Below, one piece after another: positions 1 to 39,763 of a DNA stretch of 39,763 bases. The stretch comes from a candidate division WWE3 bacterium RIFOXYD1_FULL_39_9. Its GTDB lineage: Bacteria; Patescibacteriota; WWE3; UBA101185; UBA10185. The translations under genes and the position numbers were made by a program. The notes under the pieces were generated by a model. It saw only the letters and a list, made by a program, of their open reading frames with translations. It was not told the DNA's origin and ran no database searches. The stretch lies in contig MEWG01000022.1 in assembly GCA_001773295.1 (NCBI GenBank), positions 1 to 39,763 on the forward strand, given 5' to 3'. Every line of letters begins with the position of its first letter. Within the stretch, counting starts at the first letter, position 1.

Positions 1-280
1 ACTCAGCAGCCATAATTGCAGTTTCAATGTTTTTTGAAGCTCTTTGAAGAGCTGCCGAATCGTCCACGTCTAGTTTGGCTAACTCAGTCATAATTTTCTT
101 TTTTATGGATGTGGAATTAATAAAATCGTAGTAAGCGTTAGCGGTAACGACAAAACCATTGGGTACTGGTATATCGGCATACACCATCTCTCCAAGATTT
201 GCTCCTTTACCACCTACTACAGGGATATCGGTCTTGCGAATATTTTTAAACCATAGAATTTGGGCAGTTTTTTTATTCAT
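1..280 (-). CDS. PEP-utilising enzyme, PEP synthase / pyruvate phosphate dikinase family (N-terminal fragment; gene runs off the left edge)
   Basis: Absent from the ORF track because it is open to position 1. The reverse strand from ATG 280..278 reads MNKKTAQILWFKNIRKTDIPVVGGKGANLGEMVYADIPVPNGFVVTANAYYDFINS... with no stop. VGGKGANLGEM plus IPVPxGFVVT is the N-terminal nucleotide-binding (PPDK_N) signature of this family. Confidence 0.7.
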   Translation of the reverse strand, partial: MNKKTAQILWFKNIRKTDIPVVGGKGANLGEMVYADIPVPNGFVVTANAYYDFINSTSIKKKIMTELAKLDVDDSAALQRASKNIETAIMAAE

Positions 281-329
281 GATTTTAGTATAGCACCTAC
301 ATATAGCACTATAAACCCTAGGGAGAAAC
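281..329 (-). promoter_or_regulatory. candidate extended -10 promoter giving a leaderless mRNA for the PEP-synthase-family gene
   Basis: The minus strand reads ...AGTGCTATATGTAGGTGCTATACTAAAATC-ATG. It contains a direct repeat of GTGCTATA (plus-strand tatagcac at 289-296 and 302-309). The proximal copy forms TGcTATACT, with its last base 6 nt from the ATG and no Shine-Dalgarno in between. Confidence 0.35.
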
Positions 330-1718
330 TTATTTCAAATTTGTTAGATCCAAATAATCGTAATTTCTCAAAATCTTAAGCAAATCCTGCATAATTGAGG
401 AAACTTCAGAAGAATTAGTGCCTTCAATTCGCATACTTAGGTAAGGTGAGGTATTAGATGCTCGAATCAGAAACCAACCATGCTCGGAAACCGACACCCT
501 GACGCCATCGATATCTAAAACCTTTAAATAGGAAGCATTATTCTTAACATACTTTGTAAATTCTTCTATAAAAACAAATTTCTTATCGTCCGGGCAGGGA
601 ATTCTAATTTCAGGAGTGTTTACCGCCTGCGGAAATTCACTCATTATTTCAGAAAGTAGTTTGCCGGATCTGTCTAAAATATCTATTAATCTGCAGGCTG
701 CGTAGAGCGCGTCGTCAAATCCAAAATAATCATCCTTAAAATAAAAATGTCCGGAAAGCTCTCCACCTAGTACTGAATTTCCATTTAATACCTCACGTAG
801 AACGTAGGCTCTGCCGGTTTTAATCATCTCAGGTACTCCGGAATATTGTTTAATAACATCCTCCAGCAAAGCAGTACATTTAACATCATAGACGATCTTT
901 CCACCTTTATTTTTAGAAAGAATGTCTCTGGCAAACAGCATTAAAAGTCTGTCTGCGCTATAGGAAGTTCCTCGTTCATCTACAACGCCTAATCTGTCAC
1001 CGTCACCGTCGAATCCAAAGCCTAAAATCGCCCCATTGTCGGTAACGCTGGACTTCAATTCAGCAAGAAATGAGGGGTTTTCCGGATCCGGAACCTCGTT
1101 TGGAAAATCACTGTCGTACTTACAATAAACATCAGTTACGTCCATTCCCAATTTTCTCATTAAAATAGGAGCTAACTCACTGGTGGCACCGCTTCCGCAA
1201 TCAACGACCACTTTTAGTTTGTTTTTAAAACTAAAGCGCTCTGCAAGATGATCAATATAGATTCCGTTATAATCTTTTTCTCTAAATGTACCTTCGCCGT
1301 TTATGAAATTTCCGGCTTTAACAACTTCGTATAACTCGTCCAGCGCTTCTCCGTAAAATGGTTGAGCGTCATTTAAATCAATTTTTATTCCATTGTATTT
1401 TTTAGGGTTATGGCTGGCCGTAACATTTATACCTGCTTCGAAATCGTCTAAAAATGTCAGGAAGTGAATTATTGGTTGTGTTGTAATTCCGGTATAGGTA
1501 ACATTGCATCCTGTAGATAAAACTCCTTCAATCAAATTTGGGCAAAGCGAGTATGAGCTGGGCCTATTGTCTCTTCCTATTACAATGTTTTTAATAGACT
1601 TTTTTTGAAAAATGGTTCCAATACCTTTACCGATAGCTTTTGCTATATCGTTATTTATTTGATCCGGAAATACACCTCGGATATCGTATGCTCTAAAGAT
1701 TTCCTTATTAATTTCCAT
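330..1718 (-). CDS. alpha-D-phosphohexomutase (phosphomannomutase / phosphoglucomutase / GlmM-like)
   Basis: The 462-aa ORF carries all four family loops: TASHNP (phosphoserine), GFDGDGDR (Mg2+), GGELSGH (sugar) and RASNTSP (phosphate). Substrate specificity cannot be decided by eye. Its ATG lies 3 nt after the kinase stop codon. Confidence 0.9.
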   Translation of the reverse strand: MEINKEIFRAYDIRGVFPDQINNDIAKAIGKGIGTIFQKKSIKNIVIGRDNRPSSYSLCPNLIEGVLSTGCNVTYTGITTQPIIHFLTFLDDFEAGINVTASHNPKKYNGIKIDLNDAQPFYGEALDELYEVVKAGNFINGEGTFREKDYNGIYIDHLAERFSFKNKLKVVVDCGSGATSELAPILMRKLGMDVTDVYCKYDSDFPNEVPDPENPSFLAELKSSVTDNGAILGFGFDGDGDRLGVVDERGTSYSADRLLMLFARDILSKNKGGKIVYDVKCTALLEDVIKQYSGVPEMIKTGRAYVLREVLNGNSVLGGELSGHFYFKDDYFGFDDALYAACRLIDILDRSGKLLSEIMSEFPQAVNTPEIRIPCPDDKKFVFIEEFTKYVKNNASYLKVLDIDGVRVSVSEHGWFLIRASNTSPYLSMRIEGTNSSEVSSIMQDLLKILRNYDYLDLTNLK

Positions 1719-1721
1719 GGT

Positions 1722-2564
1722 TTAAGCCTGTCTTAAGGGAAGCGTAAAAACAAATTTCGAGCCTTTGGGGTTGTTGTCTTCAATCCAGATATTTCCTCCG
1801 TGTGCCTCAACTATACCTTTAGCTATAACTAAACCTAACCCCGTACCTCTTTCTTTTGTGTGATTATGATTATTTAGCTGAACAAATTTGTGAAATAGTT
1901 TGTGCTTCATGTCGTCAGTAATCCCGTCTCCGGTATCACAGACGCACACTGTCACCATGTCGCCACGCAATTCTGACCTTAATTCAATACTGCCATTTTC
2001 AGCAGTAAACTTAACGGCGTTTGAAAGCAAATTCTTCAGGACCTGGCGCACTCTATCAGGATCAAATTCAAATTCTGGAAGTTTTTCATCAACATTATTA
2101 TTAATTTTAATTTGTTTGGAATTAGCCATTGGCACGTAGTAAGCGCTCTCTTCAATAAGTATCTGGTTTATATTTCCCTTAACTTTGACTATTTCAAATT
2201 TTCCCGACTCCAACTTGGAAATGTCTAGAATATCATTTACGATATTTAGCATTCCTGAAGAAGAGCTTTTTATCTGATTGAGTAAAGTCTCGATCTGCTC
2301 CTTAGACAAATTCTGCGCGTCTTTAAGCATAAGATCTGAGGCTCCTTTCATAACAGACAAGGGGGATCTAAGCTCGTGCACAAGCATTGCTAGAAAATCA
2401 TCACGTTCTCGTTGGACCTGATTTTGTTTTTCACTATTTCTTCTAAGCAAGATGACTTCGTTTATTAAGTGGGACAGTTTAACGGATTTATAGATGAAAA
2501 AGATTAACAAAACAAGCAGCAGAAGTGATTCTATTATTATCAGAGTAACAGCATAGGCAGACAT
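1722..2564 (-). CDS. membrane-anchored sensor histidine kinase without a recognisable sensor domain
   Basis: It has an H-box (HELRSPLS), an N-box (LLSNAVKFT), G1 (DTGDGI) and G2 (GTGLGL). There is one N-terminal TM (VTLIIIESLLLLVLLIFFIY) only about 4 residues from the start. A short coiled linker follows, with no periplasmic, PAS or HAMP region visible. Confidence 0.9.
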   Translation of the reverse strand: MSAYAVTLIIIESLLLLVLLIFFIYKSVKLSHLINEVILLRRNSEKQNQVQRERDDFLAMLVHELRSPLSVMKGASDLMLKDAQNLSKEQIETLLNQIKSSSSGMLNIVNDILDISKLESGKFEIVKVKGNINQILIEESAYYVPMANSKQIKINNNVDEKLPEFEFDPDRVRQVLKNLLSNAVKFTAENGSIELRSELRGDMVTVCVCDTGDGITDDMKHKLFHKFVQLNNHNHTKERGTGLGLVIAKGIVEAHGGNIWIEDNNPKGSKFVFTLPLRQA

Positions 2565-2570
2565 TCATTT

Positions 2571-2972
2571 TTAACTGATAAATTTGACTTCTGAGTCTTT
2601 TGACTCTCCTAGAAGGGAAGCGACTTTATCAGGCAGTTCGGACGGAACAACATTATACTTCATCAGGTAATCGTCGGCGCCAAGCTCAACAGCTTTGTTA
2701 ACATTGCTGTCGGTACCAAAATTTGTGAGCATTACAACTTTAATCGTTTTGGTATCTTCTGTTTCTTTAAGCTCCTTTAGAATATCAAGGCCGCTCATAC
2801 CCGGTAAGATAATATCAAGAAGTATAAGGTCAGGTTTCTCTACTTTTACCTTCTCTACAGCCTGAGAACCGTCAACAACGTGGATAATCTCATACCCACG
2901 CATGCTTAAGGCAGCAGAAAAAAGGTTGAAAAAGCCCTCATCGTCTTCTACAAATAGTATCTTTTTACCCAT
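2571..2972 (-). CDS. single-domain response regulator (CheY-like receiver only)
   Basis: MGKKILFVEDDE..., PDLILLDIILPGMSG (phospho-acceptor Asp context), KVVMLTN and a conserved Lys region. The protein is 133 aa with no output domain. The ORF track begins at 3086, but that N-terminal extension overlaps the divergent LCP gene. The ATG at 2972 gives the canonical receiver start. Confidence 0.85.
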   Translation of the reverse strand: MGKKILFVEDDEGFFNLFSAALSMRGYEIIHVVDGSQAVEKVKVEKPDLILLDIILPGMSGLDILKELKETEDTKTIKVVMLTNFGTDSNVNKAVELGADDYLMKYNVVPSELPDKVASLLGESKDSEVKFIS

Positions 2973-3039
2973 GGTTAAATAGTACATAATCAACCGCCCC
3001 ACTTCAATAGTCTTTATCTTATTGACTTTAATTTCCATA

Positions 3040-4065
3040 ATGAAATATCCTATTGAAGTGTTTGCTAAAAAATTGGTAATTCTCATTTCTCTGCTGCTCC
3101 TTATAACTATAGGTGCTCTTGTTTATGTCACGTGGATAAAAACGGTTAATACGAATATTTCCGAGATACTTAATCCTTTTGCTATTTTGAATAAGAAGGA
3201 CCAACAAACTCCTCCAAAAGAGCCGATAAACATATTTTCATCTAGTTTAACTGACAAGGAAATAAATATTGCACTCCTAGGAATTGACAGACGAAGTAAG
3301 TTTGAATCGGCCTATAGGACCGACACTATGGTTATCCTATCTATTAATGTTACCAAAAACAGAATTCTACTTATTTCCATACCCCGCGATCTGTGGGTAG
3401 AAAATTCCAGAGTGAACGCGCTTTATATTCAAGGTGGTTGGGAGTCACTTCAGAGTGCCTTCAAAGAGATTACTGGACTTGAAGTTGATAACTACATACT
3501 TACTGACTTTGAAGACTTCGCATGGATTATTGACAGTTTCGGTGGAGTAGAAGTGGCGGTTGAGAACAGTTTTGTGGACAGCCAGTATCCTGTAGACGTG
3601 ACGAAAACATACCAAACTGTAGCATTTGAGCAAGGGACAGAAGTAATGGACGGTCAGCGCGCACTTATTTTCTCAAGATCCAGAAAAGGTACTAACGGAG
3701 AGGGAAGTGACTGGGCAAGAATGAAAAGACAACATCTTCTTCTCAAAGGAATGGTTGGGGCGGTTCTACAACCCAAGAGTATTTTTAATCCAATGAATGT
3801 GGAGCAAGCTTATAAAATGATTACAGATGGCCGTATGGACACATCTCTTACATTGTCAGACGCATATTATCTTTGGGATATGTATAAGGATAAGGACAAG
3901 TATACTTATGTGTCCTTGTTTCTCGACTCTGACTACGTCTTCAATCCTCCAATGGAGGATTACGGCGGAGCTTGGGTTCTGGCGCCAATCGATCCTACCT
4001 ACGCAGCTTTCCATAACAAAGTTAAGGAAGTCGTAAATCAACCCGTGCCTAGTACATTGCAATAG
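3040..4065 (+). CDS. LytR-Cps2A-Psr (LCP) family glycopolymer-to-cell-wall phosphotransferase
   Basis: An N-terminal TM (LVILISLLLLITIGALVYV) is followed by LLGIDRR...RTDTMVILSIN...ISIPRDLWV...FGGVEV..., the conserved LCP core. The ORF track starts at TTG 3022; I prefer the ATG at 3040 (MKYPIE...). Confidence 0.85.
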   Translation: MKYPIEVFAKKLVILISLLLLITIGALVYVTWIKTVNTNISEILNPFAILNKKDQQTPPKEPINIFSSSLTDKEINIALLGIDRRSKFESAYRTDTMVILSINVTKNRILLISIPRDLWVENSRVNALYIQGGWESLQSAFKEITGLEVDNYILTDFEDFAWIIDSFGGVEVAVENSFVDSQYPVDVTKTYQTVAFEQGTEVMDGQRALIFSRSRKGTNGEGSDWARMKRQHLLLKGMVGAVLQPKSIFNPMNVEQAYKMITDGRMDTSLTLSDAYYLWDMYKDKDKYTYVSLFLDSDYVFNPPMEDYGGAWVLAPIDPTYAAFHNKVKEVVNQPVPSTLQ

Positions 4066-4406
4066 TGCTGAATCCAAAATCTCTGTTCATCTTGAGTTAT
4101 ACAAACTAAATCTGCTCTCCACTTAAACACCTTACTACGATACTTATTCAAAAAAATTCTTATCGCTCTTTGAAACTTAGCTCTTTTTCTGTAGTTGAAT
4201 AAATCTTCAGGTCTACAATAATTTACATTCGTTACAAATTTAACTTCCGTAAATATTAAAATCGAGTTGTATGTGAAGATATGATCAATTTCACCATAAT
4301 TGCAGTACCAGTTACTTGTAACGTGTCTATAACCTTTGAGCTCAAGGTACCTTCTGCCTATTATTTCACCAACTTTACCTTTTTGTCTTGTGGATACCGG
4401 GATCAC
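4038..4406 (-). CDS. yraN: YraN / UPF0102 family putative endonuclease
   Basis: 122 aa with a GTG start. KGKVGEIIGRRYLELKGY, YGEIDHIF and FTEVKFV match the YraN pattern (GE..A..YL..KGY / GEIDLI / FVEVK). Its 3' end overlaps the LCP 3' end by 28 nt. Confidence 0.7.
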   Translation of the reverse strand: MIPVSTRQKGKVGEIIGRRYLELKGYRHVTSNWYCNYGEIDHIFTYNSILIFTEVKFVTNVNYCRPEDLFNYRKRAKFQRAIRIFLNKYRSKVFKWRADLVCITQDEQRFWIQHYCNVLGTG

Positions 4407-4456
4407 ACAACTAAATTAACACAGAAGTTTATATTTTTAAGAAGGTTATATCTAGT

Positions 4457-6295
4457 TTAATTAGAATTAACGGCTGCTTCTTCAAATCTATCGGGCGTAA
4501 TTCCGTAGAACTTAACCAACTCATCGGTTATATCCATCCATAAAGGTACAGCAGTTTCTGAAGCGAAAATCTTAGCACGCGGTTCTTCAAGTTTCACGAT
4601 CATTGAAAATTTCCTGTCCGCAATCAGATAGCCGGCAAAAGTCGCATTGGTTTTAGTTGGATCGTATGCTCCGTCAACATAAATCTGCGCAGTACCGGTT
4701 TTACCGGCAATTCTATATTTCTTGGAAACATAGTAGGTTGCCTCTCCTCCGGAAGCTGCCTTTTCCAACATATCAGTCATTATTTCTGATGTTTCTTTAG
4801 AGACCACTTGTCTTACAATTTTAGTCGGAATTACAATTTCTTTTCCGTTGTCGATAATCTTGGAAATAATTTTCGGTTGCAACAAATGGCCTCCGTTTGC
4901 CAAAGCGTTAAAACCTGTTAAAACTTGAAGTGGTGTAGCTGAAATGCCCTGACCAAAAGAAATGTTTGCTAAATCAATATCTGTCCAATCTCTGTAAGCT
5001 CGTAAAACTCCTGAATCTTCTCCCTCCAGCTCAATCTTTGTTTTTGAACCAAACCCGAAATTTGTTAAATATTTAGACATATTTTTGGGTCCAACCTGAT
5101 GGCCCACCCACGCAGCACCGATATTGTTAGATTTTTGTAATAACTGAACAATTGTTTGAGTACCGTGATGCTTGCCGTCCCAGTTATCTATCTTTTTTTC
5201 TGAATACCACACAGGTCCTTCATCTTCGAATGTTGTATCTTTAGTTACCATGTTCAGATCAATTGCTGCCGCCACGGTAAAGGGTTTCATTACTGATCCC
5301 GGCTCATACATCTGCGCAATTGCTAAGTTTCTTCTCTCAAGCGATTTTCTATGAGGTGAAATTTCTAAATCAACAGCTTCTTTGTTATAGCTCTCTGGGT
5401 AATATGTTGGGTAATTGGCAAGTGCGATTATCTCGCCGGTATTTGGATCCATAATTATTACAGTGCCGGACACCGCATCGTATTCTTCTACACCTCGCTT
5501 AAGTTCTTTTTCCACCATATATTGAATAGAACGATTAATTGTTAGAACAATGTCTCTACCTTCAATAGATGGTATTCTCTTGTGTCCGCCAATTAAGATT
5601 GGCGTACCAAATGCGTCTTTTTCTTCAACGATTTTTCCGGCGCGTCCTTTAAGCTCCTCGTTAAAATTACCTTCTATCCCGTAATAACCCTGACTCTCCC
5701 CTTCTTCATTTTTTCCTACAAAACCTAACACGTGCGCCGCCAGAGTATTCTCAGGGTAAAAACGGGCAGGTTCTTCCTCAAAACCTACACCTTTTAGTTT
5801 TAATTCCTCAATTTTAGTTTTTTGATTCTCAGTAATACCTCCGTGCAGCGCAACCCACACTCTGTCCAGTTTTAATAGATTAGAGTATTTATCATACAAA
5901 TCCAGAAAGATCTTATTTTTATCGCGCGTCTCGTCTAAGTCTTCTGAGGCAGTGCTTTCAGCGGTTTGCTCTGCATATACGAACTCGGAAATTGTTTCAG
6001 CAAGTGTTTCGGCTGTTTTTGGTATATCGGTAATTAATTTTGGCTCACCGTAAACCATATACTTTGACTGCACACCGGCTAAAATGTATCCGTCTGAACT
6101 TAAGATATCCCCACGAGATGCCGGAAGTTCCTGCAAACCCCAATACTGATCATTGGCCATGGAAGAGTAAGATGCGTAACTTAAAACTTGAATTTTAAAA
6201 AGATTAAAAAGTACAACCGCCAAACAAAAGGTAAAAAAGGCAATAATTAAATTTATTCTGGTGTTATGCACATCTTTTGTACTGCTGCGTTTCAT
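4457..6295 (-). CDS. ftsI: class B penicillin-binding protein (peptidoglycan D,D-transpeptidase, FtsI/PBP2 type)
   Basis: An N-terminal TM and a dimerisation region precede the transpeptidase motifs SVMK (SxxK), SNN (SxN) and KTGTA (KTG). It sits directly after ftsL in the dcw order. Confidence 0.9.
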   Translation of the reverse strand: MKRSSTKDVHNTRINLIIAFFTFCLAVVLFNLFKIQVLSYASYSSMANDQYWGLQELPASRGDILSSDGYILAGVQSKYMVYGEPKLITDIPKTAETLAETISEFVYAEQTAESTASEDLDETRDKNKIFLDLYDKYSNLLKLDRVWVALHGGITENQKTKIEELKLKGVGFEEEPARFYPENTLAAHVLGFVGKNEEGESQGYYGIEGNFNEELKGRAGKIVEEKDAFGTPILIGGHKRIPSIEGRDIVLTINRSIQYMVEKELKRGVEEYDAVSGTVIIMDPNTGEIIALANYPTYYPESYNKEAVDLEISPHRKSLERRNLAIAQMYEPGSVMKPFTVAAAIDLNMVTKDTTFEDEGPVWYSEKKIDNWDGKHHGTQTIVQLLQKSNNIGAAWVGHQVGPKNMSKYLTNFGFGSKTKIELEGEDSGVLRAYRDWTDIDLANISFGQGISATPLQVLTGFNALANGGHLLQPKIISKIIDNGKEIVIPTKIVRQVVSKETSEIMTDMLEKAASGGEATYYVSKKYRIAGKTGTAQIYVDGAYDPTKTNATFAGYLIADRKFSMIVKLEEPRAKIFASETAVPLWMDITDELVKFYGITPDRFEEAAVNSN

Positions 6296-6309
6296 GTATT
6301 CTTGGTTAA

Positions 6310-6639
6310 TTATCGGCTTGAAATAGCGGCTATAGTTGTTGAAGAGTCGATTTCTAGAGAAAGCAGATTATCCTGAATTGAGCTGAATCCCAATGCTACT
6401 GCGCGATCTTCCAGTACTGAGATAGAAGACAAACCGGAATTTTCATAATTTAATTTGGCAATTTCCTGCTCCAAAGTAATCTTTTTGTCGATTAACTCGG
6501 ACATCTCAACAGTGCTCGCAGTTAACTTACTTGAAATGTACATACGTACCATCAGTGTAAGTAAAAACACGGCAAACGTCATAGCGCAAAGTGACTTAGA
6601 GTTTAATTTAGTTCTTGGCTTGTACCTTTTAATTCTCAT
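6310..6639 (-). CDS. ftsL: FtsL-like cell-division protein
   Basis: 109 aa with a single TM (LCAMTFAVFLLTLMVRMYI) followed by a coiled-coil-like segment (LEQEIAKLNYEN). It occupies the conserved slot between rsmH and ftsI. Its ATG overlaps the rsmH TGA (ATGA). Confidence 0.6.
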   Translation of the reverse strand: MRIKRYKPRTKLNSKSLCAMTFAVFLLTLMVRMYISSKLTASTVEMSELIDKKITLEQEIAKLNYENSGLSSISVLEDRAVALGFSSIQDNLLSLEIDSSTTIAAISSR

Positions 6640-7514
6640 GCTTTTTCAAAAATTCTCATTTTCGCACTTCTGGATCTCGGGTTCAGTGCAACCTCCTGCT
6701 CTTCGGGCTCCAACGGTTTTTCTACAACCTTTATTAATTGGGGCTGCGCACCTCGTCCAAACTGTTTGACCACCCTGTCTTCCAGCGAATGGAAGCTTAT
6801 AACTATCATTCGCCCGCTTGGCAGTAGCAGTTGCGCAGCCCGAGGCAGTGAAAGCTCCAGATTACCGATTTCGTCGTTTACAAGGATTCGTAAAGCCTGA
6901 AATGTTCTGGTGGCAGGATGTATTCTGCCTTTTTCGTAATCTGGAGGAGTCTCAGACTTAATTAGCTCTGCAAGTTCCTTTGTTGTCTGAATCTTCTTCA
7001 AATCACGATTTGTTACTATGGCTTTTGCAATTCTATTTGCAAATCTTTCATCTGAATATTCTCGTATCACATTAGCCAGATTTTTTTCAGATATCGAATT
7101 AACAATGTCCGCTGCGGTTACTCCAAGCTCCTTGGAAAGCCTCATATCAAGCGGAGCTTCACTTTGGAAGCTAAGCCCGATAGCTGTCTCATCCAGTTGG
7201 TACGAACTGTAACCAAGATCGTACAAAATGCCATTCACCTTGGCGAATTCAGTTGAATTCACAAGTTTATCTATGTCTCTAAAATTACCTAAACAAGGTG
7301 TGAAGTTTTTTTCTAAACCTTCTTCACTTATCCTTGCCTGTGCTCGTCTTAAGGCATCTTCATTTATCTCTATACCTAAGACTTTCCCGCCTTTTTTTAA
7401 AATTTCCAAAGTATGACCGGCGTCACCAAGCGTCATATCAATGTACTTACCTTCTTCTACAACTTTTAAATGTGCTAATGTTTCGTCCAACATTACCGGC
7501 TTGTGGTATTTCAT
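6636..7514 (-). CDS. rsmH: 16S rRNA (cytosine1402-N4)-methyltransferase
   Basis: MKYHKPVML..., DMTLGDAGHT, YDLGYSSYQLD and ISFHSLEDRVVK are RsmH/MraW family signatures. It follows mraZ. Confidence 0.95.
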   Translation of the reverse strand: MKYHKPVMLDETLAHLKVVEEGKYIDMTLGDAGHTLEILKKGGKVLGIEINEDALRRAQARISEEGLEKNFTPCLGNFRDIDKLVNSTEFAKVNGILYDLGYSSYQLDETAIGLSFQSEAPLDMRLSKELGVTAADIVNSISEKNLANVIREYSDERFANRIAKAIVTNRDLKKIQTTKELAELIKSETPPDYEKGRIHPATRTFQALRILVNDEIGNLELSLPRAAQLLLPSGRMIVISFHSLEDRVVKQFGRGAQPQLIKVVEKPLEPEEQEVALNPRSRSAKMRIFEKA

Positions 7515-7518
7515 AGTG

Positions 7519-7944
7519 TTACCCAGCTAAGTCGGCAGAAATTTTCTCAAGATGTTTGGACCAAGTATCTAAATCCCAGATTTCTATGTGATCTCCGGCG
7601 CCAATTACTGCTGTTGCTTTGCTAACGGACGCGTAATCTTTCAAATTTGTTGGCACGACAAGTCTGCCTTGAGCGTCAATTGCTACTTCGATTGAACCTG
7701 CGTACATATAACGCTTCAGGTCTCTCGTTTTCGCATCGGAAATCGGATTTTCAACTTGCTTTTGGGCTTCCATCACCCAATCCTCCTTGTCATAAACAAA
7801 GATACATTTCTCAAACCCGCGCGACATAACAACTTCATCGCCACGAATTTGATCCCGAAGTTTCTTGGGCAGGGCAATGCGCGAACCTTCGGTAATATTA
7901 GGTTGATATTCCCCAAGAAACATTTTCATATCATTTTTCACCAT
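7519..7944 (-). CDS. mraZ: transcriptional regulator MraZ
   Basis: MFLGEY... start region and two SpoVT/AbrB-like halves with (D/E)xxGRxxxP motifs (EGSRIALPKKLR; DAQGRLVVPTNLK). It is the first gene of the dcw cluster. The start could be ATG 7944 (GGTGA 5 nt upstream) or the internal ATG 7923. Confidence 0.9.
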   Translation of the reverse strand: MVKNDMKMFLGEYQPNITEGSRIALPKKLRDQIRGDEVVMSRGFEKCIFVYDKEDWVMEAQKQVENPISDAKTRDLKRYMYAGSIEVAIDAQGRLVVPTNLKDYASVSKATAVIGAGDHIEIWDLDTWSKHLEKISADLAG

Positions 7945-7992
7945 TTATCACCAGACTATATCCAATATCCACCATCACATATCCATTGTCAA
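7945..7992 (-). promoter_or_regulatory. candidate dcw promoter with phased TGG boxes (putative MraZ operator)
   Basis: The minus strand reads TTGACA-ATGGATATGTGATGGTGGATATTGGATATAGTCTGGTGATAA-ATG. TTGACA maps to 7992..7987, and GATATT lies 17 nt downstream as a possible -10. TGG triplets start at minus-strand offsets 2, 13, 23 and 34, a 10-11 nt phasing. TGGATAT occurs three times and TGGTGAT once. Confidence 0.4.
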
Positions 7993-8103
7993 TACAAATA
8001 AAACCCGAAATTGTGATAAATTAGGCCAATCTGAACATCAAGACATTTCATCTAATGTCAGCATAAAATTTTGAAGAAAATATTTAGTTTTAAAGGGAAT
8101 TTT

Positions 8104-9453
8104 TTACTTCTTTAGATAGTTATTAATCTGATCTATGTTCACTCGATCCTGTTTTGTTGTATCTCTGTCCCTAATCGTAACGGTATTATCTTCCAAAGTG
8201 GTGTAGTCAACGGTAATACAATAGGGCGTGCCTATCTCGTCCTGCGAGTAATATCTTTTACCTACGTTACCTCTATCATCCCAAGCCGTGTTAACGCCTG
8301 CTGAAACTAGTGCGTTATAAATTTCTTTGGCCTTTGATACAAGCTCCTCTTTGTTGCGCATTAGCGGAAATACAGCAACTTCGTAAGGCGCCACTTTCTT
8401 ATCCAACTTCAAAACGACCCTATCCCCGTCCTCGTAGTATGCGTCCATCAGAAGCACGAATAGCAGCCTGGATAGACCAATGGAATACTCCACAATGTGA
8501 GGGATATACTTCTCGCCGGTTTCGTCATCAGTATAAGTAAAGTCTTCGCCCGAAAATTCTCCGTGTCTCTTAAGATCCCAATCGCTTCTGTAGTGGATAC
8601 CCTGAAATTCCTTCCAACCAAATGGAAATTCATATTCAACATCTGTTGCGACTTTATTGTAATGAGCTCTTTCTTTAAATTCCTGATCACGTAATCTCAT
8701 CTTTGACTCAGTTATACCTAAACCTTTTAACCAATCTATGCTCCATGTCTTAAATTTTTCAAAGTATTGCGTGGCATCCTTTTGGTTTACAAACATTTCC
8801 AACTCCATTTGTTCAAACTCACGTGTTCTGTAGAAAAACGGACCCACTTTAATTTCGTTTCTAAATGCTTTACCAATCTGGGCAATACCAAACGGTAGTT
8901 TCAAACGCATCGCGTCTTTAACTAATTTATAATTGTAAAAAATCGGCTGACATGTTTCACCACGCAGGTATGCCTTAGTCTTCTCATCTTCCAAAGTTCC
9001 TACTTGAGCTTCAACAAGATTATTAAATCTTTTTGCTTTGGACAATTTATTTCCGTCGGGACTTAAAAGTTTATTGTCTTCGATAATTTTATTAATTTCT
9101 TCTGGAGTTGAACCATCTGCATTTATACCTAAAGCTTCCTCAATTAAGTGGTCTGCTCTATATCGCTTTCTAGTTTCAAGGTCTTCCACCATTACATCTG
9201 CGAAGGATTCTACGTGACCGCTGGCTTCCCAAACTCTCGGATGAGAAATAATAGCACCGTCGAGACCCACTATATCGGGCTGTCTGTGTACAAACTCGCG
9301 CCACCACAAATTTCTCAACTTCATCAACATTTCGGCACCTAAAGGTCCGTAGTCATACGTAGCTTCCCACCCTCCATATATATCCGAGGAAGGAAACACA
9401 AAACCTCTTCTTTTGCATAATGATATTATTTTTTGTAAATCAACACCCGTCAT
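8104..9453 (-). CDS. glyQS: glycine--tRNA ligase (homodimeric alpha2 type)
   Basis: 449 aa. KRRGFVFPSSDIYGG..YDYGPLG, the class II motif-2 region (IGKAFRNE) and a C-terminal anticodon-binding domain (PYEVAVFPL...GKRYYSQDEIGTPYCITVD) are present. Confidence 0.95.
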   Translation of the reverse strand: MTGVDLQKIISLCKRRGFVFPSSDIYGGWEATYDYGPLGAEMLMKLRNLWWREFVHRQPDIVGLDGAIISHPRVWEASGHVESFADVMVEDLETRKRYRADHLIEEALGINADGSTPEEINKIIEDNKLLSPDGNKLSKAKRFNNLVEAQVGTLEDEKTKAYLRGETCQPIFYNYKLVKDAMRLKLPFGIAQIGKAFRNEIKVGPFFYRTREFEQMELEMFVNQKDATQYFEKFKTWSIDWLKGLGITESKMRLRDQEFKERAHYNKVATDVEYEFPFGWKEFQGIHYRSDWDLKRHGEFSGEDFTYTDDETGEKYIPHIVEYSIGLSRLLFVLLMDAYYEDGDRVVLKLDKKVAPYEVAVFPLMRNKEELVSKAKEIYNALVSAGVNTAWDDRGNVGKRYYSQDEIGTPYCITVDYTTLEDNTVTIRDRDTTKQDRVNIDQINNYLKK

Positions 9454-9527
9454 ATCGCTTAAAGTATACTATATACGATAACAATCACAAATTCTAGCAG
9501 TTTTGAGAGGTCGCTAACTAATGCTAA

Positions 9528-10274
9528 CTAAAGGTTCGTCAATCCCCGAAGTTTGGAGTACCTCATGGCATCATCTGAAACCAAATGCATGTAATTCTTA
9601 ATTATTTTGTCTGCTATTTGTATCGTATTTTTTGAATCAGCGTATACGTAATCTTGAAAAGTATTTCGTTCAAGGTCACTTAACAAGTGAGCTGTCTTCT
9701 TATCAAGTGGCAATCCCGTTTCCCTGCACGTGTCACAAACAAATCCACCCAAAGCATAGTTAAATTTAACTTTTTCCCATGTATCATCCAAAGGTCGCGA
9801 ACAGACATTACATTTTGTAAGATACATCTGAAATCCTAGTAGACTCATTAATTTAATTTCAAAATGAGCTATTACTAAATCCGGAATTGAATCCTTTTTG
9901 GGAAGTTCGTTGAGAGTTTTTAACAGTTCTACAAAAATTTCTACTGTCTCATGATCTGACTCCTGAAATCTATTCAATAATTCCAAGATGTAAAGAGACT
10001 TAAAAGCCAAGGCTAAATCTCCTTTTATTTCCTTGAATGCGTTTATCGTATTAACTTCCTGTATCGACCTATACCCCTTGTGATCTTCGTGAATCTTTAC
10101 TTTGACGTGATTTAGAGTATCCAAATTACCTGCACGGCGCGACTGAAGCTTTCGGACTCCTCTAGCTATTGCAGATATTTTTCCATACTCTTTTGAATAT
10201 AGGGTGTATATTTTGTTGGAATCACCGTAGTTGATGTTCTTCAACACTACTGCTTCAGTAATGTACTGCTTCAT
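9528..10274 (-). CDS. recO: DNA repair/recombination mediator RecO
   Basis: N-terminal OB-fold pattern (EAVVLKNINYGDSNKIYTLYSKEYGKISAIARGVRK) and a zinc motif (CNVC...CDTC). The recO-gly tRNA ligase neighbourhood is a common synteny. Confidence 0.85.
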   Translation of the reverse strand: MKQYITEAVVLKNINYGDSNKIYTLYSKEYGKISAIARGVRKLQSRRAGNLDTLNHVKVKIHEDHKGYRSIQEVNTINAFKEIKGDLALAFKSLYILELLNRFQESDHETVEIFVELLKTLNELPKKDSIPDLVIAHFEIKLMSLLGFQMYLTKCNVCSRPLDDTWEKVKFNYALGGFVCDTCRETGLPLDKKTAHLLSDLERNTFQDYVYADSKNTIQIADKIIKNYMHLVSDDAMRYSKLRGLTNL

Positions 10275-10278
10275 ACAA

Positions 10279-12246
10279 TTAAAGCTTGGAACTGACCTTG
10301 GTGTCTTTGTTCAACAGAATCTCCTGTGATTTACCGTTTACTATTACAACATGTGTCTCTGAGTCAATTCCGGGTTGCTTCTGGATCGTCAAAGTGTATG
10401 TTCCGTTAGTAATAAGGTTATCGGGCAGAGCATACTTGAATGTCATTGACTTGGTTTCGTTAGGACCGAGTTCAATATAACCGGTAAAGTATGTTCTGTT
10501 GCGTTCCTGATCGGTTGAAGTTCCATCTTCCGAACCCTCTACGCTTATAAAGCTGGATCCAATAGGTGCGTACACTCTTACCCAATCCTTAAATCTTTTA
10601 ACAAAGGGGGCGTACTCATCTGAAGGCTGAGTGTAAGTGTAATCAATCTTGACCGTCCTTACCCATTTATTATTTTCCTTGGCAATGGTGTGCGTTACTT
10701 TTTTGTGAGTAAACCAATTTGTTTTGTCTCCGCCCAAATTTGTGGAAACAACCATGGAGTAGTCGCCTTCAGTCTTGTCAAAAACTCGGCCAGCAAAGTT
10801 GTATTTTTCGATTAACGCCTGAGCTTCGGGATCAAACATGTAAACAAGGATGTGTTTGCGTGTAGCAAGATTAATAGCCTTATCAATCATTTTTGGCCAC
10901 AGATTCTTATCTGCCTCGAATACATTTATAAGCATTGCTTCCATTAAGTCTCCTAATACTTTCTTTCTGTTTAGCTGTTCGCGTAACTCAAGTGAAGCAA
11001 TCTTTTCAAGTTCCAAGACCACATTCTCCGATGTGTAAGTTACGCCATTAACAGTTGCTGGACCTGTTACTTCAAGTAACTCCTTTACCACTTGAGTGTC
11101 AATGGCAACAATACCGTCTACCGGTTTGATCTCATAAGGATTAAGTCTTCCGGCCAAGGTGTAGAACTTCAGAAACTGATCCATGGAGGTTATAAAGTCA
11201 GGAGATGCGTTCATGTCTCTGGCATACCATCTCTCTACTAATAGATACTTTGTGTAAGCAGCAGGTGGGTCCGGAAAGTCGTATGTTGCGTCTATCGCGT
11301 CTAAAGCAAGATCGATGCTGTACATATCTTTGGAGGAAAAGTCCGACTGTAAAAGACCGTTATTAATCTTAAATGTAGCGTAATTGGTCATAAATCCACC
11401 TGTTGGTCTGAGCTCTTTATCGTTCTGCATTATTATCATGTATCTCTTCTCAGGGGTATCTACAGCTAATAGTTTAGGGAAAAGGGATAAAGCAACTTTA
11501 ATGTCAGGGCCGTATTCACCGGATTTTGAAAGGGTATTCTTTATAAATTCCAGATTTGATCTTACAGCTACGCCGTTTATCTCTTCAGGGTATTTAGCGG
11601 TATTTATAGATTCAAACTCTTTACCAATCTTAGATACTTTTTCAATTACACCGTCCATCTGACCGGCCACTTCAGGCATGATAGAAACCCATGACTGAAA
11701 TGCTTCCATAAGTCCCTGTTCCTCTGGAACTTCTTGACCCTCTTCGATTTTTAATCCTGCAGCATCTGCAAACGGCAACACAATTACTGAAGCTTCCCTC
11801 ATGGCGTCAATTCCGTAGAAACCGGCATTTATAAATTTATCTGAATCTGAATAAAATTCATTTAGCTTAAACAGCCCCATGTTTTTAGCCCAACCAAAGT
11901 TATCTTCTCTACTTTTGCGCAGAGCTGTTAAATCTTTTTCAGTTTGTTTAAGATTTTTTTCCAATGCAACTAAATCTCTATCTTTAAGCGAAGTTCCAAT
12001 AGAGTCTGCGTCTCTCTGTACCGTCTTTACTGCAGCTAAAACTGAATAAGCAGGTCTGATTAAAAATAAGTAACCAAGTGTAATTAAAACACCAAGTATT
12101 GCGATCATAACTATTCCTGTGACACCAAGCTTCATTGATAATTTATTTTTCATAGGGAGTTTATTATTAATGTTCAGTTTACCAATATCGTTTGATTGGG
12201 TTAAACCACCATCATTTTTTTTATTCCAAAATTTTGCGTTATTCAT
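10279..12246 (-). CDS. DUF4012-like membrane-anchored extracytoplasmic protein, function unknown
   Basis: 655 aa with one N-terminal TM (GVTGIVMIAILGVLITLGYLFLI) and a coiled-coil-like stretch. The core includes MQNDKELRPTGGFMTNYATF, which I recognise as the DUF4012 hallmark (ELR.TGG). The family assignment is from memory, not a search. Confidence 0.6.
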   Translation of the reverse strand: MNNAKFWNKKNDGGLTQSNDIGKLNINNKLPMKNKLSMKLGVTGIVMIAILGVLITLGYLFLIRPAYSVLAAVKTVQRDADSIGTSLKDRDLVALEKNLKQTEKDLTALRKSREDNFGWAKNMGLFKLNEFYSDSDKFINAGFYGIDAMREASVIVLPFADAAGLKIEEGQEVPEEQGLMEAFQSWVSIMPEVAGQMDGVIEKVSKIGKEFESINTAKYPEEINGVAVRSNLEFIKNTLSKSGEYGPDIKVALSLFPKLLAVDTPEKRYMIIMQNDKELRPTGGFMTNYATFKINNGLLQSDFSSKDMYSIDLALDAIDATYDFPDPPAAYTKYLLVERWYARDMNASPDFITSMDQFLKFYTLAGRLNPYEIKPVDGIVAIDTQVVKELLEVTGPATVNGVTYTSENVVLELEKIASLELREQLNRKKVLGDLMEAMLINVFEADKNLWPKMIDKAINLATRKHILVYMFDPEAQALIEKYNFAGRVFDKTEGDYSMVVSTNLGGDKTNWFTHKKVTHTIAKENNKWVRTVKIDYTYTQPSDEYAPFVKRFKDWVRVYAPIGSSFISVEGSEDGTSTDQERNRTYFTGYIELGPNETKSMTFKYALPDNLITNGTYTLTIQKQPGIDSETHVVIVNGKSQEILLNKDTKVSSKL

Positions 12247-12257
12247 AACAACTTAAA

Positions 12258-12263
12258 ATTATA
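12258..12263 (-). promoter_or_regulatory. candidate -10 box (perfect TATAAT) for the DUF4012-recO unit
   Basis: The minus strand reads ...CTTTTATAATTTTAAGTTGTT-ATG. TATAAT lies 11 nt upstream of the ATG at 12246, inside the 58-nt gap after the sugar transferase gene. The -35 is poor (TTTAAT). Confidence 0.3.
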
Positions 12264-12304
12264 AAAGAAATGCGCAACTAATTAAAGTAGATGCTATTTC
12301 CAGT

Positions 12305-12949
12305 TTACAATGCTCCTTTACCACTAAGAACCGCAAAGGGTGTCTTTAGGATTAGTAGTATATCAAACCAAATAGACTTTGTTTTGGCGTATTTAGCGTC
12401 AAGTTTCACCCTGTCCATAAATCCAACATTGGATCTTCCGCTAACTTGCCAAAGCCCTGTAATACCAGGTTTTACCTTCAATGCTTCTTCCAAGTAAGGT
12501 GCTGCTTCAGGATATTTCTGCAACTGTTCCTCGATTTCGTAAAAGTAATAGGCACGCGGACCTACAATACTCATTGTACCGAGCAGCACATTAAAAAACT
12601 GAGGCATCTCATCGATACTTAGTTTCCTAATAATCTTAGCACCTTTTAGAAGTCTCGGGTCTTCGTCTGCACTTAATTTATAGCTATTCTCCATGTACTT
12701 TTTATGGAGTTCTGGATAGTTGTCTTTTAAGAAATCATAGCCGTTTACAACCATTGATCTGAGTTTAAACATTTTGAAAGGTCTCTTATCTTTTCCTACC
12801 CTATCTTTTATATCTGCAAAAACAGGACCTTCCGGAGAAACAAGTTTAACCCATAACGCGCCGCCTATTAAAAGTGGTGAAAAAAGTATTATCCCGCAGA
12901 TTGAACCTATAATATCCATTAATCTCTTAGTTATGTCGTATAAACTCAT
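12305..12949 (-). CDS. small (PglC/WbaP C-terminal type) polyprenyl-phosphate phosphoglycosyl transferase, the initiating enzyme
   Basis: 214 aa. It has an N-terminal re-entrant hydrophobic helix (IIGSICGIILFSPLLIGGALWV), KRPFKMFKLRSM, SIDEMPQFFNVLLGTMSIVGPR and ITGLWQVSGRS, the bacterial sugar transferase signatures. Confidence 0.9.
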   Translation of the reverse strand: MSLYDITKRLMDIIGSICGIILFSPLLIGGALWVKLVSPEGPVFADIKDRVGKDKRPFKMFKLRSMVVNGYDFLKDNYPELHKKYMENSYKLSADEDPRLLKGAKIIRKLSIDEMPQFFNVLLGTMSIVGPRAYYFYEIEEQLQKYPEAAPYLEEALKVKPGITGLWQVSGRSNVGFMDRVKLDAKYAKTKSIWFDILLILKTPFAVLSGKGAL

Positions 12950-12985
12950 ATATGTTTAGCAGGGAGCTGTATCACCATAATAATA

Positions 12986-14080
12986 TCAAATATTTTTGCT
13001 CGTCAAATCATTAACGAGTTTTTTGATTTTTCCATTGAAGACATCTTTGCTAAATTCTTTTGCTCTCGAAATACAGTCTTCCTCAGAAAATTTACCGAGA
13101 TCAAAGTTTTTAAGAGTCTCGCATAACGATTCTACAGTCTGTTCTTCAAAGAAAACGCCGGTTTTACCCTCTATTATAGTTTCAGTCACTCCCCCTTTCC
13201 CGTAGGCTATAACAGCTTTGCCCATTGCCATAGCCTCTAGTGGAACAATTCCAAAATCCTCCAATTGTGTGTTTATCAAAGCCTTACATTTTCTAACTGT
13301 ATCCACTTTGATGTCATCTGCGTATCCCAAAAACTCGATATTTTCGTTCGCAATGCTTTTTAGTCTTTCCATATCTGTACCAACCCCGATTATTTTCAGC
13401 TTTAAATTCAATCTTTTACAAGCTTCGATTGCTAAGTCAACTTTTTTCCATGCCACTAAACGAGTTATCACTAAATAGTAGTCTGAGGCTGCAGAGCTAT
13501 TATTCGCCGTCTCTTTGAAGTTATTCATATCTACAAACGGGTAAATGATTGTCGACTCCCTGTTCAAATATTTTTTTATGCGCCTTTGAGCGTTGCGCGA
13601 GTTTGCTATCAAGAAATCTACTCTTCTTGCCGCAGTATAATCGGCCATTCTAAAATAGCTTAAGAAATAAGAAAGAAATCTTTTTAATCTGGGACTAAAG
13701 TAGCTATCCGGCTCCCAAAACATTCTCCCAGGTGAATTCATGTAACAAATGTGGATTTGATCGGCACGGGTAATGGCGTGATGCGCATATCTTGAAGAAA
13801 TTGAGAAAACTAACTCGTAGTCCTCAAGCTTAAATGACTCGATCCCCAATATATGAAACAAAAAAACCGAATAGAACCTGTTCAGTTTAACCTTAAAAGG
13901 CAGTACCTGCATAAAAGAAGTAATTACTTTAACACCACGTTTCTTAAACCTGTTGACCCAAAATTCAGTTGCTACGGGAGTAAACACATCTGCCTCAGGC
14001 CAAAGCTCCGAAACAGCTTCAACAACGTTTTCCTGACCTCCTCTTTGTATTAAATCGTCGCATACAATAGCTATTTTCAT
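12986..14080 (-). CDS. GT-B fold glycosyltransferase (GT4-like)
   Basis: MKIAIVCDD... start and a C-terminal E-x7-E region (EDFGIVPLEAMAMGKAVIAYGKGGVTETI). The ORF track starts at TTG 14095; I prefer the ATG at 14080. Confidence 0.85.
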   Translation of the reverse strand: MKIAIVCDDLIQRGGQENVVEAVSELWPEADVFTPVATEFWVNRFKKRGVKVITSFMQVLPFKVKLNRFYSVFLFHILGIESFKLEDYELVFSISSRYAHHAITRADQIHICYMNSPGRMFWEPDSYFSPRLKRFLSYFLSYFRMADYTAARRVDFLIANSRNAQRRIKKYLNRESTIIYPFVDMNNFKETANNSSAASDYYLVITRLVAWKKVDLAIEACKRLNLKLKIIGVGTDMERLKSIANENIEFLGYADDIKVDTVRKCKALINTQLEDFGIVPLEAMAMGKAVIAYGKGGVTETIIEGKTGVFFEEQTVESLCETLKNFDLGKFSEEDCISRAKEFSKDVFNGKIKKLVNDLTSKNI

Positions 14081-14096
14081 ATCTTTATAACCCAAT

Positions 14097-14120
14097 CACT
14101 TGCGTTGTTTTATGCAAGTG
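14097..14120. promoter_or_regulatory. perfect 7-bp inverted repeat (CACTTGC-N10-GCAAGTG) in the divergent GT/GT intergenic region
   Basis: cacttgc lies at 14097-14103 and gcaagtg at 14114-14120. The right arm supplies the TG of an extended -10-like element TGaAATAAT (hexamer 14122-14127), 9 nt upstream of the ATG at 14137. Confidence 0.35.
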
Positions 14121-14136
14121 AAATAATAGTAACATT

Positions 14137-15273
14137 ATGATTATAGGCTTAAATGGTCAAAAGTTACTTACTAAATCGCCGGCCGGACCGGAGAGGTATA
14201 CCTTAAGCCTCTACAAAGCTCTCGCCGGTCTCGACAAGACTAATCAGTATATTATCTATCTTGAAAACGATCCGACTGAATTTCCGGAAGTTAAATACTT
14301 CGAACAATTTCCAAACTTTAGACTCAAACAGTTAACAAAGATTGTTTCATGGACACATATTAGTCTTCTGCTAGAACTACTTAGAAACCCTGTAGATGTA
14401 TTTTTTTCACCGGTGCACACATTGCCGTTTATAAAAACATTTGGAACTAAATACGTTTCAATGATTCACGGGCTGGAATATAAAAGTAATGAGATTTATA
14501 GCACACTTTCAGCTCGAGGCTTACTTCATCCGTTTGTTCTTTGGTACACCATGTTAATTGCCGATTTAATTATTGTTCCATCGAGGTTTACAAAAAAGGC
14601 TGTAAAAACAAGTCGGTTATTACAAAATATGGAAAAGGTTAAAGTTATTTACGAAGGTGTAAACGATACTTTTTATAAAAGAAATGAACTTGAGATAAGC
14701 GAAATTAAATCCAAGTACGGTCTCTCAGGAAAAAATTACGTTATCTTTGTTTCAACGATTCAACCAAGAAAGAATATTCCAAATCTTGTTAAGGGTTTTA
14801 GTATGGCATTGGAGTCGAAAAATGAATTGAAAGAAACTATTCTGGTTATAGTAGGTGAAAAAGGCTGGTCCTTCGAGGAATCTATTGCTGCACCAACTAA
14901 ATATAATGTTGTGAATAATGTTAAGTTTTTAGGCTGGGTAGATCAGAGTGATCTACCTACGTTGATGTCAGGTGCCGCAGCATACGTTATGCCGTCTTTT
15001 GAAGAAGGCTTTAGTCTTACAATTCTCGAGGCCATGGCTTCAGAAGTTCCTGTTATAGCTTCGGATATTGAAACTCACAAAGAAATAGGAAACAATTATT
15101 GTAATTTCGTAAATCCAAACAGTCCTGAGGAAATTAAAAAAGCATTAATCAAAGTTCTTACTGGTCAAGTGGAGGCAAACAGAATTGAAAATGCAAAAAA
15201 TTATGCGAGAAGTTTTACATGGAAAGAAACTGCTATGAGAACTCTGTCTGCTTTTGAATCTTTGTTAGCTTAG
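14137..15273 (+). CDS. GT-B fold glycosyltransferase (GT4-like)
   Basis: FVSTIQPRKN... and EEGFSLTILEAMASEVPVIASDIETHKEI (E-x7-E), the typical group-1 architecture. Confidence 0.85.
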   Translation: MIIGLNGQKLLTKSPAGPERYTLSLYKALAGLDKTNQYIIYLENDPTEFPEVKYFEQFPNFRLKQLTKIVSWTHISLLLELLRNPVDVFFSPVHTLPFIKTFGTKYVSMIHGLEYKSNEIYSTLSARGLLHPFVLWYTMLIADLIIVPSRFTKKAVKTSRLLQNMEKVKVIYEGVNDTFYKRNELEISEIKSKYGLSGKNYVIFVSTIQPRKNIPNLVKGFSMALESKNELKETILVIVGEKGWSFEESIAAPTKYNVVNNVKFLGWVDQSDLPTLMSGAAAYVMPSFEEGFSLTILEAMASEVPVIASDIETHKEIGNNYCNFVNPNSPEEIKKALIKVLTGQVEANRIENAKNYARSFTWKETAMRTLSAFESLLA

Positions 15274-16407
15274 TGTCTTATCGAAAACCTCTTTTGTAAT
15301 TTCGGCTGTTTTTAACCAATTATATTTCTTAACTTGAGCGTATCCTTTTTGTCTCAACATCTCTTTTAACTCTGAGTATTTTACAGTTTCACTAATTTTT
15401 TGGGCAATATCGTCAACTGATTGCGGGTTAAAATAAACAACTGAGTCGTCGAAGACTTCTCTGTGACAAGGTATATCTGAAATCACACACGGCAAACCTA
15501 CGGACTGTGCTTCAAGCGGCGTTAAACTAAAACCTTCCTTTAGAGATGGGAAAACGTACAGATCCGCCGTTTTCCTGAGAGCGACTATCTCGTGGTCGGT
15601 AATGTAACGAATATTCCCCGGTAACACAACGTCCTTCTCCAATCCTTTAGATTTAACATAATCTAAAACATCTTCAGAAAACTTATCTTTTTTTCCAACT
15701 AATACCATTTGACCTAAGTAAGTTCCCTCCGTTTTCATTTGTTCAAAAGCGTCGATCAGCCGTTTAACATTTTTGTGCTCATACATGCTACTAATATATA
15801 AAAGGAAATTCCTGTTAATTCCAAGCTGAGTAAGATCTAACTCGACATCGTTTGCCGTAGTAAATACGGGATCAACCCCTTCGTATGCAAGTACAAATTT
15901 ACTGTCACTTAAAAATCCATAATATTTCATCATGTCGTTCTTAACATCGTTTGATGGAACAATTACATACTTGGATCTGATAAGTGCCCAAGTTAGAACT
16001 AATTTATAAATAAACTTTTTAAAACGAAAATATGGTTTTGGTAATGTTGTACCCCTTTCAGTACTGTATGTGTGCATGATTATGTCGGGAATTGCCGTTA
16101 CTAATTTAAACGGATATAAAACAGGAATATTAAAATGAGGAACATAAAGCAAATCCAGTGGGTATTTTAAAACGTAGTATAAAAAAACAAATTGTTCGTA
16201 CCACGTATACCATTTAACGTCTGCCAAAACTTTAATAAAATTATGATTTTCCGGCTCGTAGCTTTTAAAGCCTTTTTCTCTCAGGAAAATATAATATTTA
16301 TTGGAGGAATCCACTTTTTCAAGATGCTCGACAATATTCTTAACATATCGACCCGGGCCGGCCTCACCGTAAAACCTTGCATCTATGCCAATTATTTTGG
16401 GTTTCAT
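15265..16407 (-). CDS. GT-B fold glycosyltransferase (GT4-like)
   Basis: MKPKIIGIDARF... and KEGFSLTPLEAQSVGLPCVISDIPCHREV (E-x7-E). Its 3' end overlaps the convergent GT by 9 nt. Confidence 0.85.
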   Translation of the reverse strand: MKPKIIGIDARFYGEAGPGRYVKNIVEHLEKVDSSNKYYIFLREKGFKSYEPENHNFIKVLADVKWYTWYEQFVFLYYVLKYPLDLLYVPHFNIPVLYPFKLVTAIPDIIMHTYSTERGTTLPKPYFRFKKFIYKLVLTWALIRSKYVIVPSNDVKNDMMKYYGFLSDSKFVLAYEGVDPVFTTANDVELDLTQLGINRNFLLYISSMYEHKNVKRLIDAFEQMKTEGTYLGQMVLVGKKDKFSEDVLDYVKSKGLEKDVVLPGNIRYITDHEIVALRKTADLYVFPSLKEGFSLTPLEAQSVGLPCVISDIPCHREVFDDSVVYFNPQSVDDIAQKISETVKYSELKEMLRQKGYAQVKKYNWLKTAEITKEVFDKTLS

Positions 16408-16440
16408 AACTTACTAAAGTTTATAGAAACGAGCTTTAAG

Positions 16441-16476
16441 CGTCAATTTGACATATTTCTTTGCTAAACTCAAAAT
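16441..16476. promoter_or_regulatory. back-to-back -35-like boxes (CGTCAA-T-TTGACA) and a candidate wzx promoter
   Basis: Plus strand: TTGACA 16448-16453, a 17-nt spacer, CAAAAT 16471-16476, then 7 nt to the ATG at 16484. Minus strand: TTGACG (16446..16441), 15 nt, TATAAA, then 12 nt to the ATG at 16407. The two -35 boxes form a near-palindrome. Confidence 0.3.
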
Positions 16477-16483
16477 TAAAACA

Positions 16484-17701
16484 ATGTTAAAGTCGTACAA
16501 ATCGTTGTTCAAAATATCTCTAATAAGTACGGGTAATATTTTTAACTCCTTAATAGGCTTTGTCTATCTAACTGCCGCGGCAAAGTTTCTTACTCTTGAG
16601 GACTTTGGAAGATACAGTTTAATCACAAGTTTATTAGTTTCAATTTCGAAGCTTGTAGATTTTGGGACTAATTCTTTATTTGTTGCCAAATCTATCTCCA
16701 ATGAAGACAAAGAAATCTCGGACTTTTTTTATACTCTAAAAATTCTGCTGTTTTTTATAACTATTCCTATCTCGCTTCTCGCATTAAACATTCTTAAAGT
16801 TTTTGATCTTACAACATTTGTGCTTTTTGTTATCGGTTTAATTGCTTACACAATTAATTACACGTTTTATGCGATTTTTCAAAAAAACGAAAAATATGTT
16901 CAACTTATTTTGCTAAACACCATACCTGCAATTATTAAAGCTTTGTCAGCCGGTGGATTATTCTTAGGTCTGATCAAACCTGAAATAAATACACTTTTTG
17001 GAATTTTCGGTATGTCCATTCTGTCCAGTGTTCTGTTGCTACCGTTCATACCCAATAATTTAAGGAAATTTAAATTTCATGTCGGTAACTCAATTAAACT
17101 TCTAAGAGAGGCGCTCTCTCCGGGTCTTTCCTTGTTAATATATGAGGCCTGGCCGGCAATAAATAACGCTATTGCAAAGCTTTCAAGCGGTTTTGCAGAT
17201 GTTGGTGTATTTTCTTTGGCAAGTAAAATATCCAACGTGTTTTCCTTAATTTCTCTCTCGATATTTACAGTTCTGCTTCCAAAAAACGCTGAACGTAAAA
17301 GGGATAAACTTAGATATGACTTCAAAGAAACCATTTTATTATCAGTTCTTCTTTTAGTTCTTTCTTTTGCTGCAATTGTTGTCTCTGAATTGTTTATTCA
17401 AATTGTTTTTGGAAATAAATTTGAAGGCTCGCTTGGTTTGCTTGATATGTTAATTTTTGCAAGTGCGGTGACGGCAATTCAAAACTTTGTGGAAAATTAC
17501 TTTTATGTGGAGCAGCAGACAAAATATCTCGGTGGCATTAACACAACAAGATTACTTATGTTCCTTGTTTTTGCATTAGTACTAATTCCATCGTTACATT
17601 TAAAAGGACTTGCGCTTTCAAATCTTCTTTCAGCAATCATAGGAGTTGCAATCACCTCGCTAGTAATAAGGAAGTTAGAATCGAACCAACCCGCGATTTA
17701 G
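16484..17701 (+). CDS. wzx: Wzx-type polysaccharide flippase (MOP superfamily, Polysacc_synt-like)
   Basis: About 405 aa and hydrophobic throughout. The N-terminal pattern (SLISTGNIFNSLIGFVYLTAAAKFLTLEDFGRYSLITSL...DFGTNSLFVAKSI) is typical of O-unit flippases. The ORF track starts at TTG 16448; I prefer the ATG at 16484. Confidence 0.75.
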   Translation: MLKSYKSLFKISLISTGNIFNSLIGFVYLTAAAKFLTLEDFGRYSLITSLLVSISKLVDFGTNSLFVAKSISNEDKEISDFFYTLKILLFFITIPISLLALNILKVFDLTTFVLFVIGLIAYTINYTFYAIFQKNEKYVQLILLNTIPAIIKALSAGGLFLGLIKPEINTLFGIFGMSILSSVLLLPFIPNNLRKFKFHVGNSIKLLREALSPGLSLLIYEAWPAINNAIAKLSSGFADVGVFSLASKISNVFSLISLSIFTVLLPKNAERKRDKLRYDFKETILLSVLLLVLSFAAIVVSELFIQIVFGNKFEGSLGLLDMLIFASAVTAIQNFVENYFYVEQQTKYLGGINTTRLLMFLVFALVLIPSLHLKGLALSNLLSAIIGVAITSLVIRKLESNQPAI

Positions 17702-20556
17702 AATTTCACACCTGGGATTTTACCGGCTGCCTCTAATTCGGAAGGTAAATACCACAAAACCCAATCTCCATCTTCTTTTATAACAATCGGTTTATAACCA
17801 TATCCCTCAACCTTTTCACTATATCTGCCTTTCTTGGTCACTAGAATCAATCGCTCTGTTTCTTTAGCAACTTCCGGCACTCTCGATCCCACATCTGGTA
17901 CAAAATCGATAATCGTAAACGGGCTGTCAGTATAGAAAAGTGCCAACGGAACTTCAATTCTGTCTAGAAATACCTGTTCTTTAGTTCCAAAAACCTTGTC
18001 TTTATGTACCATTAGTCTGGCCTGTGAACCGGTTAAATCTGAGGTATAAACAAGCTTCCTATTCAAGAATAAGTAAAACAACGAAGAAACAGTAATCACA
18101 TAAATCAACAGTGCTTTTACAACAACAGAATCATACTTTGGATATCTTCTGAAAAACCAACTCATTGAGTCCGTAATAAATCTTCCAATAATAATAGCTG
18201 CTACCGGATATATCGGCGTGATGTACCACACAAGCTTGGATTGCGCAGCTGAGAAAAATGTAAAGACAAATATTAACCAGACTGCTAAGAATATTGAAAC
18301 GCGCTCTTTGTACTTTACGATCTTATAGAATAAGTAGACCAACGAAGGAATTAAAATTACAAACCATACTCTCATACTTACTTTCAACACAATCAAATAC
18401 CAATAAAACGGCCTGCCCTTATCTTCTATGGCACTAAATGCTCTGTCGAAAACGTGGTAGCCGATATAGTTATCTACAAAACTTACTCCGTAAAGCTGAT
18501 ACATTCTAATATGCCAAGGAAGTGCGATTGCTAAACTTCCGAGCAAAAATATGAGTAGTCCGTTAACGGCTGATCTATCAAACTTTTTGTTAATGATAAT
18601 TTGTACTAACTCAAATACAAAAACAACCGCAAATGGAATAAATCCGACTACGCCTTTTGTCATAACCGCTAATCCCATGAACAGACCTGATATTAGATAC
18701 GCTACCCACGCGCGCGACGGTTTCCAACAATAATACAAATAAAGTGCTGTTAGTATAAAAAAGCCGCAAGTTACGTCCAACATTGAAGCCCGTGAGTAAT
18801 ATAAAAATTGAGCTGTTGTTGCAATCGATAAAGCCGCAAGAAACGCCGATGTTTTATTAAAAATGCGTTTTGCGAAGATATAAGTAAAAACAATCGTTAA
18901 AATACCGAAAATTGCAGAAGGTAGCCTTACCGCTAAACTAGTGTATCCAAGCAGCTTCATAGATCCGGCAGCCATCCACATATATAAAGCAGGCTTCTCG
19001 TACCATTCCTTATCCGTCCACCATCTCTGAGTAATATAATCGCCCGTCGTGATCATGTTTTTGGCAATTTTTGAGTAGATTGCCTCATCCCAAGGTATGA
19101 GATGTGTGGAATTTAGCCCGATACCAATCAAAGTAACTGAGATAATCAAAATAGTAATGACTGCAAGTTTATTAGACCTTATGAATACAGATAAAACCTC
19201 TCTCAACGAAGATTGGGATTTCACAACGTTTAAGCCGTAAAGATAAAAAAGAACTATAACAATCCAAAAAAACTCTGAGTTAAATGAATAAAATATTCCA
19301 CCTATCATCCAGCCTATCAGAACAGAGAACATCGCAGTCGATAGAAGAGATTTTTCCAAGGTCTGACCGTGAAGCGCACCGTATAACAAAACTGCACTTA
19401 ACACAAAAATTAAGAGGGCGTACGTGGACAGTCCTAAGATACCTGTTTCTGCAATCAACTCTCCCCAAATTGTATGGGCAGGCACTCTTGTATTTAATCC
19501 GGCAGGATCTCTACTAAAATAAACTGGAGCAATTTTAGTTTTATTAAAATGTTCAAAAAAACCTCCGTACCCACCGCCCAAAATTGGATATGCTTCAAAT
19601 ATTTGGTATGTGCCGGTAAGTAACAAAATATGTGAATCAAAAGAATCAAGTCGATAGTGGAAATATTGTTTTACTTTCGCTCTAAAAGGACTAGCCTTAT
19701 TCATGTACTCAATAACAAGAGGAGTACTCATCAAAATCAGGGAGAGAATCACAAGACCGATACCTTTTAAGCCAATCTTCCTGTACAAAAATAAAGACAC
19801 AAAGACAATTAGAGCAACGGCGTCGATGATCCAAGCGGTTCTGGAATTTGTAAGAAGCAGGCTAACTACAAAAGATACCGAAACTACAGCAAAAAAAAGC
19901 TTGCTCTTAACCTTCCTTTCTGTAAGAACAAGAACACAGGCAATAGGTAATAAGGCAGCTAACAACGATCCGTAGTGATTAACATCCCAGAAAGTCGAGC
20001 CTATCCTTGGAATGTTACCAGGAATATTCCACAACGCGCCAATTATTTTTCCTGTCGTTTCGTATAAGAAATATTGGAAGTAACCGAACAAAGTCAGCAA
20101 AAATACAATGACTATATAAAACTTCAGATGTTTGAGAATAAGTTCCTGTCTTTCAGAATAAAAGTTTTTTAGATATACGGCTAAAACAACAACTGTAGAA
20201 AAAAACCCATATAATAGAACAGATGATTTGAGATTCCACGAAAAAAATATTGAAAGTCCCCGAATTGCCCACAGTAAAATTAGTAAAATCAAAACCGGGT
20301 CGTTCAACAGCTCTTTAACTTTGGCGATGTCTTTTTTTATAAAAAGTAAATACACCAACGTAGCAACTCCTGCGGCCAGAAGTGAAAACATAAAGGCTCT
20401 AATTGGCATAAGATCCCAAATAAAGAAACTAAACAGCTCTTTGTGAAGTAAAACCGAAAGAACAAACAAAACTAAAACAGCAATATCAAATCTTTTAACA
20501 ATCAGAATATAAGAGATGATGAATATTAGGGCTATTGAAACAATTTCTAGGTTCAT
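17698..20556 (-). CDS. fusion protein: N-terminal Wzy_C (O-antigen ligase/polymerase-like) domain plus C-terminal PMT_2/ArnT-like GT-C glycosyltransferase domain
   Basis: Residues about 1-450 (19210-20556) carry RIGSTFWDVNHYGSLL, TNSRTAWI, YPILGGGYGGF and AHTIWGELIAETGILG, the Wzy_C hallmarks. Residues about 460-952 (17701-19180) carry WDEAIYSKIAKNM..TGDYI...WYEKPALYMW...RLPSAIFG, the GT39/GT83 PMT_2 hallmarks. I verified that WDEAIY maps to 19075-19092. Confidence 0.8.
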   Translation of the reverse strand: MNLEIVSIALIFIISYILIVKRFDIAVLVLFVLSVLLHKELFSFFIWDLMPIRAFMFSLLAAGVATLVYLLFIKKDIAKVKELLNDPVLILLILLWAIRGLSIFFSWNLKSSVLLYGFFSTVVVLAVYLKNFYSERQELILKHLKFYIVIVFLLTLFGYFQYFLYETTGKIIGALWNIPGNIPRIGSTFWDVNHYGSLLAALLPIACVLVLTERKVKSKLFFAVVSVSFVVSLLLTNSRTAWIIDAVALIVFVSLFLYRKIGLKGIGLVILSLILMSTPLVIEYMNKASPFRAKVKQYFHYRLDSFDSHILLLTGTYQIFEAYPILGGGYGGFFEHFNKTKIAPVYFSRDPAGLNTRVPAHTIWGELIAETGILGLSTYALLIFVLSAVLLYGALHGQTLEKSLLSTAMFSVLIGWMIGGIFYSFNSEFFWIVIVLFYLYGLNVVKSQSSLREVLSVFIRSNKLAVITILIISVTLIGIGLNSTHLIPWDEAIYSKIAKNMITTGDYITQRWWTDKEWYEKPALYMWMAAGSMKLLGYTSLAVRLPSAIFGILTIVFTYIFAKRIFNKTSAFLAALSIATTAQFLYYSRASMLDVTCGFFILTALYLYYCWKPSRAWVAYLISGLFMGLAVMTKGVVGFIPFAVVFVFELVQIIINKKFDRSAVNGLLIFLLGSLAIALPWHIRMYQLYGVSFVDNYIGYHVFDRAFSAIEDKGRPFYWYLIVLKVSMRVWFVILIPSLVYLFYKIVKYKERVSIFLAVWLIFVFTFFSAAQSKLVWYITPIYPVAAIIIGRFITDSMSWFFRRYPKYDSVVVKALLIYVITVSSLFYLFLNRKLVYTSDLTGSQARLMVHKDKVFGTKEQVFLDRIEVPLALFYTDSPFTIIDFVPDVGSRVPEVAKETERLILVTKKGRYSEKVEGYGYKPIVIKEDGDWVLWYLPSELEAAGKIPGVKF

Positions 20557-21689
20557 CTGGTAGATAATAACTTATTATATATTTCTAACGTCTTTTGGGC
20601 AGCATTTTCCCATGTATATTCTTGCTTAGTGTGTTCATCTACAACCGGTCGCGGCGCGTAAAACTCTCTCTTCAATGCGGTTTTAATAGAATCAATGTCC
20701 CCGGGGTCGCAATATGACGCCATTTCACCTAGATACTCTCGAGCTCTATCCCCTGAAGCGACCGCGTTCGCACCGCTTAGAATAGCTTCAAGACTTGTCA
20801 AACCGGTTGTTTCAAACCAACTGGCGGAAACACCGACTTTAGCAAAATGGTAGAAAGATGGCATATCCGCGTAAGGAACTGAATGTATATGTGTAATCCA
20901 CGGATTAGAAGATAAAGCTAAGTTAAATTTCCAATTATACTCAAAATGTTTATTTCCCGATTTGCTCCCTATAATAACTAACCTCAGGTCCTCTTTAGTC
21001 TCTTTTCTGAGTCTGGACACCGCTTCTATAATACTGAGCTGATTTTTTCTCGGCTCTACCCTACCGACACATATTATGTAATTCGAAAAACCAAGAGTAT
21101 TCGCATACTCACTTGAAGTTAAAAAGTTCTTGGAGACACCGTTACACACTTTAGCCCAGGAAAAATCTACGTTATAAGTATTTTTAAGATCTTCCGCTTC
21201 TCTAGTTGTTTGAACCAAAACGTAATCGGCCATTTGCAAAGTCTTCCTATGCATATTTTTAAAACCCAAAAAAATAGTTTTGAGAGTTGTGATGAATAAT
21301 TTGGGTTCAAATATTGATCTGTAGACGTCTTTAAAAACATCTCTGTGAAATTGATCTTTGAACAAAACTTTTGAAATTCTTCTAAAATCAAAAACGTACT
21401 CATTATCAAATCGCTGTACTTCTCTGACGCTGTGATGTATTGGGGACAAAACTAACGGTTTGCCGACTTTTTTAGCTCTCTGCGCCTGAAAATACGAGTC
21501 CGGATTCCAATCCAGCTGAAAAATATGAACTAGATCGTAACCTGAATAATCTACCTTGCTGTCATTTCCCAAACTTATATCTACACCGATACGTAACTTT
21601 CTCAACTCTTCGGCAGTGTTCTCAATCTGTATTCTATCTCCGCCAAGTCTATTTAATAGACCGCTGCGGCCTAGCAATAGCACTTTCAT
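20553..21689 (-). CDS. GT-B fold glycosyltransferase (GT4-like)
   Basis: MKVLLLGRSG...GGDRIQ, VGRVEPRKN and FETTGLTSLEAILSGANAVAS. There are 4-nt overlaps or 3-nt gaps with both neighbours. Confidence 0.8.
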   Translation of the reverse strand: MKVLLLGRSGLLNRLGGDRIQIENTAEELRKLRIGVDISLGNDSKVDYSGYDLVHIFQLDWNPDSYFQAQRAKKVGKPLVLSPIHHSVREVQRFDNEYVFDFRRISKVLFKDQFHRDVFKDVYRSIFEPKLFITTLKTIFLGFKNMHRKTLQMADYVLVQTTREAEDLKNTYNVDFSWAKVCNGVSKNFLTSSEYANTLGFSNYIICVGRVEPRKNQLSIIEAVSRLRKETKEDLRLVIIGSKSGNKHFEYNWKFNLALSSNPWITHIHSVPYADMPSFYHFAKVGVSASWFETTGLTSLEAILSGANAVASGDRAREYLGEMASYCDPGDIDSIKTALKREFYAPRPVVDEHTKQEYTWENAAQKTLEIYNKLLSTR

Positions 21690-21692
21690 GAT

Positions 21693-22838
21693 TTATTGAG
21701 CCTCCCTATATAACATCTCGTATTTATCAACAAATTTTTCCAAAGAATATTCATTCTTAACTCTATTATAAGCTTCATCTAAAACATAATTTTGAGATTT
21801 GAAAAGCTTGTATGTTTCGACAATTTTTATATAGAGATCGTCCATATCGCCGGTTTTAAAATATTTAACGGTATTTCCGGCGACCTCTTTTAATACTTCT
21901 AAGTCGCTACACACAACCGGATGTCTGGAGCTCATAGCCTCCACAAGCACGTAACCGAAACCTTCCGCAAGTGTAGGGAAAACAAACAGATCAATTGTTG
22001 CGTAAAATTTAACGTGATCCTCCTCATTAAATACTCCGGTAATAATTACTTTGTCGGCAATTCCTAAATTCTTAGTTAAATCTCTAAGTTCATTTTCCAA
22101 AACACCTCCACCTGCTAGTAACAAATAAAAATTATCTGAAATGTCACCGGACTTAACAAGTTTTGCAAAGGCGTTGATCAATATACTGTGTCCTTTCTCT
22201 TGCGACATGCGACTAACATTTCCTAAGATAAACGCACTGGATGGTACTTTGTAGCGTTGTAAAATTTCTTGTCGATACTCTCCAGAGCGCGATTGAAGAT
22301 CCTCATATTTTCTTAGATCTATCCCGTTATGAATAACTCTTAGTTTTTTTGGACGTATGCCTTCTTTTATTTTTACTGTTTTTCTTGATTCTGTTAAGGC
22401 AATTTCCGAAAAAGATAAAAGATTCACTAAAAAGGAGTACCAGAAAATAACAAAAGGTCTGATTAATCTCTTTACTGGAACGGACTCTTCCCACTCGGAA
22501 ATTGGTGTGTGCACATGAGTAATTCTGGCCCTAACTCCGGCAATTGAAGCTGCTAATAAAGCGTTAGAAGCCGCCTTCAGCTCGTGCGAATGTACAACTT
22601 GTATCTTATGTTTCTTCAAAAAAATTATAAGCTCAAGAATATAAAACGGGTCGATATCAAAATGTAATTTCTTAATAAAAACTCTGGCACCTTTACTTTT
22701 GTACGCATCAACAAGCTCTCCTTCTCGGCACCACACAAAGACAAAATGTCCTTTTGCCACCATACCCTCGACCAAATCAAGAACATGCTTTTCCATGCCG
22801 CCAAAATTACCTGAGTCTAATGTATATAAAATATTCAC
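21693..22838 (-). CDS. GT-B fold glycosyltransferase (GT4-like)
   Basis: MNILYTLDSGNFGGMEKHVLDL (GT4 N-terminal domain), VSRMSQEKG and AEGFGYVLVEAMSSRHPVVCSDLEVLKEV (E-x7-E). Confidence 0.85.
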   Translation of the reverse strand: MNILYTLDSGNFGGMEKHVLDLVEGMVAKGHFVFVWCREGELVDAYKSKGARVFIKKLHFDIDPFYILELIIFLKKHKIQVVHSHELKAASNALLAASIAGVRARITHVHTPISEWEESVPVKRLIRPFVIFWYSFLVNLLSFSEIALTESRKTVKIKEGIRPKKLRVIHNGIDLRKYEDLQSRSGEYRQEILQRYKVPSSAFILGNVSRMSQEKGHSILINAFAKLVKSGDISDNFYLLLAGGGVLENELRDLTKNLGIADKVIITGVFNEEDHVKFYATIDLFVFPTLAEGFGYVLVEAMSSRHPVVCSDLEVLKEVAGNTVKYFKTGDMDDLYIKIVETYKLFKSQNYVLDEAYNRVKNEYSLEKFVDKYEMLYREAQ

Positions 22839-24040
22839 TTTTTCTTAAACTCCAAATCTATAAGTTCGAGAAGATTGCTAACTTTTCCGGTCCAACTATT
22901 TTCTTTTGCAACTTTTTGACGTTCCTTTATTCGGACATCATTATCCTCCTCTAAGGCTAGTCGAATATTTTGCACAAACTCATTATGACTCTTCGAGATA
23001 TAGCAAACATCTTCAAACGGTTGGTAGGCAGGGAGGTCTGTGACAACCACCGGAAGTCCGGCGGCCAATCCTTCGTGGAATTTAACCGGAAAACATCCTC
23101 CCACGGTATAGTCATTCAATTGATAAGGAATAATGTAAACGTCAAAGCCTGCAAAGTAGTCCGGCATCTTTTTGTAGGGCTTGGTTCCCAAAAAATATAC
23201 GTTACCAAGATCTGCCATACCGATCTCCTCGATAGTTCCCTCTCTATCTTTTAGCGCAATGGGGCCAATAATCACAATCGAGTAGTTTGGATATGCTGAA
23301 GCAACTTTACGCATCAACGATCGATCAAACTTGTACTCATCTATTGCACCGGTAAATGCGATCACGGGTTTTGGAATTGACTTCAAATCATCCGGAATAT
23401 TTTGTTTGTTATTTCTCGAATTTTGAAATAGTTCATAATCACCGACATTTGGCGTGTAATGTATGTTGGTATTATATTTAGAAAGTTTATCGACCAAACC
23501 CGGAGCGGTTGCAAAAACAATATCTGCACGTCGGGCCAGTATTTCCTCTTGTTTATTAACAGCAGCTTTTTTTTCTTTCGTATCGTATTTTGGAAAACCC
23601 GCGTAGTTATCTACACAATCATAAATTAATAGATCGTGCTGAATACTTTTAATATAGTTGTCTATTCCAGGAATTTCAACATTGTAAATCCACATAACTG
23701 TTCTTTGTTTTTTGGTAAACCATCTGCCTGATATCTGTCTTATTTTCCAGGCATGAATTTTTGAAAGAAAATTGTAAAATGGCAAAAAGTTTAATGGAGA
23801 AATTATTTTTACTGTCCCTTCTGAATATTCCCAAGTAAGAAGACGCCTTAAACTCCATTTTTTGTTAAGGACCTGTCTCAAAAAAAGTCTACCTGTATTT
23901 ATCGGGGGGTCCACAAATACAACGCTATGTCCCTGTTCTGCTAATCTGGTCATAACGTGCTTTTTGTTCGTCCATAAAGGATAATCCCACAGTTGATTTG
24001 AAAAACATATTATGTTGTACTTCTCATTTTGGTTGTCCAT
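22835..24040 (-). CDS. GT-B fold glycosyltransferase (TuaH-like group-1 variant)
   Basis: The N-terminus (YNIICFSNQLWDYPLWTNKKHVMTRLAEQGHSVVFVDPP) and the C-terminal FPVKFHEGLAAGLPVVVTDL (the K..EY/H..G.PVV variant of the group-1 motif). Confidence 0.7.
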   Translation of the reverse strand: MDNQNEKYNIICFSNQLWDYPLWTNKKHVMTRLAEQGHSVVFVDPPINTGRLFLRQVLNKKWSLRRLLTWEYSEGTVKIISPLNFLPFYNFLSKIHAWKIRQISGRWFTKKQRTVMWIYNVEIPGIDNYIKSIQHDLLIYDCVDNYAGFPKYDTKEKKAAVNKQEEILARRADIVFATAPGLVDKLSKYNTNIHYTPNVGDYELFQNSRNNKQNIPDDLKSIPKPVIAFTGAIDEYKFDRSLMRKVASAYPNYSIVIIGPIALKDREGTIEEIGMADLGNVYFLGTKPYKKMPDYFAGFDVYIIPYQLNDYTVGGCFPVKFHEGLAAGLPVVVTDLPAYQPFEDVCYISKSHNEFVQNIRLALEEDNDVRIKERQKVAKENSWTGKVSNLLELIDLEFKKK

Positions 24041-24055
24041 ACAATAAAAACGTTG

Positions 24056-25759
24056 TTATTCTAGCTCGCACCAGCTGCCTACATACGCCTTTTTCCCAAT
24101 TATAGAGTATAACGGAGAGAAATACATTTGGTTATACCTAAGCTCTTTTAAGTGTTTTTTAATCCTTTTGTCATCGATTAGTTTCTTGGCTTCATAGACT
24201 TTGGGATTTGGTATGAATTTTTCGATGGTCTTCTCAACCAAAATAAGCTGTTTTGTCAAAAACCAAGAGCCGTCGTCGGTGTAAGACTGGATATAACAAT
24301 CATATTCTAAACCACCCGGAATTGACTGTCCTATTCCTGTAAAATCATTTTGCTTTTTTGCTGCAAAATATTTAGTGTATGTGCCGTCTAGTTGAATCCC
24401 CAATACTATTCCGCTGTCTTGCTGAATTTTTAATGCTTGATCCCATCTCAGAGCCTGTACAGTCAGGTATTCGTAATTTAATGCAAGACTAATAAAAATA
24501 AGTAAAGCTAGACCGGTGTATGCTAATTTCGTAATTTTGAACTCTAGTTCTTTAGCATAAGTTGCCGAGATAATTAAAACCAGTACAAAAACCGGCAACA
24601 AGTATCTGTCGTACAGGTCTTTTGTAACAAGCAGCAGTAGAAACTGCAGAACGAGATTTACTAGATAAAAATTTGATGTTTTCCTGTTTTTTCCTAAGAT
24701 TTTTGTTCTATTCTTTGTAATCGTATGTATAAGCCCGACGGTTGAAATAATAATCAGCACGATCAAAAAAATTTTGAATGGCGAGTTATCAAAGATACTA
24801 AAATTACTCCTAAATCCGGATTTTGAATAAAGTTCCTCAATATAAAATACGTTTCCAAGCGGGAAAATGTCCAACAAGTAGACGTGTCTCCCTAAAACAA
24901 ACGTTACTAAGGCTGTCACAGCAATATAAACAAGCTGTCTGAATTTCTTGGTTTGTTTAACAATTTCTTTGAAAAATCGCAAATCACCCAAAAACAACGG
25001 AAGCGTAAAAAAAATAAGGTATATAAAGCTATATCCAATTTGTTGTAGCCGTGGAACAAAATCGTTAATTTCCAAAAAAAGCGCTCTACTGCTCTCGTCA
25101 GTACTACTATATCTTGGCCAAAATACCCAAATCAGTATAAAAATTAATCCGGCTAAAGATTTTACGATTAAATGCTTCCATCGTACCTTCTTTTCACCGG
25201 CAAAGTAAAAGTAAATTGCTACCGGAATCATTAAAGCAGCGCTTTGCCTGACAAGAAATGCTGCGCCGTTTAAAAGAACACCTAATAAAAAATGCGTATC
25301 AGATTTTTTTTGAAAACCTAGTTGGTAATAATACAACGATACAATTATCAGACACAGAAAATAGATCTCTGTCATAAAGGTAACTGATGAAGCAAGTACA
25401 ATGGGATTAAATGCGTACAATGCAACCAATAAAGAAATAAGTTTCTTGTTCTCTGTTAAAAGACTTAAAAGTTTAAAAAGGAAAACTACAGAAACTACAT
25501 ATACAACAAACGACAACAGATGAAGAGACTGAAAACTTAGCCCAAATATCTGCGACCAAACGTACCCTAAGAATCCTTGGAAGATGAACGCGGGCTCGAT
25601 CTGATGATTTATAATTATATTGCCATTTCGGAAGGATTCGACTTGTCTTGCAAACAGCCAATCGTCATTTATTGGAAAGTTACCTCGTCCCAATAAAAGG
25701 AACAGGAAAGTTGCTACAACAGCAAATAATGCTATTTTTGGGGTAAACATTGTGCGCAC
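24056..25759 (-). CDS. polytopic membrane protein, putative GT-C fold glycosyltransferase (family unassigned)
   Basis: 567 aa. TM1 is followed by an acidic loop (FPINDDWLFARQVE). There are many hydrophobic segments up to about residue 430, then a soluble tail of about 130 aa. This is ArnT/PMT-like architecture judged by eye only. The start is GTG 25759 or ATG 25750. Confidence 0.5.
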   Translation of the reverse strand: MRTMFTPKIALFAVVATFLFLLLGRGNFPINDDWLFARQVESFRNGNIIINHQIEPAFIFQGFLGYVWSQIFGLSFQSLHLLSFVVYVVSVVFLFKLLSLLTENKKLISLLVALYAFNPIVLASSVTFMTEIYFLCLIIVSLYYYQLGFQKKSDTHFLLGVLLNGAAFLVRQSAALMIPVAIYFYFAGEKKVRWKHLIVKSLAGLIFILIWVFWPRYSSTDESSRALFLEINDFVPRLQQIGYSFIYLIFFTLPLFLGDLRFFKEIVKQTKKFRQLVYIAVTALVTFVLGRHVYLLDIFPLGNVFYIEELYSKSGFRSNFSIFDNSPFKIFLIVLIIISTVGLIHTITKNRTKILGKNRKTSNFYLVNLVLQFLLLLVTKDLYDRYLLPVFVLVLIISATYAKELEFKITKLAYTGLALLIFISLALNYEYLTVQALRWDQALKIQQDSGIVLGIQLDGTYTKYFAAKKQNDFTGIGQSIPGGLEYDCYIQSYTDDGSWFLTKQLILVEKTIEKFIPNPKVYEAKKLIDDKRIKKHLKELRYNQMYFSPLYSIIGKKAYVGSWCELE

Positions 25760-27114
25760 GCCTTTGCTAGTAAACCCAATTTAACCATCACACGTCTGAC
25801 ATTAAATACTAGCTCAGAATCCTTAAGCGACCACAACCAAGAAGTATCGGTAAAACCTTTGTCGTACGCAGCGTGCCAAATTCCGTCAAAAAAGACGATC
25901 CCAAGTAGTTGAATGTAGACCGACAAACCTGCAATAACATAAAATACTTTTTTGTATTTTGTAAAATGATCAGACTGAACAAAAGGAACAAGAAGTAATA
26001 TTAGAAACGGAATTACATCGGAGCTCATGCGATAGCCAAAAGACCAGCCTCCGTACCAATGTTTCCAAAAACTAATTATCAAGGTATGTAGAAATACAGT
26101 TATCCCAAAAATCAAATATAAGTCACTTTTGGAATCTCTACGTCTTAGTCCCAGATAAAGTCCGATTAAAGAAAAAACAAACACAGGAGAGTAGGCTAAT
26201 ATTCCTTTACTTGGAGAAAACCAAACGCCAAAGAAACTTTCGGGAAAACCACCTAACCAGTTGGTAGTCAACTGAGATGAATAACCTTGGTTCGAAATAT
26301 CTCTATAAAATTTTGCGTTATACCAAAAGAAAAATCCTGCAACTAATAACAACCCTATCAAAAATAATATCCCCGGTTTAACAAGTTTCTTAAGGTTTGC
26401 GCGATATGTGAACAAGAAATGAGTGACTATTAGTATAATCGGCAGCCCGCCGGTTGGCCTGGAAAGAAAAGCCAAGCCAAAAAACAGTCCGGTAAATAGC
26501 ATGTGTGACGACCTAGAATCTTTAAGGTAATTTAAATAAAAGTATAGCCCAATAATTAAAAATAACTGTAAAGTACCGTGCTGCCACAAAGCCTGCGACA
26601 ACAGGGCATAATTTATGGTTCCGAATAGATATATGGCCGTTATAAGAAGAGCGTGGTAGTTGCTAGTTTCAAAGTGCTTCTTAAGCAAAAGGTACATAAA
26701 ACCGCCCGAAAACCCTACAATCAACGCCGCCGCTACATGCGAAAGAATAATCAAATTTCCCCATATCATGGGCAAATTTAATAACACGGGAAGCAGATAA
26801 ACCGGAACTGCAAGTATGGGCGTAATAATCGGAAATGCTGAAACGTAATGAGTGTCAACTTTCCTAAGGTAAAACGGAACCATGTTTCTCGTATAGCTCT
26901 TATCGTCTGGGTGCGGGTAGCTGCCTAACATAGTGGAATAATAATTGTCTAAATACAGGTCTCCCCTACTAATTATAGAGATAGGCAGGAATATGGCCGG
27001 AACTGTGTCTTCGGATTGAACTGCTAGCTTGTTTACACCGATCGAATAAACGAAAGCCCATGAAAGAAAATAAATTACCGATGCTGTGAGTGAAATTGCG
27101 AAGAAACGCCTCAT
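25732..27114 (-). CDS. polytopic membrane protein, putative GT-C fold glycosyltransferase (family unassigned)
   Basis: 460 aa. TM1 is followed by a loop with QSEDTVP...RGDLYLDNYY...HPDD. About 10 or more hydrophobic segments follow, including LSRPTGGLPI. Its C-terminus overlaps the next gene by 28 nt. Confidence 0.45.
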   Translation of the reverse strand: MRRFFAISLTASVIYFLSWAFVYSIGVNKLAVQSEDTVPAIFLPISIISRGDLYLDNYYSTMLGSYPHPDDKSYTRNMVPFYLRKVDTHYVSAFPIITPILAVPVYLLPVLLNLPMIWGNLIILSHVAAALIVGFSGGFMYLLLKKHFETSNYHALLITAIYLFGTINYALLSQALWQHGTLQLFLIIGLYFYLNYLKDSRSSHMLFTGLFFGLAFLSRPTGGLPIILIVTHFLFTYRANLKKLVKPGILFLIGLLLVAGFFFWYNAKFYRDISNQGYSSQLTTNWLGGFPESFFGVWFSPSKGILAYSPVFVFSLIGLYLGLRRRDSKSDLYLIFGITVFLHTLIISFWKHWYGGWSFGYRMSSDVIPFLILLLVPFVQSDHFTKYKKVFYVIAGLSVYIQLLGIVFFDGIWHAAYDKGFTDTSWLWSLKDSELVFNVRRVMVKLGLLAKACAQCLPQK

Positions 27115-27143
27115 ATAATTATGATAACACCTAAATTAATGGA

Positions 27144-28757
27144 TTATTCAATCCTTCTATATACATAAGCGGAAGGAAATTCAGCGACATTCTGCAGACT
27201 AATATTGTTTGAGAAAAACACACGCGCCTCGGCGGACAGATCTTCTTTGAAGACAACCAAATTCTCGCCGCCCAATTCGCTGAACTTCCCAAATCCTGAA
27301 GTTGTAGGTAGCTGACTTGTAAATTCACTATAGTCATAGTCAGACACTCGATAATCTACCGGATTTAGTAGAAGCTTATTGTGTTTTGGTAAAGTAAGTA
27401 GCGCGACCTCAGACTGAGCTCCCGGATAAACCGCAACTTTAGCGCATATGGGGACATTCTTGGACAAGTAATCATAAACTTCGGAACCGGCTGTTTCTTT
27501 ATATACAGTTACAGGTACAAATACTTCTGACAAAGTGAACAGCGCTAGAACTAATGTTAAAATTACTGCATTTCTTGGCTTCATCACGGTAAAGAAATAA
27601 TCAAAAACATATCCGGCCATCACAACAAGCGAAAATAACTGGAGAATAGACAATCTTGCCGTAACTCTAAACATCGGAAAAAGTTTAAATATAAGGTAAC
27701 CTGGAGTCCAAAACCTGATTCCGGATACGGTGAAGTATGGCGGGAGCATTAGAATAAAAAACAAAATATATAGTATTAAATAAATTTTTGCTTCTTTCCC
27801 TAAAATTGTGGGTTTCTTCGCCAAAAGATAAATAACGGTTATGAGTGTTACGAAACTAAAAAGCAGCCCAAAGTAATTTCCTGAATGCTCCTTCGCAAAA
27901 TAATCATCCGCTAAAAAATAATTAGTCTTGTACCCTATTTCTAGCGCATTTTTCGTAATTGAGCCAAACAACGGATTTTCTAAAGGAGGTAGAACGCTAT
28001 ACCATGGGCGCGCACTGAAAGTTATAAAATCCTCCAGAGGTCTTTGAACTCCTAGCGCAAAAAAACCATTTTGTCTTTCCGTATCATAATCAATGTATGT
28101 AGCCTTGAAGTACGGAAACAAAGTAATTAACAGCATAATAATTGACACAAGTATTGAGATGCTGAAACTTTTAATTTCCTTCAACAAATCAGCTTTTGAT
28201 TTCAATCCAAATGAAACATTTAGAAAGGTATAAAGTGAGTAATAAACAAAGAGAAAGAATCCATAATAATTTGAAATTACACCTACAAGAAATATAAATA
28301 GTCCTGTTTTAACACTGTGTAAGTATGGGATCGATCCGTGTTTGTTACTTTTTTGTAGCAATATATACATTGCAGGAAAAACCCACAACTGAGACAGATC
28401 CAAATGCTTCCCCATATGTATCCATGCGTACGATGAAAAACTAAATAGAAGTGCTAAAGCTAATCCCGCCTTAAATTTTCTAAGGGCTAAGTAAGTAACA
28501 ATAAAATTGGCTAGTAAAGTCAATAATACGAAAACATTGAACACGCCTGATCCAAAAATTGTCAGAAGAACCGAGTTAACTAAATTATATAAGGGCTGAC
28601 TGGTCAAGAGCGGGTGCTGAAACCCCCAAAACATATTTGAATATAAAGGGTAATCCTGTAAACACTCTTCGGTTATTTTAAATAAAGGACCTGATATACC
28701 GCCCCAAACGTAATTTGCTAGCTGATCATCCAGCCCACCTATCAGAAAATTCAACAT
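27144..28757 (-). CDS. polytopic membrane protein, possibly a distant YfhO/AftD-type GT-C relative
   Basis: 537 aa with GGAG 6 nt upstream of the ATG. It starts with a non-hydrophobic segment of about 55 aa containing GGLDDQLANYVWG. Many TMs follow, then PMFRVTARLS (an FR..R motif also present in the two giants) and a soluble C-terminal region of about 130 aa. Confidence 0.4.
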   Translation of the reverse strand: MLNFLIGGLDDQLANYVWGGISGPLFKITEECLQDYPLYSNMFWGFQHPLLTSQPLYNLVNSVLLTIFGSGVFNVFVLLTLLANFIVTYLALRKFKAGLALALLFSFSSYAWIHMGKHLDLSQLWVFPAMYILLQKSNKHGSIPYLHSVKTGLFIFLVGVISNYYGFFLFVYYSLYTFLNVSFGLKSKADLLKEIKSFSISILVSIIMLLITLFPYFKATYIDYDTERQNGFFALGVQRPLEDFITFSARPWYSVLPPLENPLFGSITKNALEIGYKTNYFLADDYFAKEHSGNYFGLLFSFVTLITVIYLLAKKPTILGKEAKIYLILYILFFILMLPPYFTVSGIRFWTPGYLIFKLFPMFRVTARLSILQLFSLVVMAGYVFDYFFTVMKPRNAVILTLVLALFTLSEVFVPVTVYKETAGSEVYDYLSKNVPICAKVAVYPGAQSEVALLTLPKHNKLLLNPVDYRVSDYDYSEFTSQLPTTSGFGKFSELGGENLVVFKEDLSAEARVFFSNNISLQNVAEFPSAYVYRRIE

Positions 28758-28772
28758 GTTACTCCAGTAAGC

Positions 28773-29015
28773 TTAATTAACATATTTTGTCAATTTATCC
28801 TCGCCTAATTTGGTAATAAATAACTCGATAACAGTAAGTGTAAAAAAGAAAAATATAACAGACCCGGTAGTCTCGGCAGCTGATACATTGCCGCTAGCAA
28901 TAAAAAGTATTGTAAGGACTATAAAGAACACTTCCATAAAATACGGTACTAATTTTATGTCCTCGTACTTCCTTCTCGTCACAATGTATACGACCGTTAA
29001 TATTAATTCAATCAA
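28773..29015 (-). CDS. small membrane protein (2-3 TM), weakly similar to the 119-aa ORF at 31980-32339
   Basis: 80 aa from TTG 29015 (TTGA overlap with the 995-aa stop). The alternative ATG (MEVFF...) would give 54 aa. It is hydrophobic with a K/D-rich tail. Coding status is inferred from position and similarity only. Confidence 0.45.
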   Translation of the reverse strand: MIELILTVVYIVTRRKYEDIKLVPYFMEVFFIVLTILFIASGNVSAAETTGSVIFFFFTLTVIELFITKLGEDKLTKYVN

Positions 29016-31999
29016 CTTCTTCTCCTATAAAGAATATATACAAATAATACACCAGCCAAAACCGAACTACCTGCGAATAAAACAGTGTTTAAAATATCCG
29101 GCCAGAATACAATTGCGTAGTAACCACTATCGATCTTTGATAGATCCCAGCCGTTAGAGTAACTTTCAATGTTTACGTGCTCGGCAAAATGCTTGTCACC
29201 AAACAAAAGTTTTGCAGAGTAAATGCCTCTGATAAATTCCGGCATTTCTCTATATCTTGTAAGGTCGTCTCTTGAGATTAGCACAAGGCTCCAGTTCGGG
29301 TCGTACGCATCTTTAAACTGCAGATACCCTTCCGTTGCACCCTTCTTGTCAATTTCGATCAAACCCATGCTTTGACTAGCTCTGGAATAGTCGACAATAT
29401 TTGGTTTTGCCGGTTCGCCTTGCGATTCTTTTTGCACCATCATGATCAGTTTTGCAGTTGTCATATCCTTATATGCAAATGCCCTTACCCCCACTTTTGA
29501 AGGTTTAAATTCACTTTGTGGATTAATTAAGTAAGGCGAGATTCTTATATAATAATCGGGATCCTCTAACGGGTTGCGTATAACTGCGGAGATATAGTTA
29601 AAATGAATTGCATCTGTGCCTGCTGGAATAACTGCGTCGCCGTATGAAGTCTCTACTCCGGAGTCAACATCTCTGTGAATAATACTCAACAAGATATCCA
29701 GATTTATTCTTTCACCAAAATCTATTCCAATATCATAAGTCCTAGATGGATCGAACCATGATATCTTATTGTAATATTTTGATACCTTTGTTTTGAACAT
29801 TAAACTGTTTGGATCTGTTACATCGTCTGAGTCTCTAAATAAACCGGTTTCTGTATATATCCAATTGTTCTTAATATATTCCGGTTTCTTAATTTCATTT
29901 GTGTAAACTTCAAGTTTCTTGCAACACTCGGGCTGGTCAAACATAAATGATAATTCTTTTGATGGCTTTTCTAAATTTCCGTCTAATGTTACTGAAGTAA
30001 GCTTAATATCCTCAGTGCTTGGAATAATCCTTCCGAAATACTTTCCGGAAGTAAATTTACTTAAATCAAAAACGTACTCGGTTGCTTTCTCAAAATCATA
30101 AGTCACTACCGGCTCTATCACTTCTATTTCAAAAGGAGTTTTGGATGTATATGAAAACTTTAAGTCAACACCAAATGTATCTTTCAATATTTCATACTCC
30201 TTTGGCGTTAACTGTTTACTTGAAAATATATTGCCGGCAGGTACTATCTCAACGTCAGAAACATCTTTTTCAGTCTCGTGTATTGTTATTTTACCCTTTT
30301 CTATTGCCGGCTCGCTTTGGTAAAGATCCTTCAGTTTTTTCATGTAACCTGCAAAACCTGCGTACCCCGCATCGCCCTGAATTATTAGTCCCGACAATTT
30401 GTATGTCTGCGCTATGCTATTAAATTTTTCCGGCGATTCTAATAACGACTTATTTATGTACGCGGTGACAGAGTCTATACCCGAATTGCCAAAAATTAAC
30501 GGTGCCCTTGAAATTATGTTTACTCCTTTAAATAATATATAAGGACTTCCGTTATACCCGGATGGCCATTTAAGATACTCCGATACTTGAAAAGTCGGGT
30601 ATAGAACATAGTAACCTTTCTTTGGTTCCCAGTTTTCCCTAAGATCTTCCCAGTAATCCGGAACAATTACGGTTTGAGAGCTAATTTTTTTATTTTCAGT
30701 CTCGCCTACTACTTCTGCAGACCAATAAGGTCGTCCAAGAGCTACTCCTGAAATTATTAAAATGACAAACAGAAGTATCCGCAAAAAATTACGTGACTTT
30801 AATTCAGTGCTGATTTTAATTAAAGTGTATACAAGCAACGTGTCCCCGATAAGAGCGTAGACCGGCATGAACTTTGCATAAGGCTCTCTAAAAAACCAAA
30901 AGAGAGGTACGTTATCGTAAAAAAACCCAAAAATCGACCCCCCAAAGCCAGATATACCTTTTGCAAGAAGGATAAAAAGCCAGGCCATGCCGACCAAAAA
31001 TAAAAGAAATTCACTTTCAGAATTTTTTTCACGTTTCTTTATCTGTTTGATGAGAAAAAACGGAACTCCTGCTATAAGCAAAAAAGGCAGGAATCGCGCC
31101 GCAACTAACGGAAAGCGGTCGTAATTTTTATAATAAGGAAAATAGTAAATTTCCTCTGTTGCTTTTTCTCTAAAAGCCCAGCTTCCGAAATAAGTAAGAA
31201 CATCCTGAGTTTTCGACGCAGCGATAGTTACAAAATTTGATGTGGTCCCTTTTATATCCCCAACGTTTGTTCGTATTTTCATCACAAATGGCACAGCCCA
31301 CCAAATGTTTAGCAAAGACGACAGTACAATAAAAAACATAAAGTGAAGCAGAAGGTTCCTAAAATTAGTACGGATGAACACATTTTTATAAACTATACCC
31401 AATGCAATGACAATGAATATTATCGATCCGTATGGAATATTTACATACAAAGGTGACACAAAAAATGTAATAAGTGATAGTGCTGCAATGATCTTGTAAC
31501 CACCTTGATCCTGAATAATATATTTGTGGAGCAATGCAAAAATAAGAGGTAAAAACATAAAAAGTATTCTTGGAGGAGTTAGAAGGACTGAAATGTTTAA
31601 GAAAAAAGGATTGAAAACATAGAAAATAATTGCAATTACTGCGATTAACGGAGACATTTTTTCCCTATAAACCTGCTTTATAAATAGATAAAAGAAAAGT
31701 CCTGTAATTACCCAGGCTAAAACATGCCAAGAGACCAACGCATAATAATAATTTATATTTAGGATCTCGAAAAGATGAAAAAATAGATACTGCAGTTTGA
31801 AGGGTAAAAACAGACTAAACTCACCGAAATTTACATTTGGAGCCCATCCCTGTGTATATATTTTTCCCCACATCCCGTAGTCCAGCGCATAAAACTCTTC
31901 CCCTGTTATTAGATGCCCGTGAAACCACAATAATGGAGTAAGTCCGGTCAGTAATATTGCACAAAGCGGCAGAATAAATTTACTTATCTTTGTTAGCAT
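29012..31999 (-). CDS. giant membrane protein, AftD/DUF3367-like GT-C architecture (paralog of 32323-35880)
   Basis: 995 aa. An N-terminal block of about 420 aa has many TMs, with a first loop ITGEEFYALDYG...QGWAPNVNFGEF and later FFREPYAKFMPVY. A soluble region of about 520 aa starts at VPDYWEDLRENW. The protein ends HVNIESYSNGWDL... plus one C-terminal TM (VLFAGSSVLAGVLFVYILY). Confidence 0.6.
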   Translation of the reverse strand: MLTKISKFILPLCAILLTGLTPLLWFHGHLITGEEFYALDYGMWGKIYTQGWAPNVNFGEFSLFLPFKLQYLFFHLFEILNINYYYALVSWHVLAWVITGLFFYLFIKQVYREKMSPLIAVIAIIFYVFNPFFLNISVLLTPPRILFMFLPLIFALLHKYIIQDQGGYKIIAALSLITFFVSPLYVNIPYGSIIFIVIALGIVYKNVFIRTNFRNLLLHFMFFIVLSSLLNIWWAVPFVMKIRTNVGDIKGTTSNFVTIAASKTQDVLTYFGSWAFREKATEEIYYFPYYKNYDRFPLVAARFLPFLLIAGVPFFLIKQIKKREKNSESEFLLFLVGMAWLFILLAKGISGFGGSIFGFFYDNVPLFWFFREPYAKFMPVYALIGDTLLVYTLIKISTELKSRNFLRILLFVILIISGVALGRPYWSAEVVGETENKKISSQTVIVPDYWEDLRENWEPKKGYYVLYPTFQVSEYLKWPSGYNGSPYILFKGVNIISRAPLIFGNSGIDSVTAYINKSLLESPEKFNSIAQTYKLSGLIIQGDAGYAGFAGYMKKLKDLYQSEPAIEKGKITIHETEKDVSDVEIVPAGNIFSSKQLTPKEYEILKDTFGVDLKFSYTSKTPFEIEVIEPVVTYDFEKATEYVFDLSKFTSGKYFGRIIPSTEDIKLTSVTLDGNLEKPSKELSFMFDQPECCKKLEVYTNEIKKPEYIKNNWIYTETGLFRDSDDVTDPNSLMFKTKVSKYYNKISWFDPSRTYDIGIDFGERINLDILLSIIHRDVDSGVETSYGDAVIPAGTDAIHFNYISAVIRNPLEDPDYYIRISPYLINPQSEFKPSKVGVRAFAYKDMTTAKLIMMVQKESQGEPAKPNIVDYSRASQSMGLIEIDKKGATEGYLQFKDAYDPNWSLVLISRDDLTRYREMPEFIRGIYSAKLLFGDKHFAEHVNIESYSNGWDLSKIDSGYYAIVFWPDILNTVLFAGSSVLAGVLFVYILYRRRS

Positions 32000-32339
32000 T
32001 TTCCGATTCAGGTTTATCGAAAATCAACTCACGCGTCCTTTCGATGACCAGAAATATTAAAAAGTAAAAAACTATTACAGAAAAGTTCGCACTGGCAAAG
32101 TCTCTTCCTATCATTAAGAAGAAGGGCATAAATAAGACAAAAATAACACCAAATACAATCAGAGCCTTACCTTCAGAATCAATTTTCCTACCGGACAGAT
32201 ACCATAATATAAATAACACTAATTGAACTACTTCCAGAGGTGTCCTAACAAAAACCGACAACGCAATTAAGAAGATGGTCAGAAAAGAAAATATTACAAA
32301 ATTAAATTTTTCCACTTGTATCTTAGTTTTTGTCAGCAT
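31980..32339 (-). CDS. small membrane protein (about 4 hydrophobic segments), unknown function
   Basis: 119 aa. Its start overlaps the 1185-aa gene by 17 nt and its end overlaps the 995-aa gene by 20 nt. It is hydrophobic with a K/D/N-rich tail. Residues about 40-119 align colinearly with the 80-aa ORF. Confidence 0.55.
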   Translation of the reverse strand: MLTKTKIQVEKFNFVIFSFLTIFLIALSVFVRTPLEVVQLVLFILWYLSGRKIDSEGKALIVFGVIFVLFMPFFLMIGRDFASANFSVIVFYFLIFLVIERTRELIFDKPESENANKDK

Positions 32340-35300
32340 TGTTTTTTCTTAATTTATTAAATACGGTAACCCAGATAAGATATAACGCACTCAAACCAAT
32401 TATTGCAGTTGAAATTACTATTCCTATGTAAAATAATCTCTGAGCATTAAATTCAACGATTAATTCTAACTTTCCGTCCTTTGCATATTCGTCAGAAATT
32501 AGCCAGCCATTAGAAAAGCCGTTGGCAATGTAGTGCTTATCGGACGCAACTTTATCGAGCCCCACAGTCTCAAAGAGTTCCCCTAATATCGACGTCTTAC
32601 TTAAAATATTTTCTTCATGTCTATATAACTGCCACTCCTTACTAAAACTTTCACTGAAAACTAAGTAGAACGGACTCTGAATATCTGTGATATTTAATTT
32701 GTACTTAGTTGGATTTATAGAAATAAACTCTATCTTTGGCGTATGTATCTTAGCTTGGTTACTTGCATTAAATTTTCTTATGATTATTTTTGGATCGGGG
32801 ACTTTTTGGACTTTAATATTTTTTATCTCTATATCGCTAAAATTATTTTTACCCGAAAAACCATAAATAAACAAATATCCGTTCACAGTATCTTCCGATG
32901 ATGTAAAAGTTTTTTTATAGGTACTCCAACCATCATTGTTTGGCGAAATGACTGACACATCTCTATCGATAACTGCGTCAAACAAAATCTTTCTCACAGT
33001 CGGGATTTGTTCTATATCCAGGATTTTTTTCTCCTTGGATTTCCCGACTATATCCTCGACTAAAGCTATCGCTGCTTTTCCGCTGTTGAGTTTGTAGTCA
33101 AAAGATACTGCATATCTGGTATTTGAAATCCAACTGTCAATTCTTTTGTATTTTGACGGCTGGGCCCCAAAAAGCTGAGGTCTTAACTTAATACCACTCG
33201 TGTCTTCTTCGAATGTTTTGTACTCTAGCCACTCTTCTCCGATAAGAAGGTTTGGAGTTTCATGGAATTTTATATTTAATCTAACAGGAGTTCCCGGCTC
33301 AAATTCAAAACTTCCAATTTGGATAAAATTTCCATTAACTTGACCCAAGGAGTTTAACTCAACAGTACGAACGACTTCGTTACCGTTATTTGTTACCACA
33401 GTTAATTTATCAATTGTATGATTAGGAACATTCTTATCGAAACTCTTGTTATCAATGAGAATGTCGTACTTATCTGGTTTATTAACTGTGAATCGGTAAC
33501 AAAAATCTGAGCAATTTTTATCAGATATCTCGCTAGCCCACTCTTGGAATTTCTTAAGAGAGTTTGCAAAAAGCTCTCTAAGTTTTGGGTCTGTTCCATA
33601 TTCAGAATAGTGTCTTAATAAGTAGGATTGAGTAGTTGTTACTAATCCTTTGTACATTCTTCCTCTTGCTTCAGTAGGTATCCCAGACAACATCTCTATT
33701 GTTTCATCTAAACTCGAGGTGTACGCAGCCACACTTTCATGGCTGTCGATCAAATTATACTTGCTCAATTCGTAGGCACGTTTGTTAAGATGTATAAGTT
33801 TTAACTGAATTTTTCTTATCGGGTTCTTCTCCTTTGCTAAAGATAGCTCCTCTTTAATCACCCTTAGCCGGTATTGAATAGTGTATGGGTTGTAGTCAGC
33901 GGCAGGTGATTTCCAGTCAGTTGACCAAAATCCTTCTATCGACAGATCCATCGGAGATATCTCCTCGACAGGATAGTAGATATAATCAATGTCAGTTTCA
34001 TTCAAAACACCTGCTGACTTTCCCAACACAAACTGCTGGTTCACAGAGTAATCATCGAGAGAGAATATATACGGCAAGGCGGCAATCTTTCCGTTGATTA
34101 CTTTTGTTCTCTCGGGAGCATAAAAAACCGGTAAAGTGTGAGCACTATCTATCTTGTACATTTTAATAAAATCATTTTCAAAATAGCTGTGAATTAGATT
34201 CTGACGCTCCAGTTCCTCCATCTTTGAACCTGACTGCACAATAAAACCATCTTCCACATCAAAGTGGTAGATAATGTCCGATACATTAAAGTACGGAAGC
34301 ATTCTTACATACCAGATCGGAGGAATATTTAGAGTATTTAAGCTTTGAGTCGGGTTAAAATCTTCTAAGACATACATTGAAGAATTCTGGGCTATAGTCG
34401 GTCTATTGAAATAATTCTCAGTTGGATTTACACCAATTAACTTCCACTTTGGGTAATTAACCCAGGCTATTGTATTGAGCGGACTATGTGGCAATGCCTG
34501 TAACTTAGTTACCGTTGGGTCTGAATTTACAATATCATAGACATCCTTATACGCATCTGGAACTTTCACAAGACCTGAAAAATCGGCGGTCAGATAATCC
34601 TCCTTTTTGGCAAAATTGATTGAGTAAACCTTCTGGATACCGCCAATATAAAAAGGAAGCGGAGCAGTTGAAATAAACAAGATAAAAATTAAAAATATCG
34701 CACTATTTTTTAAACGTTCCGGGATAAAACCATACAAGGAAGTAAGAAATACGAAGGGCATAAATATGGCAACTTTTTCATAACTCCTTAAAGCCGGAAT
34801 AAATGGAATTTTGAATAATAGCATGGAGAGATCTCCAAAAGGGGGCTGGCTCTTTTTAAGCAAAAGCATAAAAATTACACCCACCAAAAGTATTGAGATC
34901 GAAAGTTTGTGACTCTCGTCTTTTATTTTTCTTTGGGAGGTCAAGAATATAAGTAGCATGGCTATCGGCAGGAATCCAACTACGTACCAGATCTTGAAAC
35001 CATATTTCACAGGGAAAAAGTCCGGGTAGCGCTGCATTCCCATATAAATCGAGAGTAAATCCGCAGATTGCGAATCAAGCCAGCTCTTAAGGTCAAAAAC
35101 TCCACTCACAAGACTTGTAATACCCTCATTCACAAATACCAGCGTCGGCATCAACCAGACACAAATTACTAGCAACGACGTAATGCCTAGCGCCAGTAAT
35201 GAGGCGATAAACTTCTTTGTGACCTTTACCAAACCTGTCAAAAGTAACGCTAGAGTAAAAAGTCCCATAAAGATCACTAATGCGAAGAAAAACGCACTAT

Positions 35301-35880
35301 TACCGAATCCGACCATCGAAACACCTAATAATATAAGGTAGACTGCTAAACTCTTTAAGTTTGGGGACCTTAAATACTTATAAAAATAGGCAATAAGCAA
35401 GGGTAAAGGTATATATAAAAAAACCTGATGTGAAAACCCCCAAGTATAAGTAAAAAAATAAAGGGTAGTCAGATTTAACGCGTACAAGAGTGAAAAAAAA
35501 GACTGAAGAAGTGGTTTATCTTTACCGAACAGTATCCTCAACATCCAAAAAAACGATACGTAGGATAAAAAAAGGAACATGCTAAAAACAAAGGAAAGTA
35601 TCTGAGAGTCGGTAAGTCCTGCCATTGACGGTAATAAGTATAAAAATAGGTAGTAGGGCAAAGTCGGATACCAGCTGAAAAAACCTCCCTCGCCGCCTGC
35701 GCCTATCCTATTATTCCAAGTGTAATAAATGTGATGGAAAATGTTCTTTATGTTTACCGGCTGAGCGAAATCACCGCTTGTGTAAATGTAGCCCTCAGGA
35801 AACGTATTAACAAGCGTTACCCACGCCAATAATAATACCGGAATTAAAATTAACAATTTTTGATATCTTTTTAAGCCCAT
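32323..35880 (-). CDS. giant membrane protein, AftD/DUF3367-like GT-C architecture
   Basis: 1185 aa. An N-terminal block of about 420 aa has many TMs, with a first loop YTSGDFAQPVN...YTWNNRIGAGGEGGF and later ALRSYEKVAIFMPF. A soluble region of about 720 aa starts at VPDAYKDVYDIV. The protein ends HYIANGFSNGWLI... plus one C-terminal TM (LFYIGIVISTAIIGLSALYLIWV). Confidence 0.6.
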   Translation of the reverse strand: MGLKRYQKLLILIPVLLLAWVTLVNTFPEGYIYTSGDFAQPVNIKNIFHHIYYTWNNRIGAGGEGGFFSWYPTLPYYLFLYLLPSMAGLTDSQILSFVFSMFLFLSYVSFFWMLRILFGKDKPLLQSFFSLLYALNLTTLYFFTYTWGFSHQVFLYIPLPLLIAYFYKYLRSPNLKSLAVYLILLGVSMVGFGNSAFFFALVIFMGLFTLALLLTGLVKVTKKFIASLLALGITSLLVICVWLMPTLVFVNEGITSLVSGVFDLKSWLDSQSADLLSIYMGMQRYPDFFPVKYGFKIWYVVGFLPIAMLLIFLTSQRKIKDESHKLSISILLVGVIFMLLLKKSQPPFGDLSMLLFKIPFIPALRSYEKVAIFMPFVFLTSLYGFIPERLKNSAIFLIFILFISTAPLPFYIGGIQKVYSINFAKKEDYLTADFSGLVKVPDAYKDVYDIVNSDPTVTKLQALPHSPLNTIAWVNYPKWKLIGVNPTENYFNRPTIAQNSSMYVLEDFNPTQSLNTLNIPPIWYVRMLPYFNVSDIIYHFDVEDGFIVQSGSKMEELERQNLIHSYFENDFIKMYKIDSAHTLPVFYAPERTKVINGKIAALPYIFSLDDYSVNQQFVLGKSAGVLNETDIDYIYYPVEEISPMDLSIEGFWSTDWKSPAADYNPYTIQYRLRVIKEELSLAKEKNPIRKIQLKLIHLNKRAYELSKYNLIDSHESVAAYTSSLDETIEMLSGIPTEARGRMYKGLVTTTQSYLLRHYSEYGTDPKLRELFANSLKKFQEWASEISDKNCSDFCYRFTVNKPDKYDILIDNKSFDKNVPNHTIDKLTVVTNNGNEVVRTVELNSLGQVNGNFIQIGSFEFEPGTPVRLNIKFHETPNLLIGEEWLEYKTFEEDTSGIKLRPQLFGAQPSKYKRIDSWISNTRYAVSFDYKLNSGKAAIALVEDIVGKSKEKKILDIEQIPTVRKILFDAVIDRDVSVISPNNDGWSTYKKTFTSSEDTVNGYLFIYGFSGKNNFSDIEIKNIKVQKVPDPKIIIRKFNASNQAKIHTPKIEFISINPTKYKLNITDIQSPFYLVFSESFSKEWQLYRHEENILSKTSILGELFETVGLDKVASDKHYIANGFSNGWLISDEYAKDGKLELIVEFNAQRLFYIGIVISTAIIGLSALYLIWVTVFNKLRKNNADKN

Positions 35881-37193
35881 CTTATTCCGCTTTCCCGAGC
35901 TATCTTTTCCAGAACAGGTAAAAAGGCTTTTTTATAGTCCAGCTCTGACGAAAAGTCCAAAACCCCCGATTTCAACCTTTTATATAGGATATCATCTGTA
36001 AGGCATCTGACAACAATATCAGCAAGTATTTTAGGGTCATTTTCTCCCATTAAACCGGCGTTTTTGGACTCAATAATTGATCCGACCAAGGGACCGCCTT
36101 TAGTCATTAGAACCGGTATTCCAAGTTTTATGTACTCTTTAGGCTTAGAGGGTTCGGAAAATAAAGAAACGTTATCCGCTTCTGGTCTATAAAGCGCTAA
36201 CCCTAGTTTTGCAGGTAAAAGTAATCTTTGGGCATCTTGCATGTCCGGAACATAGCCAAAAAACTCTACGTTAGCTTCAATTCCTAAGTCTTCTGCCATT
36301 TTCTTATATTTTTCTACGGTTAGGGAACCGCCGCCAACCACTAAAAGTCTTATATCAGGGAGCTGTCTTTTAACCTCTTTTACGGTTTGAAGCGACATGT
36401 CCATTCCGGCGTTGGAGTCCAGTCTGCCGATATACGCAAGCACATTACCATCTCTATGATATCCAGAGTATTTAATAACTTCTTCACTCTCTAATAATAT
36501 CGTTGGGGAAACAATAGAATCTCTGTTTTCAAAACCATGATCCAAATCCCATTTTTTACATATCTCACTTGGATACCAAACAAGATCGTTTTTTTCGCCC
36601 AGACTTCGTAACAAATACTGTATTCTGATAAAAAATCTGTCGACTTTTAATAGTAATTTCTGAGCCACCTTTTTTCCGAAGCCGGCGTCAGAATTTGGCC
36701 CAGAAGATATCTCAAAGTAAAAAGGTTTATTGCTATTTAAAGATGGCAAAGCGTCTCCGTTCATATAAACACTGTACTTAACTATTCCCAGTAATTTTAA
36801 GGCATACATTACAGCTGAACCGAACTGAGTCTCACCGATACCAACATCAAATTTTTTGTCATCGCTTTTTAACAGCAAAACAAATAAAAATATAATATTC
36901 AAAAAATATTGAAAGGCGAAAACTAAAAATAACGGAAATGGGAACCAAACGGAAAAGTTAAAATCTTTCCTTGTACCATCCGAATTAATAACAAACGATT
37001 CCATCAAAAACCGATTTTTCATCGGTCTTACCGATGGTAATTTAAAAATAGTAAAGTTAGCTAATTCGTTTTCCCTTACATATTTTTCAAGGTAGTTTAA
37101 CGGGGGAGTGCCATAAAAATTTACTAAATATAGAAATGAAGGTTTACGTGACTCTTTTACCTCATGCAGGCTGTCTTTAAGTTCATTTGTCAT
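35871..37193 (-). CDS. membrane-associated GT-B-like glycosyltransferase
   Basis: 440 aa. A hydrophobic segment (VWFPFPLFLVFAFQYFLNIIFLFVLLL) lies in the N-terminal half. The C-terminal half has LLVVGGGS...FFGYVP... and PSKPKEYIKLGIPVLMTKGGPL (the group-1 K..EY..G.PV motif). Confidence 0.65.
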   Translation of the reverse strand: MTNELKDSLHEVKESRKPSFLYLVNFYGTPPLNYLEKYVRENELANFTIFKLPSVRPMKNRFLMESFVINSDGTRKDFNFSVWFPFPLFLVFAFQYFLNIIFLFVLLLKSDDKKFDVGIGETQFGSAVMYALKLLGIVKYSVYMNGDALPSLNSNKPFYFEISSGPNSDAGFGKKVAQKLLLKVDRFFIRIQYLLRSLGEKNDLVWYPSEICKKWDLDHGFENRDSIVSPTILLESEEVIKYSGYHRDGNVLAYIGRLDSNAGMDMSLQTVKEVKRQLPDIRLLVVGGGSLTVEKYKKMAEDLGIEANVEFFGYVPDMQDAQRLLLPAKLGLALYRPEADNVSLFSEPSKPKEYIKLGIPVLMTKGGPLVGSIIESKNAGLMGENDPKILADIVVRCLTDDILYKRLKSGVLDFSSELDYKKAFLPVLEKIARESGIRWA

Positions 37194-37812
37194 CCTTCAC
37201 CGCCTCCATTATGAGATAGATCTCGGCAGCTCCACCAACCCAATAACACCAAAATCTTTCGAAGATTTCCGGTGATACATTTATTAAAGCGTTCATAAAA
37301 AGGATGAATGGTTTCAAAATATAACCAACTAAAGGAGGCCAATCGGGTTTTACAATATATTTCATGTACCAATCCTCATTGGGCCATGTGTAAAAGTATC
37401 TTATCTTTCTGGTTAAAATATTAAATCTAACGCCGGAATATCCCCACTTTTTATAATCTCGCTGGGCATCGAAAATATCAAATGCGTAAATTGAAAAGGC
37501 TTTCTTGTGGGTTATATCTCCCCATGCGTATAAACTTGAAAAATGCGGGACCCTTAAATAAAATATTCCGCCCGGTTTTAGAATCCTATGAAGCTCTTCA
37601 ATTGCTTTTATTGAATCATCTAAATGCTCTAGCACATGATATAAATGAATTTCATCAGCATAATTGTCTGGAAACGGATATGGATAATTATTTAAATTGT
37701 GAACAACATCTACGGTTTCTTTTCTTGGTATTACATCTACACCTATTGAACCTGGAATTCTTGAACCGTTGCAGCCAAAATTTATAATCACCTTGTCTTG
37801 TTTATTTTCCAT
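37183..37812 (-). CDS. class I SAM-dependent methyltransferase
   Basis: 209 aa. Motif I-like INFGCNG..IPGSIGVD, acidic post-I DVVHNL, YHVLEHL and ELHRILKPGGIFYLRVPH (Methyltransf_11/23-type pattern). Confidence 0.75.
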   Translation of the reverse strand: MENKQDKVIINFGCNGSRIPGSIGVDVIPRKETVDVVHNLNNYPYPFPDNYADEIHLYHVLEHLDDSIKAIEELHRILKPGGIFYLRVPHFSSLYAWGDITHKKAFSIYAFDIFDAQRDYKKWGYSGVRFNILTRKIRYFYTWPNEDWYMKYIVKPDWPPLVGYILKPFILFMNALINVSPEIFERFWCYWVGGAAEIYLIMEAVKDDK

Positions 37813-37818
37813 ATAAAT

Positions 37819-38949
37819 TTAATTATAAAACAAATGTGGGTACAAATTGTCCAACAATTTTGCTTTATCGAATTTCATAGACCATTCTAATGCATTTTTA
37901 CTATACTGCACATACCTTTCCCTATCGTTTATTAAGTCTTTTACTGCAGCAATAAATTCCTCCTCATTTTTAACCATAACACCGGCATTTTCCTCTTCTA
38001 GCTCGTGACAAGTTGAAACCACGTCATTACAAATTGTCGGCAATCCTGACGCTGCATATTCCCTTATTTTCAGTGAATCTGCATATCTTTCAAATTGGTT
38101 CTTGCCCTCGTACCATGCTAAGCCGATGGCACACTTAGATAAAATTTCTATATTCTTTTCGTACGATACCAAACCAAAGCACTTTACGTGATTGGCGTTC
38201 TTGTTTTTATTAATTTTTTCTTTTGCAGAGTCAGATACATTTCCTGCCAAGTGTAAAGAGCAGCTTTGATCCACTTTTAACGCTTCCTCGACTACTTTTA
38301 ACATAAGGTCTATCTCCAGGTCACTGATAAAAGATTTGGTGTAAATTAAATCTCCGGGTTTCTTGTTTTCGATCTTAATTTTTGGAATATTGTTAAATTC
38401 AGGGGAATTAGGTAAAAAGTATAAGAATCCTTTTGCTTTTCCATTTGTCATCTCGCCGATCTTTATCTCAGCTTTTCTGCTAACAAAAGTTACAACGTCT
38501 GCATTCATGACGGCGAATTTATATAGCTGATTGTAAATAAAATCAAGAGTCGGATTGGAAAATCTACTGTCCGAATAATCAACAGAGTGGAAGTGTATTC
38601 GTAATTCAGGTCTAATTACAAGCTTGGTAACCCAAGCACCGAAAAAATTAAGCGGATCGACCGCAAGTATATATGTTAAATCTGATAGCTTGATCAGCTC
38701 TAATATATTTACGATTACTTCCTGCGGCCATCTAATTGGGCCGCTACCCAAAAGATTGATTGCCCTTTCTTGGTCCCCGATCCTTACAAATGTTGGACCG
38801 CTTGTGTTAAGAGGGTGCTCAACATAAATAGGAGCGTGTCCCTTAGATTCAAGATACCTCACAATGTAATCCGCACCGCCTTTTTTAATTGTAGCTCCGC
38901 TATATAGTCGGTGAACGAGAACTGCAAATTTTTCCTTATTTTGATCCAT
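37819..38949 (-). CDS. GT-B-like glycosyltransferase (group-1 variant)
   Basis: 376 aa. The C-terminal SLKIREYAASGLPTICNDV motif is of the same K..EY..G.P type as 22835-24040 and 35871-37193, and the size is typical of GT-B enzymes. Confidence 0.6.
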   Translation of the reverse strand: MDQNKEKFAVLVHRLYSGATIKKGGADYIVRYLESKGHAPIYVEHPLNTSGPTFVRIGDQERAINLLGSGPIRWPQEVIVNILELIKLSDLTYILAVDPLNFFGAWVTKLVIRPELRIHFHSVDYSDSRFSNPTLDFIYNQLYKFAVMNADVVTFVSRKAEIKIGEMTNGKAKGFLYFLPNSPEFNNIPKIKIENKKPGDLIYTKSFISDLEIDLMLKVVEEALKVDQSCSLHLAGNVSDSAKEKINKNKNANHVKCFGLVSYEKNIEILSKCAIGLAWYEGKNQFERYADSLKIREYAASGLPTICNDVVSTCHELEEENAGVMVKNEEEFIAAVKDLINDRERYVQYSKNALEWSMKFDKAKLLDNLYPHLFYN

Positions 38950-39763
38950 AAGCTCGATTCCAAGATTCTATTAAAAAAATACGCCAAAGTAGATATTCTT
39001 TTTGCTGTTGTAATACTTTAAAATCCGTCGGTTCAAATAAATCTTCCAATGCAGAAACAGTCATCAATTTTTGTGAAACCGAATTAGCGCTAAAAGCATA
39101 ATCGCGTACTTTATCAAGATTTGCTTTTAATACATCGTCCATCGGCATCAAGAAACCTCGCTTTTTTCTTGCAACAATTTCTTCAGGTAAATATTTCTTA
39201 GCAACTTCTCTTAATATATATTTTTCATTTATATTTCTCATGCTCTGAACTGAACCTTTGAGCTTGAATTGGCTTGGCAGACTGTAGACAAACTCGACTA
39301 CTTTATGGTCAAGATATGGAACACGAGCTTCAACAGATGCGGCCATTGTGCCTTTGTCCACTTTCATTAGTAAGTGATTAGACAGTTGAACATTTAACTC
39401 TACAGAAGAAATATTTCTGAACATATCCTCGTTATAGTTCTCAATGTATTTCTGGTGCCAGATATCGTAGTAAAATTTTGGATTAAAAGTAATATTTCTG
39501 GACAAAGCATAATAATACAGCGCAGACACAACTCTGTTTGGCATCACTGAATAAGGCAATTGAGAAAGACCGAACCATGAGTAACCTCCAAAAATCTCAT
39601 CAGAACCCTCCCCAAGCAAAACCACTGTCACCCCCTGACGTTTCAATTCAGTACACAAAATCTTAGTTGAAATCAGTCCGCCGTCAAACGAAGTTAGGTC
39701 GTCAAAATCCTTAATATAAGCTTCAATATTGTTGTTAATTACACCCGCATCAATTAATATTTC
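38936..39763 (-). CDS. asparagine synthase (glutamine-hydrolysing)-like amidotransferase, C-terminal synthetase part; gene continues past the right edge
   Basis: VVLLGEGSDEIFGGYSWF and the downstream helical region match the AsnB synthetase domain. The ORF-track M at 39658 is a TTG. I translated 39659-39763 in frame (EILIDAGVINNNIEAYIKDFDDLTSFDGGLISTKIL...) and found no stop, so the gene is truncated by the window. Confidence 0.8.
   Translation of the reverse strand, partial: EILIDAGVINNNIEAYIKDFDDLTSFDGGLISTKILCTELKRQGVTVVLLGEGSDEIFGGYSWFGLSQLPYSVMPNRVVSALYYYALSRNITFNPKFYYDIWHQKYIENYNEDMFRNISSVELNVQLSNHLLMKVDKGTMAASVEARVPYLDHKVVEFVYSLPSQFKLKGSVQSMRNINEKYILREVAKKYLPEEIVARKKRGFLMPMDDVLKANLDKVRDYAFSANSVSQKLMTVSALEDLFEPTDFKVLQQQKEYLLWRIFLIESWNRAYGSK

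Follow-up and report, generated by a model that had tools for sequence, protein, structure and literature searches.

Based on gene content and predicted structures, a ca. 30-kb region of a groundwater candidate division WWE3 bacterium (Patescibacteria/CPR) is likely an envelope-glycan locus, in which a Wzx/Wzy-type pathway is combined with unusually many extracytoplasmic GT-C glycosyltransferases, and of which the gene run described below would be the main transcription unit. Judged by its genes, the locus is of the Wzx/Wzy type, with five extra GT-C enzymes. A bacterium with a tiny genome would thus spend ca. 30 kb on an assembly line for a sugar polymer, and the locus suggests that these symbiotic bacteria bear a complex surface glycan that has yet to be studied. 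The window, i.e., the whole stretch of DNA that was analyzed, is 39,763 nt from the bacterium RIFOXYD1_FULL_39_9 (GCA_001773295.1 MEWG01000022.1:1-39763); coordinates count from its first letter.

Gene content and organization of the locus

An ORF listing gave 15 minus-strand ORFs in an unbroken row between 17698 and 39763, in the same number and at the same coordinates as in a first-pass annotation of this DNA.

38936..39763, minus: AsnB-type glutamine amidotransferase, C-terminal 275 codons (Pfam Asn_synthase 1e-43)
37819..38949, minus: GT4 (GT-B) glycosyltransferase, 376 aa (Glycos_transf_1 2e-11)
37183..37812, minus: SAM-dependent methyltransferase, 209 aa (Methyltransf_11 3.6e-10, Methyltransf_23)
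35871..37193, minus: GT4 glycosyltransferase, 440 aa, one N-terminal TM (Glycos_transf_1 4.8e-17; TM-like segment 80-98)
32323..35880, minus: predicted AftD-like GT-C glycosyltransferase, 1185 aa (AF2 model and Foldseek match to AftD 6w98)
31980..32339, minus: small 4-TM membrane protein, putative partner of the 1185-aa GT-C, 119 aa (position, orthologs)
29012..31999, minus: second predicted AftD-like GT-C, 995 aa (hhalign to the 1185-aa family)
28773..29015, minus: small 2-3-TM membrane protein, putative partner of the 995-aa GT-C, 80 aa (position, orthologs)
27144..28757, minus: predicted GT-C glycosyltransferase of an unmodelled Patescibacteria family, 537 aa (AF2 model and Foldseek)
25732..27114, minus: PMT_2-type GT-C, 460 aa (PMT_2 29.2 bits, cutoff 26.1)
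24056..25759, minus: PMT_2-type GT-C, 567 aa (PMT_2 7.7e-11, 42.9 bits)
22835..24040, minus: GT4 glycosyltransferase, 401 aa, first of a GT4 triplet (Glyco_trans_1_4 2.7e-10)
21693..22838, minus: GT4 glycosyltransferase, 381 aa (Glycos_transf_1 3e-27, Glyco_transf_4 5e-21)
20553..21689, minus: GT4 glycosyltransferase, 378 aa (Glycos_transf_1 7e-16)
17698..20556, minus: fusion of Wzy_C and an ArnT/PMT_2-type GT-C, 952 aa, ~20 TM segments (Pfam, NCBIfam)

Pfam agreed with the domain labels assigned earlier (AsnB, five GT4 enzymes, the SAM-dependent methyltransferase, two PMT_2 proteins, and the Wzy_C+PMT_2 fusion). In the source contig, the AsnB gene has a full length of 593 aa; its product matches NCBIfam asn_synth_AEB at 448 bits (above cutoff), is also similar to the XrtA/PEP-CTERM EPS amidotransferase, and probably amidates a sugar carboxylate.

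The genes of the run are tightly packed. A script returned the nine start/stop overlaps that had been claimed, with lengths of 4 (20553-20556), 4 (22835-22838), 28 (25732-25759), 4 (29012-29015), 20 (31980-31999), 17 (32323-32339), 10 (35871-35880), 11 (37183-37193), and 14 nt (38936-38949), and gaps of 3, 15, 29, 15, and 6 nt, the maximum being the 29 nt given before. Of the 14 complete genes, 12 have ATG as their first in-frame start codon. The 28-nt overlap requires a GTG start; an ATG three codons on still gives a 19-nt overlap. The six polytopic proteins, previously put at ca. 4,700 codons (14 kb), count 4,696 codons, or 14.1 of the 22.1 kb, and no plus-strand ORF in the region exceeds 115 aa, all of them being nested within long minus-strand ORFs. 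In the source contig the co-directional run extends four genes upstream beyond the window end, to 19 genes over ~28 kb, the widest gap being 57 nt. Promoter-like and terminator-like sites were not more common than in shuffled sequence (45 vs 57.6±7.1 and 6 vs 12.5±3.6; 37 vs 35.3±6.0 and 9 vs 7.1±2.5), though the test is weak and its consensus is uncalibrated for CPR promoters. Thus, no internal promoter or terminator stands out, and nothing speaks for splitting the 15-gene unit; gene spacing and the consensus scan are consistent with a putative single transcript.

The first-pass annotation had confined the locus to 17698-39763. The 15-gene run is real, but these boundaries are too narrow, since glycan genes continue on both sides. 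To the left, the window contains the following genes.

16448..17701, plus: Wzx-type (MOP/Polysacc_synt) flippase, at least 8 TM segments (Polysacc_synt 3.8e-15, 56.5 bits, cutoff 28.2; MurJ 7e-5)
15265-16407, minus: GT4 glycosyltransferase (Glycos_transf_1 1e-25)
14137-15273, plus: GT4 glycosyltransferase (Glycos_transf_1 4e-31)
12986-14095, minus: GT4 glycosyltransferase (Glycos_transf_1 2e-24)
12305..12949, minus: initiating polyprenyl-phosphate phosphoglycosyltransferase (PGT), small WbaP-C-terminal type, 214 aa (Bac_transf 4e-52; NCBIfam EPS_sugtrans 2e-65, WbaP 1e-56)
10279..12246, minus: DUF4012 protein, 655 aa, single N-terminal TM (DUF4012 1e-20)
3022..4065, plus: LCP (LytR-CpsA-Psr) glycopolymer–peptidoglycan transferase, candidate final ligase (LytR_cpsA_psr 8e-30; NCBIfam LCP family, TagU/LytR-like)
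330..1718, minus: phosphogluco/phosphomannomutase, hexose-1-phosphate supply (PGM_PMM_I-IV)

The Wzx gene is convergent with the fusion gene, the two overlapping by 4 nt. With Wzx, three GT4 enzymes, the WbaP-type PGT, and DUF4012 directly to the left, and LCP further away, a recognizable Wzx/Wzy-dependent pathway emerges, and the earlier view that the composition matches no nameable cluster had to be abandoned. A literature search found no characterized polymer already tied to a cluster of this composition. The DUF4012 family is enriched in CPR and Gram-positive bacteria and occurs in polysaccharide loci (PMC6744442). The LCP gene lies 8 kb away from the glycan genes, with dcw, recO, and tRNA-synthetase genes in between, and its link to the locus is therefore weak.

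Nucleotide-sugar genes other than the phosphohexomutase had been reported missing from the window; a 4,6-dehydratase/epimerase-type SDR gene and a methyltransferase gene lie upstream of AsnB, just past the right end, in the source contig. The reported lack of a GT2 polyprenyl-phosphate sugar synthase (GtrB/ArnC/Ppm1 type) extended to the window ±10 kb, where GtrA-type flippase and DPA-pathway genes were also absent, which leaves five GT-C domains with no visible source of lipid-linked sugar donors there. Likewise, no chain-length regulator was found, Wzz/PCP and tyrosine-kinase domains being absent from all window ORFs; the DUF4012 protein, tested as a possible regulator of this kind (PCP/Wzz or CpsCD), has one TM only. 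When the fusion was tested as a Wzy polymerase, its Wzy_C domain scored above the Pfam threshold, in a family that also holds ligases and protein O-oligosaccharyltransferases.

The pneumococcal capsule exemplifies Wzx/Wzy pathways, with the initiating transferase CpsE, glycosyltransferases, Wzx, Wzy, and the LCP ligase CpsA. The window resembles such Gram-positive pathways in having a Bac_transf initiator, multiple GT-B enzymes, a Polysacc_synt flippase, Wzy_C, and LCP. It differs from them by the five additional GT-C catalytic domains, the fusion of Wzy_C to an ArnT-like GT-C, the lack of a Wzz/CpsCD chain-length or tyrosine-kinase module, the position of the LCP gene outside the cluster, and the presence of a DUF4012 protein where a co-polymerase might be expected.

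Assignment of the polytopic proteins to the GT-C fold

The profile-HMM searches that had been proposed were run with Pfam and NCBIfam. Three of the six polytopic proteins scored above the Pfam threshold, i.e., the 952-aa (Wzy_C and PMT_2), 567-aa, and 460-aa (both PMT_2) proteins; the 1185-, 995-, and 537-aa proteins gave no match in either collection.

The 1185-aa protein, which also lacks a match among PDB sequences, belongs to a small family of 19 clusters. Its AF2 model (pLDDT 77, pTM 0.70) comprises an N-terminal ~11-TM domain, an extracytoplasmic region of alpha/beta, helical-bundle, and beta-sandwich parts (the latter at 790-1144), and a single C-terminal TM anchor. The best Foldseek match was AftD 6w98 over a full-length alignment (E 1.3e-13, prob 1.0, TM 0.45/0.41), followed by STT3/AglB/PglB/ALG12. 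The 995-aa protein is, by profile comparison, a distant paralog with the same architecture of TM domain, large outer domain, and one C-terminal TM (hhalign prob 99.9%, E 4e-31, 832 columns between the families). Pfam GT-C_AftD (PF11847) was matched by 3 of 12 members of the 995-aa family (best 2.3e-6), by 0 of 19 members of the 1185-aa family, and by neither window protein at E ≤ 0.01. The 3 matching relatives and the link to the 1185-aa family suggest that the 995-aa protein is a GT-C enzyme as well. One giant homolog matched CBM_4_9, and further Golvesin_C matches were weak. The sequence profiles of the giants failed to reach AftD in PDB, the likeness being at the level of fold, at ~9% identity. 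Together, model and profiles suggest that the giants are distantly related to AftD, a mycobacterial cell-wall enzyme, and had not been classified before.

The giants resemble AftD (PDB 6W98; PF11847) in the order of their parts: a multi-TM GT-C domain at the N-terminus, then a large extracytoplasmic region that carries CBM-like beta-sandwich modules, and a C-terminal membrane anchor. They also share a conserved acidic residue in the first outer loop, to be compared with AftD D41. In AftD, EL1 residues K39/D41 and K361 are essential, and a C-terminal multi-helix bundle binds acyl carrier protein (bioRxiv 10.1101/2019.12.22.885152). Such a bundle is absent from all members of both giant families, every one of which ends with one TM and a tail of ≤24 aa. 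Further differences are the small separate membrane protein encoded immediately downstream of each giant and the host, a CPR bacterium that is monoderm-like and has no mycolate envelope; decaprenyl-phospho-arabinose pathway genes (UbiA/DprE-type) were not seen in the window. As in the mycobacterial Emb/Aft set, which makes arabinogalactan and LAM, several GT-C enzymes would cooperate on one polymer.

Neither the 537-aa window protein nor its 34 relatives matched Pfam or NCBIfam. The best 21 Foldseek matches of its AF2 model (pLDDT 89, pTM 0.88) were all GT-C (STT3 7e-6, ArnT, AftD, DPY19, AglB, PglB, AftA, Pmt4), transporters staying at prob <0.15, and its family is linked to the 995-aa family (hhalign 93%, E 3.5e-7). 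The 460-aa protein additionally matched the LA_3751/3752 putative GT family of NCBIfam (3.6e-18), and the 567-aa protein has ~10 TM segments. In the fusion, Wzy_C of the O-antigen polymerase/ligase type (226-379, 47.8 bits) occupies the N-terminal half, and PMT_2 (521-666, 69.3 bits), along with PMT, the C-terminal half. Residues 467-838 matched the ArnT model (1.8e-31). Of the best 150 representative clusters, about 34 cover both halves, and the fusion is a recurrent architecture. Thus, ArnT/PMT_2 enzymes are matched by the fusion over 370 residues and by the 567- and 460-aa proteins, which pass PMT_2, but the fusion score is far under the ArnT equivalog cutoff (109 vs 567 bits), and the acceptor must differ from that of ArnT, since according to the CPR literature the host has no lipid A pathway.

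Hydropathy gave 7-20 TM-like segments in the six proteins, and both AF2 models (1185 and 537 aa) have ~11 TM helices and an outer domain. Five of the six have an acidic motif after TM1 (SGD37F in the 1185-aa, GE34E35F in the 995-aa, NDDW in the 567-aa, within 'INDDW', SEDT in the 460-aa protein, and WDE after the first TM of the C-terminal half of the 952-aa fusion); the 537-aa protein begins right at its conserved GGLDDQ motif, with no preceding TM helix. These positions were judged by sequence and secondary structure, with no superposition. D37 is invariant across 19 sequences of the 1185-aa family; in the 995-aa family (n=12), E34 and REPYAKF 371-377 are invariant and E35 is ≥90% conserved, as is D11 across 34 members of the 537-aa family. 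The three unmodelled families have in common an R-x3-[KR] loop motif (RSYEK / REPYAK / FRVTxR).

A GT-C fold is thus supported for all six proteins, by Pfam for three and by predicted structures or profile links for the others, the 1185- and 537-aa models having matched solved GT-C structures at prob 1.0 in the structure search that had been called for. None of the six appeared to be a transporter or to have an unrelated fold. The earlier proposal that an envelope glycoconjugate is made or decorated outside the cytoplasm by large membrane enzymes of the GT-C type is strengthened by these searches.

Small putative membrane partners and conserved neighborhoods

Each AftD-like giant precedes a conserved, translationally coupled small membrane protein of no known family, an arrangement that is new. 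The 119-aa gene overlaps the stop of the 1185-aa giant by 17 nt, and the 80-aa gene, with a TTG start and AGGAG upstream, overlaps that of the 995-aa giant by 4 nt. Homologs of the 119-aa protein are encoded directly downstream of 1185-type giants in related loci L006, L009, L011, L012, and L034, and those of the 80-aa protein in the same position in L005/L019/L020, L009, L021, L027, and L034. Identity to the L034 orthologs (52% for the 119-aa and 58% for the 80-aa protein) and the bias of differences toward the third codon position (25/18/50 by position for the 80-aa gene) indicate that the partners are real genes. The two types are related (BLASTP E 0.001; hhalign 78%, E 2e-5). Ten partner sequences searched against Pfam at E ≤ 10 returned scattered noise only.

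In three-component extracytoplasmic systems (GtrA/GtrB/GtrC; CsbB/GtcA/YfhO; streptococcal GacI-GacJ/GacK/GacL; PgfS/PgfM1/PgfM2), polyprenyl-phosphate monosaccharides serve GT-C enzymes as donors for decorating a wall polymer or a protein extracytoplasmically, and small accessory membrane proteins take part, such as the GtrA/GtcA flippases or the activating subunit GacJ. The locus differs in having neither a GT2 synthase nor a GtrA-family protein (window ±10 kb) and in that the 119- and 80-aa partners are coupled to a GT-C enzyme rather than to a GT2 synthase. The partners were also considered as GtrA/GtcA or SMR-type flippases, a candidate rejected when none of the ten sequences matched GtrA (PF04138) or SMR/EamA at E ≤ 10.

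Gene order was compared as had been suggested. Genomes of independent Patescibacteria share blocks of it, namely AsnB–GT4–giant–partner, giant–partner–537 type, and 460–GT4x3–fusion–(GT4)–PGT. The AsnB–GT4(376) pair lies ahead of giants in L005, L009, L018, and L022, and a homolog of the 209-aa methyltransferase directly ahead of a 1216-aa giant in L006. Orthologs of the 460-aa protein (E 1e-150 or lower) precede the GT4 triplet in L005, L007, and L009; the triplet order is conserved, with 401-aa orthologs in L005/L007 (E 1e-150 or lower). The fusion gene is likewise last of the cluster in L005 and L007, followed in L005 by a WbaP-type PGT ortholog (E 4e-96). Related neighborhoods abound in sugar-nucleotide enzymes: among 105 of their ORFs, there were 22 SDR epimerases/dehydratases, 3 UDP-Glc dehydrogenases, and 3 DegT proteins. 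As for a polyprenyl-phosphate sugar synthase near the cluster in relatives, an ArnC/PpgS-like GT2 occurred only in L021 and scored below model cutoffs.

Proposed pathway and alternative readings

From the gene content, GT-C folds, conserved acidic and basic motifs, and synteny, we infer the following order of steps, donors, acceptor, and product. The WbaP-type enzyme (12305-12949) would prime polyprenyl phosphate, and up to eight cytoplasmic GT4 enzymes would lengthen the lipid-linked oligosaccharide from nucleotide sugars, some of which may be tailored by the dehydratase/epimerase, the methyltransferases, and the AsnB-type amidotransferase. The Wzx flippase (16448-17701) would bring the unit to the outer side of the membrane, where the Wzy_C half of the fusion may polymerize it or transfer it onto an acceptor. 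The ArnT-like half, the 567-, 460-, and 537-aa proteins, and the two giants would next branch or extend the glycan with sugars taken from polyprenyl-phosphate carriers. The growing glycan would be held by the giants' beta-sandwich domains, as proposed for AftD, and the 119- and 80-aa proteins would each work with their own giant. The product would most likely be a branched cell-wall heteropolysaccharide, joined to peptidoglycan by the nearby LCP enzyme. An excess of glycosyltransferases in WWE3, remarked on before (Kantor et al. 2013, PMC3812714), is in keeping with such a locus.

The locus could instead serve protein O-glycosylation, which we consider unlikely. The Wzy_C half would then be a PglL/PilO/WsaB-type O-oligosaccharyltransferase acting onto S-layer or pilin proteins, and the PMT_2-type GT-C enzymes would glycosylate Ser/Thr or extend protein-bound glycans. 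Pfam Wzy_C indeed takes in protein O-oligosaccharyltransferases along with O-antigen ligases and polymerases, PMT_2/PMT are named for protein O-mannosyltransferases, and the best matches of the 537-aa model are oligosaccharyltransferase STT3 subunits; however, no WWDxG-type OST motif was found in the 537-aa family. A chain-length regulator is absent, and S-layers as well as abundant type IV pili are found on CPR cells (pilin O-glycosylation is predicted, and unexplored, in Saccharibacteria), but S-layer, pilin, and sortase-substrate genes are absent from the window ±10 kb, the large CBM-like beta-sandwich domains of the giants suggest glycan rather than peptide acceptors, and LCP transferase and DUF4012 genes are nearby.

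More doubtful still is a membrane-anchored lipoglycan (LAM- or lipoteichoic-acid-like), in which a glycolipid anchor would be lengthened by the GT-C enzymes at the outer face, much as lipoarabinomannan is by the Emb/Aft enzymes, and the product would stay in the membrane, unligated to peptidoglycan. AftD, which the largest enzyme resembles most in predicted structure, acts on LAM as well as arabinogalactan, ArnT-like enzymes modify lipids, and the LCP gene is outside the operon. The WbaP-type initiator, Wzx, and Wzy_C, on the contrary, indicate a polyprenyl-diphosphate-linked repeat unit and not a glycolipid primer, and the window showed no synthase of a glycolipid anchor (PimA/LtaS/YpfP type). 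Finally, that the three unannotated membrane proteins are transporters, scaffolds, or inactive GT-C relics, i.e., passengers in a conventional GT4-based polysaccharide cluster, is highly improbable: their lack of Pfam or NCBIfam matches, the missing first TM helix of the 537-aa family, and the absence of a donor synthase nearby are outweighed by fold searches giving solely GT-C at high probability (MFS and other transporters at prob <0.15), by invariant acidic/basic motifs placed where expected in 19, 12, and 34 family members, and by tight synteny with GT4, AsnB, and PMT_2 genes, kept across phylum-level distances.

Gene run and surrounding framework

The analysis supports the assignment of the 17698-39763 gene run and its surroundings as an envelope-glycan locus of the Wzx/Wzy type, equipped with a set of extracytoplasmic GT-C enzymes (polytopic glycosyltransferases whose catalysis takes place outside the membrane) comparable to Emb/Aft. 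All 15 minus-strand genes of the first-pass annotation were recovered in an ORF listing at their coordinates. A script reproduced its nine start/stop overlaps (4-28 nt each) and its 29-nt limit on gaps (largest gap, 29 nt), while the six polytopic proteins, put there at ~4,700 codons, sum to 4,696. ATG is the first in-frame start in nearly all genes of the run, and plus-strand ORFs across it are short and nested. Consensus matches to internal promoters or terminators, which could split the run, occurred at or below shuffled-sequence level, and Rfam and tRNA scans detected no RNA genes in the window.

Polytopic proteins and small partner ORFs of the run
32323-35880, minus strand, 1185-aa giant
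31980-32339, minus strand, 119-aa partner
29012-31999, minus strand, 995-aa giant
28773-29015, minus strand, 80-aa partner
27144-28757, minus strand, 537-aa protein
25732-27114, minus strand, 460-aa protein
24056-25759, minus strand, 567-aa protein
17698-20556, minus strand, 952-aa Wzy_C/ArnT-like fusion

On the source contig, the same-strand run extends upstream of the window end into genes for a methyltransferase, an SDR dehydratase/epimerase, a TPP enzyme, and an aminotransferase, giving a co-directional run of 19 genes (~28 kb, largest gap 57 nt). Measured from the DUF4012 gene to the upstream dehydratase, the locus spans ~32.5 kb, or ~3.8% of the 0.85-Mb contig (genome at least 0.85 Mb). 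The gene run of the first-pass annotation was thus sound, but its limits were too narrow, and the composition it could not name includes a recognisable framework on the left.

Genes to the left of the run
Polysacc_synt (Wzx-type) flippase, in convergent orientation to the fusion gene
three more GT4 (GT-B glycosyltransferase) genes
WbaP-type polyprenyl-phosphate phosphoglycosyltransferase
10279-12246, DUF4012 protein, 655 aa, single N-terminal TM, adjoining the initiating transferase
further left than DUF4012, LCP (LytR-CpsA-Psr) glycopolymer–peptidoglycan transferase and phosphohexomutase

Together, the initiating transferase, GT-B transferases, flippase, and Wzy_C domain argue for a predicted Wzx/Wzy-dependent pathway, onto which five additional GT-C catalytic domains would be grafted. 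Neither a chain-length regulator nor an ABC exporter is present at the locus, as had been noted from the window. The DUF4012 gene occupies a place where one might look for a co-polymerase or regulator; DUF4012 is enriched in CPR and Gram-positive bacteria and is present in a Bifidobacterium polysaccharide cluster (PMC6744442).

Stops of convergent genes overlap at 17698-17701 (fusion and Wzx, 4 nt) and at 15265-15273 (GT4 genes 14137-15273, plus strand, and 15265-16407, minus strand, 9 nt), so that there is no room for terminators. At 14096-14136 and 16408-16447, where genes diverge, both promoters of a pair would have to fit into only ~40 nt. A DedA/VTT-domain membrane protein is encoded ~5 kb past the left end of the window (15744-16424 of L008, a record reaching beyond it). 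Members of this family have been implicated in undecaprenyl phosphate recycling or flipping, a function that would be relevant to a locus with a high demand for lipid carrier. Across the glycan genes (14001-39763), G+C content (0.34-0.38) lies slightly below that of the housekeeping part (0.37-0.40, 1-14000); lowered G+C is frequent in surface-polysaccharide loci.

Sugar tailoring was considered for the two genes that open the run (aminotransferase and TPP enzyme). Since these most closely match aspartate aminotransferase and acetolactate synthase, and adjoin aspartokinase and aspartate-semialdehyde dehydrogenase genes, they probably belong to amino-acid metabolism. All four genes adjoin the glycan operon upstream of the window's right end (557-6189 of L001, a source-contig variant). 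Amino-acid biosynthesis genes are unusual in CPR genomes. The four variants of the source contig (L001-L004) are otherwise identical and differ at strain level: the TPP enzyme is split (78 + 469 aa) in L001 but 602 aa long in L002-L004, L003 has a 425-aa variant without Pfam matches in place of the 440-aa GT4 (16-nt shift downstream), and in L002 the gene call for the 80-aa partner gives 54 aa.

GT-C identity of the large membrane proteins

The GT-C assignment of the six large membrane proteins was borne out, for three by Pfam and for three by fold search or profile links. Above Pfam gathering thresholds, the 952-aa protein contains Wzy_C (226-379) and PMT_2/PMT (~517-687) domains, and the 567- and 460-aa proteins match PMT_2; residues 467-838 of the 952-aa protein also match the ArnT model. 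Its two-domain architecture is recurrent rather than an assembly artefact: a search of 1.84 billion representative proteins gave 487 matches at E <= 1e-30, and among the best 150 of these ~34 clusters align in one stretch over both halves, the rest being stand-alone ArnT-like or Wzy_C proteins. The fusion gene also ends the cluster in two related loci, L005 and L007.

The 1185-, 995-, and 537-aa proteins had no matches in Pfam, NCBIfam, or PDB sequences, and profile searches with the alignments of the two giant families against PDB sequences returned nothing meaningful. These families comprise 19, 11, and 34 clusters, respectively, among 5.8 billion at the sensitivity of a word-indexed search. 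The AlphaFold2 model of the 1185-aa protein (pLDDT 77, pTM 0.70) gave mycobacterial AftD (6W98) as top fold match (E 1.3e-13, probability 1.0, TM-score 0.45/0.41), followed by STT3, AglB, PglB, and ALG12. The 995-aa family is homologous to the 1185-aa family across 832 columns (hhalign 99.9%, E 4e-31), and, of its 12 members, three are recognised by Pfam GT-C_AftD (best 2.3e-6). The link of the giants to AftD is visible only at fold level and through a few relatives. For the 537-aa protein (pLDDT 89, pTM 0.88), the top 21 fold matches were all GT-C (STT3, ArnT, AftD, DPY19, AglB, PglB, AftA, Pmt4), and its family is linked by profile to the 995-aa family (93%, E 3.5e-7).

Judging by sequence and secondary structure, an acidic motif lies at the position of the GT-C catalytic Asp/Glu in all three families: D37 (invariant) in the 1185-aa family, E34 (invariant) and E35 (conserved in at least 90% of the 12 members) in the 995-aa family, and D11 (conserved in at least 90%) in the 537-aa family. 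An R-x3-K/R loop motif is also common to the three. Equivalent residues are essential in AftD (EL1 K39/D41 and K361; bioRxiv 10.1101/2019.12.22.885152). On the fold searches, transporters or unrelated folds are rejected for the large proteins; in the 537-aa search, transporters occurred only at probability <0.15. For two 537-aa relatives, current Pfam did not confirm a precomputed PF19830 tag.

The 34 aligned relatives of the 537-aa protein start at a conserved M-x-I-x-GGLDDQ and have their first hydrophobic segment near residue 55-63; the TM1 that usually precedes the GT-C catalytic loop appears to be missing in all of them. The 80-aa ORF was considered as this missing TM1. The idea is weakened by L007, where a 537-type gene directly follows a partnerless giant, and by L009, where a 460-type gene follows an 84-aa partner.

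Small partner proteins and the lipid-linked donor

Downstream of each window giant, and overlapping its stop codon, lies an ORF for a small membrane protein (119 aa, 4 TM; 80 aa, 2-3 TM). Equivalent ORFs lie at -20 to +13 nt from the giant's stop in the window (two), L009 (two), L005-type loci, L021, L027, L012, L006, L011, and L034, with one more in L035 cut by the contig end. Shorter, distant giants have no partner. Partners of the long and the short class are related (BLASTP E 0.001; hhalign 78%, E 2e-5) and have in common a G-[RN]-x3-A-E loop ahead of the last TM. Identity of the partners to their L034 orthologs (58% and 52%) is similar to that of the giant itself (54%). Nucleotide differences between a partner and its L034 ortholog are distributed 25/18/50 over the codon positions, a bias that indicates purifying selection on the predicted protein.

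The partners had no Pfam match even at E <= 10, which leaves GtrA- or SMR-type flippases unsupported, and NCBIfam gave no usable match for the 119- and 80-aa proteins. We infer that giant and partner form a physical or functional partnership. The C-terminus of every giant is a single TM with a very short tail. Since a Rosetta-stone search (31 family members and 26 locus ORFs) found no giant–partner fusion and no AftD-like multi-TM C-terminus, it is pure speculation that the partner stands in for the ACP-binding C-terminal bundle of mycobacterial AftD.

A GT2-type polyprenyl-phosphate sugar synthase, reported as not visible in the window, was found neither there nor within 10 kb on either side; the same holds for a GtrA-type flippase and for DPA-pathway genes. 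GT2 genes abound in related loci (16 of 105 ORFs), but only one of ten examined is ArnC/PgfS/PpgS-like. This candidate polyprenyl-phosphate sugar synthase (L021, 2076-2843; also AglJ-like, all scores below NCBIfam cutoffs) lies upstream of a 995-type giant–partner pair, at a distance of 4.6 kb.

Conservation and significance

Comparison of neighbourhoods, proposed in the first-pass annotation, revealed block synteny in independent Patescibacteria (loci from exact-protein look-ups and pattern scans), with core blocks recurring from WWE3 to Saccharibacteria.

Gene orders at related loci (numbers denote protein types by length; partners in parentheses where marked)
L009, Saccharibacteria MAG: AsnB–GT4–GT4–1185–(110 aa)–537–GT4–995–(84 aa)–460
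L005/L019: AsnB–GT4–995–(71 aa)–460–GT4–GT4–GT4–Wzy_C/PMT fusion–GT4–Bac_transf
L007, WWE3 GWF2_41_45: giant–537 … 460–GT4x3–fusion
L034: 119-type–996–82–537, the exact micro-order of the window

Accessory content differs between loci (methyltransferases, GT2, radical-SAM, and sugar-nucleotide enzymes); surface-glycan loci typically vary in this way.

Much of bacterial diversity belongs to the CPR/Patescibacteria, which live in attachment to other microbes; their surface chemistry is, to our knowledge, all but uncharacterised. In WWE3, a candidate phylum of this group, abundant glycosyltransferases led Kantor et al. 2013 (PMC3812714) to suggest polysaccharides, glycoproteins, or a glycosylated S-layer, and a 2024 study of cultivated Saccharibacteria called their glycosylation "unexplored". 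A literature search found no description of the cluster or its families, nor any assignment to a characterised polymer. The kind of system is familiar; new here are GT-C families without a current database model, the conserved small partners, and the fact that Wzy_C–ArnT-like fusions recur. The locus is a solid, testable lead into CPR surface biology.

Given its share of the genome and the recurrence of its core blocks, the locus is a concrete and testable candidate for the machinery of the main surface glycan. With it, the AftD-type architecture, which has been studied until now as a drug-target family of mycobacteria, reaches distant monoderm-like bacteria, and two or three GT-C families lacking a model in current databases are defined; the small partner could be a new class of accessory subunit for GT-C enzymes. 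It is conceivable, if rather unlikely, that Patescibacteria build a branched arabinogalactan-like wall heteropolysaccharide outside the membrane via lineage-specific unmodelled GT-C families, with AftD-like two-subunit holoenzymes in which the small partner replaces the regulatory C-terminal bundle, and that this glycan is a major surface determinant of obligate episymbionts. If so, the holoenzyme would represent a kind of GT-C enzyme not recognised before, and the glycan would take part in attachment to hosts and in phage or immune recognition. Because some Saccharibacteria have a near-identical gene block (L009) and genetics are now possible there, these predictions are open to experiment.

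Distant relatives of the 1185-aa family (27-30% identity, 766-894 aa, without a small partner) occur in L014, L016, and L017, whose MAG labels are Ca. Magnetomicrobium (Nitrospirota), Pseudomonadales, and Bathyarchaeota; on the Bathyarchaeota contig, the gene is apparently broken into several ORFs.

Follow-up and report, generated by a model that had tools for sequence, protein, structure and literature searches.

A fused Wzy_C and ArnT-like protein widespread in the WWE3 class and probably central to a conserved cell-wall sugar-polymer pathway

The window analyzed here, a stretch of 39,763 nucleotides from the genome of a candidate division WWE3 bacterium, contains a gene for a 952-residue protein in which a Wzy_C module is fused to an ArnT-like GT-C module, and it is very likely that these are two active extracytoplasmic modules cooperating on one glycan. 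The fusion probably stands at the center of a class-conserved cell-wall sugar-polymer pathway. Its family is uncharacterized though widespread in the WWE3 class: the Wzy_C plus ArnT-like architecture is present in hundreds of database entries and is universal among the sampled genomes of this one Patescibacteria class (CPR/WWE3), database labels for the family read merely 'glycosyltransferase family 39' or 'ArnT-like', and our literature search found no paper on such a fusion. The first-pass annotation of this DNA had raised the possibility that the architecture is both common and already characterized; the first part of that holds, the second does not. All 24 other genomes sampled from this class encode a full-length fused ortholog (30-53% identity), and outside the class the fused architecture was not found across about 376 further genomes of the phylum.

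The fusion gene occupies 17698..20556 on the minus strand, including its stop codon, and is delimited by one open frame, by orthologs and by an AlphaFold2 model of the whole chain (pLDDT 88.6, pTM 0.88). Translation bears out the earlier description of a single reading frame without a stop: there are zero internal stops, and the opposite, plus strand of the same interval is riddled with them. At its 5' end the gene shares the sequence ATGA (20553-20556) with the upstream GT4 gene, whose stop codon is thereby overlapped by the start codon of the fusion. The gene is the last of its minus-strand operon, and its 3' end shares 4 nt (17698-17701) with the convergent wzx gene, both as the first-pass annotation had it. 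Every motif quoted there could be placed in the translation: FWDVNHYGSLL (residues 189-199), TNSRTAWI (236-243), ILGGGYGGF (325-333) and AHTIWGELIAETGILG (360-375) in the N-terminal half, and WDEAIYSKIAKNM (489-501), WYEKPALYMW (518-527) and RLPSAIFG (544-551) in the GT-C half. Some metagenomic contigs carry split versions of the gene in the same order, in two cases with overlapping frames, and these could be taken as a sign that assembly or sequencing error has joined adjacent genes. However, all 24 independent class genomes carry the frame uninterrupted, as do over 120 protein clusters in the databases, drawn from many sources (47-54% identity, 93-100% coverage), so that an assembly or frameshift artefact can be excluded, its probability being vanishingly small. 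The split genes themselves provide gene-fusion (Rosetta-stone) support for joint function, since in each of the four metagenomic relatives checked a stand-alone Wzy_C ortholog is followed directly by a stand-alone ArnT-like ortholog.

The N-terminal half (residues 1-446; 19219..20556, minus strand) is assigned to the Wzy_C / WaaL fold by Pfam, NCBIfam, Foldseek and alignments. Its Wzy_C core (PF04932, residues 226-379; 19420..19881, minus strand) scores 47.8 bits in Pfam against a gathering score of 31.7, and the fusion scores 53.4 bits with this model in the whole-genome scan; an IctB-like NCBIfam model matches residues 58-422. About 13 transmembrane helices make up this half, with outer loops at residues 169-191 (FWDVNH) and 286-362 (HYRxDSxxSH, GGGYG, RDP, RVPAH), the latter placed between helices 263-285 and 363-396 in the predicted structure. 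R239, R302, H309 and H361 are invariant both in an alignment of 61 close homologs and in the class-wide alignment; D304 and R349 show no variation among the 61 and reach at least 90% conservation class-wide; for R292, D350 and R357, invariance is limited to the 61 close homologs.

The Wzy_C family includes Wzy polymerases, the TacL LTA ligase and PglL/PilO O-oligosaccharyltransferases as well as WaaL, and we found no sequence or fold feature in the N-terminal half by which Wzy polymerases could be told apart from ligases of the WaaL, TacL or PglL type. The one Foldseek match below 1e-3 is WaaL (7tpg_B; E 8.8e-6, TM 0.57 by query and 0.63 by target), with which the fusion shares the Pfam family, the fold (TM about 0.6) and a large outer loop with conserved Arg and His, though no sequence match to the solved WaaL (7TPG) is detectable. 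The expected substrate is likewise an undecaprenyl-PP-linked glycan at the outer face. WaaL differs in having 12 helices rather than about 13, and in lacking the second enzyme that the fusion carries at its C-terminus; since LPS is lacking in the organism, the reaction that WaaL catalyzes cannot take place there.

That the sole solved structural relative of this half is a ligase is a point for a reading that we consider rather unlikely, namely that the GT-C module puts the first sugar on an acceptor and the Wzy_C module, acting as a WaaL/TacL/PglL-type ligase, adds a Wzx-flipped undecaprenyl-PP-glycan to it en bloc. The acceptor may be a Ser/Thr of a surface protein (a pilin or S-layer protein) or a membrane glycolipid, but no candidate acceptor protein linked to the fusion was identified. 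The ligase motif is H-[NSQ]-x9-G-xx-[GTY], and the form H-x-x9-G-xx-G was first described for ligases; on inspection, the fusion's H361-T-x9-G372-xx-G375, in which the second position is Thr or Ser and H361, G372 and G375 are class-invariant, fits a ligase-type pattern. Wzy_C ligases do occur in single-membrane bacteria (TacL, PMC5727136), and the abundance of glycosyltransferases in WWE3 genomes has been connected with possible glycoproteins or a glycosylated S-layer (PMC3812714).

The two halves meet at about residues 447-461, as placed by AlphaFold secondary structure and hydropathy, which agrees with the boundary near residue 450 and the short linker proposed earlier. This cytoplasmic linker (19174..19218, minus strand) carries a short amphipathic helix, modeled by AlphaFold at residues 451-459; its sequence is unconserved (0-40% identity), but 12 of 14 class members have a linker of the same length. 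Beyond it lies the ArnT-like GT-C transmembrane module (residues 462-835; 18052..19173, minus strand), recognized by Pfam, NCBIfam, a PDB profile and Foldseek, which begins with a first transmembrane helix at 462-478 followed by an outer loop carrying WDE. PMT_2 (PF13231) matches residues 521-666 with 69.3 bits against a gathering score of 26.1, so that both of the originally assigned Pfam domains, Wzy_C and PMT_2, exceed their gathering scores. The PMT model (PF02366) is likewise above its cut-off (48.5 bits against 22.7, residues 517-687), which could be counted for the addition of a first sugar to an acceptor, but the match spans profile positions 58-236 only, restricted to the shared GT-C core, and the Pfam scan found in the fusion no MIR domain, the mark of eukaryotic-type protein O-mannosyltransferases (PMT, GT39).

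ArnT is the lipid A 4-amino-4-deoxy-L-arabinose transferase (PDB 5EZM/5F15; CAZy GT83, PMT_2), and the GT-C half shares its fold with clear sequence homology. The ArnT model PRK13279 matches residues 467-838 (109 bits), a profile of the fusion family finds ArnT 5ezm with E 3e-41 over profile positions 466-796, and Foldseek returns ArnT 5f15 with E 4e-13 and a TM (target) of 0.64. In the profile alignment ArnT D55/E56, E84/K85, D158, R270 and Y345 pair with D490/E491, E520/K521, D594, R705 and Y778 of the fusion, all invariant in the 61 homologs and class-wide except E491, which is at least 90% conserved; in ArnT, the Lys, Arg and Tyr (K85, R270, Y345) bind the phosphate of the polyprenyl carrier. 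Both proteins also end in an outer soluble domain, in the fusion an alpha/beta domain modeled by AlphaFold (residues 836-952 plus stop; 17698..18051, minus strand) with strands and helices at 843-945 and pLDDT about 90, the least conserved part of the protein at 16-57% identity. By contrast, the zinc-site histidines of ArnT are not conserved in register, the GT-C half sits behind a Wzy_C module, and ArnT acts on lipid A, which the source organism does not have. Against the model for ArnT proper (NCBIfam NF009784, lipid A L-Ara4N transferase) the fusion scores 109.4 bits where the equivalog cut-off is 567; it is therefore not an ArnT ortholog.

Helix order puts loops 169-191, 286-362 and 479-523 on one side of the membrane, with the linker on the K/R-rich cytoplasmic side (AlphaFold, hydropathy), so that the earlier placement of both sets of catalytic loops at the outer face is upheld as a prediction. 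The model of the whole chain has a pTM of 0.88 and that of the N-terminal half alone 0.87, which suggests that the two modules form a confidently packed pair. Degenerate domains are often retained in fusions, and one of the modules might accordingly be catalytically dead, a mere membrane scaffold or substrate-binding partner. We regard this as very improbable: as judged from the alignments, family-typical catalytic-site motifs are conserved class-wide in both halves, and the halves have diverged to a similar degree across the class (27-55% and 34-51% identity).

The fusion lies in a syntenic block that is found class-wide and consists of a GT-C gene, three GT4 genes, the fusion, then usually Wzx, further GT4 genes, a PglC-type initiating transferase and DUF4012. 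In the window, three GT4 genes (378, 381 and 401 aa; 20553..24040, minus strand, Pfam Glycos_transf_1) stand directly upstream of the fusion and, to judge by the ATGA overlap, are translationally coupled to it; this block adjoins the fusion in all 14 relatives checked, with one of the three missing or fused in three loci. Before them come two further PMT_2-type GT-C genes (567 and 460 aa; 24056..27114, minus strand), the 460-aa one having a recognizable ortholog (36-57% identity) in the loci of 10 of 14 relatives. On the other side are the convergent Wzx flippase (16448..17701, plus strand; Polysacc_synt 56.5 bits) and, at 10279..16407, a DUF4012 protein, the PglC-type Bac_transf initiating transferase and three more GT4 genes, identified by Pfam and synteny. 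In eight of nine checked relatives from families f1 and f2 the wzx ortholog is no more than three genes away from the fusion, and in seven it is directly adjacent; beside the fusion it is absent in more distant families of the class (loci L027-L031). A LytR-CpsA-Psr (LCP) family protein at 3022..4065 (plus strand; Pfam LytR_cpsA_psr 104 bits) is a candidate enzyme for linking the completed polymer to peptidoglycan.

This context of a PglC-type initiating transferase, many GT4 enzymes, Wzx, GT-C enzymes and a nearby LCP protein points first to a cell-wall glycopolymer. The protein O-glycosylation machine suggested in the first-pass annotation may also be the outcome, the evidence neither favoring nor opposing it. 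For a ligase function of the Wzy_C module the same context is awkward, because LCP enzymes normally ligate wall polymers in single-membrane bacteria and one LCP gene is nearby, and because a fusion acting as ligase would leave the Wzx-containing cluster without a polymerase candidate.

We favor, tentatively, the reading in which the Wzy_C module polymerizes a cell-surface glycan and the fused ArnT-like module decorates that same polymer with a single sugar. The initiating transferase and GT4 enzymes would build an undecaprenyl-PP-oligosaccharide, Wzx would flip it to the outer face, and the Wzy_C module would polymerize the repeat units, with the ArnT-like module drawing on a polyprenyl-monophosphate donor to attach one sugar to the repeat unit, or to the nascent chain, that the Wzy_C module is holding. 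Elaboration of the polymer would then fall to the other GT-C enzymes of the operon, and its attachment to the wall to the LCP enzyme. The genome encodes two candidate polyprenyl-P-sugar synthases, either of which would supply the donor, a 381-aa GT2+GtrA_DPMS_TM fusion protein on contig C42 and a 322-aa GtrB-like GT2 beside an epimerase-like gene on contig C5. The window holds no donor synthase gene and both candidates are unlinked to the fusion, so that we infer their pairing with it. Thus a GT-A polyprenyl-P-sugar synthase and a GtrA-type part are present in the same genome as the GT-C enzyme, and the scheme would be a three-component glycosylation system in which the GT-C member and the polymerase are joined in one chain.

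Three- or four-component extracytoplasmic glycosylation of this logic is known for Gram-positive wall polymers from the Lactococcus and Streptococcus systems CsdC/CsdD/CflA, GacI-L and WpsI/WpsJ, in which a GT-A enzyme makes the polyprenyl-P-sugar, GtrA or Wzx flips it, and a GT-C enzyme on the outside transfers the sugar onto a Wzx/Wzy-made polymer. There the polymerase and the GT-C enzyme are separate proteins, whereas here they form one chain, or adjacent genes in some relatives. In Lactococcus lactis, a GT-A / GtrA / GT-C system adds a side-chain glucose to every repeat unit on the extracytoplasmic side (PMC9574508). The same work proposes a model with WpsI as polymerase and WpsJ as GT-C enzyme, which is a precedent for a different division of labor, with the Wzy_C module polymerizing and the GT-C module passing the completed chain from the lipid carrier to another polymer of the wall; the several other GT-C enzymes of the operon could make such an acceptor. 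We consider this quite unlikely for the fusion, whose GT-C half is closest to ArnT, a user of monosaccharide donors, and keeps the ArnT monophosphate-carrier residues (K521, R705, Y778), and whose cluster starts with a PglC-type phosphoglycosyl transferase, which implies a PP-linked rather than P-linked intermediate.

[quoted passage not shown] It differs in using an ABC transporter and neither Wzx nor Wzy, and no Wzy_C-GT-C fusion is known from it. A broader proposition, which we think unlikely, is that the fusion is the hub of an undescribed, WWE3-class-defining wall-polymer pathway, a hybrid of Wzx/Wzy and mycobacterium-like GT-C assembly in which lipid-P-sugar-dependent glycosylation and polymerization or ligation are mechanically coupled in a single protein. 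If so, each unit might, for example, be modified or primed by the GT-C module and so become acceptable to the Wzy_C module, making the protein a single-chain 'prime-and-join' glycan machine.

The fusion had also been described as the only Wzy-like candidate to pair with the converging Wzx. This is correct within the cluster but not genome-wide, since Wzy_C genes number four in the genome besides the fusion. One of the four adjoins its own Wzx on contig C8, and this pairing of the genome's other Wzx with a Wzy_C gene supports a Wzx-adjacent Wzy_C protein as the polymerase. A Wzz-domain gene is present elsewhere in the genome.

The gene that fuses a Wzy_C module to an ArnT-like GT-C module lies on the minus strand at 17698-20556 and translates as 952 codons in one open frame, with stops throughout the opposite strand. 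Through an ATGA its start codon overlaps the stop codon of the GT4 gene that precedes it, and its own stop shares 4 nt with the convergent wzx. The first-pass annotation had described a Wzy_C domain and a PMT_2/ArnT-type domain in one uninterrupted frame, and the frame is as described: every motif it quoted is found in the translation, in the order and spacing given. Profile HMMs agree, both domains scoring above Pfam gathering thresholds: Wzy_C at residues 226-379 (47.8 bits, cut-off 31.7) and PMT_2 at residues 521-666 (69.3 bits), with PMT also above threshold at residues 517-687 (48.5 bits). The NCBIfam IctB-type Wzy_C model covers residues 58-422. An identification of the C half as ArnT proper failed, since the NCBIfam ArnT model aligns at residues 467-838 with 109 bits against a far higher equivalog cut-off of 567. 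The N half is a member of the Wzy_C family and the C half of the ArnT-like PMT_2 GT-C family; both families are known, and the fusion is not new chemistry.

That two adjacent genes were joined by error is extremely improbable, because the uninterrupted fused frame is conserved throughout the class and in protein clusters. Searching 5.8 billion protein clusters with the fusion returned 321 matches, the best 120 of which are 901-1016 aa long, align over 93-100% of the query at 46-54% identity and all contain both domains; where these 120 are named, their source is candidate division WWE3 or Patescibacteria and their label "glycosyltransferase family 39" or "ArnT-like". Our phylum sample comprised 401 genomes, 24 of them from the same WWE3 class besides the genome studied here and roughly 376 from outside it. 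All 24 carry a full-length fused frame (849-1052 aa, 30-53% identity), including 12/12 members of the family, 2/2 of the order and 10/10 from the remaining families of the class. Outside the class, the roughly 376 genomes all lacked the fusion and gave stand-alone ArnT-like matches only, to residues of about 450-890; beside the best of these C-half homologs in other classes of the phylum, no Wzy_C neighbor was recognizable by BLAST. A search with a stand-alone ortholog of the N half recovered the identical 25 genomes, with the fused frame in every one. In a profile search of 1.84 billion representatives, at least about 30-35 of the matches listed are full-length fused proteins, and variants with both domains that are shorter (784-852 aa) or longer (1160 aa) are also among them; the lower-ranked matches are stand-alone GT-Cs, and the best 150 are all either the fusion family or stand-alone GT-Cs. 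A scan of species-representative genomes yielded 61 loci, nearly all in MAGs titled as CPR-type or with the uninformative name 'bacterium'. One contig in that scan, titled 'Candidatus Woesearchaeota archaeon' (L085, JAWABG010000068.1), carries a typical fused gene and a paralog, and is most likely a mis-binned CPR contig.

The two halves also occur as separate genes. Metagenomes contain specific orthologs of the fusion's N half in the form of stand-alone Wzy_C proteins; one database protein, P0184, matches that half at 35% identity across 409 residues and has the motifs peculiar to the family. These split forms surfaced only through the representative-protein search and subsequent contig look-ups. 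In 4/4 contigs examined (L100:8001-10932, L102:8001-10841, L109:2129-4809 and L110:806-3611) the Wzy_C ortholog (413-460 aa) has a PMT/PMT_2 gene (491-498 aa) immediately after it on its own strand, the order seen in the fusion, with gaps of 56 nt and 6 nt and overlaps of 52 nt and 29 nt across the four. The one PMT_2 partner that was compared is 36% identical to the fusion's C half. Because adjacent split orthologs exist in metagenomes, the pairing of the two activities is older or wider than their covalent fusion. In trees of either half the split forms cluster, close to some of the fused forms; in the N-half tree they make one clade weakly nested among fused forms, and the C-half tree is broadly congruent. 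The backbone is unresolved, so fusion and fission are indistinguishable. In the two overlapping pairs (29-52 nt) the genes lie in different frames, and each pair may represent a recent fission or a frameshifted fusion.

Directly behind the fusion, the more distant families of the class carry a paralog of 697-774 aa (L027:6099-8324, L028:6280-8373, L029:6069-8393, L031:11690-13801, L085:3005-5218 and L086:4912-7152). Its Wzy_C-like N half is 27-30% identical to that of the fusion and its C-terminal part of about 300 aa is unrelated; no ortholog was found in the genome studied here. Matches of 4.2 kb in L085 and L086 were considered as an insertion and rejected, as they consist of the fused gene and an adjacent paralog of 737-746 aa.

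An AlphaFold2 model of the fusion, built with 61 homologs, has pLDDT 88.6 and pTM 0.88, and the N half modelled alone has an equal pTM of 0.87; judged by pTM alone, the model suggests that the two modules are confidently packed together. From helix order in this model and hydropathy, the first module has about 13 TM helices, with predicted outer loops at residues 169-191 (FWDVNH) and 286-362 (HYRxDSxxSH, GGGYG, RDP and RVPAH), the latter followed by three helices and a cytoplasmic linker at 447-461. Residues 462-478 then make up TM1 of the GT-C module, which leads into an outer loop with W-D490-E491; the rest of its membrane domain ends at about residue 835, and an alpha/beta outer domain occupies residues 836-952. 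On this layout both catalytic loops are predicted to face outward, placing both active sites on the same side of the membrane, a point the first-pass annotation had put forward for checking. Foldseek with the whole model retrieves ArnT (5f15, E 4e-13) and WaaL (7tpg_B, E 4.6e-4), and with the N half WaaL is the sole significant match (E 8.8e-6, TM 0.57/0.63), RodA following at a distance. A profile of 15 N halves has no sequence match in the PDB, the solved WaaL included, at E up to 10, so the likeness to WaaL is one of fold alone.

The C half can be mapped by sequence: the family profile matches ArnT 5ezm with E 3e-41, and ArnT D55, E84, K85, D158, R270 and Y345 align with D490, E520, K521, D594, R705 and Y778 of the fusion. 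In ArnT, according to work on its structure, these residues serve as acceptor and catalytic acids and in binding the carrier phosphate. In the fusion all six are invariant in the 61 homologs and class-wide, even where identity falls to about 30%. In the Wzy half, both alignments keep R239, R302, H309, H361, G372 and G375 without exception; D304 and R349 never vary in the 61 close homologs and reach at least 90% conservation over the class, and R292, D350 and R357 are invariant among close homologs only; H361-T-x9-G-xx-G fits the pattern of the ligase-type His motif. Divergence from relatives is similar for the two halves (27-55% and 34-51% identity), and the linker is unconserved in sequence and nearly constant in length. 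Both modules look active as judged from sequence, and it is very unlikely that one domain is a dead scaffold.

Glycan genes make the window one large locus. Upstream of the fusion, the minus strand carries an AsnB-like gene, GT4 genes and a methyltransferase gene, then genes for two giant proteins and for three polytopic proteins of middle size (two of these with PMT_2 matches) and, directly before the fusion, three GT4 genes. The genes downstream encode the convergent Wzx, three GT4 enzymes, a PglC-type Bac_transf, DUF4012 and RecO, and an LCP gene (3022-4065) lies about 14 kb away. The upstream GT4 block adjoins the fusion in 14/14 relatives spanning the class, one of the three GT4s being missing or fused in three loci, and most family and order members among the same relatives retain the 460-aa GT-C, Wzx, Bac_transf, DUF4012 and RecO. 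Conservation of the locus across the class, unlike the hypervariability of O-antigen and capsule loci, points to a core wall polymer. The start of wzx on the plus strand is ambiguous, the longest frame beginning at TTG 16448 and an alternative at ATG 16484.

Two intact modules are obligatorily linked in the context of a Wzx-type pathway. The reading we favor, tentatively, is a polymerase (Wzy_C) joined to a decorating transferase (GT-C): the Wzy_C module would handle the Wzx-flipped Und-PP-glycan, and the ArnT-like module would move a monosaccharide from a polyprenyl-P donor onto it. We prefer it because no other Wzy-type gene lies in this cluster, which has Wzx and a PP-forming initiating transferase, because the genome's other Wzx is also paired with a Wzy_C gene, and because an LCP enzyme is available for final attachment. 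The first-pass annotation had called the fusion the sole Wzy-like candidate to partner the convergent Wzx, which holds within the Wzx-containing cluster but not genome-wide, where there are 5 Wzy_C matches and a second Wzx-Wzy_C pair, on contig C8. Lactococcus provides a precedent for a GT-C enzyme that attaches a sugar to every repeat unit in the extracytoplasmic space (PMC9574508). A ligase coupled to a priming enzyme, with a protein or glycolipid as acceptor, is less probable, though TacL offers a precedent (PMC5727136) and the many glycosyltransferases of WWE3 genomes have been remarked on, with glycoproteins or a glycosylated S-layer as their possible purpose (PMC3812714). More doubtful still is a polymerase joined to a WpsJ-like chain-transfer GT-C.

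The genome (1.09 Mb, 92% complete, WWE3 genomes being about 1 Mb) has 12 PMT_2 matches, and PMT_2/ArnT-type GT-C genes are unusually many for its size. Three are consecutive past the window's end (C22:63312-66692), where the contig runs on into a further GT2 and PMT_2 block at 52-72 kb, and one (C20:20570-22081) adjoins a 553-aa GT2. Besides the fusion, Wzy_C genes lie at C8:56922-59409, C27:21776-24016, C15:268-1566 and C13:9258-10511; the 746-aa Wzy_C-TPR protein on C27 has a weak, sub-threshold match and a run of unknown bases inside its gene. A 381-aa GT2 fused to a GtrA/DPMS (GtrA_DPMS_TM) transmembrane domain (C42:19196-20341) and a 322-aa GtrB/ArnC-like GT2 (C5:16973-17941) adjoining an epimerase-like gene are likely sources of polyprenyl-P-sugar donors for the GT-C enzymes. 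A Wzz-domain gene is also present.

[quoted passage not shown] No paper on this architecture was found in the searchable literature, and databases give the family a generic GT39 name only; the papers that could be searched describe neither the covalent combination, nor its confinement to one CPR class and presence throughout it, nor the split-pair relatives. A fusion universal in a class and split in some relatives is strong genomic evidence that both activities share one substrate. It is a natural experiment on Wzy-type and GT-C cooperation, a ready-made object for structural study of hand-over, and a marker for what is apparently a core wall-glycan pathway of WWE3 biology, the signature of an unstudied wall polymer.

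Two further features of the locus deserve mention. The 655-aa DUF4012 protein (10279-12246, minus strand) follows the PglC-type transferase, with recO next, in all 7 relatives with loci long enough to show it, which come from the family, the order and one more distant family; DUF4012 has been listed among families enriched in CPR and Gram-positive bacteria, without an assigned role, and occurs in a Bifidobacterium capsule locus (PMC6744442). The interval 28758-29011 (254 nt), between a giant-protein gene and a 537-aa polytopic gene, may contain a promoter, internal to the operon, for the stretch ending with the fusion, because the long run of minus-strand genes has no other gap of any size.

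Follow-up and report, generated by a model that had tools for sequence, protein, structure and literature searches.

AftD (PDB 6W98/6WBX/6WBY) is an essential mycobacterial cell-wall enzyme, an arabinofuranosyltransferase acting by alpha-(1->3/1->5) transfer from decaprenyl-phosphate-arabinose, in which an N-terminal GT-C transmembrane domain is followed by a large extracytoplasmic region of beta-sandwich, CBM-like domains and by one helix, TM12, that returns the chain to the membrane and leads into a C-terminal four-helix bundle, TM13-16. Residues D41 and K361 are essential, and a truncation that removes TM13-16 abolishes function. AftD works with bound proteins, namely ACP (AcpM), which is bound to TM13-16, and TmaT, with which it forms the TmaT-AftD complex. 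ACP, however, is cytoplasmic and soluble, and TmaT, a large acyltransferase, has a fold of its own; a small membrane protein whose gene comes directly after that of the enzyme is not among these partners. Such gene arrangements are well established for other GT-C enzymes, which need a flipped lipid-linked donor. In arnT-arnE-arnF and in GtrA/GtrB/GtrC, one or more genes for small polytopic membrane proteins (four transmembrane segments, about 110-130 aa) lie beside the GT-C gene, often with overlapping start and stop codons; ArnE/ArnF are SMR/EamA-like, GtrA belongs to PF04138, and flipping of the donor is the role ascribed to both. In the eukaryotic oligosaccharyltransferase, small membrane proteins (Ost4 and others) pack on the transmembrane domain of the GT-C subunit STT3, but these have one to few helices and share no operon with the enzyme.

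Here, we analysed a stretch of 39,763 nucleotides (the window) from a Patescibacteria (CPR) bacterium, in which a large Wzx/Wzy-type surface-glycan locus contains two giant proteins, G1 and G2, each followed by a small membrane protein, S1 and S2. The four genes lie on the minus strand in the order G1-S1-G2-S2, and each junction is an overlap, of 17 nt at G1/S1, 20 nt at S1/G2 and 4 nt at G2/S2 (TTGA); the ORF coordinates thus bear out the order of 1185, 119, 995 and 80 aa and the overlaps of the original prediction. The genes considered here are the following:

35871..37193, minus strand: GT4-type (Glycos_transf_1) cytoplasmic glycosyltransferase, overlapping the start of G1
32323..35880, minus strand: G1, 1185 aa, AftD-like GT-C glycosyltransferase as judged from its model
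31980..32339, minus strand: S1, 119 aa, small membrane protein of the S family, putative cognate partner of G1
29012..31999, minus strand: G2, 995 aa, AftD-like GT-C glycosyltransferase as judged from its model, ancient paralogue of G1 without the helical insertion
28773..29015, minus strand: S2, 80 aa, small membrane protein with a TTG start, putative cognate partner of G2
27144..28757, minus strand: 537-aa polytopic membrane protein, homologues of which usually follow G1-S1 in relatives
25732..27114, minus strand: 460-aa PMT_2 / LA_3751-type GT-C enzyme, whose homologues are the usual gene after G2-S2

The overlap between the GT4 gene and G1 is 10 nt, and a GT4 gene also lies immediately upstream of giants in L002/L003, L033, L034 and L035. 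The 537-aa protein has no match in Pfam or NCBIfam; by BLASTP it matches L033_535 (32%, E 8e-77), L001_595 and L034_603. The 460-aa enzyme is about 50% identical to L003_462 and L035_473.

The two giants are homologous. Direct BLASTP between them is weak (E 0.01 and 0.026), and their homologues number 19 for G1, all unnamed, and 11 for G2. Profile-profile alignment of the two families with hhalign gives a probability of 99.9% and an E-value of 4.2e-31 over 832 columns at 15% identity, spanning residues 82-1127 of G1 and 75-965 of G2. This check supports the shared ancestry that had been suggested from colinear motifs, and the motifs themselves hold up: the pairs ALRSYEK/FFREPYAK, VPDAYKD/VPDYWED and NGFSNGW/ESYSNGW (G1/G2) fall in aligned columns, and the first-loop motifs co-align in MAFFT. 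Confident AF2 models were obtained for both giants (G1, pLDDT 81 and pTM 0.76; G2, pLDDT 84 and pTM 0.81). The parts of G1 are a multi-TM GT-C domain at the N-terminus, a large alpha/beta domain outside the cytoplasm, a helical insertion, domains of the beta-sandwich type and, at the C-terminus, one TM helix; several beta-sandwich domains and a single C-terminal helix are seen in both models, and a single C-terminal TM is present in each of the 21 giants tabulated from the loci. A relative (P0016) carries a CBM_4_9 match, and CBM structures are among the Foldseek matches of the giants. The size difference, first put at about 200 aa, is about 190 aa and is mostly accounted for by the G1 insertion, at the position of which the relatives P0015-P0017 match DUF5667. 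The relevant segments and residues are as follows:

35770..35772, minus strand: codon of G1 D37, invariant acidic position of the first extracytoplasmic loop and possible equivalent of AftD D41
33526..33879, minus strand: G1-specific helical insertion of five helices, residues 668-785, from model secondary structure and an hhalign gap; absent from G2
32356..32439, minus strand: C-terminal transmembrane helix of G1, residues about 1148-1175, from hydropathy (model helix 1145-1184); positional equivalent of AftD TM12
31895..31897, minus strand: codon of G2 E35, the acidic position, likewise invariant, of the first extracytoplasmic loop
29027..29086, minus strand: C-terminal transmembrane helix of G2, residues about 972-991, from model and hydropathy

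On their models, both giants share the GT-C fold, with about 11 TM helices bundled at the N-terminus and an alpha/beta domain adjoining them outside the cytoplasm, and AftD is the closest among solved structures. In Foldseek searches against the PDB, AftD (6w98) is the top match for G1 (E 1.1e-15) and G2 (E 6.4e-16), each with probability 1.0 and with TM-scores on the query of 0.46-0.47; PglB, STT3, AftA and ArnT follow as runners-up for both, and AftD is far better. The giants had been predicted to be GT-C enzymes, and this agrees with the structural match and with PF11847 (GT-C_AftD, formerly DUF3367) matches in the relatives P0029, where the match is precomputed, and P0073 (46 bits, cut-off 26). 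PF11847 is matched by 3 of 12 G2-family members, with a best E-value of 2.3e-6. The more specific AftD/DUF3367-like label stands on structure and on relatives but not on direct sequence similarity: neither G1 nor G2 matches PF11847 even at E <= 0.1, and sequence searches of the PDB with the single sequences and with G1-family, G2-family, merged-giant and S-family profiles returned no AftD match and nothing meaningful. Against Pfam and NCBIfam, the four proteins G1, G2, S1 and S2 had no match above threshold, and what lay below it (Golvesin_C, PigN, DUF3784) was noise. Because the window giants score against neither PF11847 nor AftD by sequence, their link to the AftD family is transitive and structural.

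The likeness to AftD covers the N-terminal GT-C domain, the large beta-sandwich/CBM-like extracytoplasmic region, the one-helix return to the membrane and, by position only, a conserved acidic residue in the first loop. MAFFT aligns G1 D37 (D in 19/19) with G2 E35 (E in 11/11), and D37/E35, K342/K347, R365/R371 and E368/E372 show no or almost no variation among 30 sequences, their correspondence to AftD residues (D41 and the conserved basic K39 and K361 near the active-site cavity) being positional only. The differences are considerable. The giants are only about 9-10% identical to AftD in structural alignment and are shorter, G1 carries the helical DUF5667-like insertion, and both giants lack a TM13-16 bundle in cis, having instead a separately encoded small protein at its place in the gene order. 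The host, moreover, is a Patescibacteria bacterium, not expected to make arabinogalactan or LAM, so the donor and acceptor of AftD need not be those of the giants; the scan of window genes revealed none of the DPA pathway. A literature search returned no paper combining AftD and Patescibacteria, and its sole mention of DUF3367 was unrelated.

The small proteins are likewise homologous to each other. S1 and S2 are 22% identical over 64 aa by BLASTP (E 0.001), and the two family profiles align with hhalign at E 5.4e-6 (score 35.3, 65 columns). The maximum control scores were 17.9 for 200 column shuffles and 22.2 for 200 block shuffles, and reversed alignments gave 12.6-12.9, so that none of the 400 shuffles reached the S1/S2 score. 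The homology proposed for the small proteins is therefore upheld by the profile comparison with its shuffle controls, with the exception of the third motif pair put forward, in the C-terminal tails, which is conserved in neither family and is meaningless. An alignment joins S1 and S2 with 31 further members, and the family HMM scores them at 89 and 62 bits, respectively. The core of about 65-75 aa begins with a short helix. The helix after it carries SR-x3-5-AL-x-FL-x2-CP, the outward-facing loop contains A-E, and the final helix, AYxFLVxGV, ends in E-Y-x-R-E. S2 is more divergent than S1, keeping the AE loop but lacking the CP motif. S1 is predicted to have four TM segments, with both termini inside, and S1-type proteins have four segments; S2 has three hydrophobic segments, which correspond to S1 minus its first TM, and S2-type proteins have three segments, the first of them short, in 71-82 aa. 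The family has no match in Pfam, NCBIfam or the PDB. A word-indexed search with the S profile gave only five matches, and an exhaustive search of 1.84 billion proteins was needed, which found at least 134 cluster representatives at E <= 0.001. S is an undescribed and uncurated family of small membrane proteins.

That these small ORFs arose by chance in AT-rich DNA and are not genes is hardly credible. They are indeed short and hydrophobic, S2 starts with TTG, and the orthologue in L036 was left uncalled by the annotators of the MAG. However, their position and sequence are conserved over many loci, the 134 representatives match their profile, and S2 has a ribosome site, AGGAG, 6 nt upstream of its start, which is the ideal SD spacing; its orthologue in L037 has an ATG at the same position. 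Between the window and L037, pN is 0.28-0.30 and pS is about 0.74-0.9 (0.74-0.87) for both small genes, and G2 gives the same values. dS is saturated, so pN is compared with pS and dN/dS is not quoted. On these substitution patterns, the small ORFs are under purifying selection and evolve like their neighbours; a lack of conservation or of coding signature in relatives, which would have spoken against the original prediction, was not what we found. Separately, the L036 case illustrates that annotation sometimes overlooks a small ORF behind a giant gene. We also considered S as a frameshift or readthrough extension of the giant. This was rejected as the general case because the junctions vary between loci (overlaps of 4, 7, 8, 17 and 20 nt, but also a gap of 13 nt), the reading frames are not the same and an SD precedes S2 itself.

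The linkage of S with the giants extends across relatives. An S-type ORF lies directly 3' of the giant in every close-relative locus with downstream sequence, both after G1-type giants (L001, L008/L033, L010, L011, L034, L038, L040) and after G2-type giants (L002/L003/L018/L019, L020, L026, L035, L036, L037). The distances among giants and among small proteins co-vary (Mantel r 0.67, a value reached by 0 of 5000 permutations), and a search that started from S alone (P0042) led to a neighbouring 1243-aa giant of the same superfamily. In P0073, the giant, one TM, a 45-aa linker and a four-TM S module are joined in one frame, a layout of 1 + 4 helices that equals TM12 plus TM13-16 of AftD; this fusion is a singleton on one 8.9-kb metagenome contig, where a stop could have been lost through an error of assembly or sequencing. 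No S was found near the distant giants L013, L014 and L016.

S is not exclusive to AftD-like enzymes, since S modules also occur with LytR_C domains (P0057, P0069, P0143) or a TIG domain (P0061), and one S gene (P0052) immediately precedes, with an overlap, an S-layer gene (PF07752) of 1203 aa. Further S modules lie inside larger proteins of 606 aa (L015), 366 aa (L028), 456 aa (L039) and 371 aa (L030). These occurrences, together with the lack of a match between the S profile and the AftD sequence, would suit a general-purpose membrane module, such as a scaffold, an aid to insertion or assembly, or a regulatory sensor, which accompanies the giants as big envelope proteins rather than as GT-C enzymes and is no equivalent of the AftD bundle. 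We consider this rather unlikely. The window has exactly two S genes for its two AftD-like giants and none with its PMT_2-type GT-C genes or its Wzy_C-PMT fusion; the pairing is complete among the evaluable close relatives, with co-varying distances, and the P0073 fusion reproduces the helix layout of AftD.

By analogy with ArnE/ArnF after arnT or GtrA with GtrC, S may also be viewed as a small flippase or carrier of the polyprenyl-phosphate-sugar donor. S1, at 119 aa with four predicted segments and a position directly after the giant, resembles those proteins in size and place, and the need of GT-C enzymes for a flipped donor would give it a role. Nevertheless, we regard this function as improbable: the 33 S members match neither GtrA (PF04138) nor SMR/EamA nor any transporter family in Pfam and NCBIfam at E <= 0.05, the S2-type proteins are small and three-segmented, the module is found fused to the C-terminus of the enzyme and also in proteins without a glycosyltransferase, and a Wzx-type flippase is already encoded in the window. 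The small subunits of oligosaccharyltransferase, for their part, have no sequence relationship to S.

How the two modules came together can be judged from their distribution. The G-S-G-S genes are immediately adjacent on the same strand with overlapping junctions, as a recent tandem duplication in this lineage would leave them. Such an origin is nonetheless very improbable, as G1 and G2 are only 15% identical, no DNA-level repeat exists between the modules, and orthologues of either giant in other Patescibacteria (30-54% identity) sit in modules that stand alone (L001, L034 and L040 for one, L003, L035 and L036 for the other) or, in L008/L033, are both present but separated by two genes. In addition, the usual downstream neighbour differs by module type, and both neighbours, the 537-aa and the 460-aa proteins, follow here. 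The paralogy of G1 and G2 is ancient, and the modules diverged anciently. The original prediction of an ancestral two-gene unit that was duplicated and diverged thus stands as to the homology of both pairs, but not as to a local tandem duplication. The adjacency looks like two modules brought together, since G1-S1 and G2-S2 occur separately elsewhere with their own usual neighbours.

We propose, with fair but limited confidence, that the locus carries two ancient paralogous modules, each of an AftD-like GT-C enzyme and a translationally coupled S protein that is the trans-encoded counterpart of TM13-16. By analogy with AftD and other GT-C enzymes, the giant would lengthen a glycan of the cell envelope on the outer side of the membrane, with a polyprenyl-phosphate-linked sugar as donor, while its beta-sandwich (CBM-like) ectodomains, putatively glycan-binding, may hold the acceptor; the two giants may differ in specificity. 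S would be co-produced with its giant through the start/stop overlap and dock onto it in the membrane as a subunit. There, as the counterpart in trans of the four-helix bundle that follows TM12, it may stabilise or gate the GT-C transmembrane domain. S probably acts as a detachable subunit of the giant. The proposed equivalence with TM13-16 draws on position, helix count and topology only, because S and AftD share no sequence similarity in searches of the S profile against PDB chains including AftD; the three segments, not four, of the S2-type proteins count against it. A wider interpretation, which we put forward as a tentative possibility, is that S represents TM13-16, the essential ACP-binding bundle, in free-standing form, that AftD-like enzymes were ancestrally two-subunit, and that this regulatory membrane module is a separable and widespread family which envelope proteins associated with LytR_C, TIG or S-layers have recruited as well.

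The bundle of AftD is required, and its role is poorly understood. In the locus described here, a bundle-like module is separate and translationally coupled, is present as two diverged copies in one genome and is fused to the enzyme in one relative. Such a natural split version would offer a clean genetic and structural handle on the function of the bundle. Our analysis also defines the S family, hitherto uncurated, and provides two giants that had no annotation, of a kind typical of the poorly understood envelopes of Patescibacteria, with a fold and a likely role.

Two giant AftD-like GT-C glycosyltransferases of the window (G1 and G2) are each followed by a gene for a small membrane protein (S1 and S2, respectively); giant and small protein together are called a module here. 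The array and the gene after it are as follows:

32323-35880, minus strand, G1, ORF of 1185 aa
31980-32339, minus strand, S1, ORF of 119 aa
29012-31999, minus strand, G2, ORF of 995 aa
28773-29015, minus strand, S2, ORF of 80 aa with a TTG start
27144-28757, minus strand, polytopic membrane protein of 537 aa without Pfam or NCBIfam match

The ORFs thus bear out the predicted order of 1185, 119, 995 and 80 aa with an overlap at every junction: 17 nt for G1/S1, 20 nt for S1/G2 and 4 nt for G2/S2. The last overlap is TTGA, and AGGAG precedes the S2 TTG by 6 nt. G1 is itself overlapped by 10 nt by the upstream GT4 gene, and G+C content is 33-39% across the whole region.

Neither giant matched Pfam, NCBIfam or PDB sequences, and their homologues among 5.8 billion clusters (n=19 for G1, n=11 for G2) are all unnamed. 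Pairwise BLASTP of G1 against G2 is marginal; at the level of family profiles, hhalign aligns them over 832 columns at 15% identity (probability 99.9%, E 4.2e-31), and the claimed relatedness holds: judged by these profiles, they are genuine paralogues of great age. AlphaFold2 models built on merged alignments (G2, pLDDT 84, pTM 0.81; G1, pLDDT 81, pTM 0.76) both have AftD, the mycobacterial arabinofuranosyltransferase, as top Foldseek match in the PDB (6w98, 6wby, 6wbx; E 6e-16 and 1e-15), and the next GT-C matches, PglB, STT3, AftA, ArnT and EmbC, are ten orders of magnitude weaker. Three G2-family members and the homologous protein P0073 match PF11847 (GT-C_AftD), in agreement with the predicted assignment; G1 and G2 add distant new members to AftD-like GT-C, a kind already known. 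An acidic residue about 12 residues past TM1 is invariant (D37 in 19/19 for G1, E35 in 11/11 for G2), and K342/K347, R365/R371 and E368/E372 (G1/G2) likewise show no or almost no variation; in AftD, the essential residues include D41 and K361 (bioRxiv 10.1101/2019.12.22.885152). The size difference noticed between the giants traces to a five-helix insertion in G1 (residues 668-785); in relatives, this segment gives DUF5667 hits.

Both small ORFs are genes. A counterpart is present in every close-relative locus whose sequence continues beyond the giant. Immediately after G1-type giants, it is an S1-type ORF of 110-126 aa, in L001, L008/L033, L010, L011, L034 and L038 (partial); after G2-type giants, it is an S2-type ORF of 71-82 aa, in L002/L003/L018/L019, L020, L026, L035, L036 and L037. 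The order S1-G2-S2-537 is kept in L037, a relative whose G2 is 54% identical; there, pN is 0.28-0.30 and pS 0.74-0.87 for S1 and S2, with the same for G2 and the 537-aa gene, and the S2 orthologue has ATG at the exact position of the window TTG. In L036 (4195-4428), a 77-aa S2-type ORF with a GTG start overlaps the giant's stop by 8 nt but had not been called in the annotation deposited for the MAG.

The S1-family and S2-family profiles align over 65 columns (hhalign E 5.4e-6, score 35.3), above the maxima of 200 column shuffles (17.9), 200 block shuffles (22.2) and reversed alignments (about 12.6-12.9). The relationship proposed for the two small proteins is upheld, and by this comparison they are homologous, S2 being S1 minus the first 40-50 residues. 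Distances among giants and among small proteins co-vary (Mantel r 0.67, 0/5000 permutations as high), also within each type. The simplest reading is a two-gene ancestor that was duplicated and diverged, as the original prediction had proposed.

This duplication is old, and the adjacency of the modules is secondary. No DNA repeat was found between the two modules, and each occurs without the other: G1-S1 in L001, L034 and L040, G2-S2 in L003, L035 and L036. In L008/L033, two genes lie between them. G1-S1 usually has a homologue of the 537-aa protein after it, and G2-S2 one of the 460-aa PMT_2 enzyme encoded in the window; with its order G1-S1-G2-S2-537-460, the window gives the impression of a G1-type cluster that encloses G2-S2. 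Since its homologues are conserved right after G1-S1 (535 aa in L033, 595 aa in L001, 603 aa in L034), the 537-aa protein may belong to the G1 module as its third component. In other lineages, too, two AftD-like giants stand in direct tandem, with no S gene between them (L012 5992-10699, L028 5821-10986, L024, L025); in L012 and L028, the second giant has an S gene or a protein with an S module after it.

An exhaustive search of 1.84 billion representatives with the S profile gave 134 proteins at E <= 0.001, most of 70-140 aa. Their core runs SR-x-AL-x-FL-x2-CP, an outward loop with A-E, AYxFLVxGV and E-Y-x-R-E. No consistent Pfam or NCBIfam model matched 33 members, and the profile matched no PDB sequence. 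P0042, a match picked without reference to giants, is encoded 3 nt after a 1243-aa giant-superfamily member. S modules also occur within larger proteins with LytR_C, TIG or an unnamed beta domain. The gene for P0052, an 85-aa S protein (L042 3618-3875), overlaps the start of a gene for a 1203-aa S-layer-domain (PF07752) protein, so the family is not confined to GT-C partners; that contig also has UbiD and PIN genes. A multi-TM family with one or two S modules (L015 11709-13529, L028 10990-12090, P0038, P0061) has an unnamed extracytoplasmic beta domain (LRF...W.Y...Y.TDQF...FPFGFP), often with C-terminal IPT/TIG, and is encoded close to AftD-like giants.

In AftD, TM1-11 make up the GT-C fold, the chain re-enters the membrane via TM12, and next come a cytoplasmic loop and a separate bundle of four helices (TM13-16), after which the C-terminus lies in the cytoplasm; the bundle binds the ACP phosphopantetheine arm, and truncation before it abolishes function (bioRxiv 10.1101/2019.12.22.885152). 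All 21 of the 21 giants tabulated end in a single C-terminal helix, and S1-type proteins have four hydrophobic segments, with a charge distribution that fits an N-in, C-in topology. In P0073 (L039 293-3334), a single frame runs from a PF11847-positive giant through one helix and a linker of 45 residues into an S module with all four segments. From these three features we propose that S would be an AftD-type bundle supplied in trans to the giant. Very probably, S associates physically with its giant, as a subunit or partner; structural equivalence to TM13-16 is a possible but rather doubtful reading. Four points speak against the bundle proposal: no sequence link between S and TM13-16 was found, S2 has only three segments, P0073 stands alone in the protein collection and comes from one contig, and other envelope proteins use the S module too. 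In L039, a 456-aa protein (3956-5326) has a second S module as its C-terminus; the neighbouring genes include two of the PMT_2 type and one for a TIG-like protein of 191 aa.

A single surface-glycan locus spans from ~12.3 kb to the window end, including an initiating Bac_transf enzyme, a DUF4012 protein, about nine GT4 enzymes, one Wzx-type flippase, a methyltransferase and an asparagine-synthase-like gene. It also contains the four-gene array, the 537-aa membrane protein that fits no family, two GT-C enzymes of the PMT_2 type and a Wzy_C-PMT fusion of 952 aa.

10279-12246, minus strand, DUF4012 protein of 655 aa, directly adjoining the initiating enzyme
12305-12949, initiating Bac_transf enzyme
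17698-20556, minus strand, Wzy_C (O-antigen ligase/polymerase) and PMT/PMT_2 GT-C domain in one 952-aa chain

A similar fusion is present in L002. The glycan locus has cell-division and cell-wall genes as neighbours: at the window start (3022-9453) lie a plus-strand LCP (LytR_cpsA_psr) ligase gene, mraZ, mraW and the genes for a PBP2-type transpeptidase and a class II tRNA synthetase. Most genomes in which relatives of the giants occur belong to Patescibacteria (Saccharibacteria, WWE3, Berkelbacteria, Paceibacterota), and MAG GCA_036817025.1 also has the window protein itself. More distant giants (27-30% identity; L013, L015, L016) come from MAGs labelled Magnetomicrobium (Nitrospirota), Pseudomonadales and Bathyarchaeota; the L016 giant is seemingly split across three frames, and no S gene was seen near those of L013 and L016.

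Neither the curated libraries nor the literature searched contain the conserved small partner, its family or the architecture, split or fused. The partners described for AftD are ACP and TmaT, and S is a different kind of protein from both.
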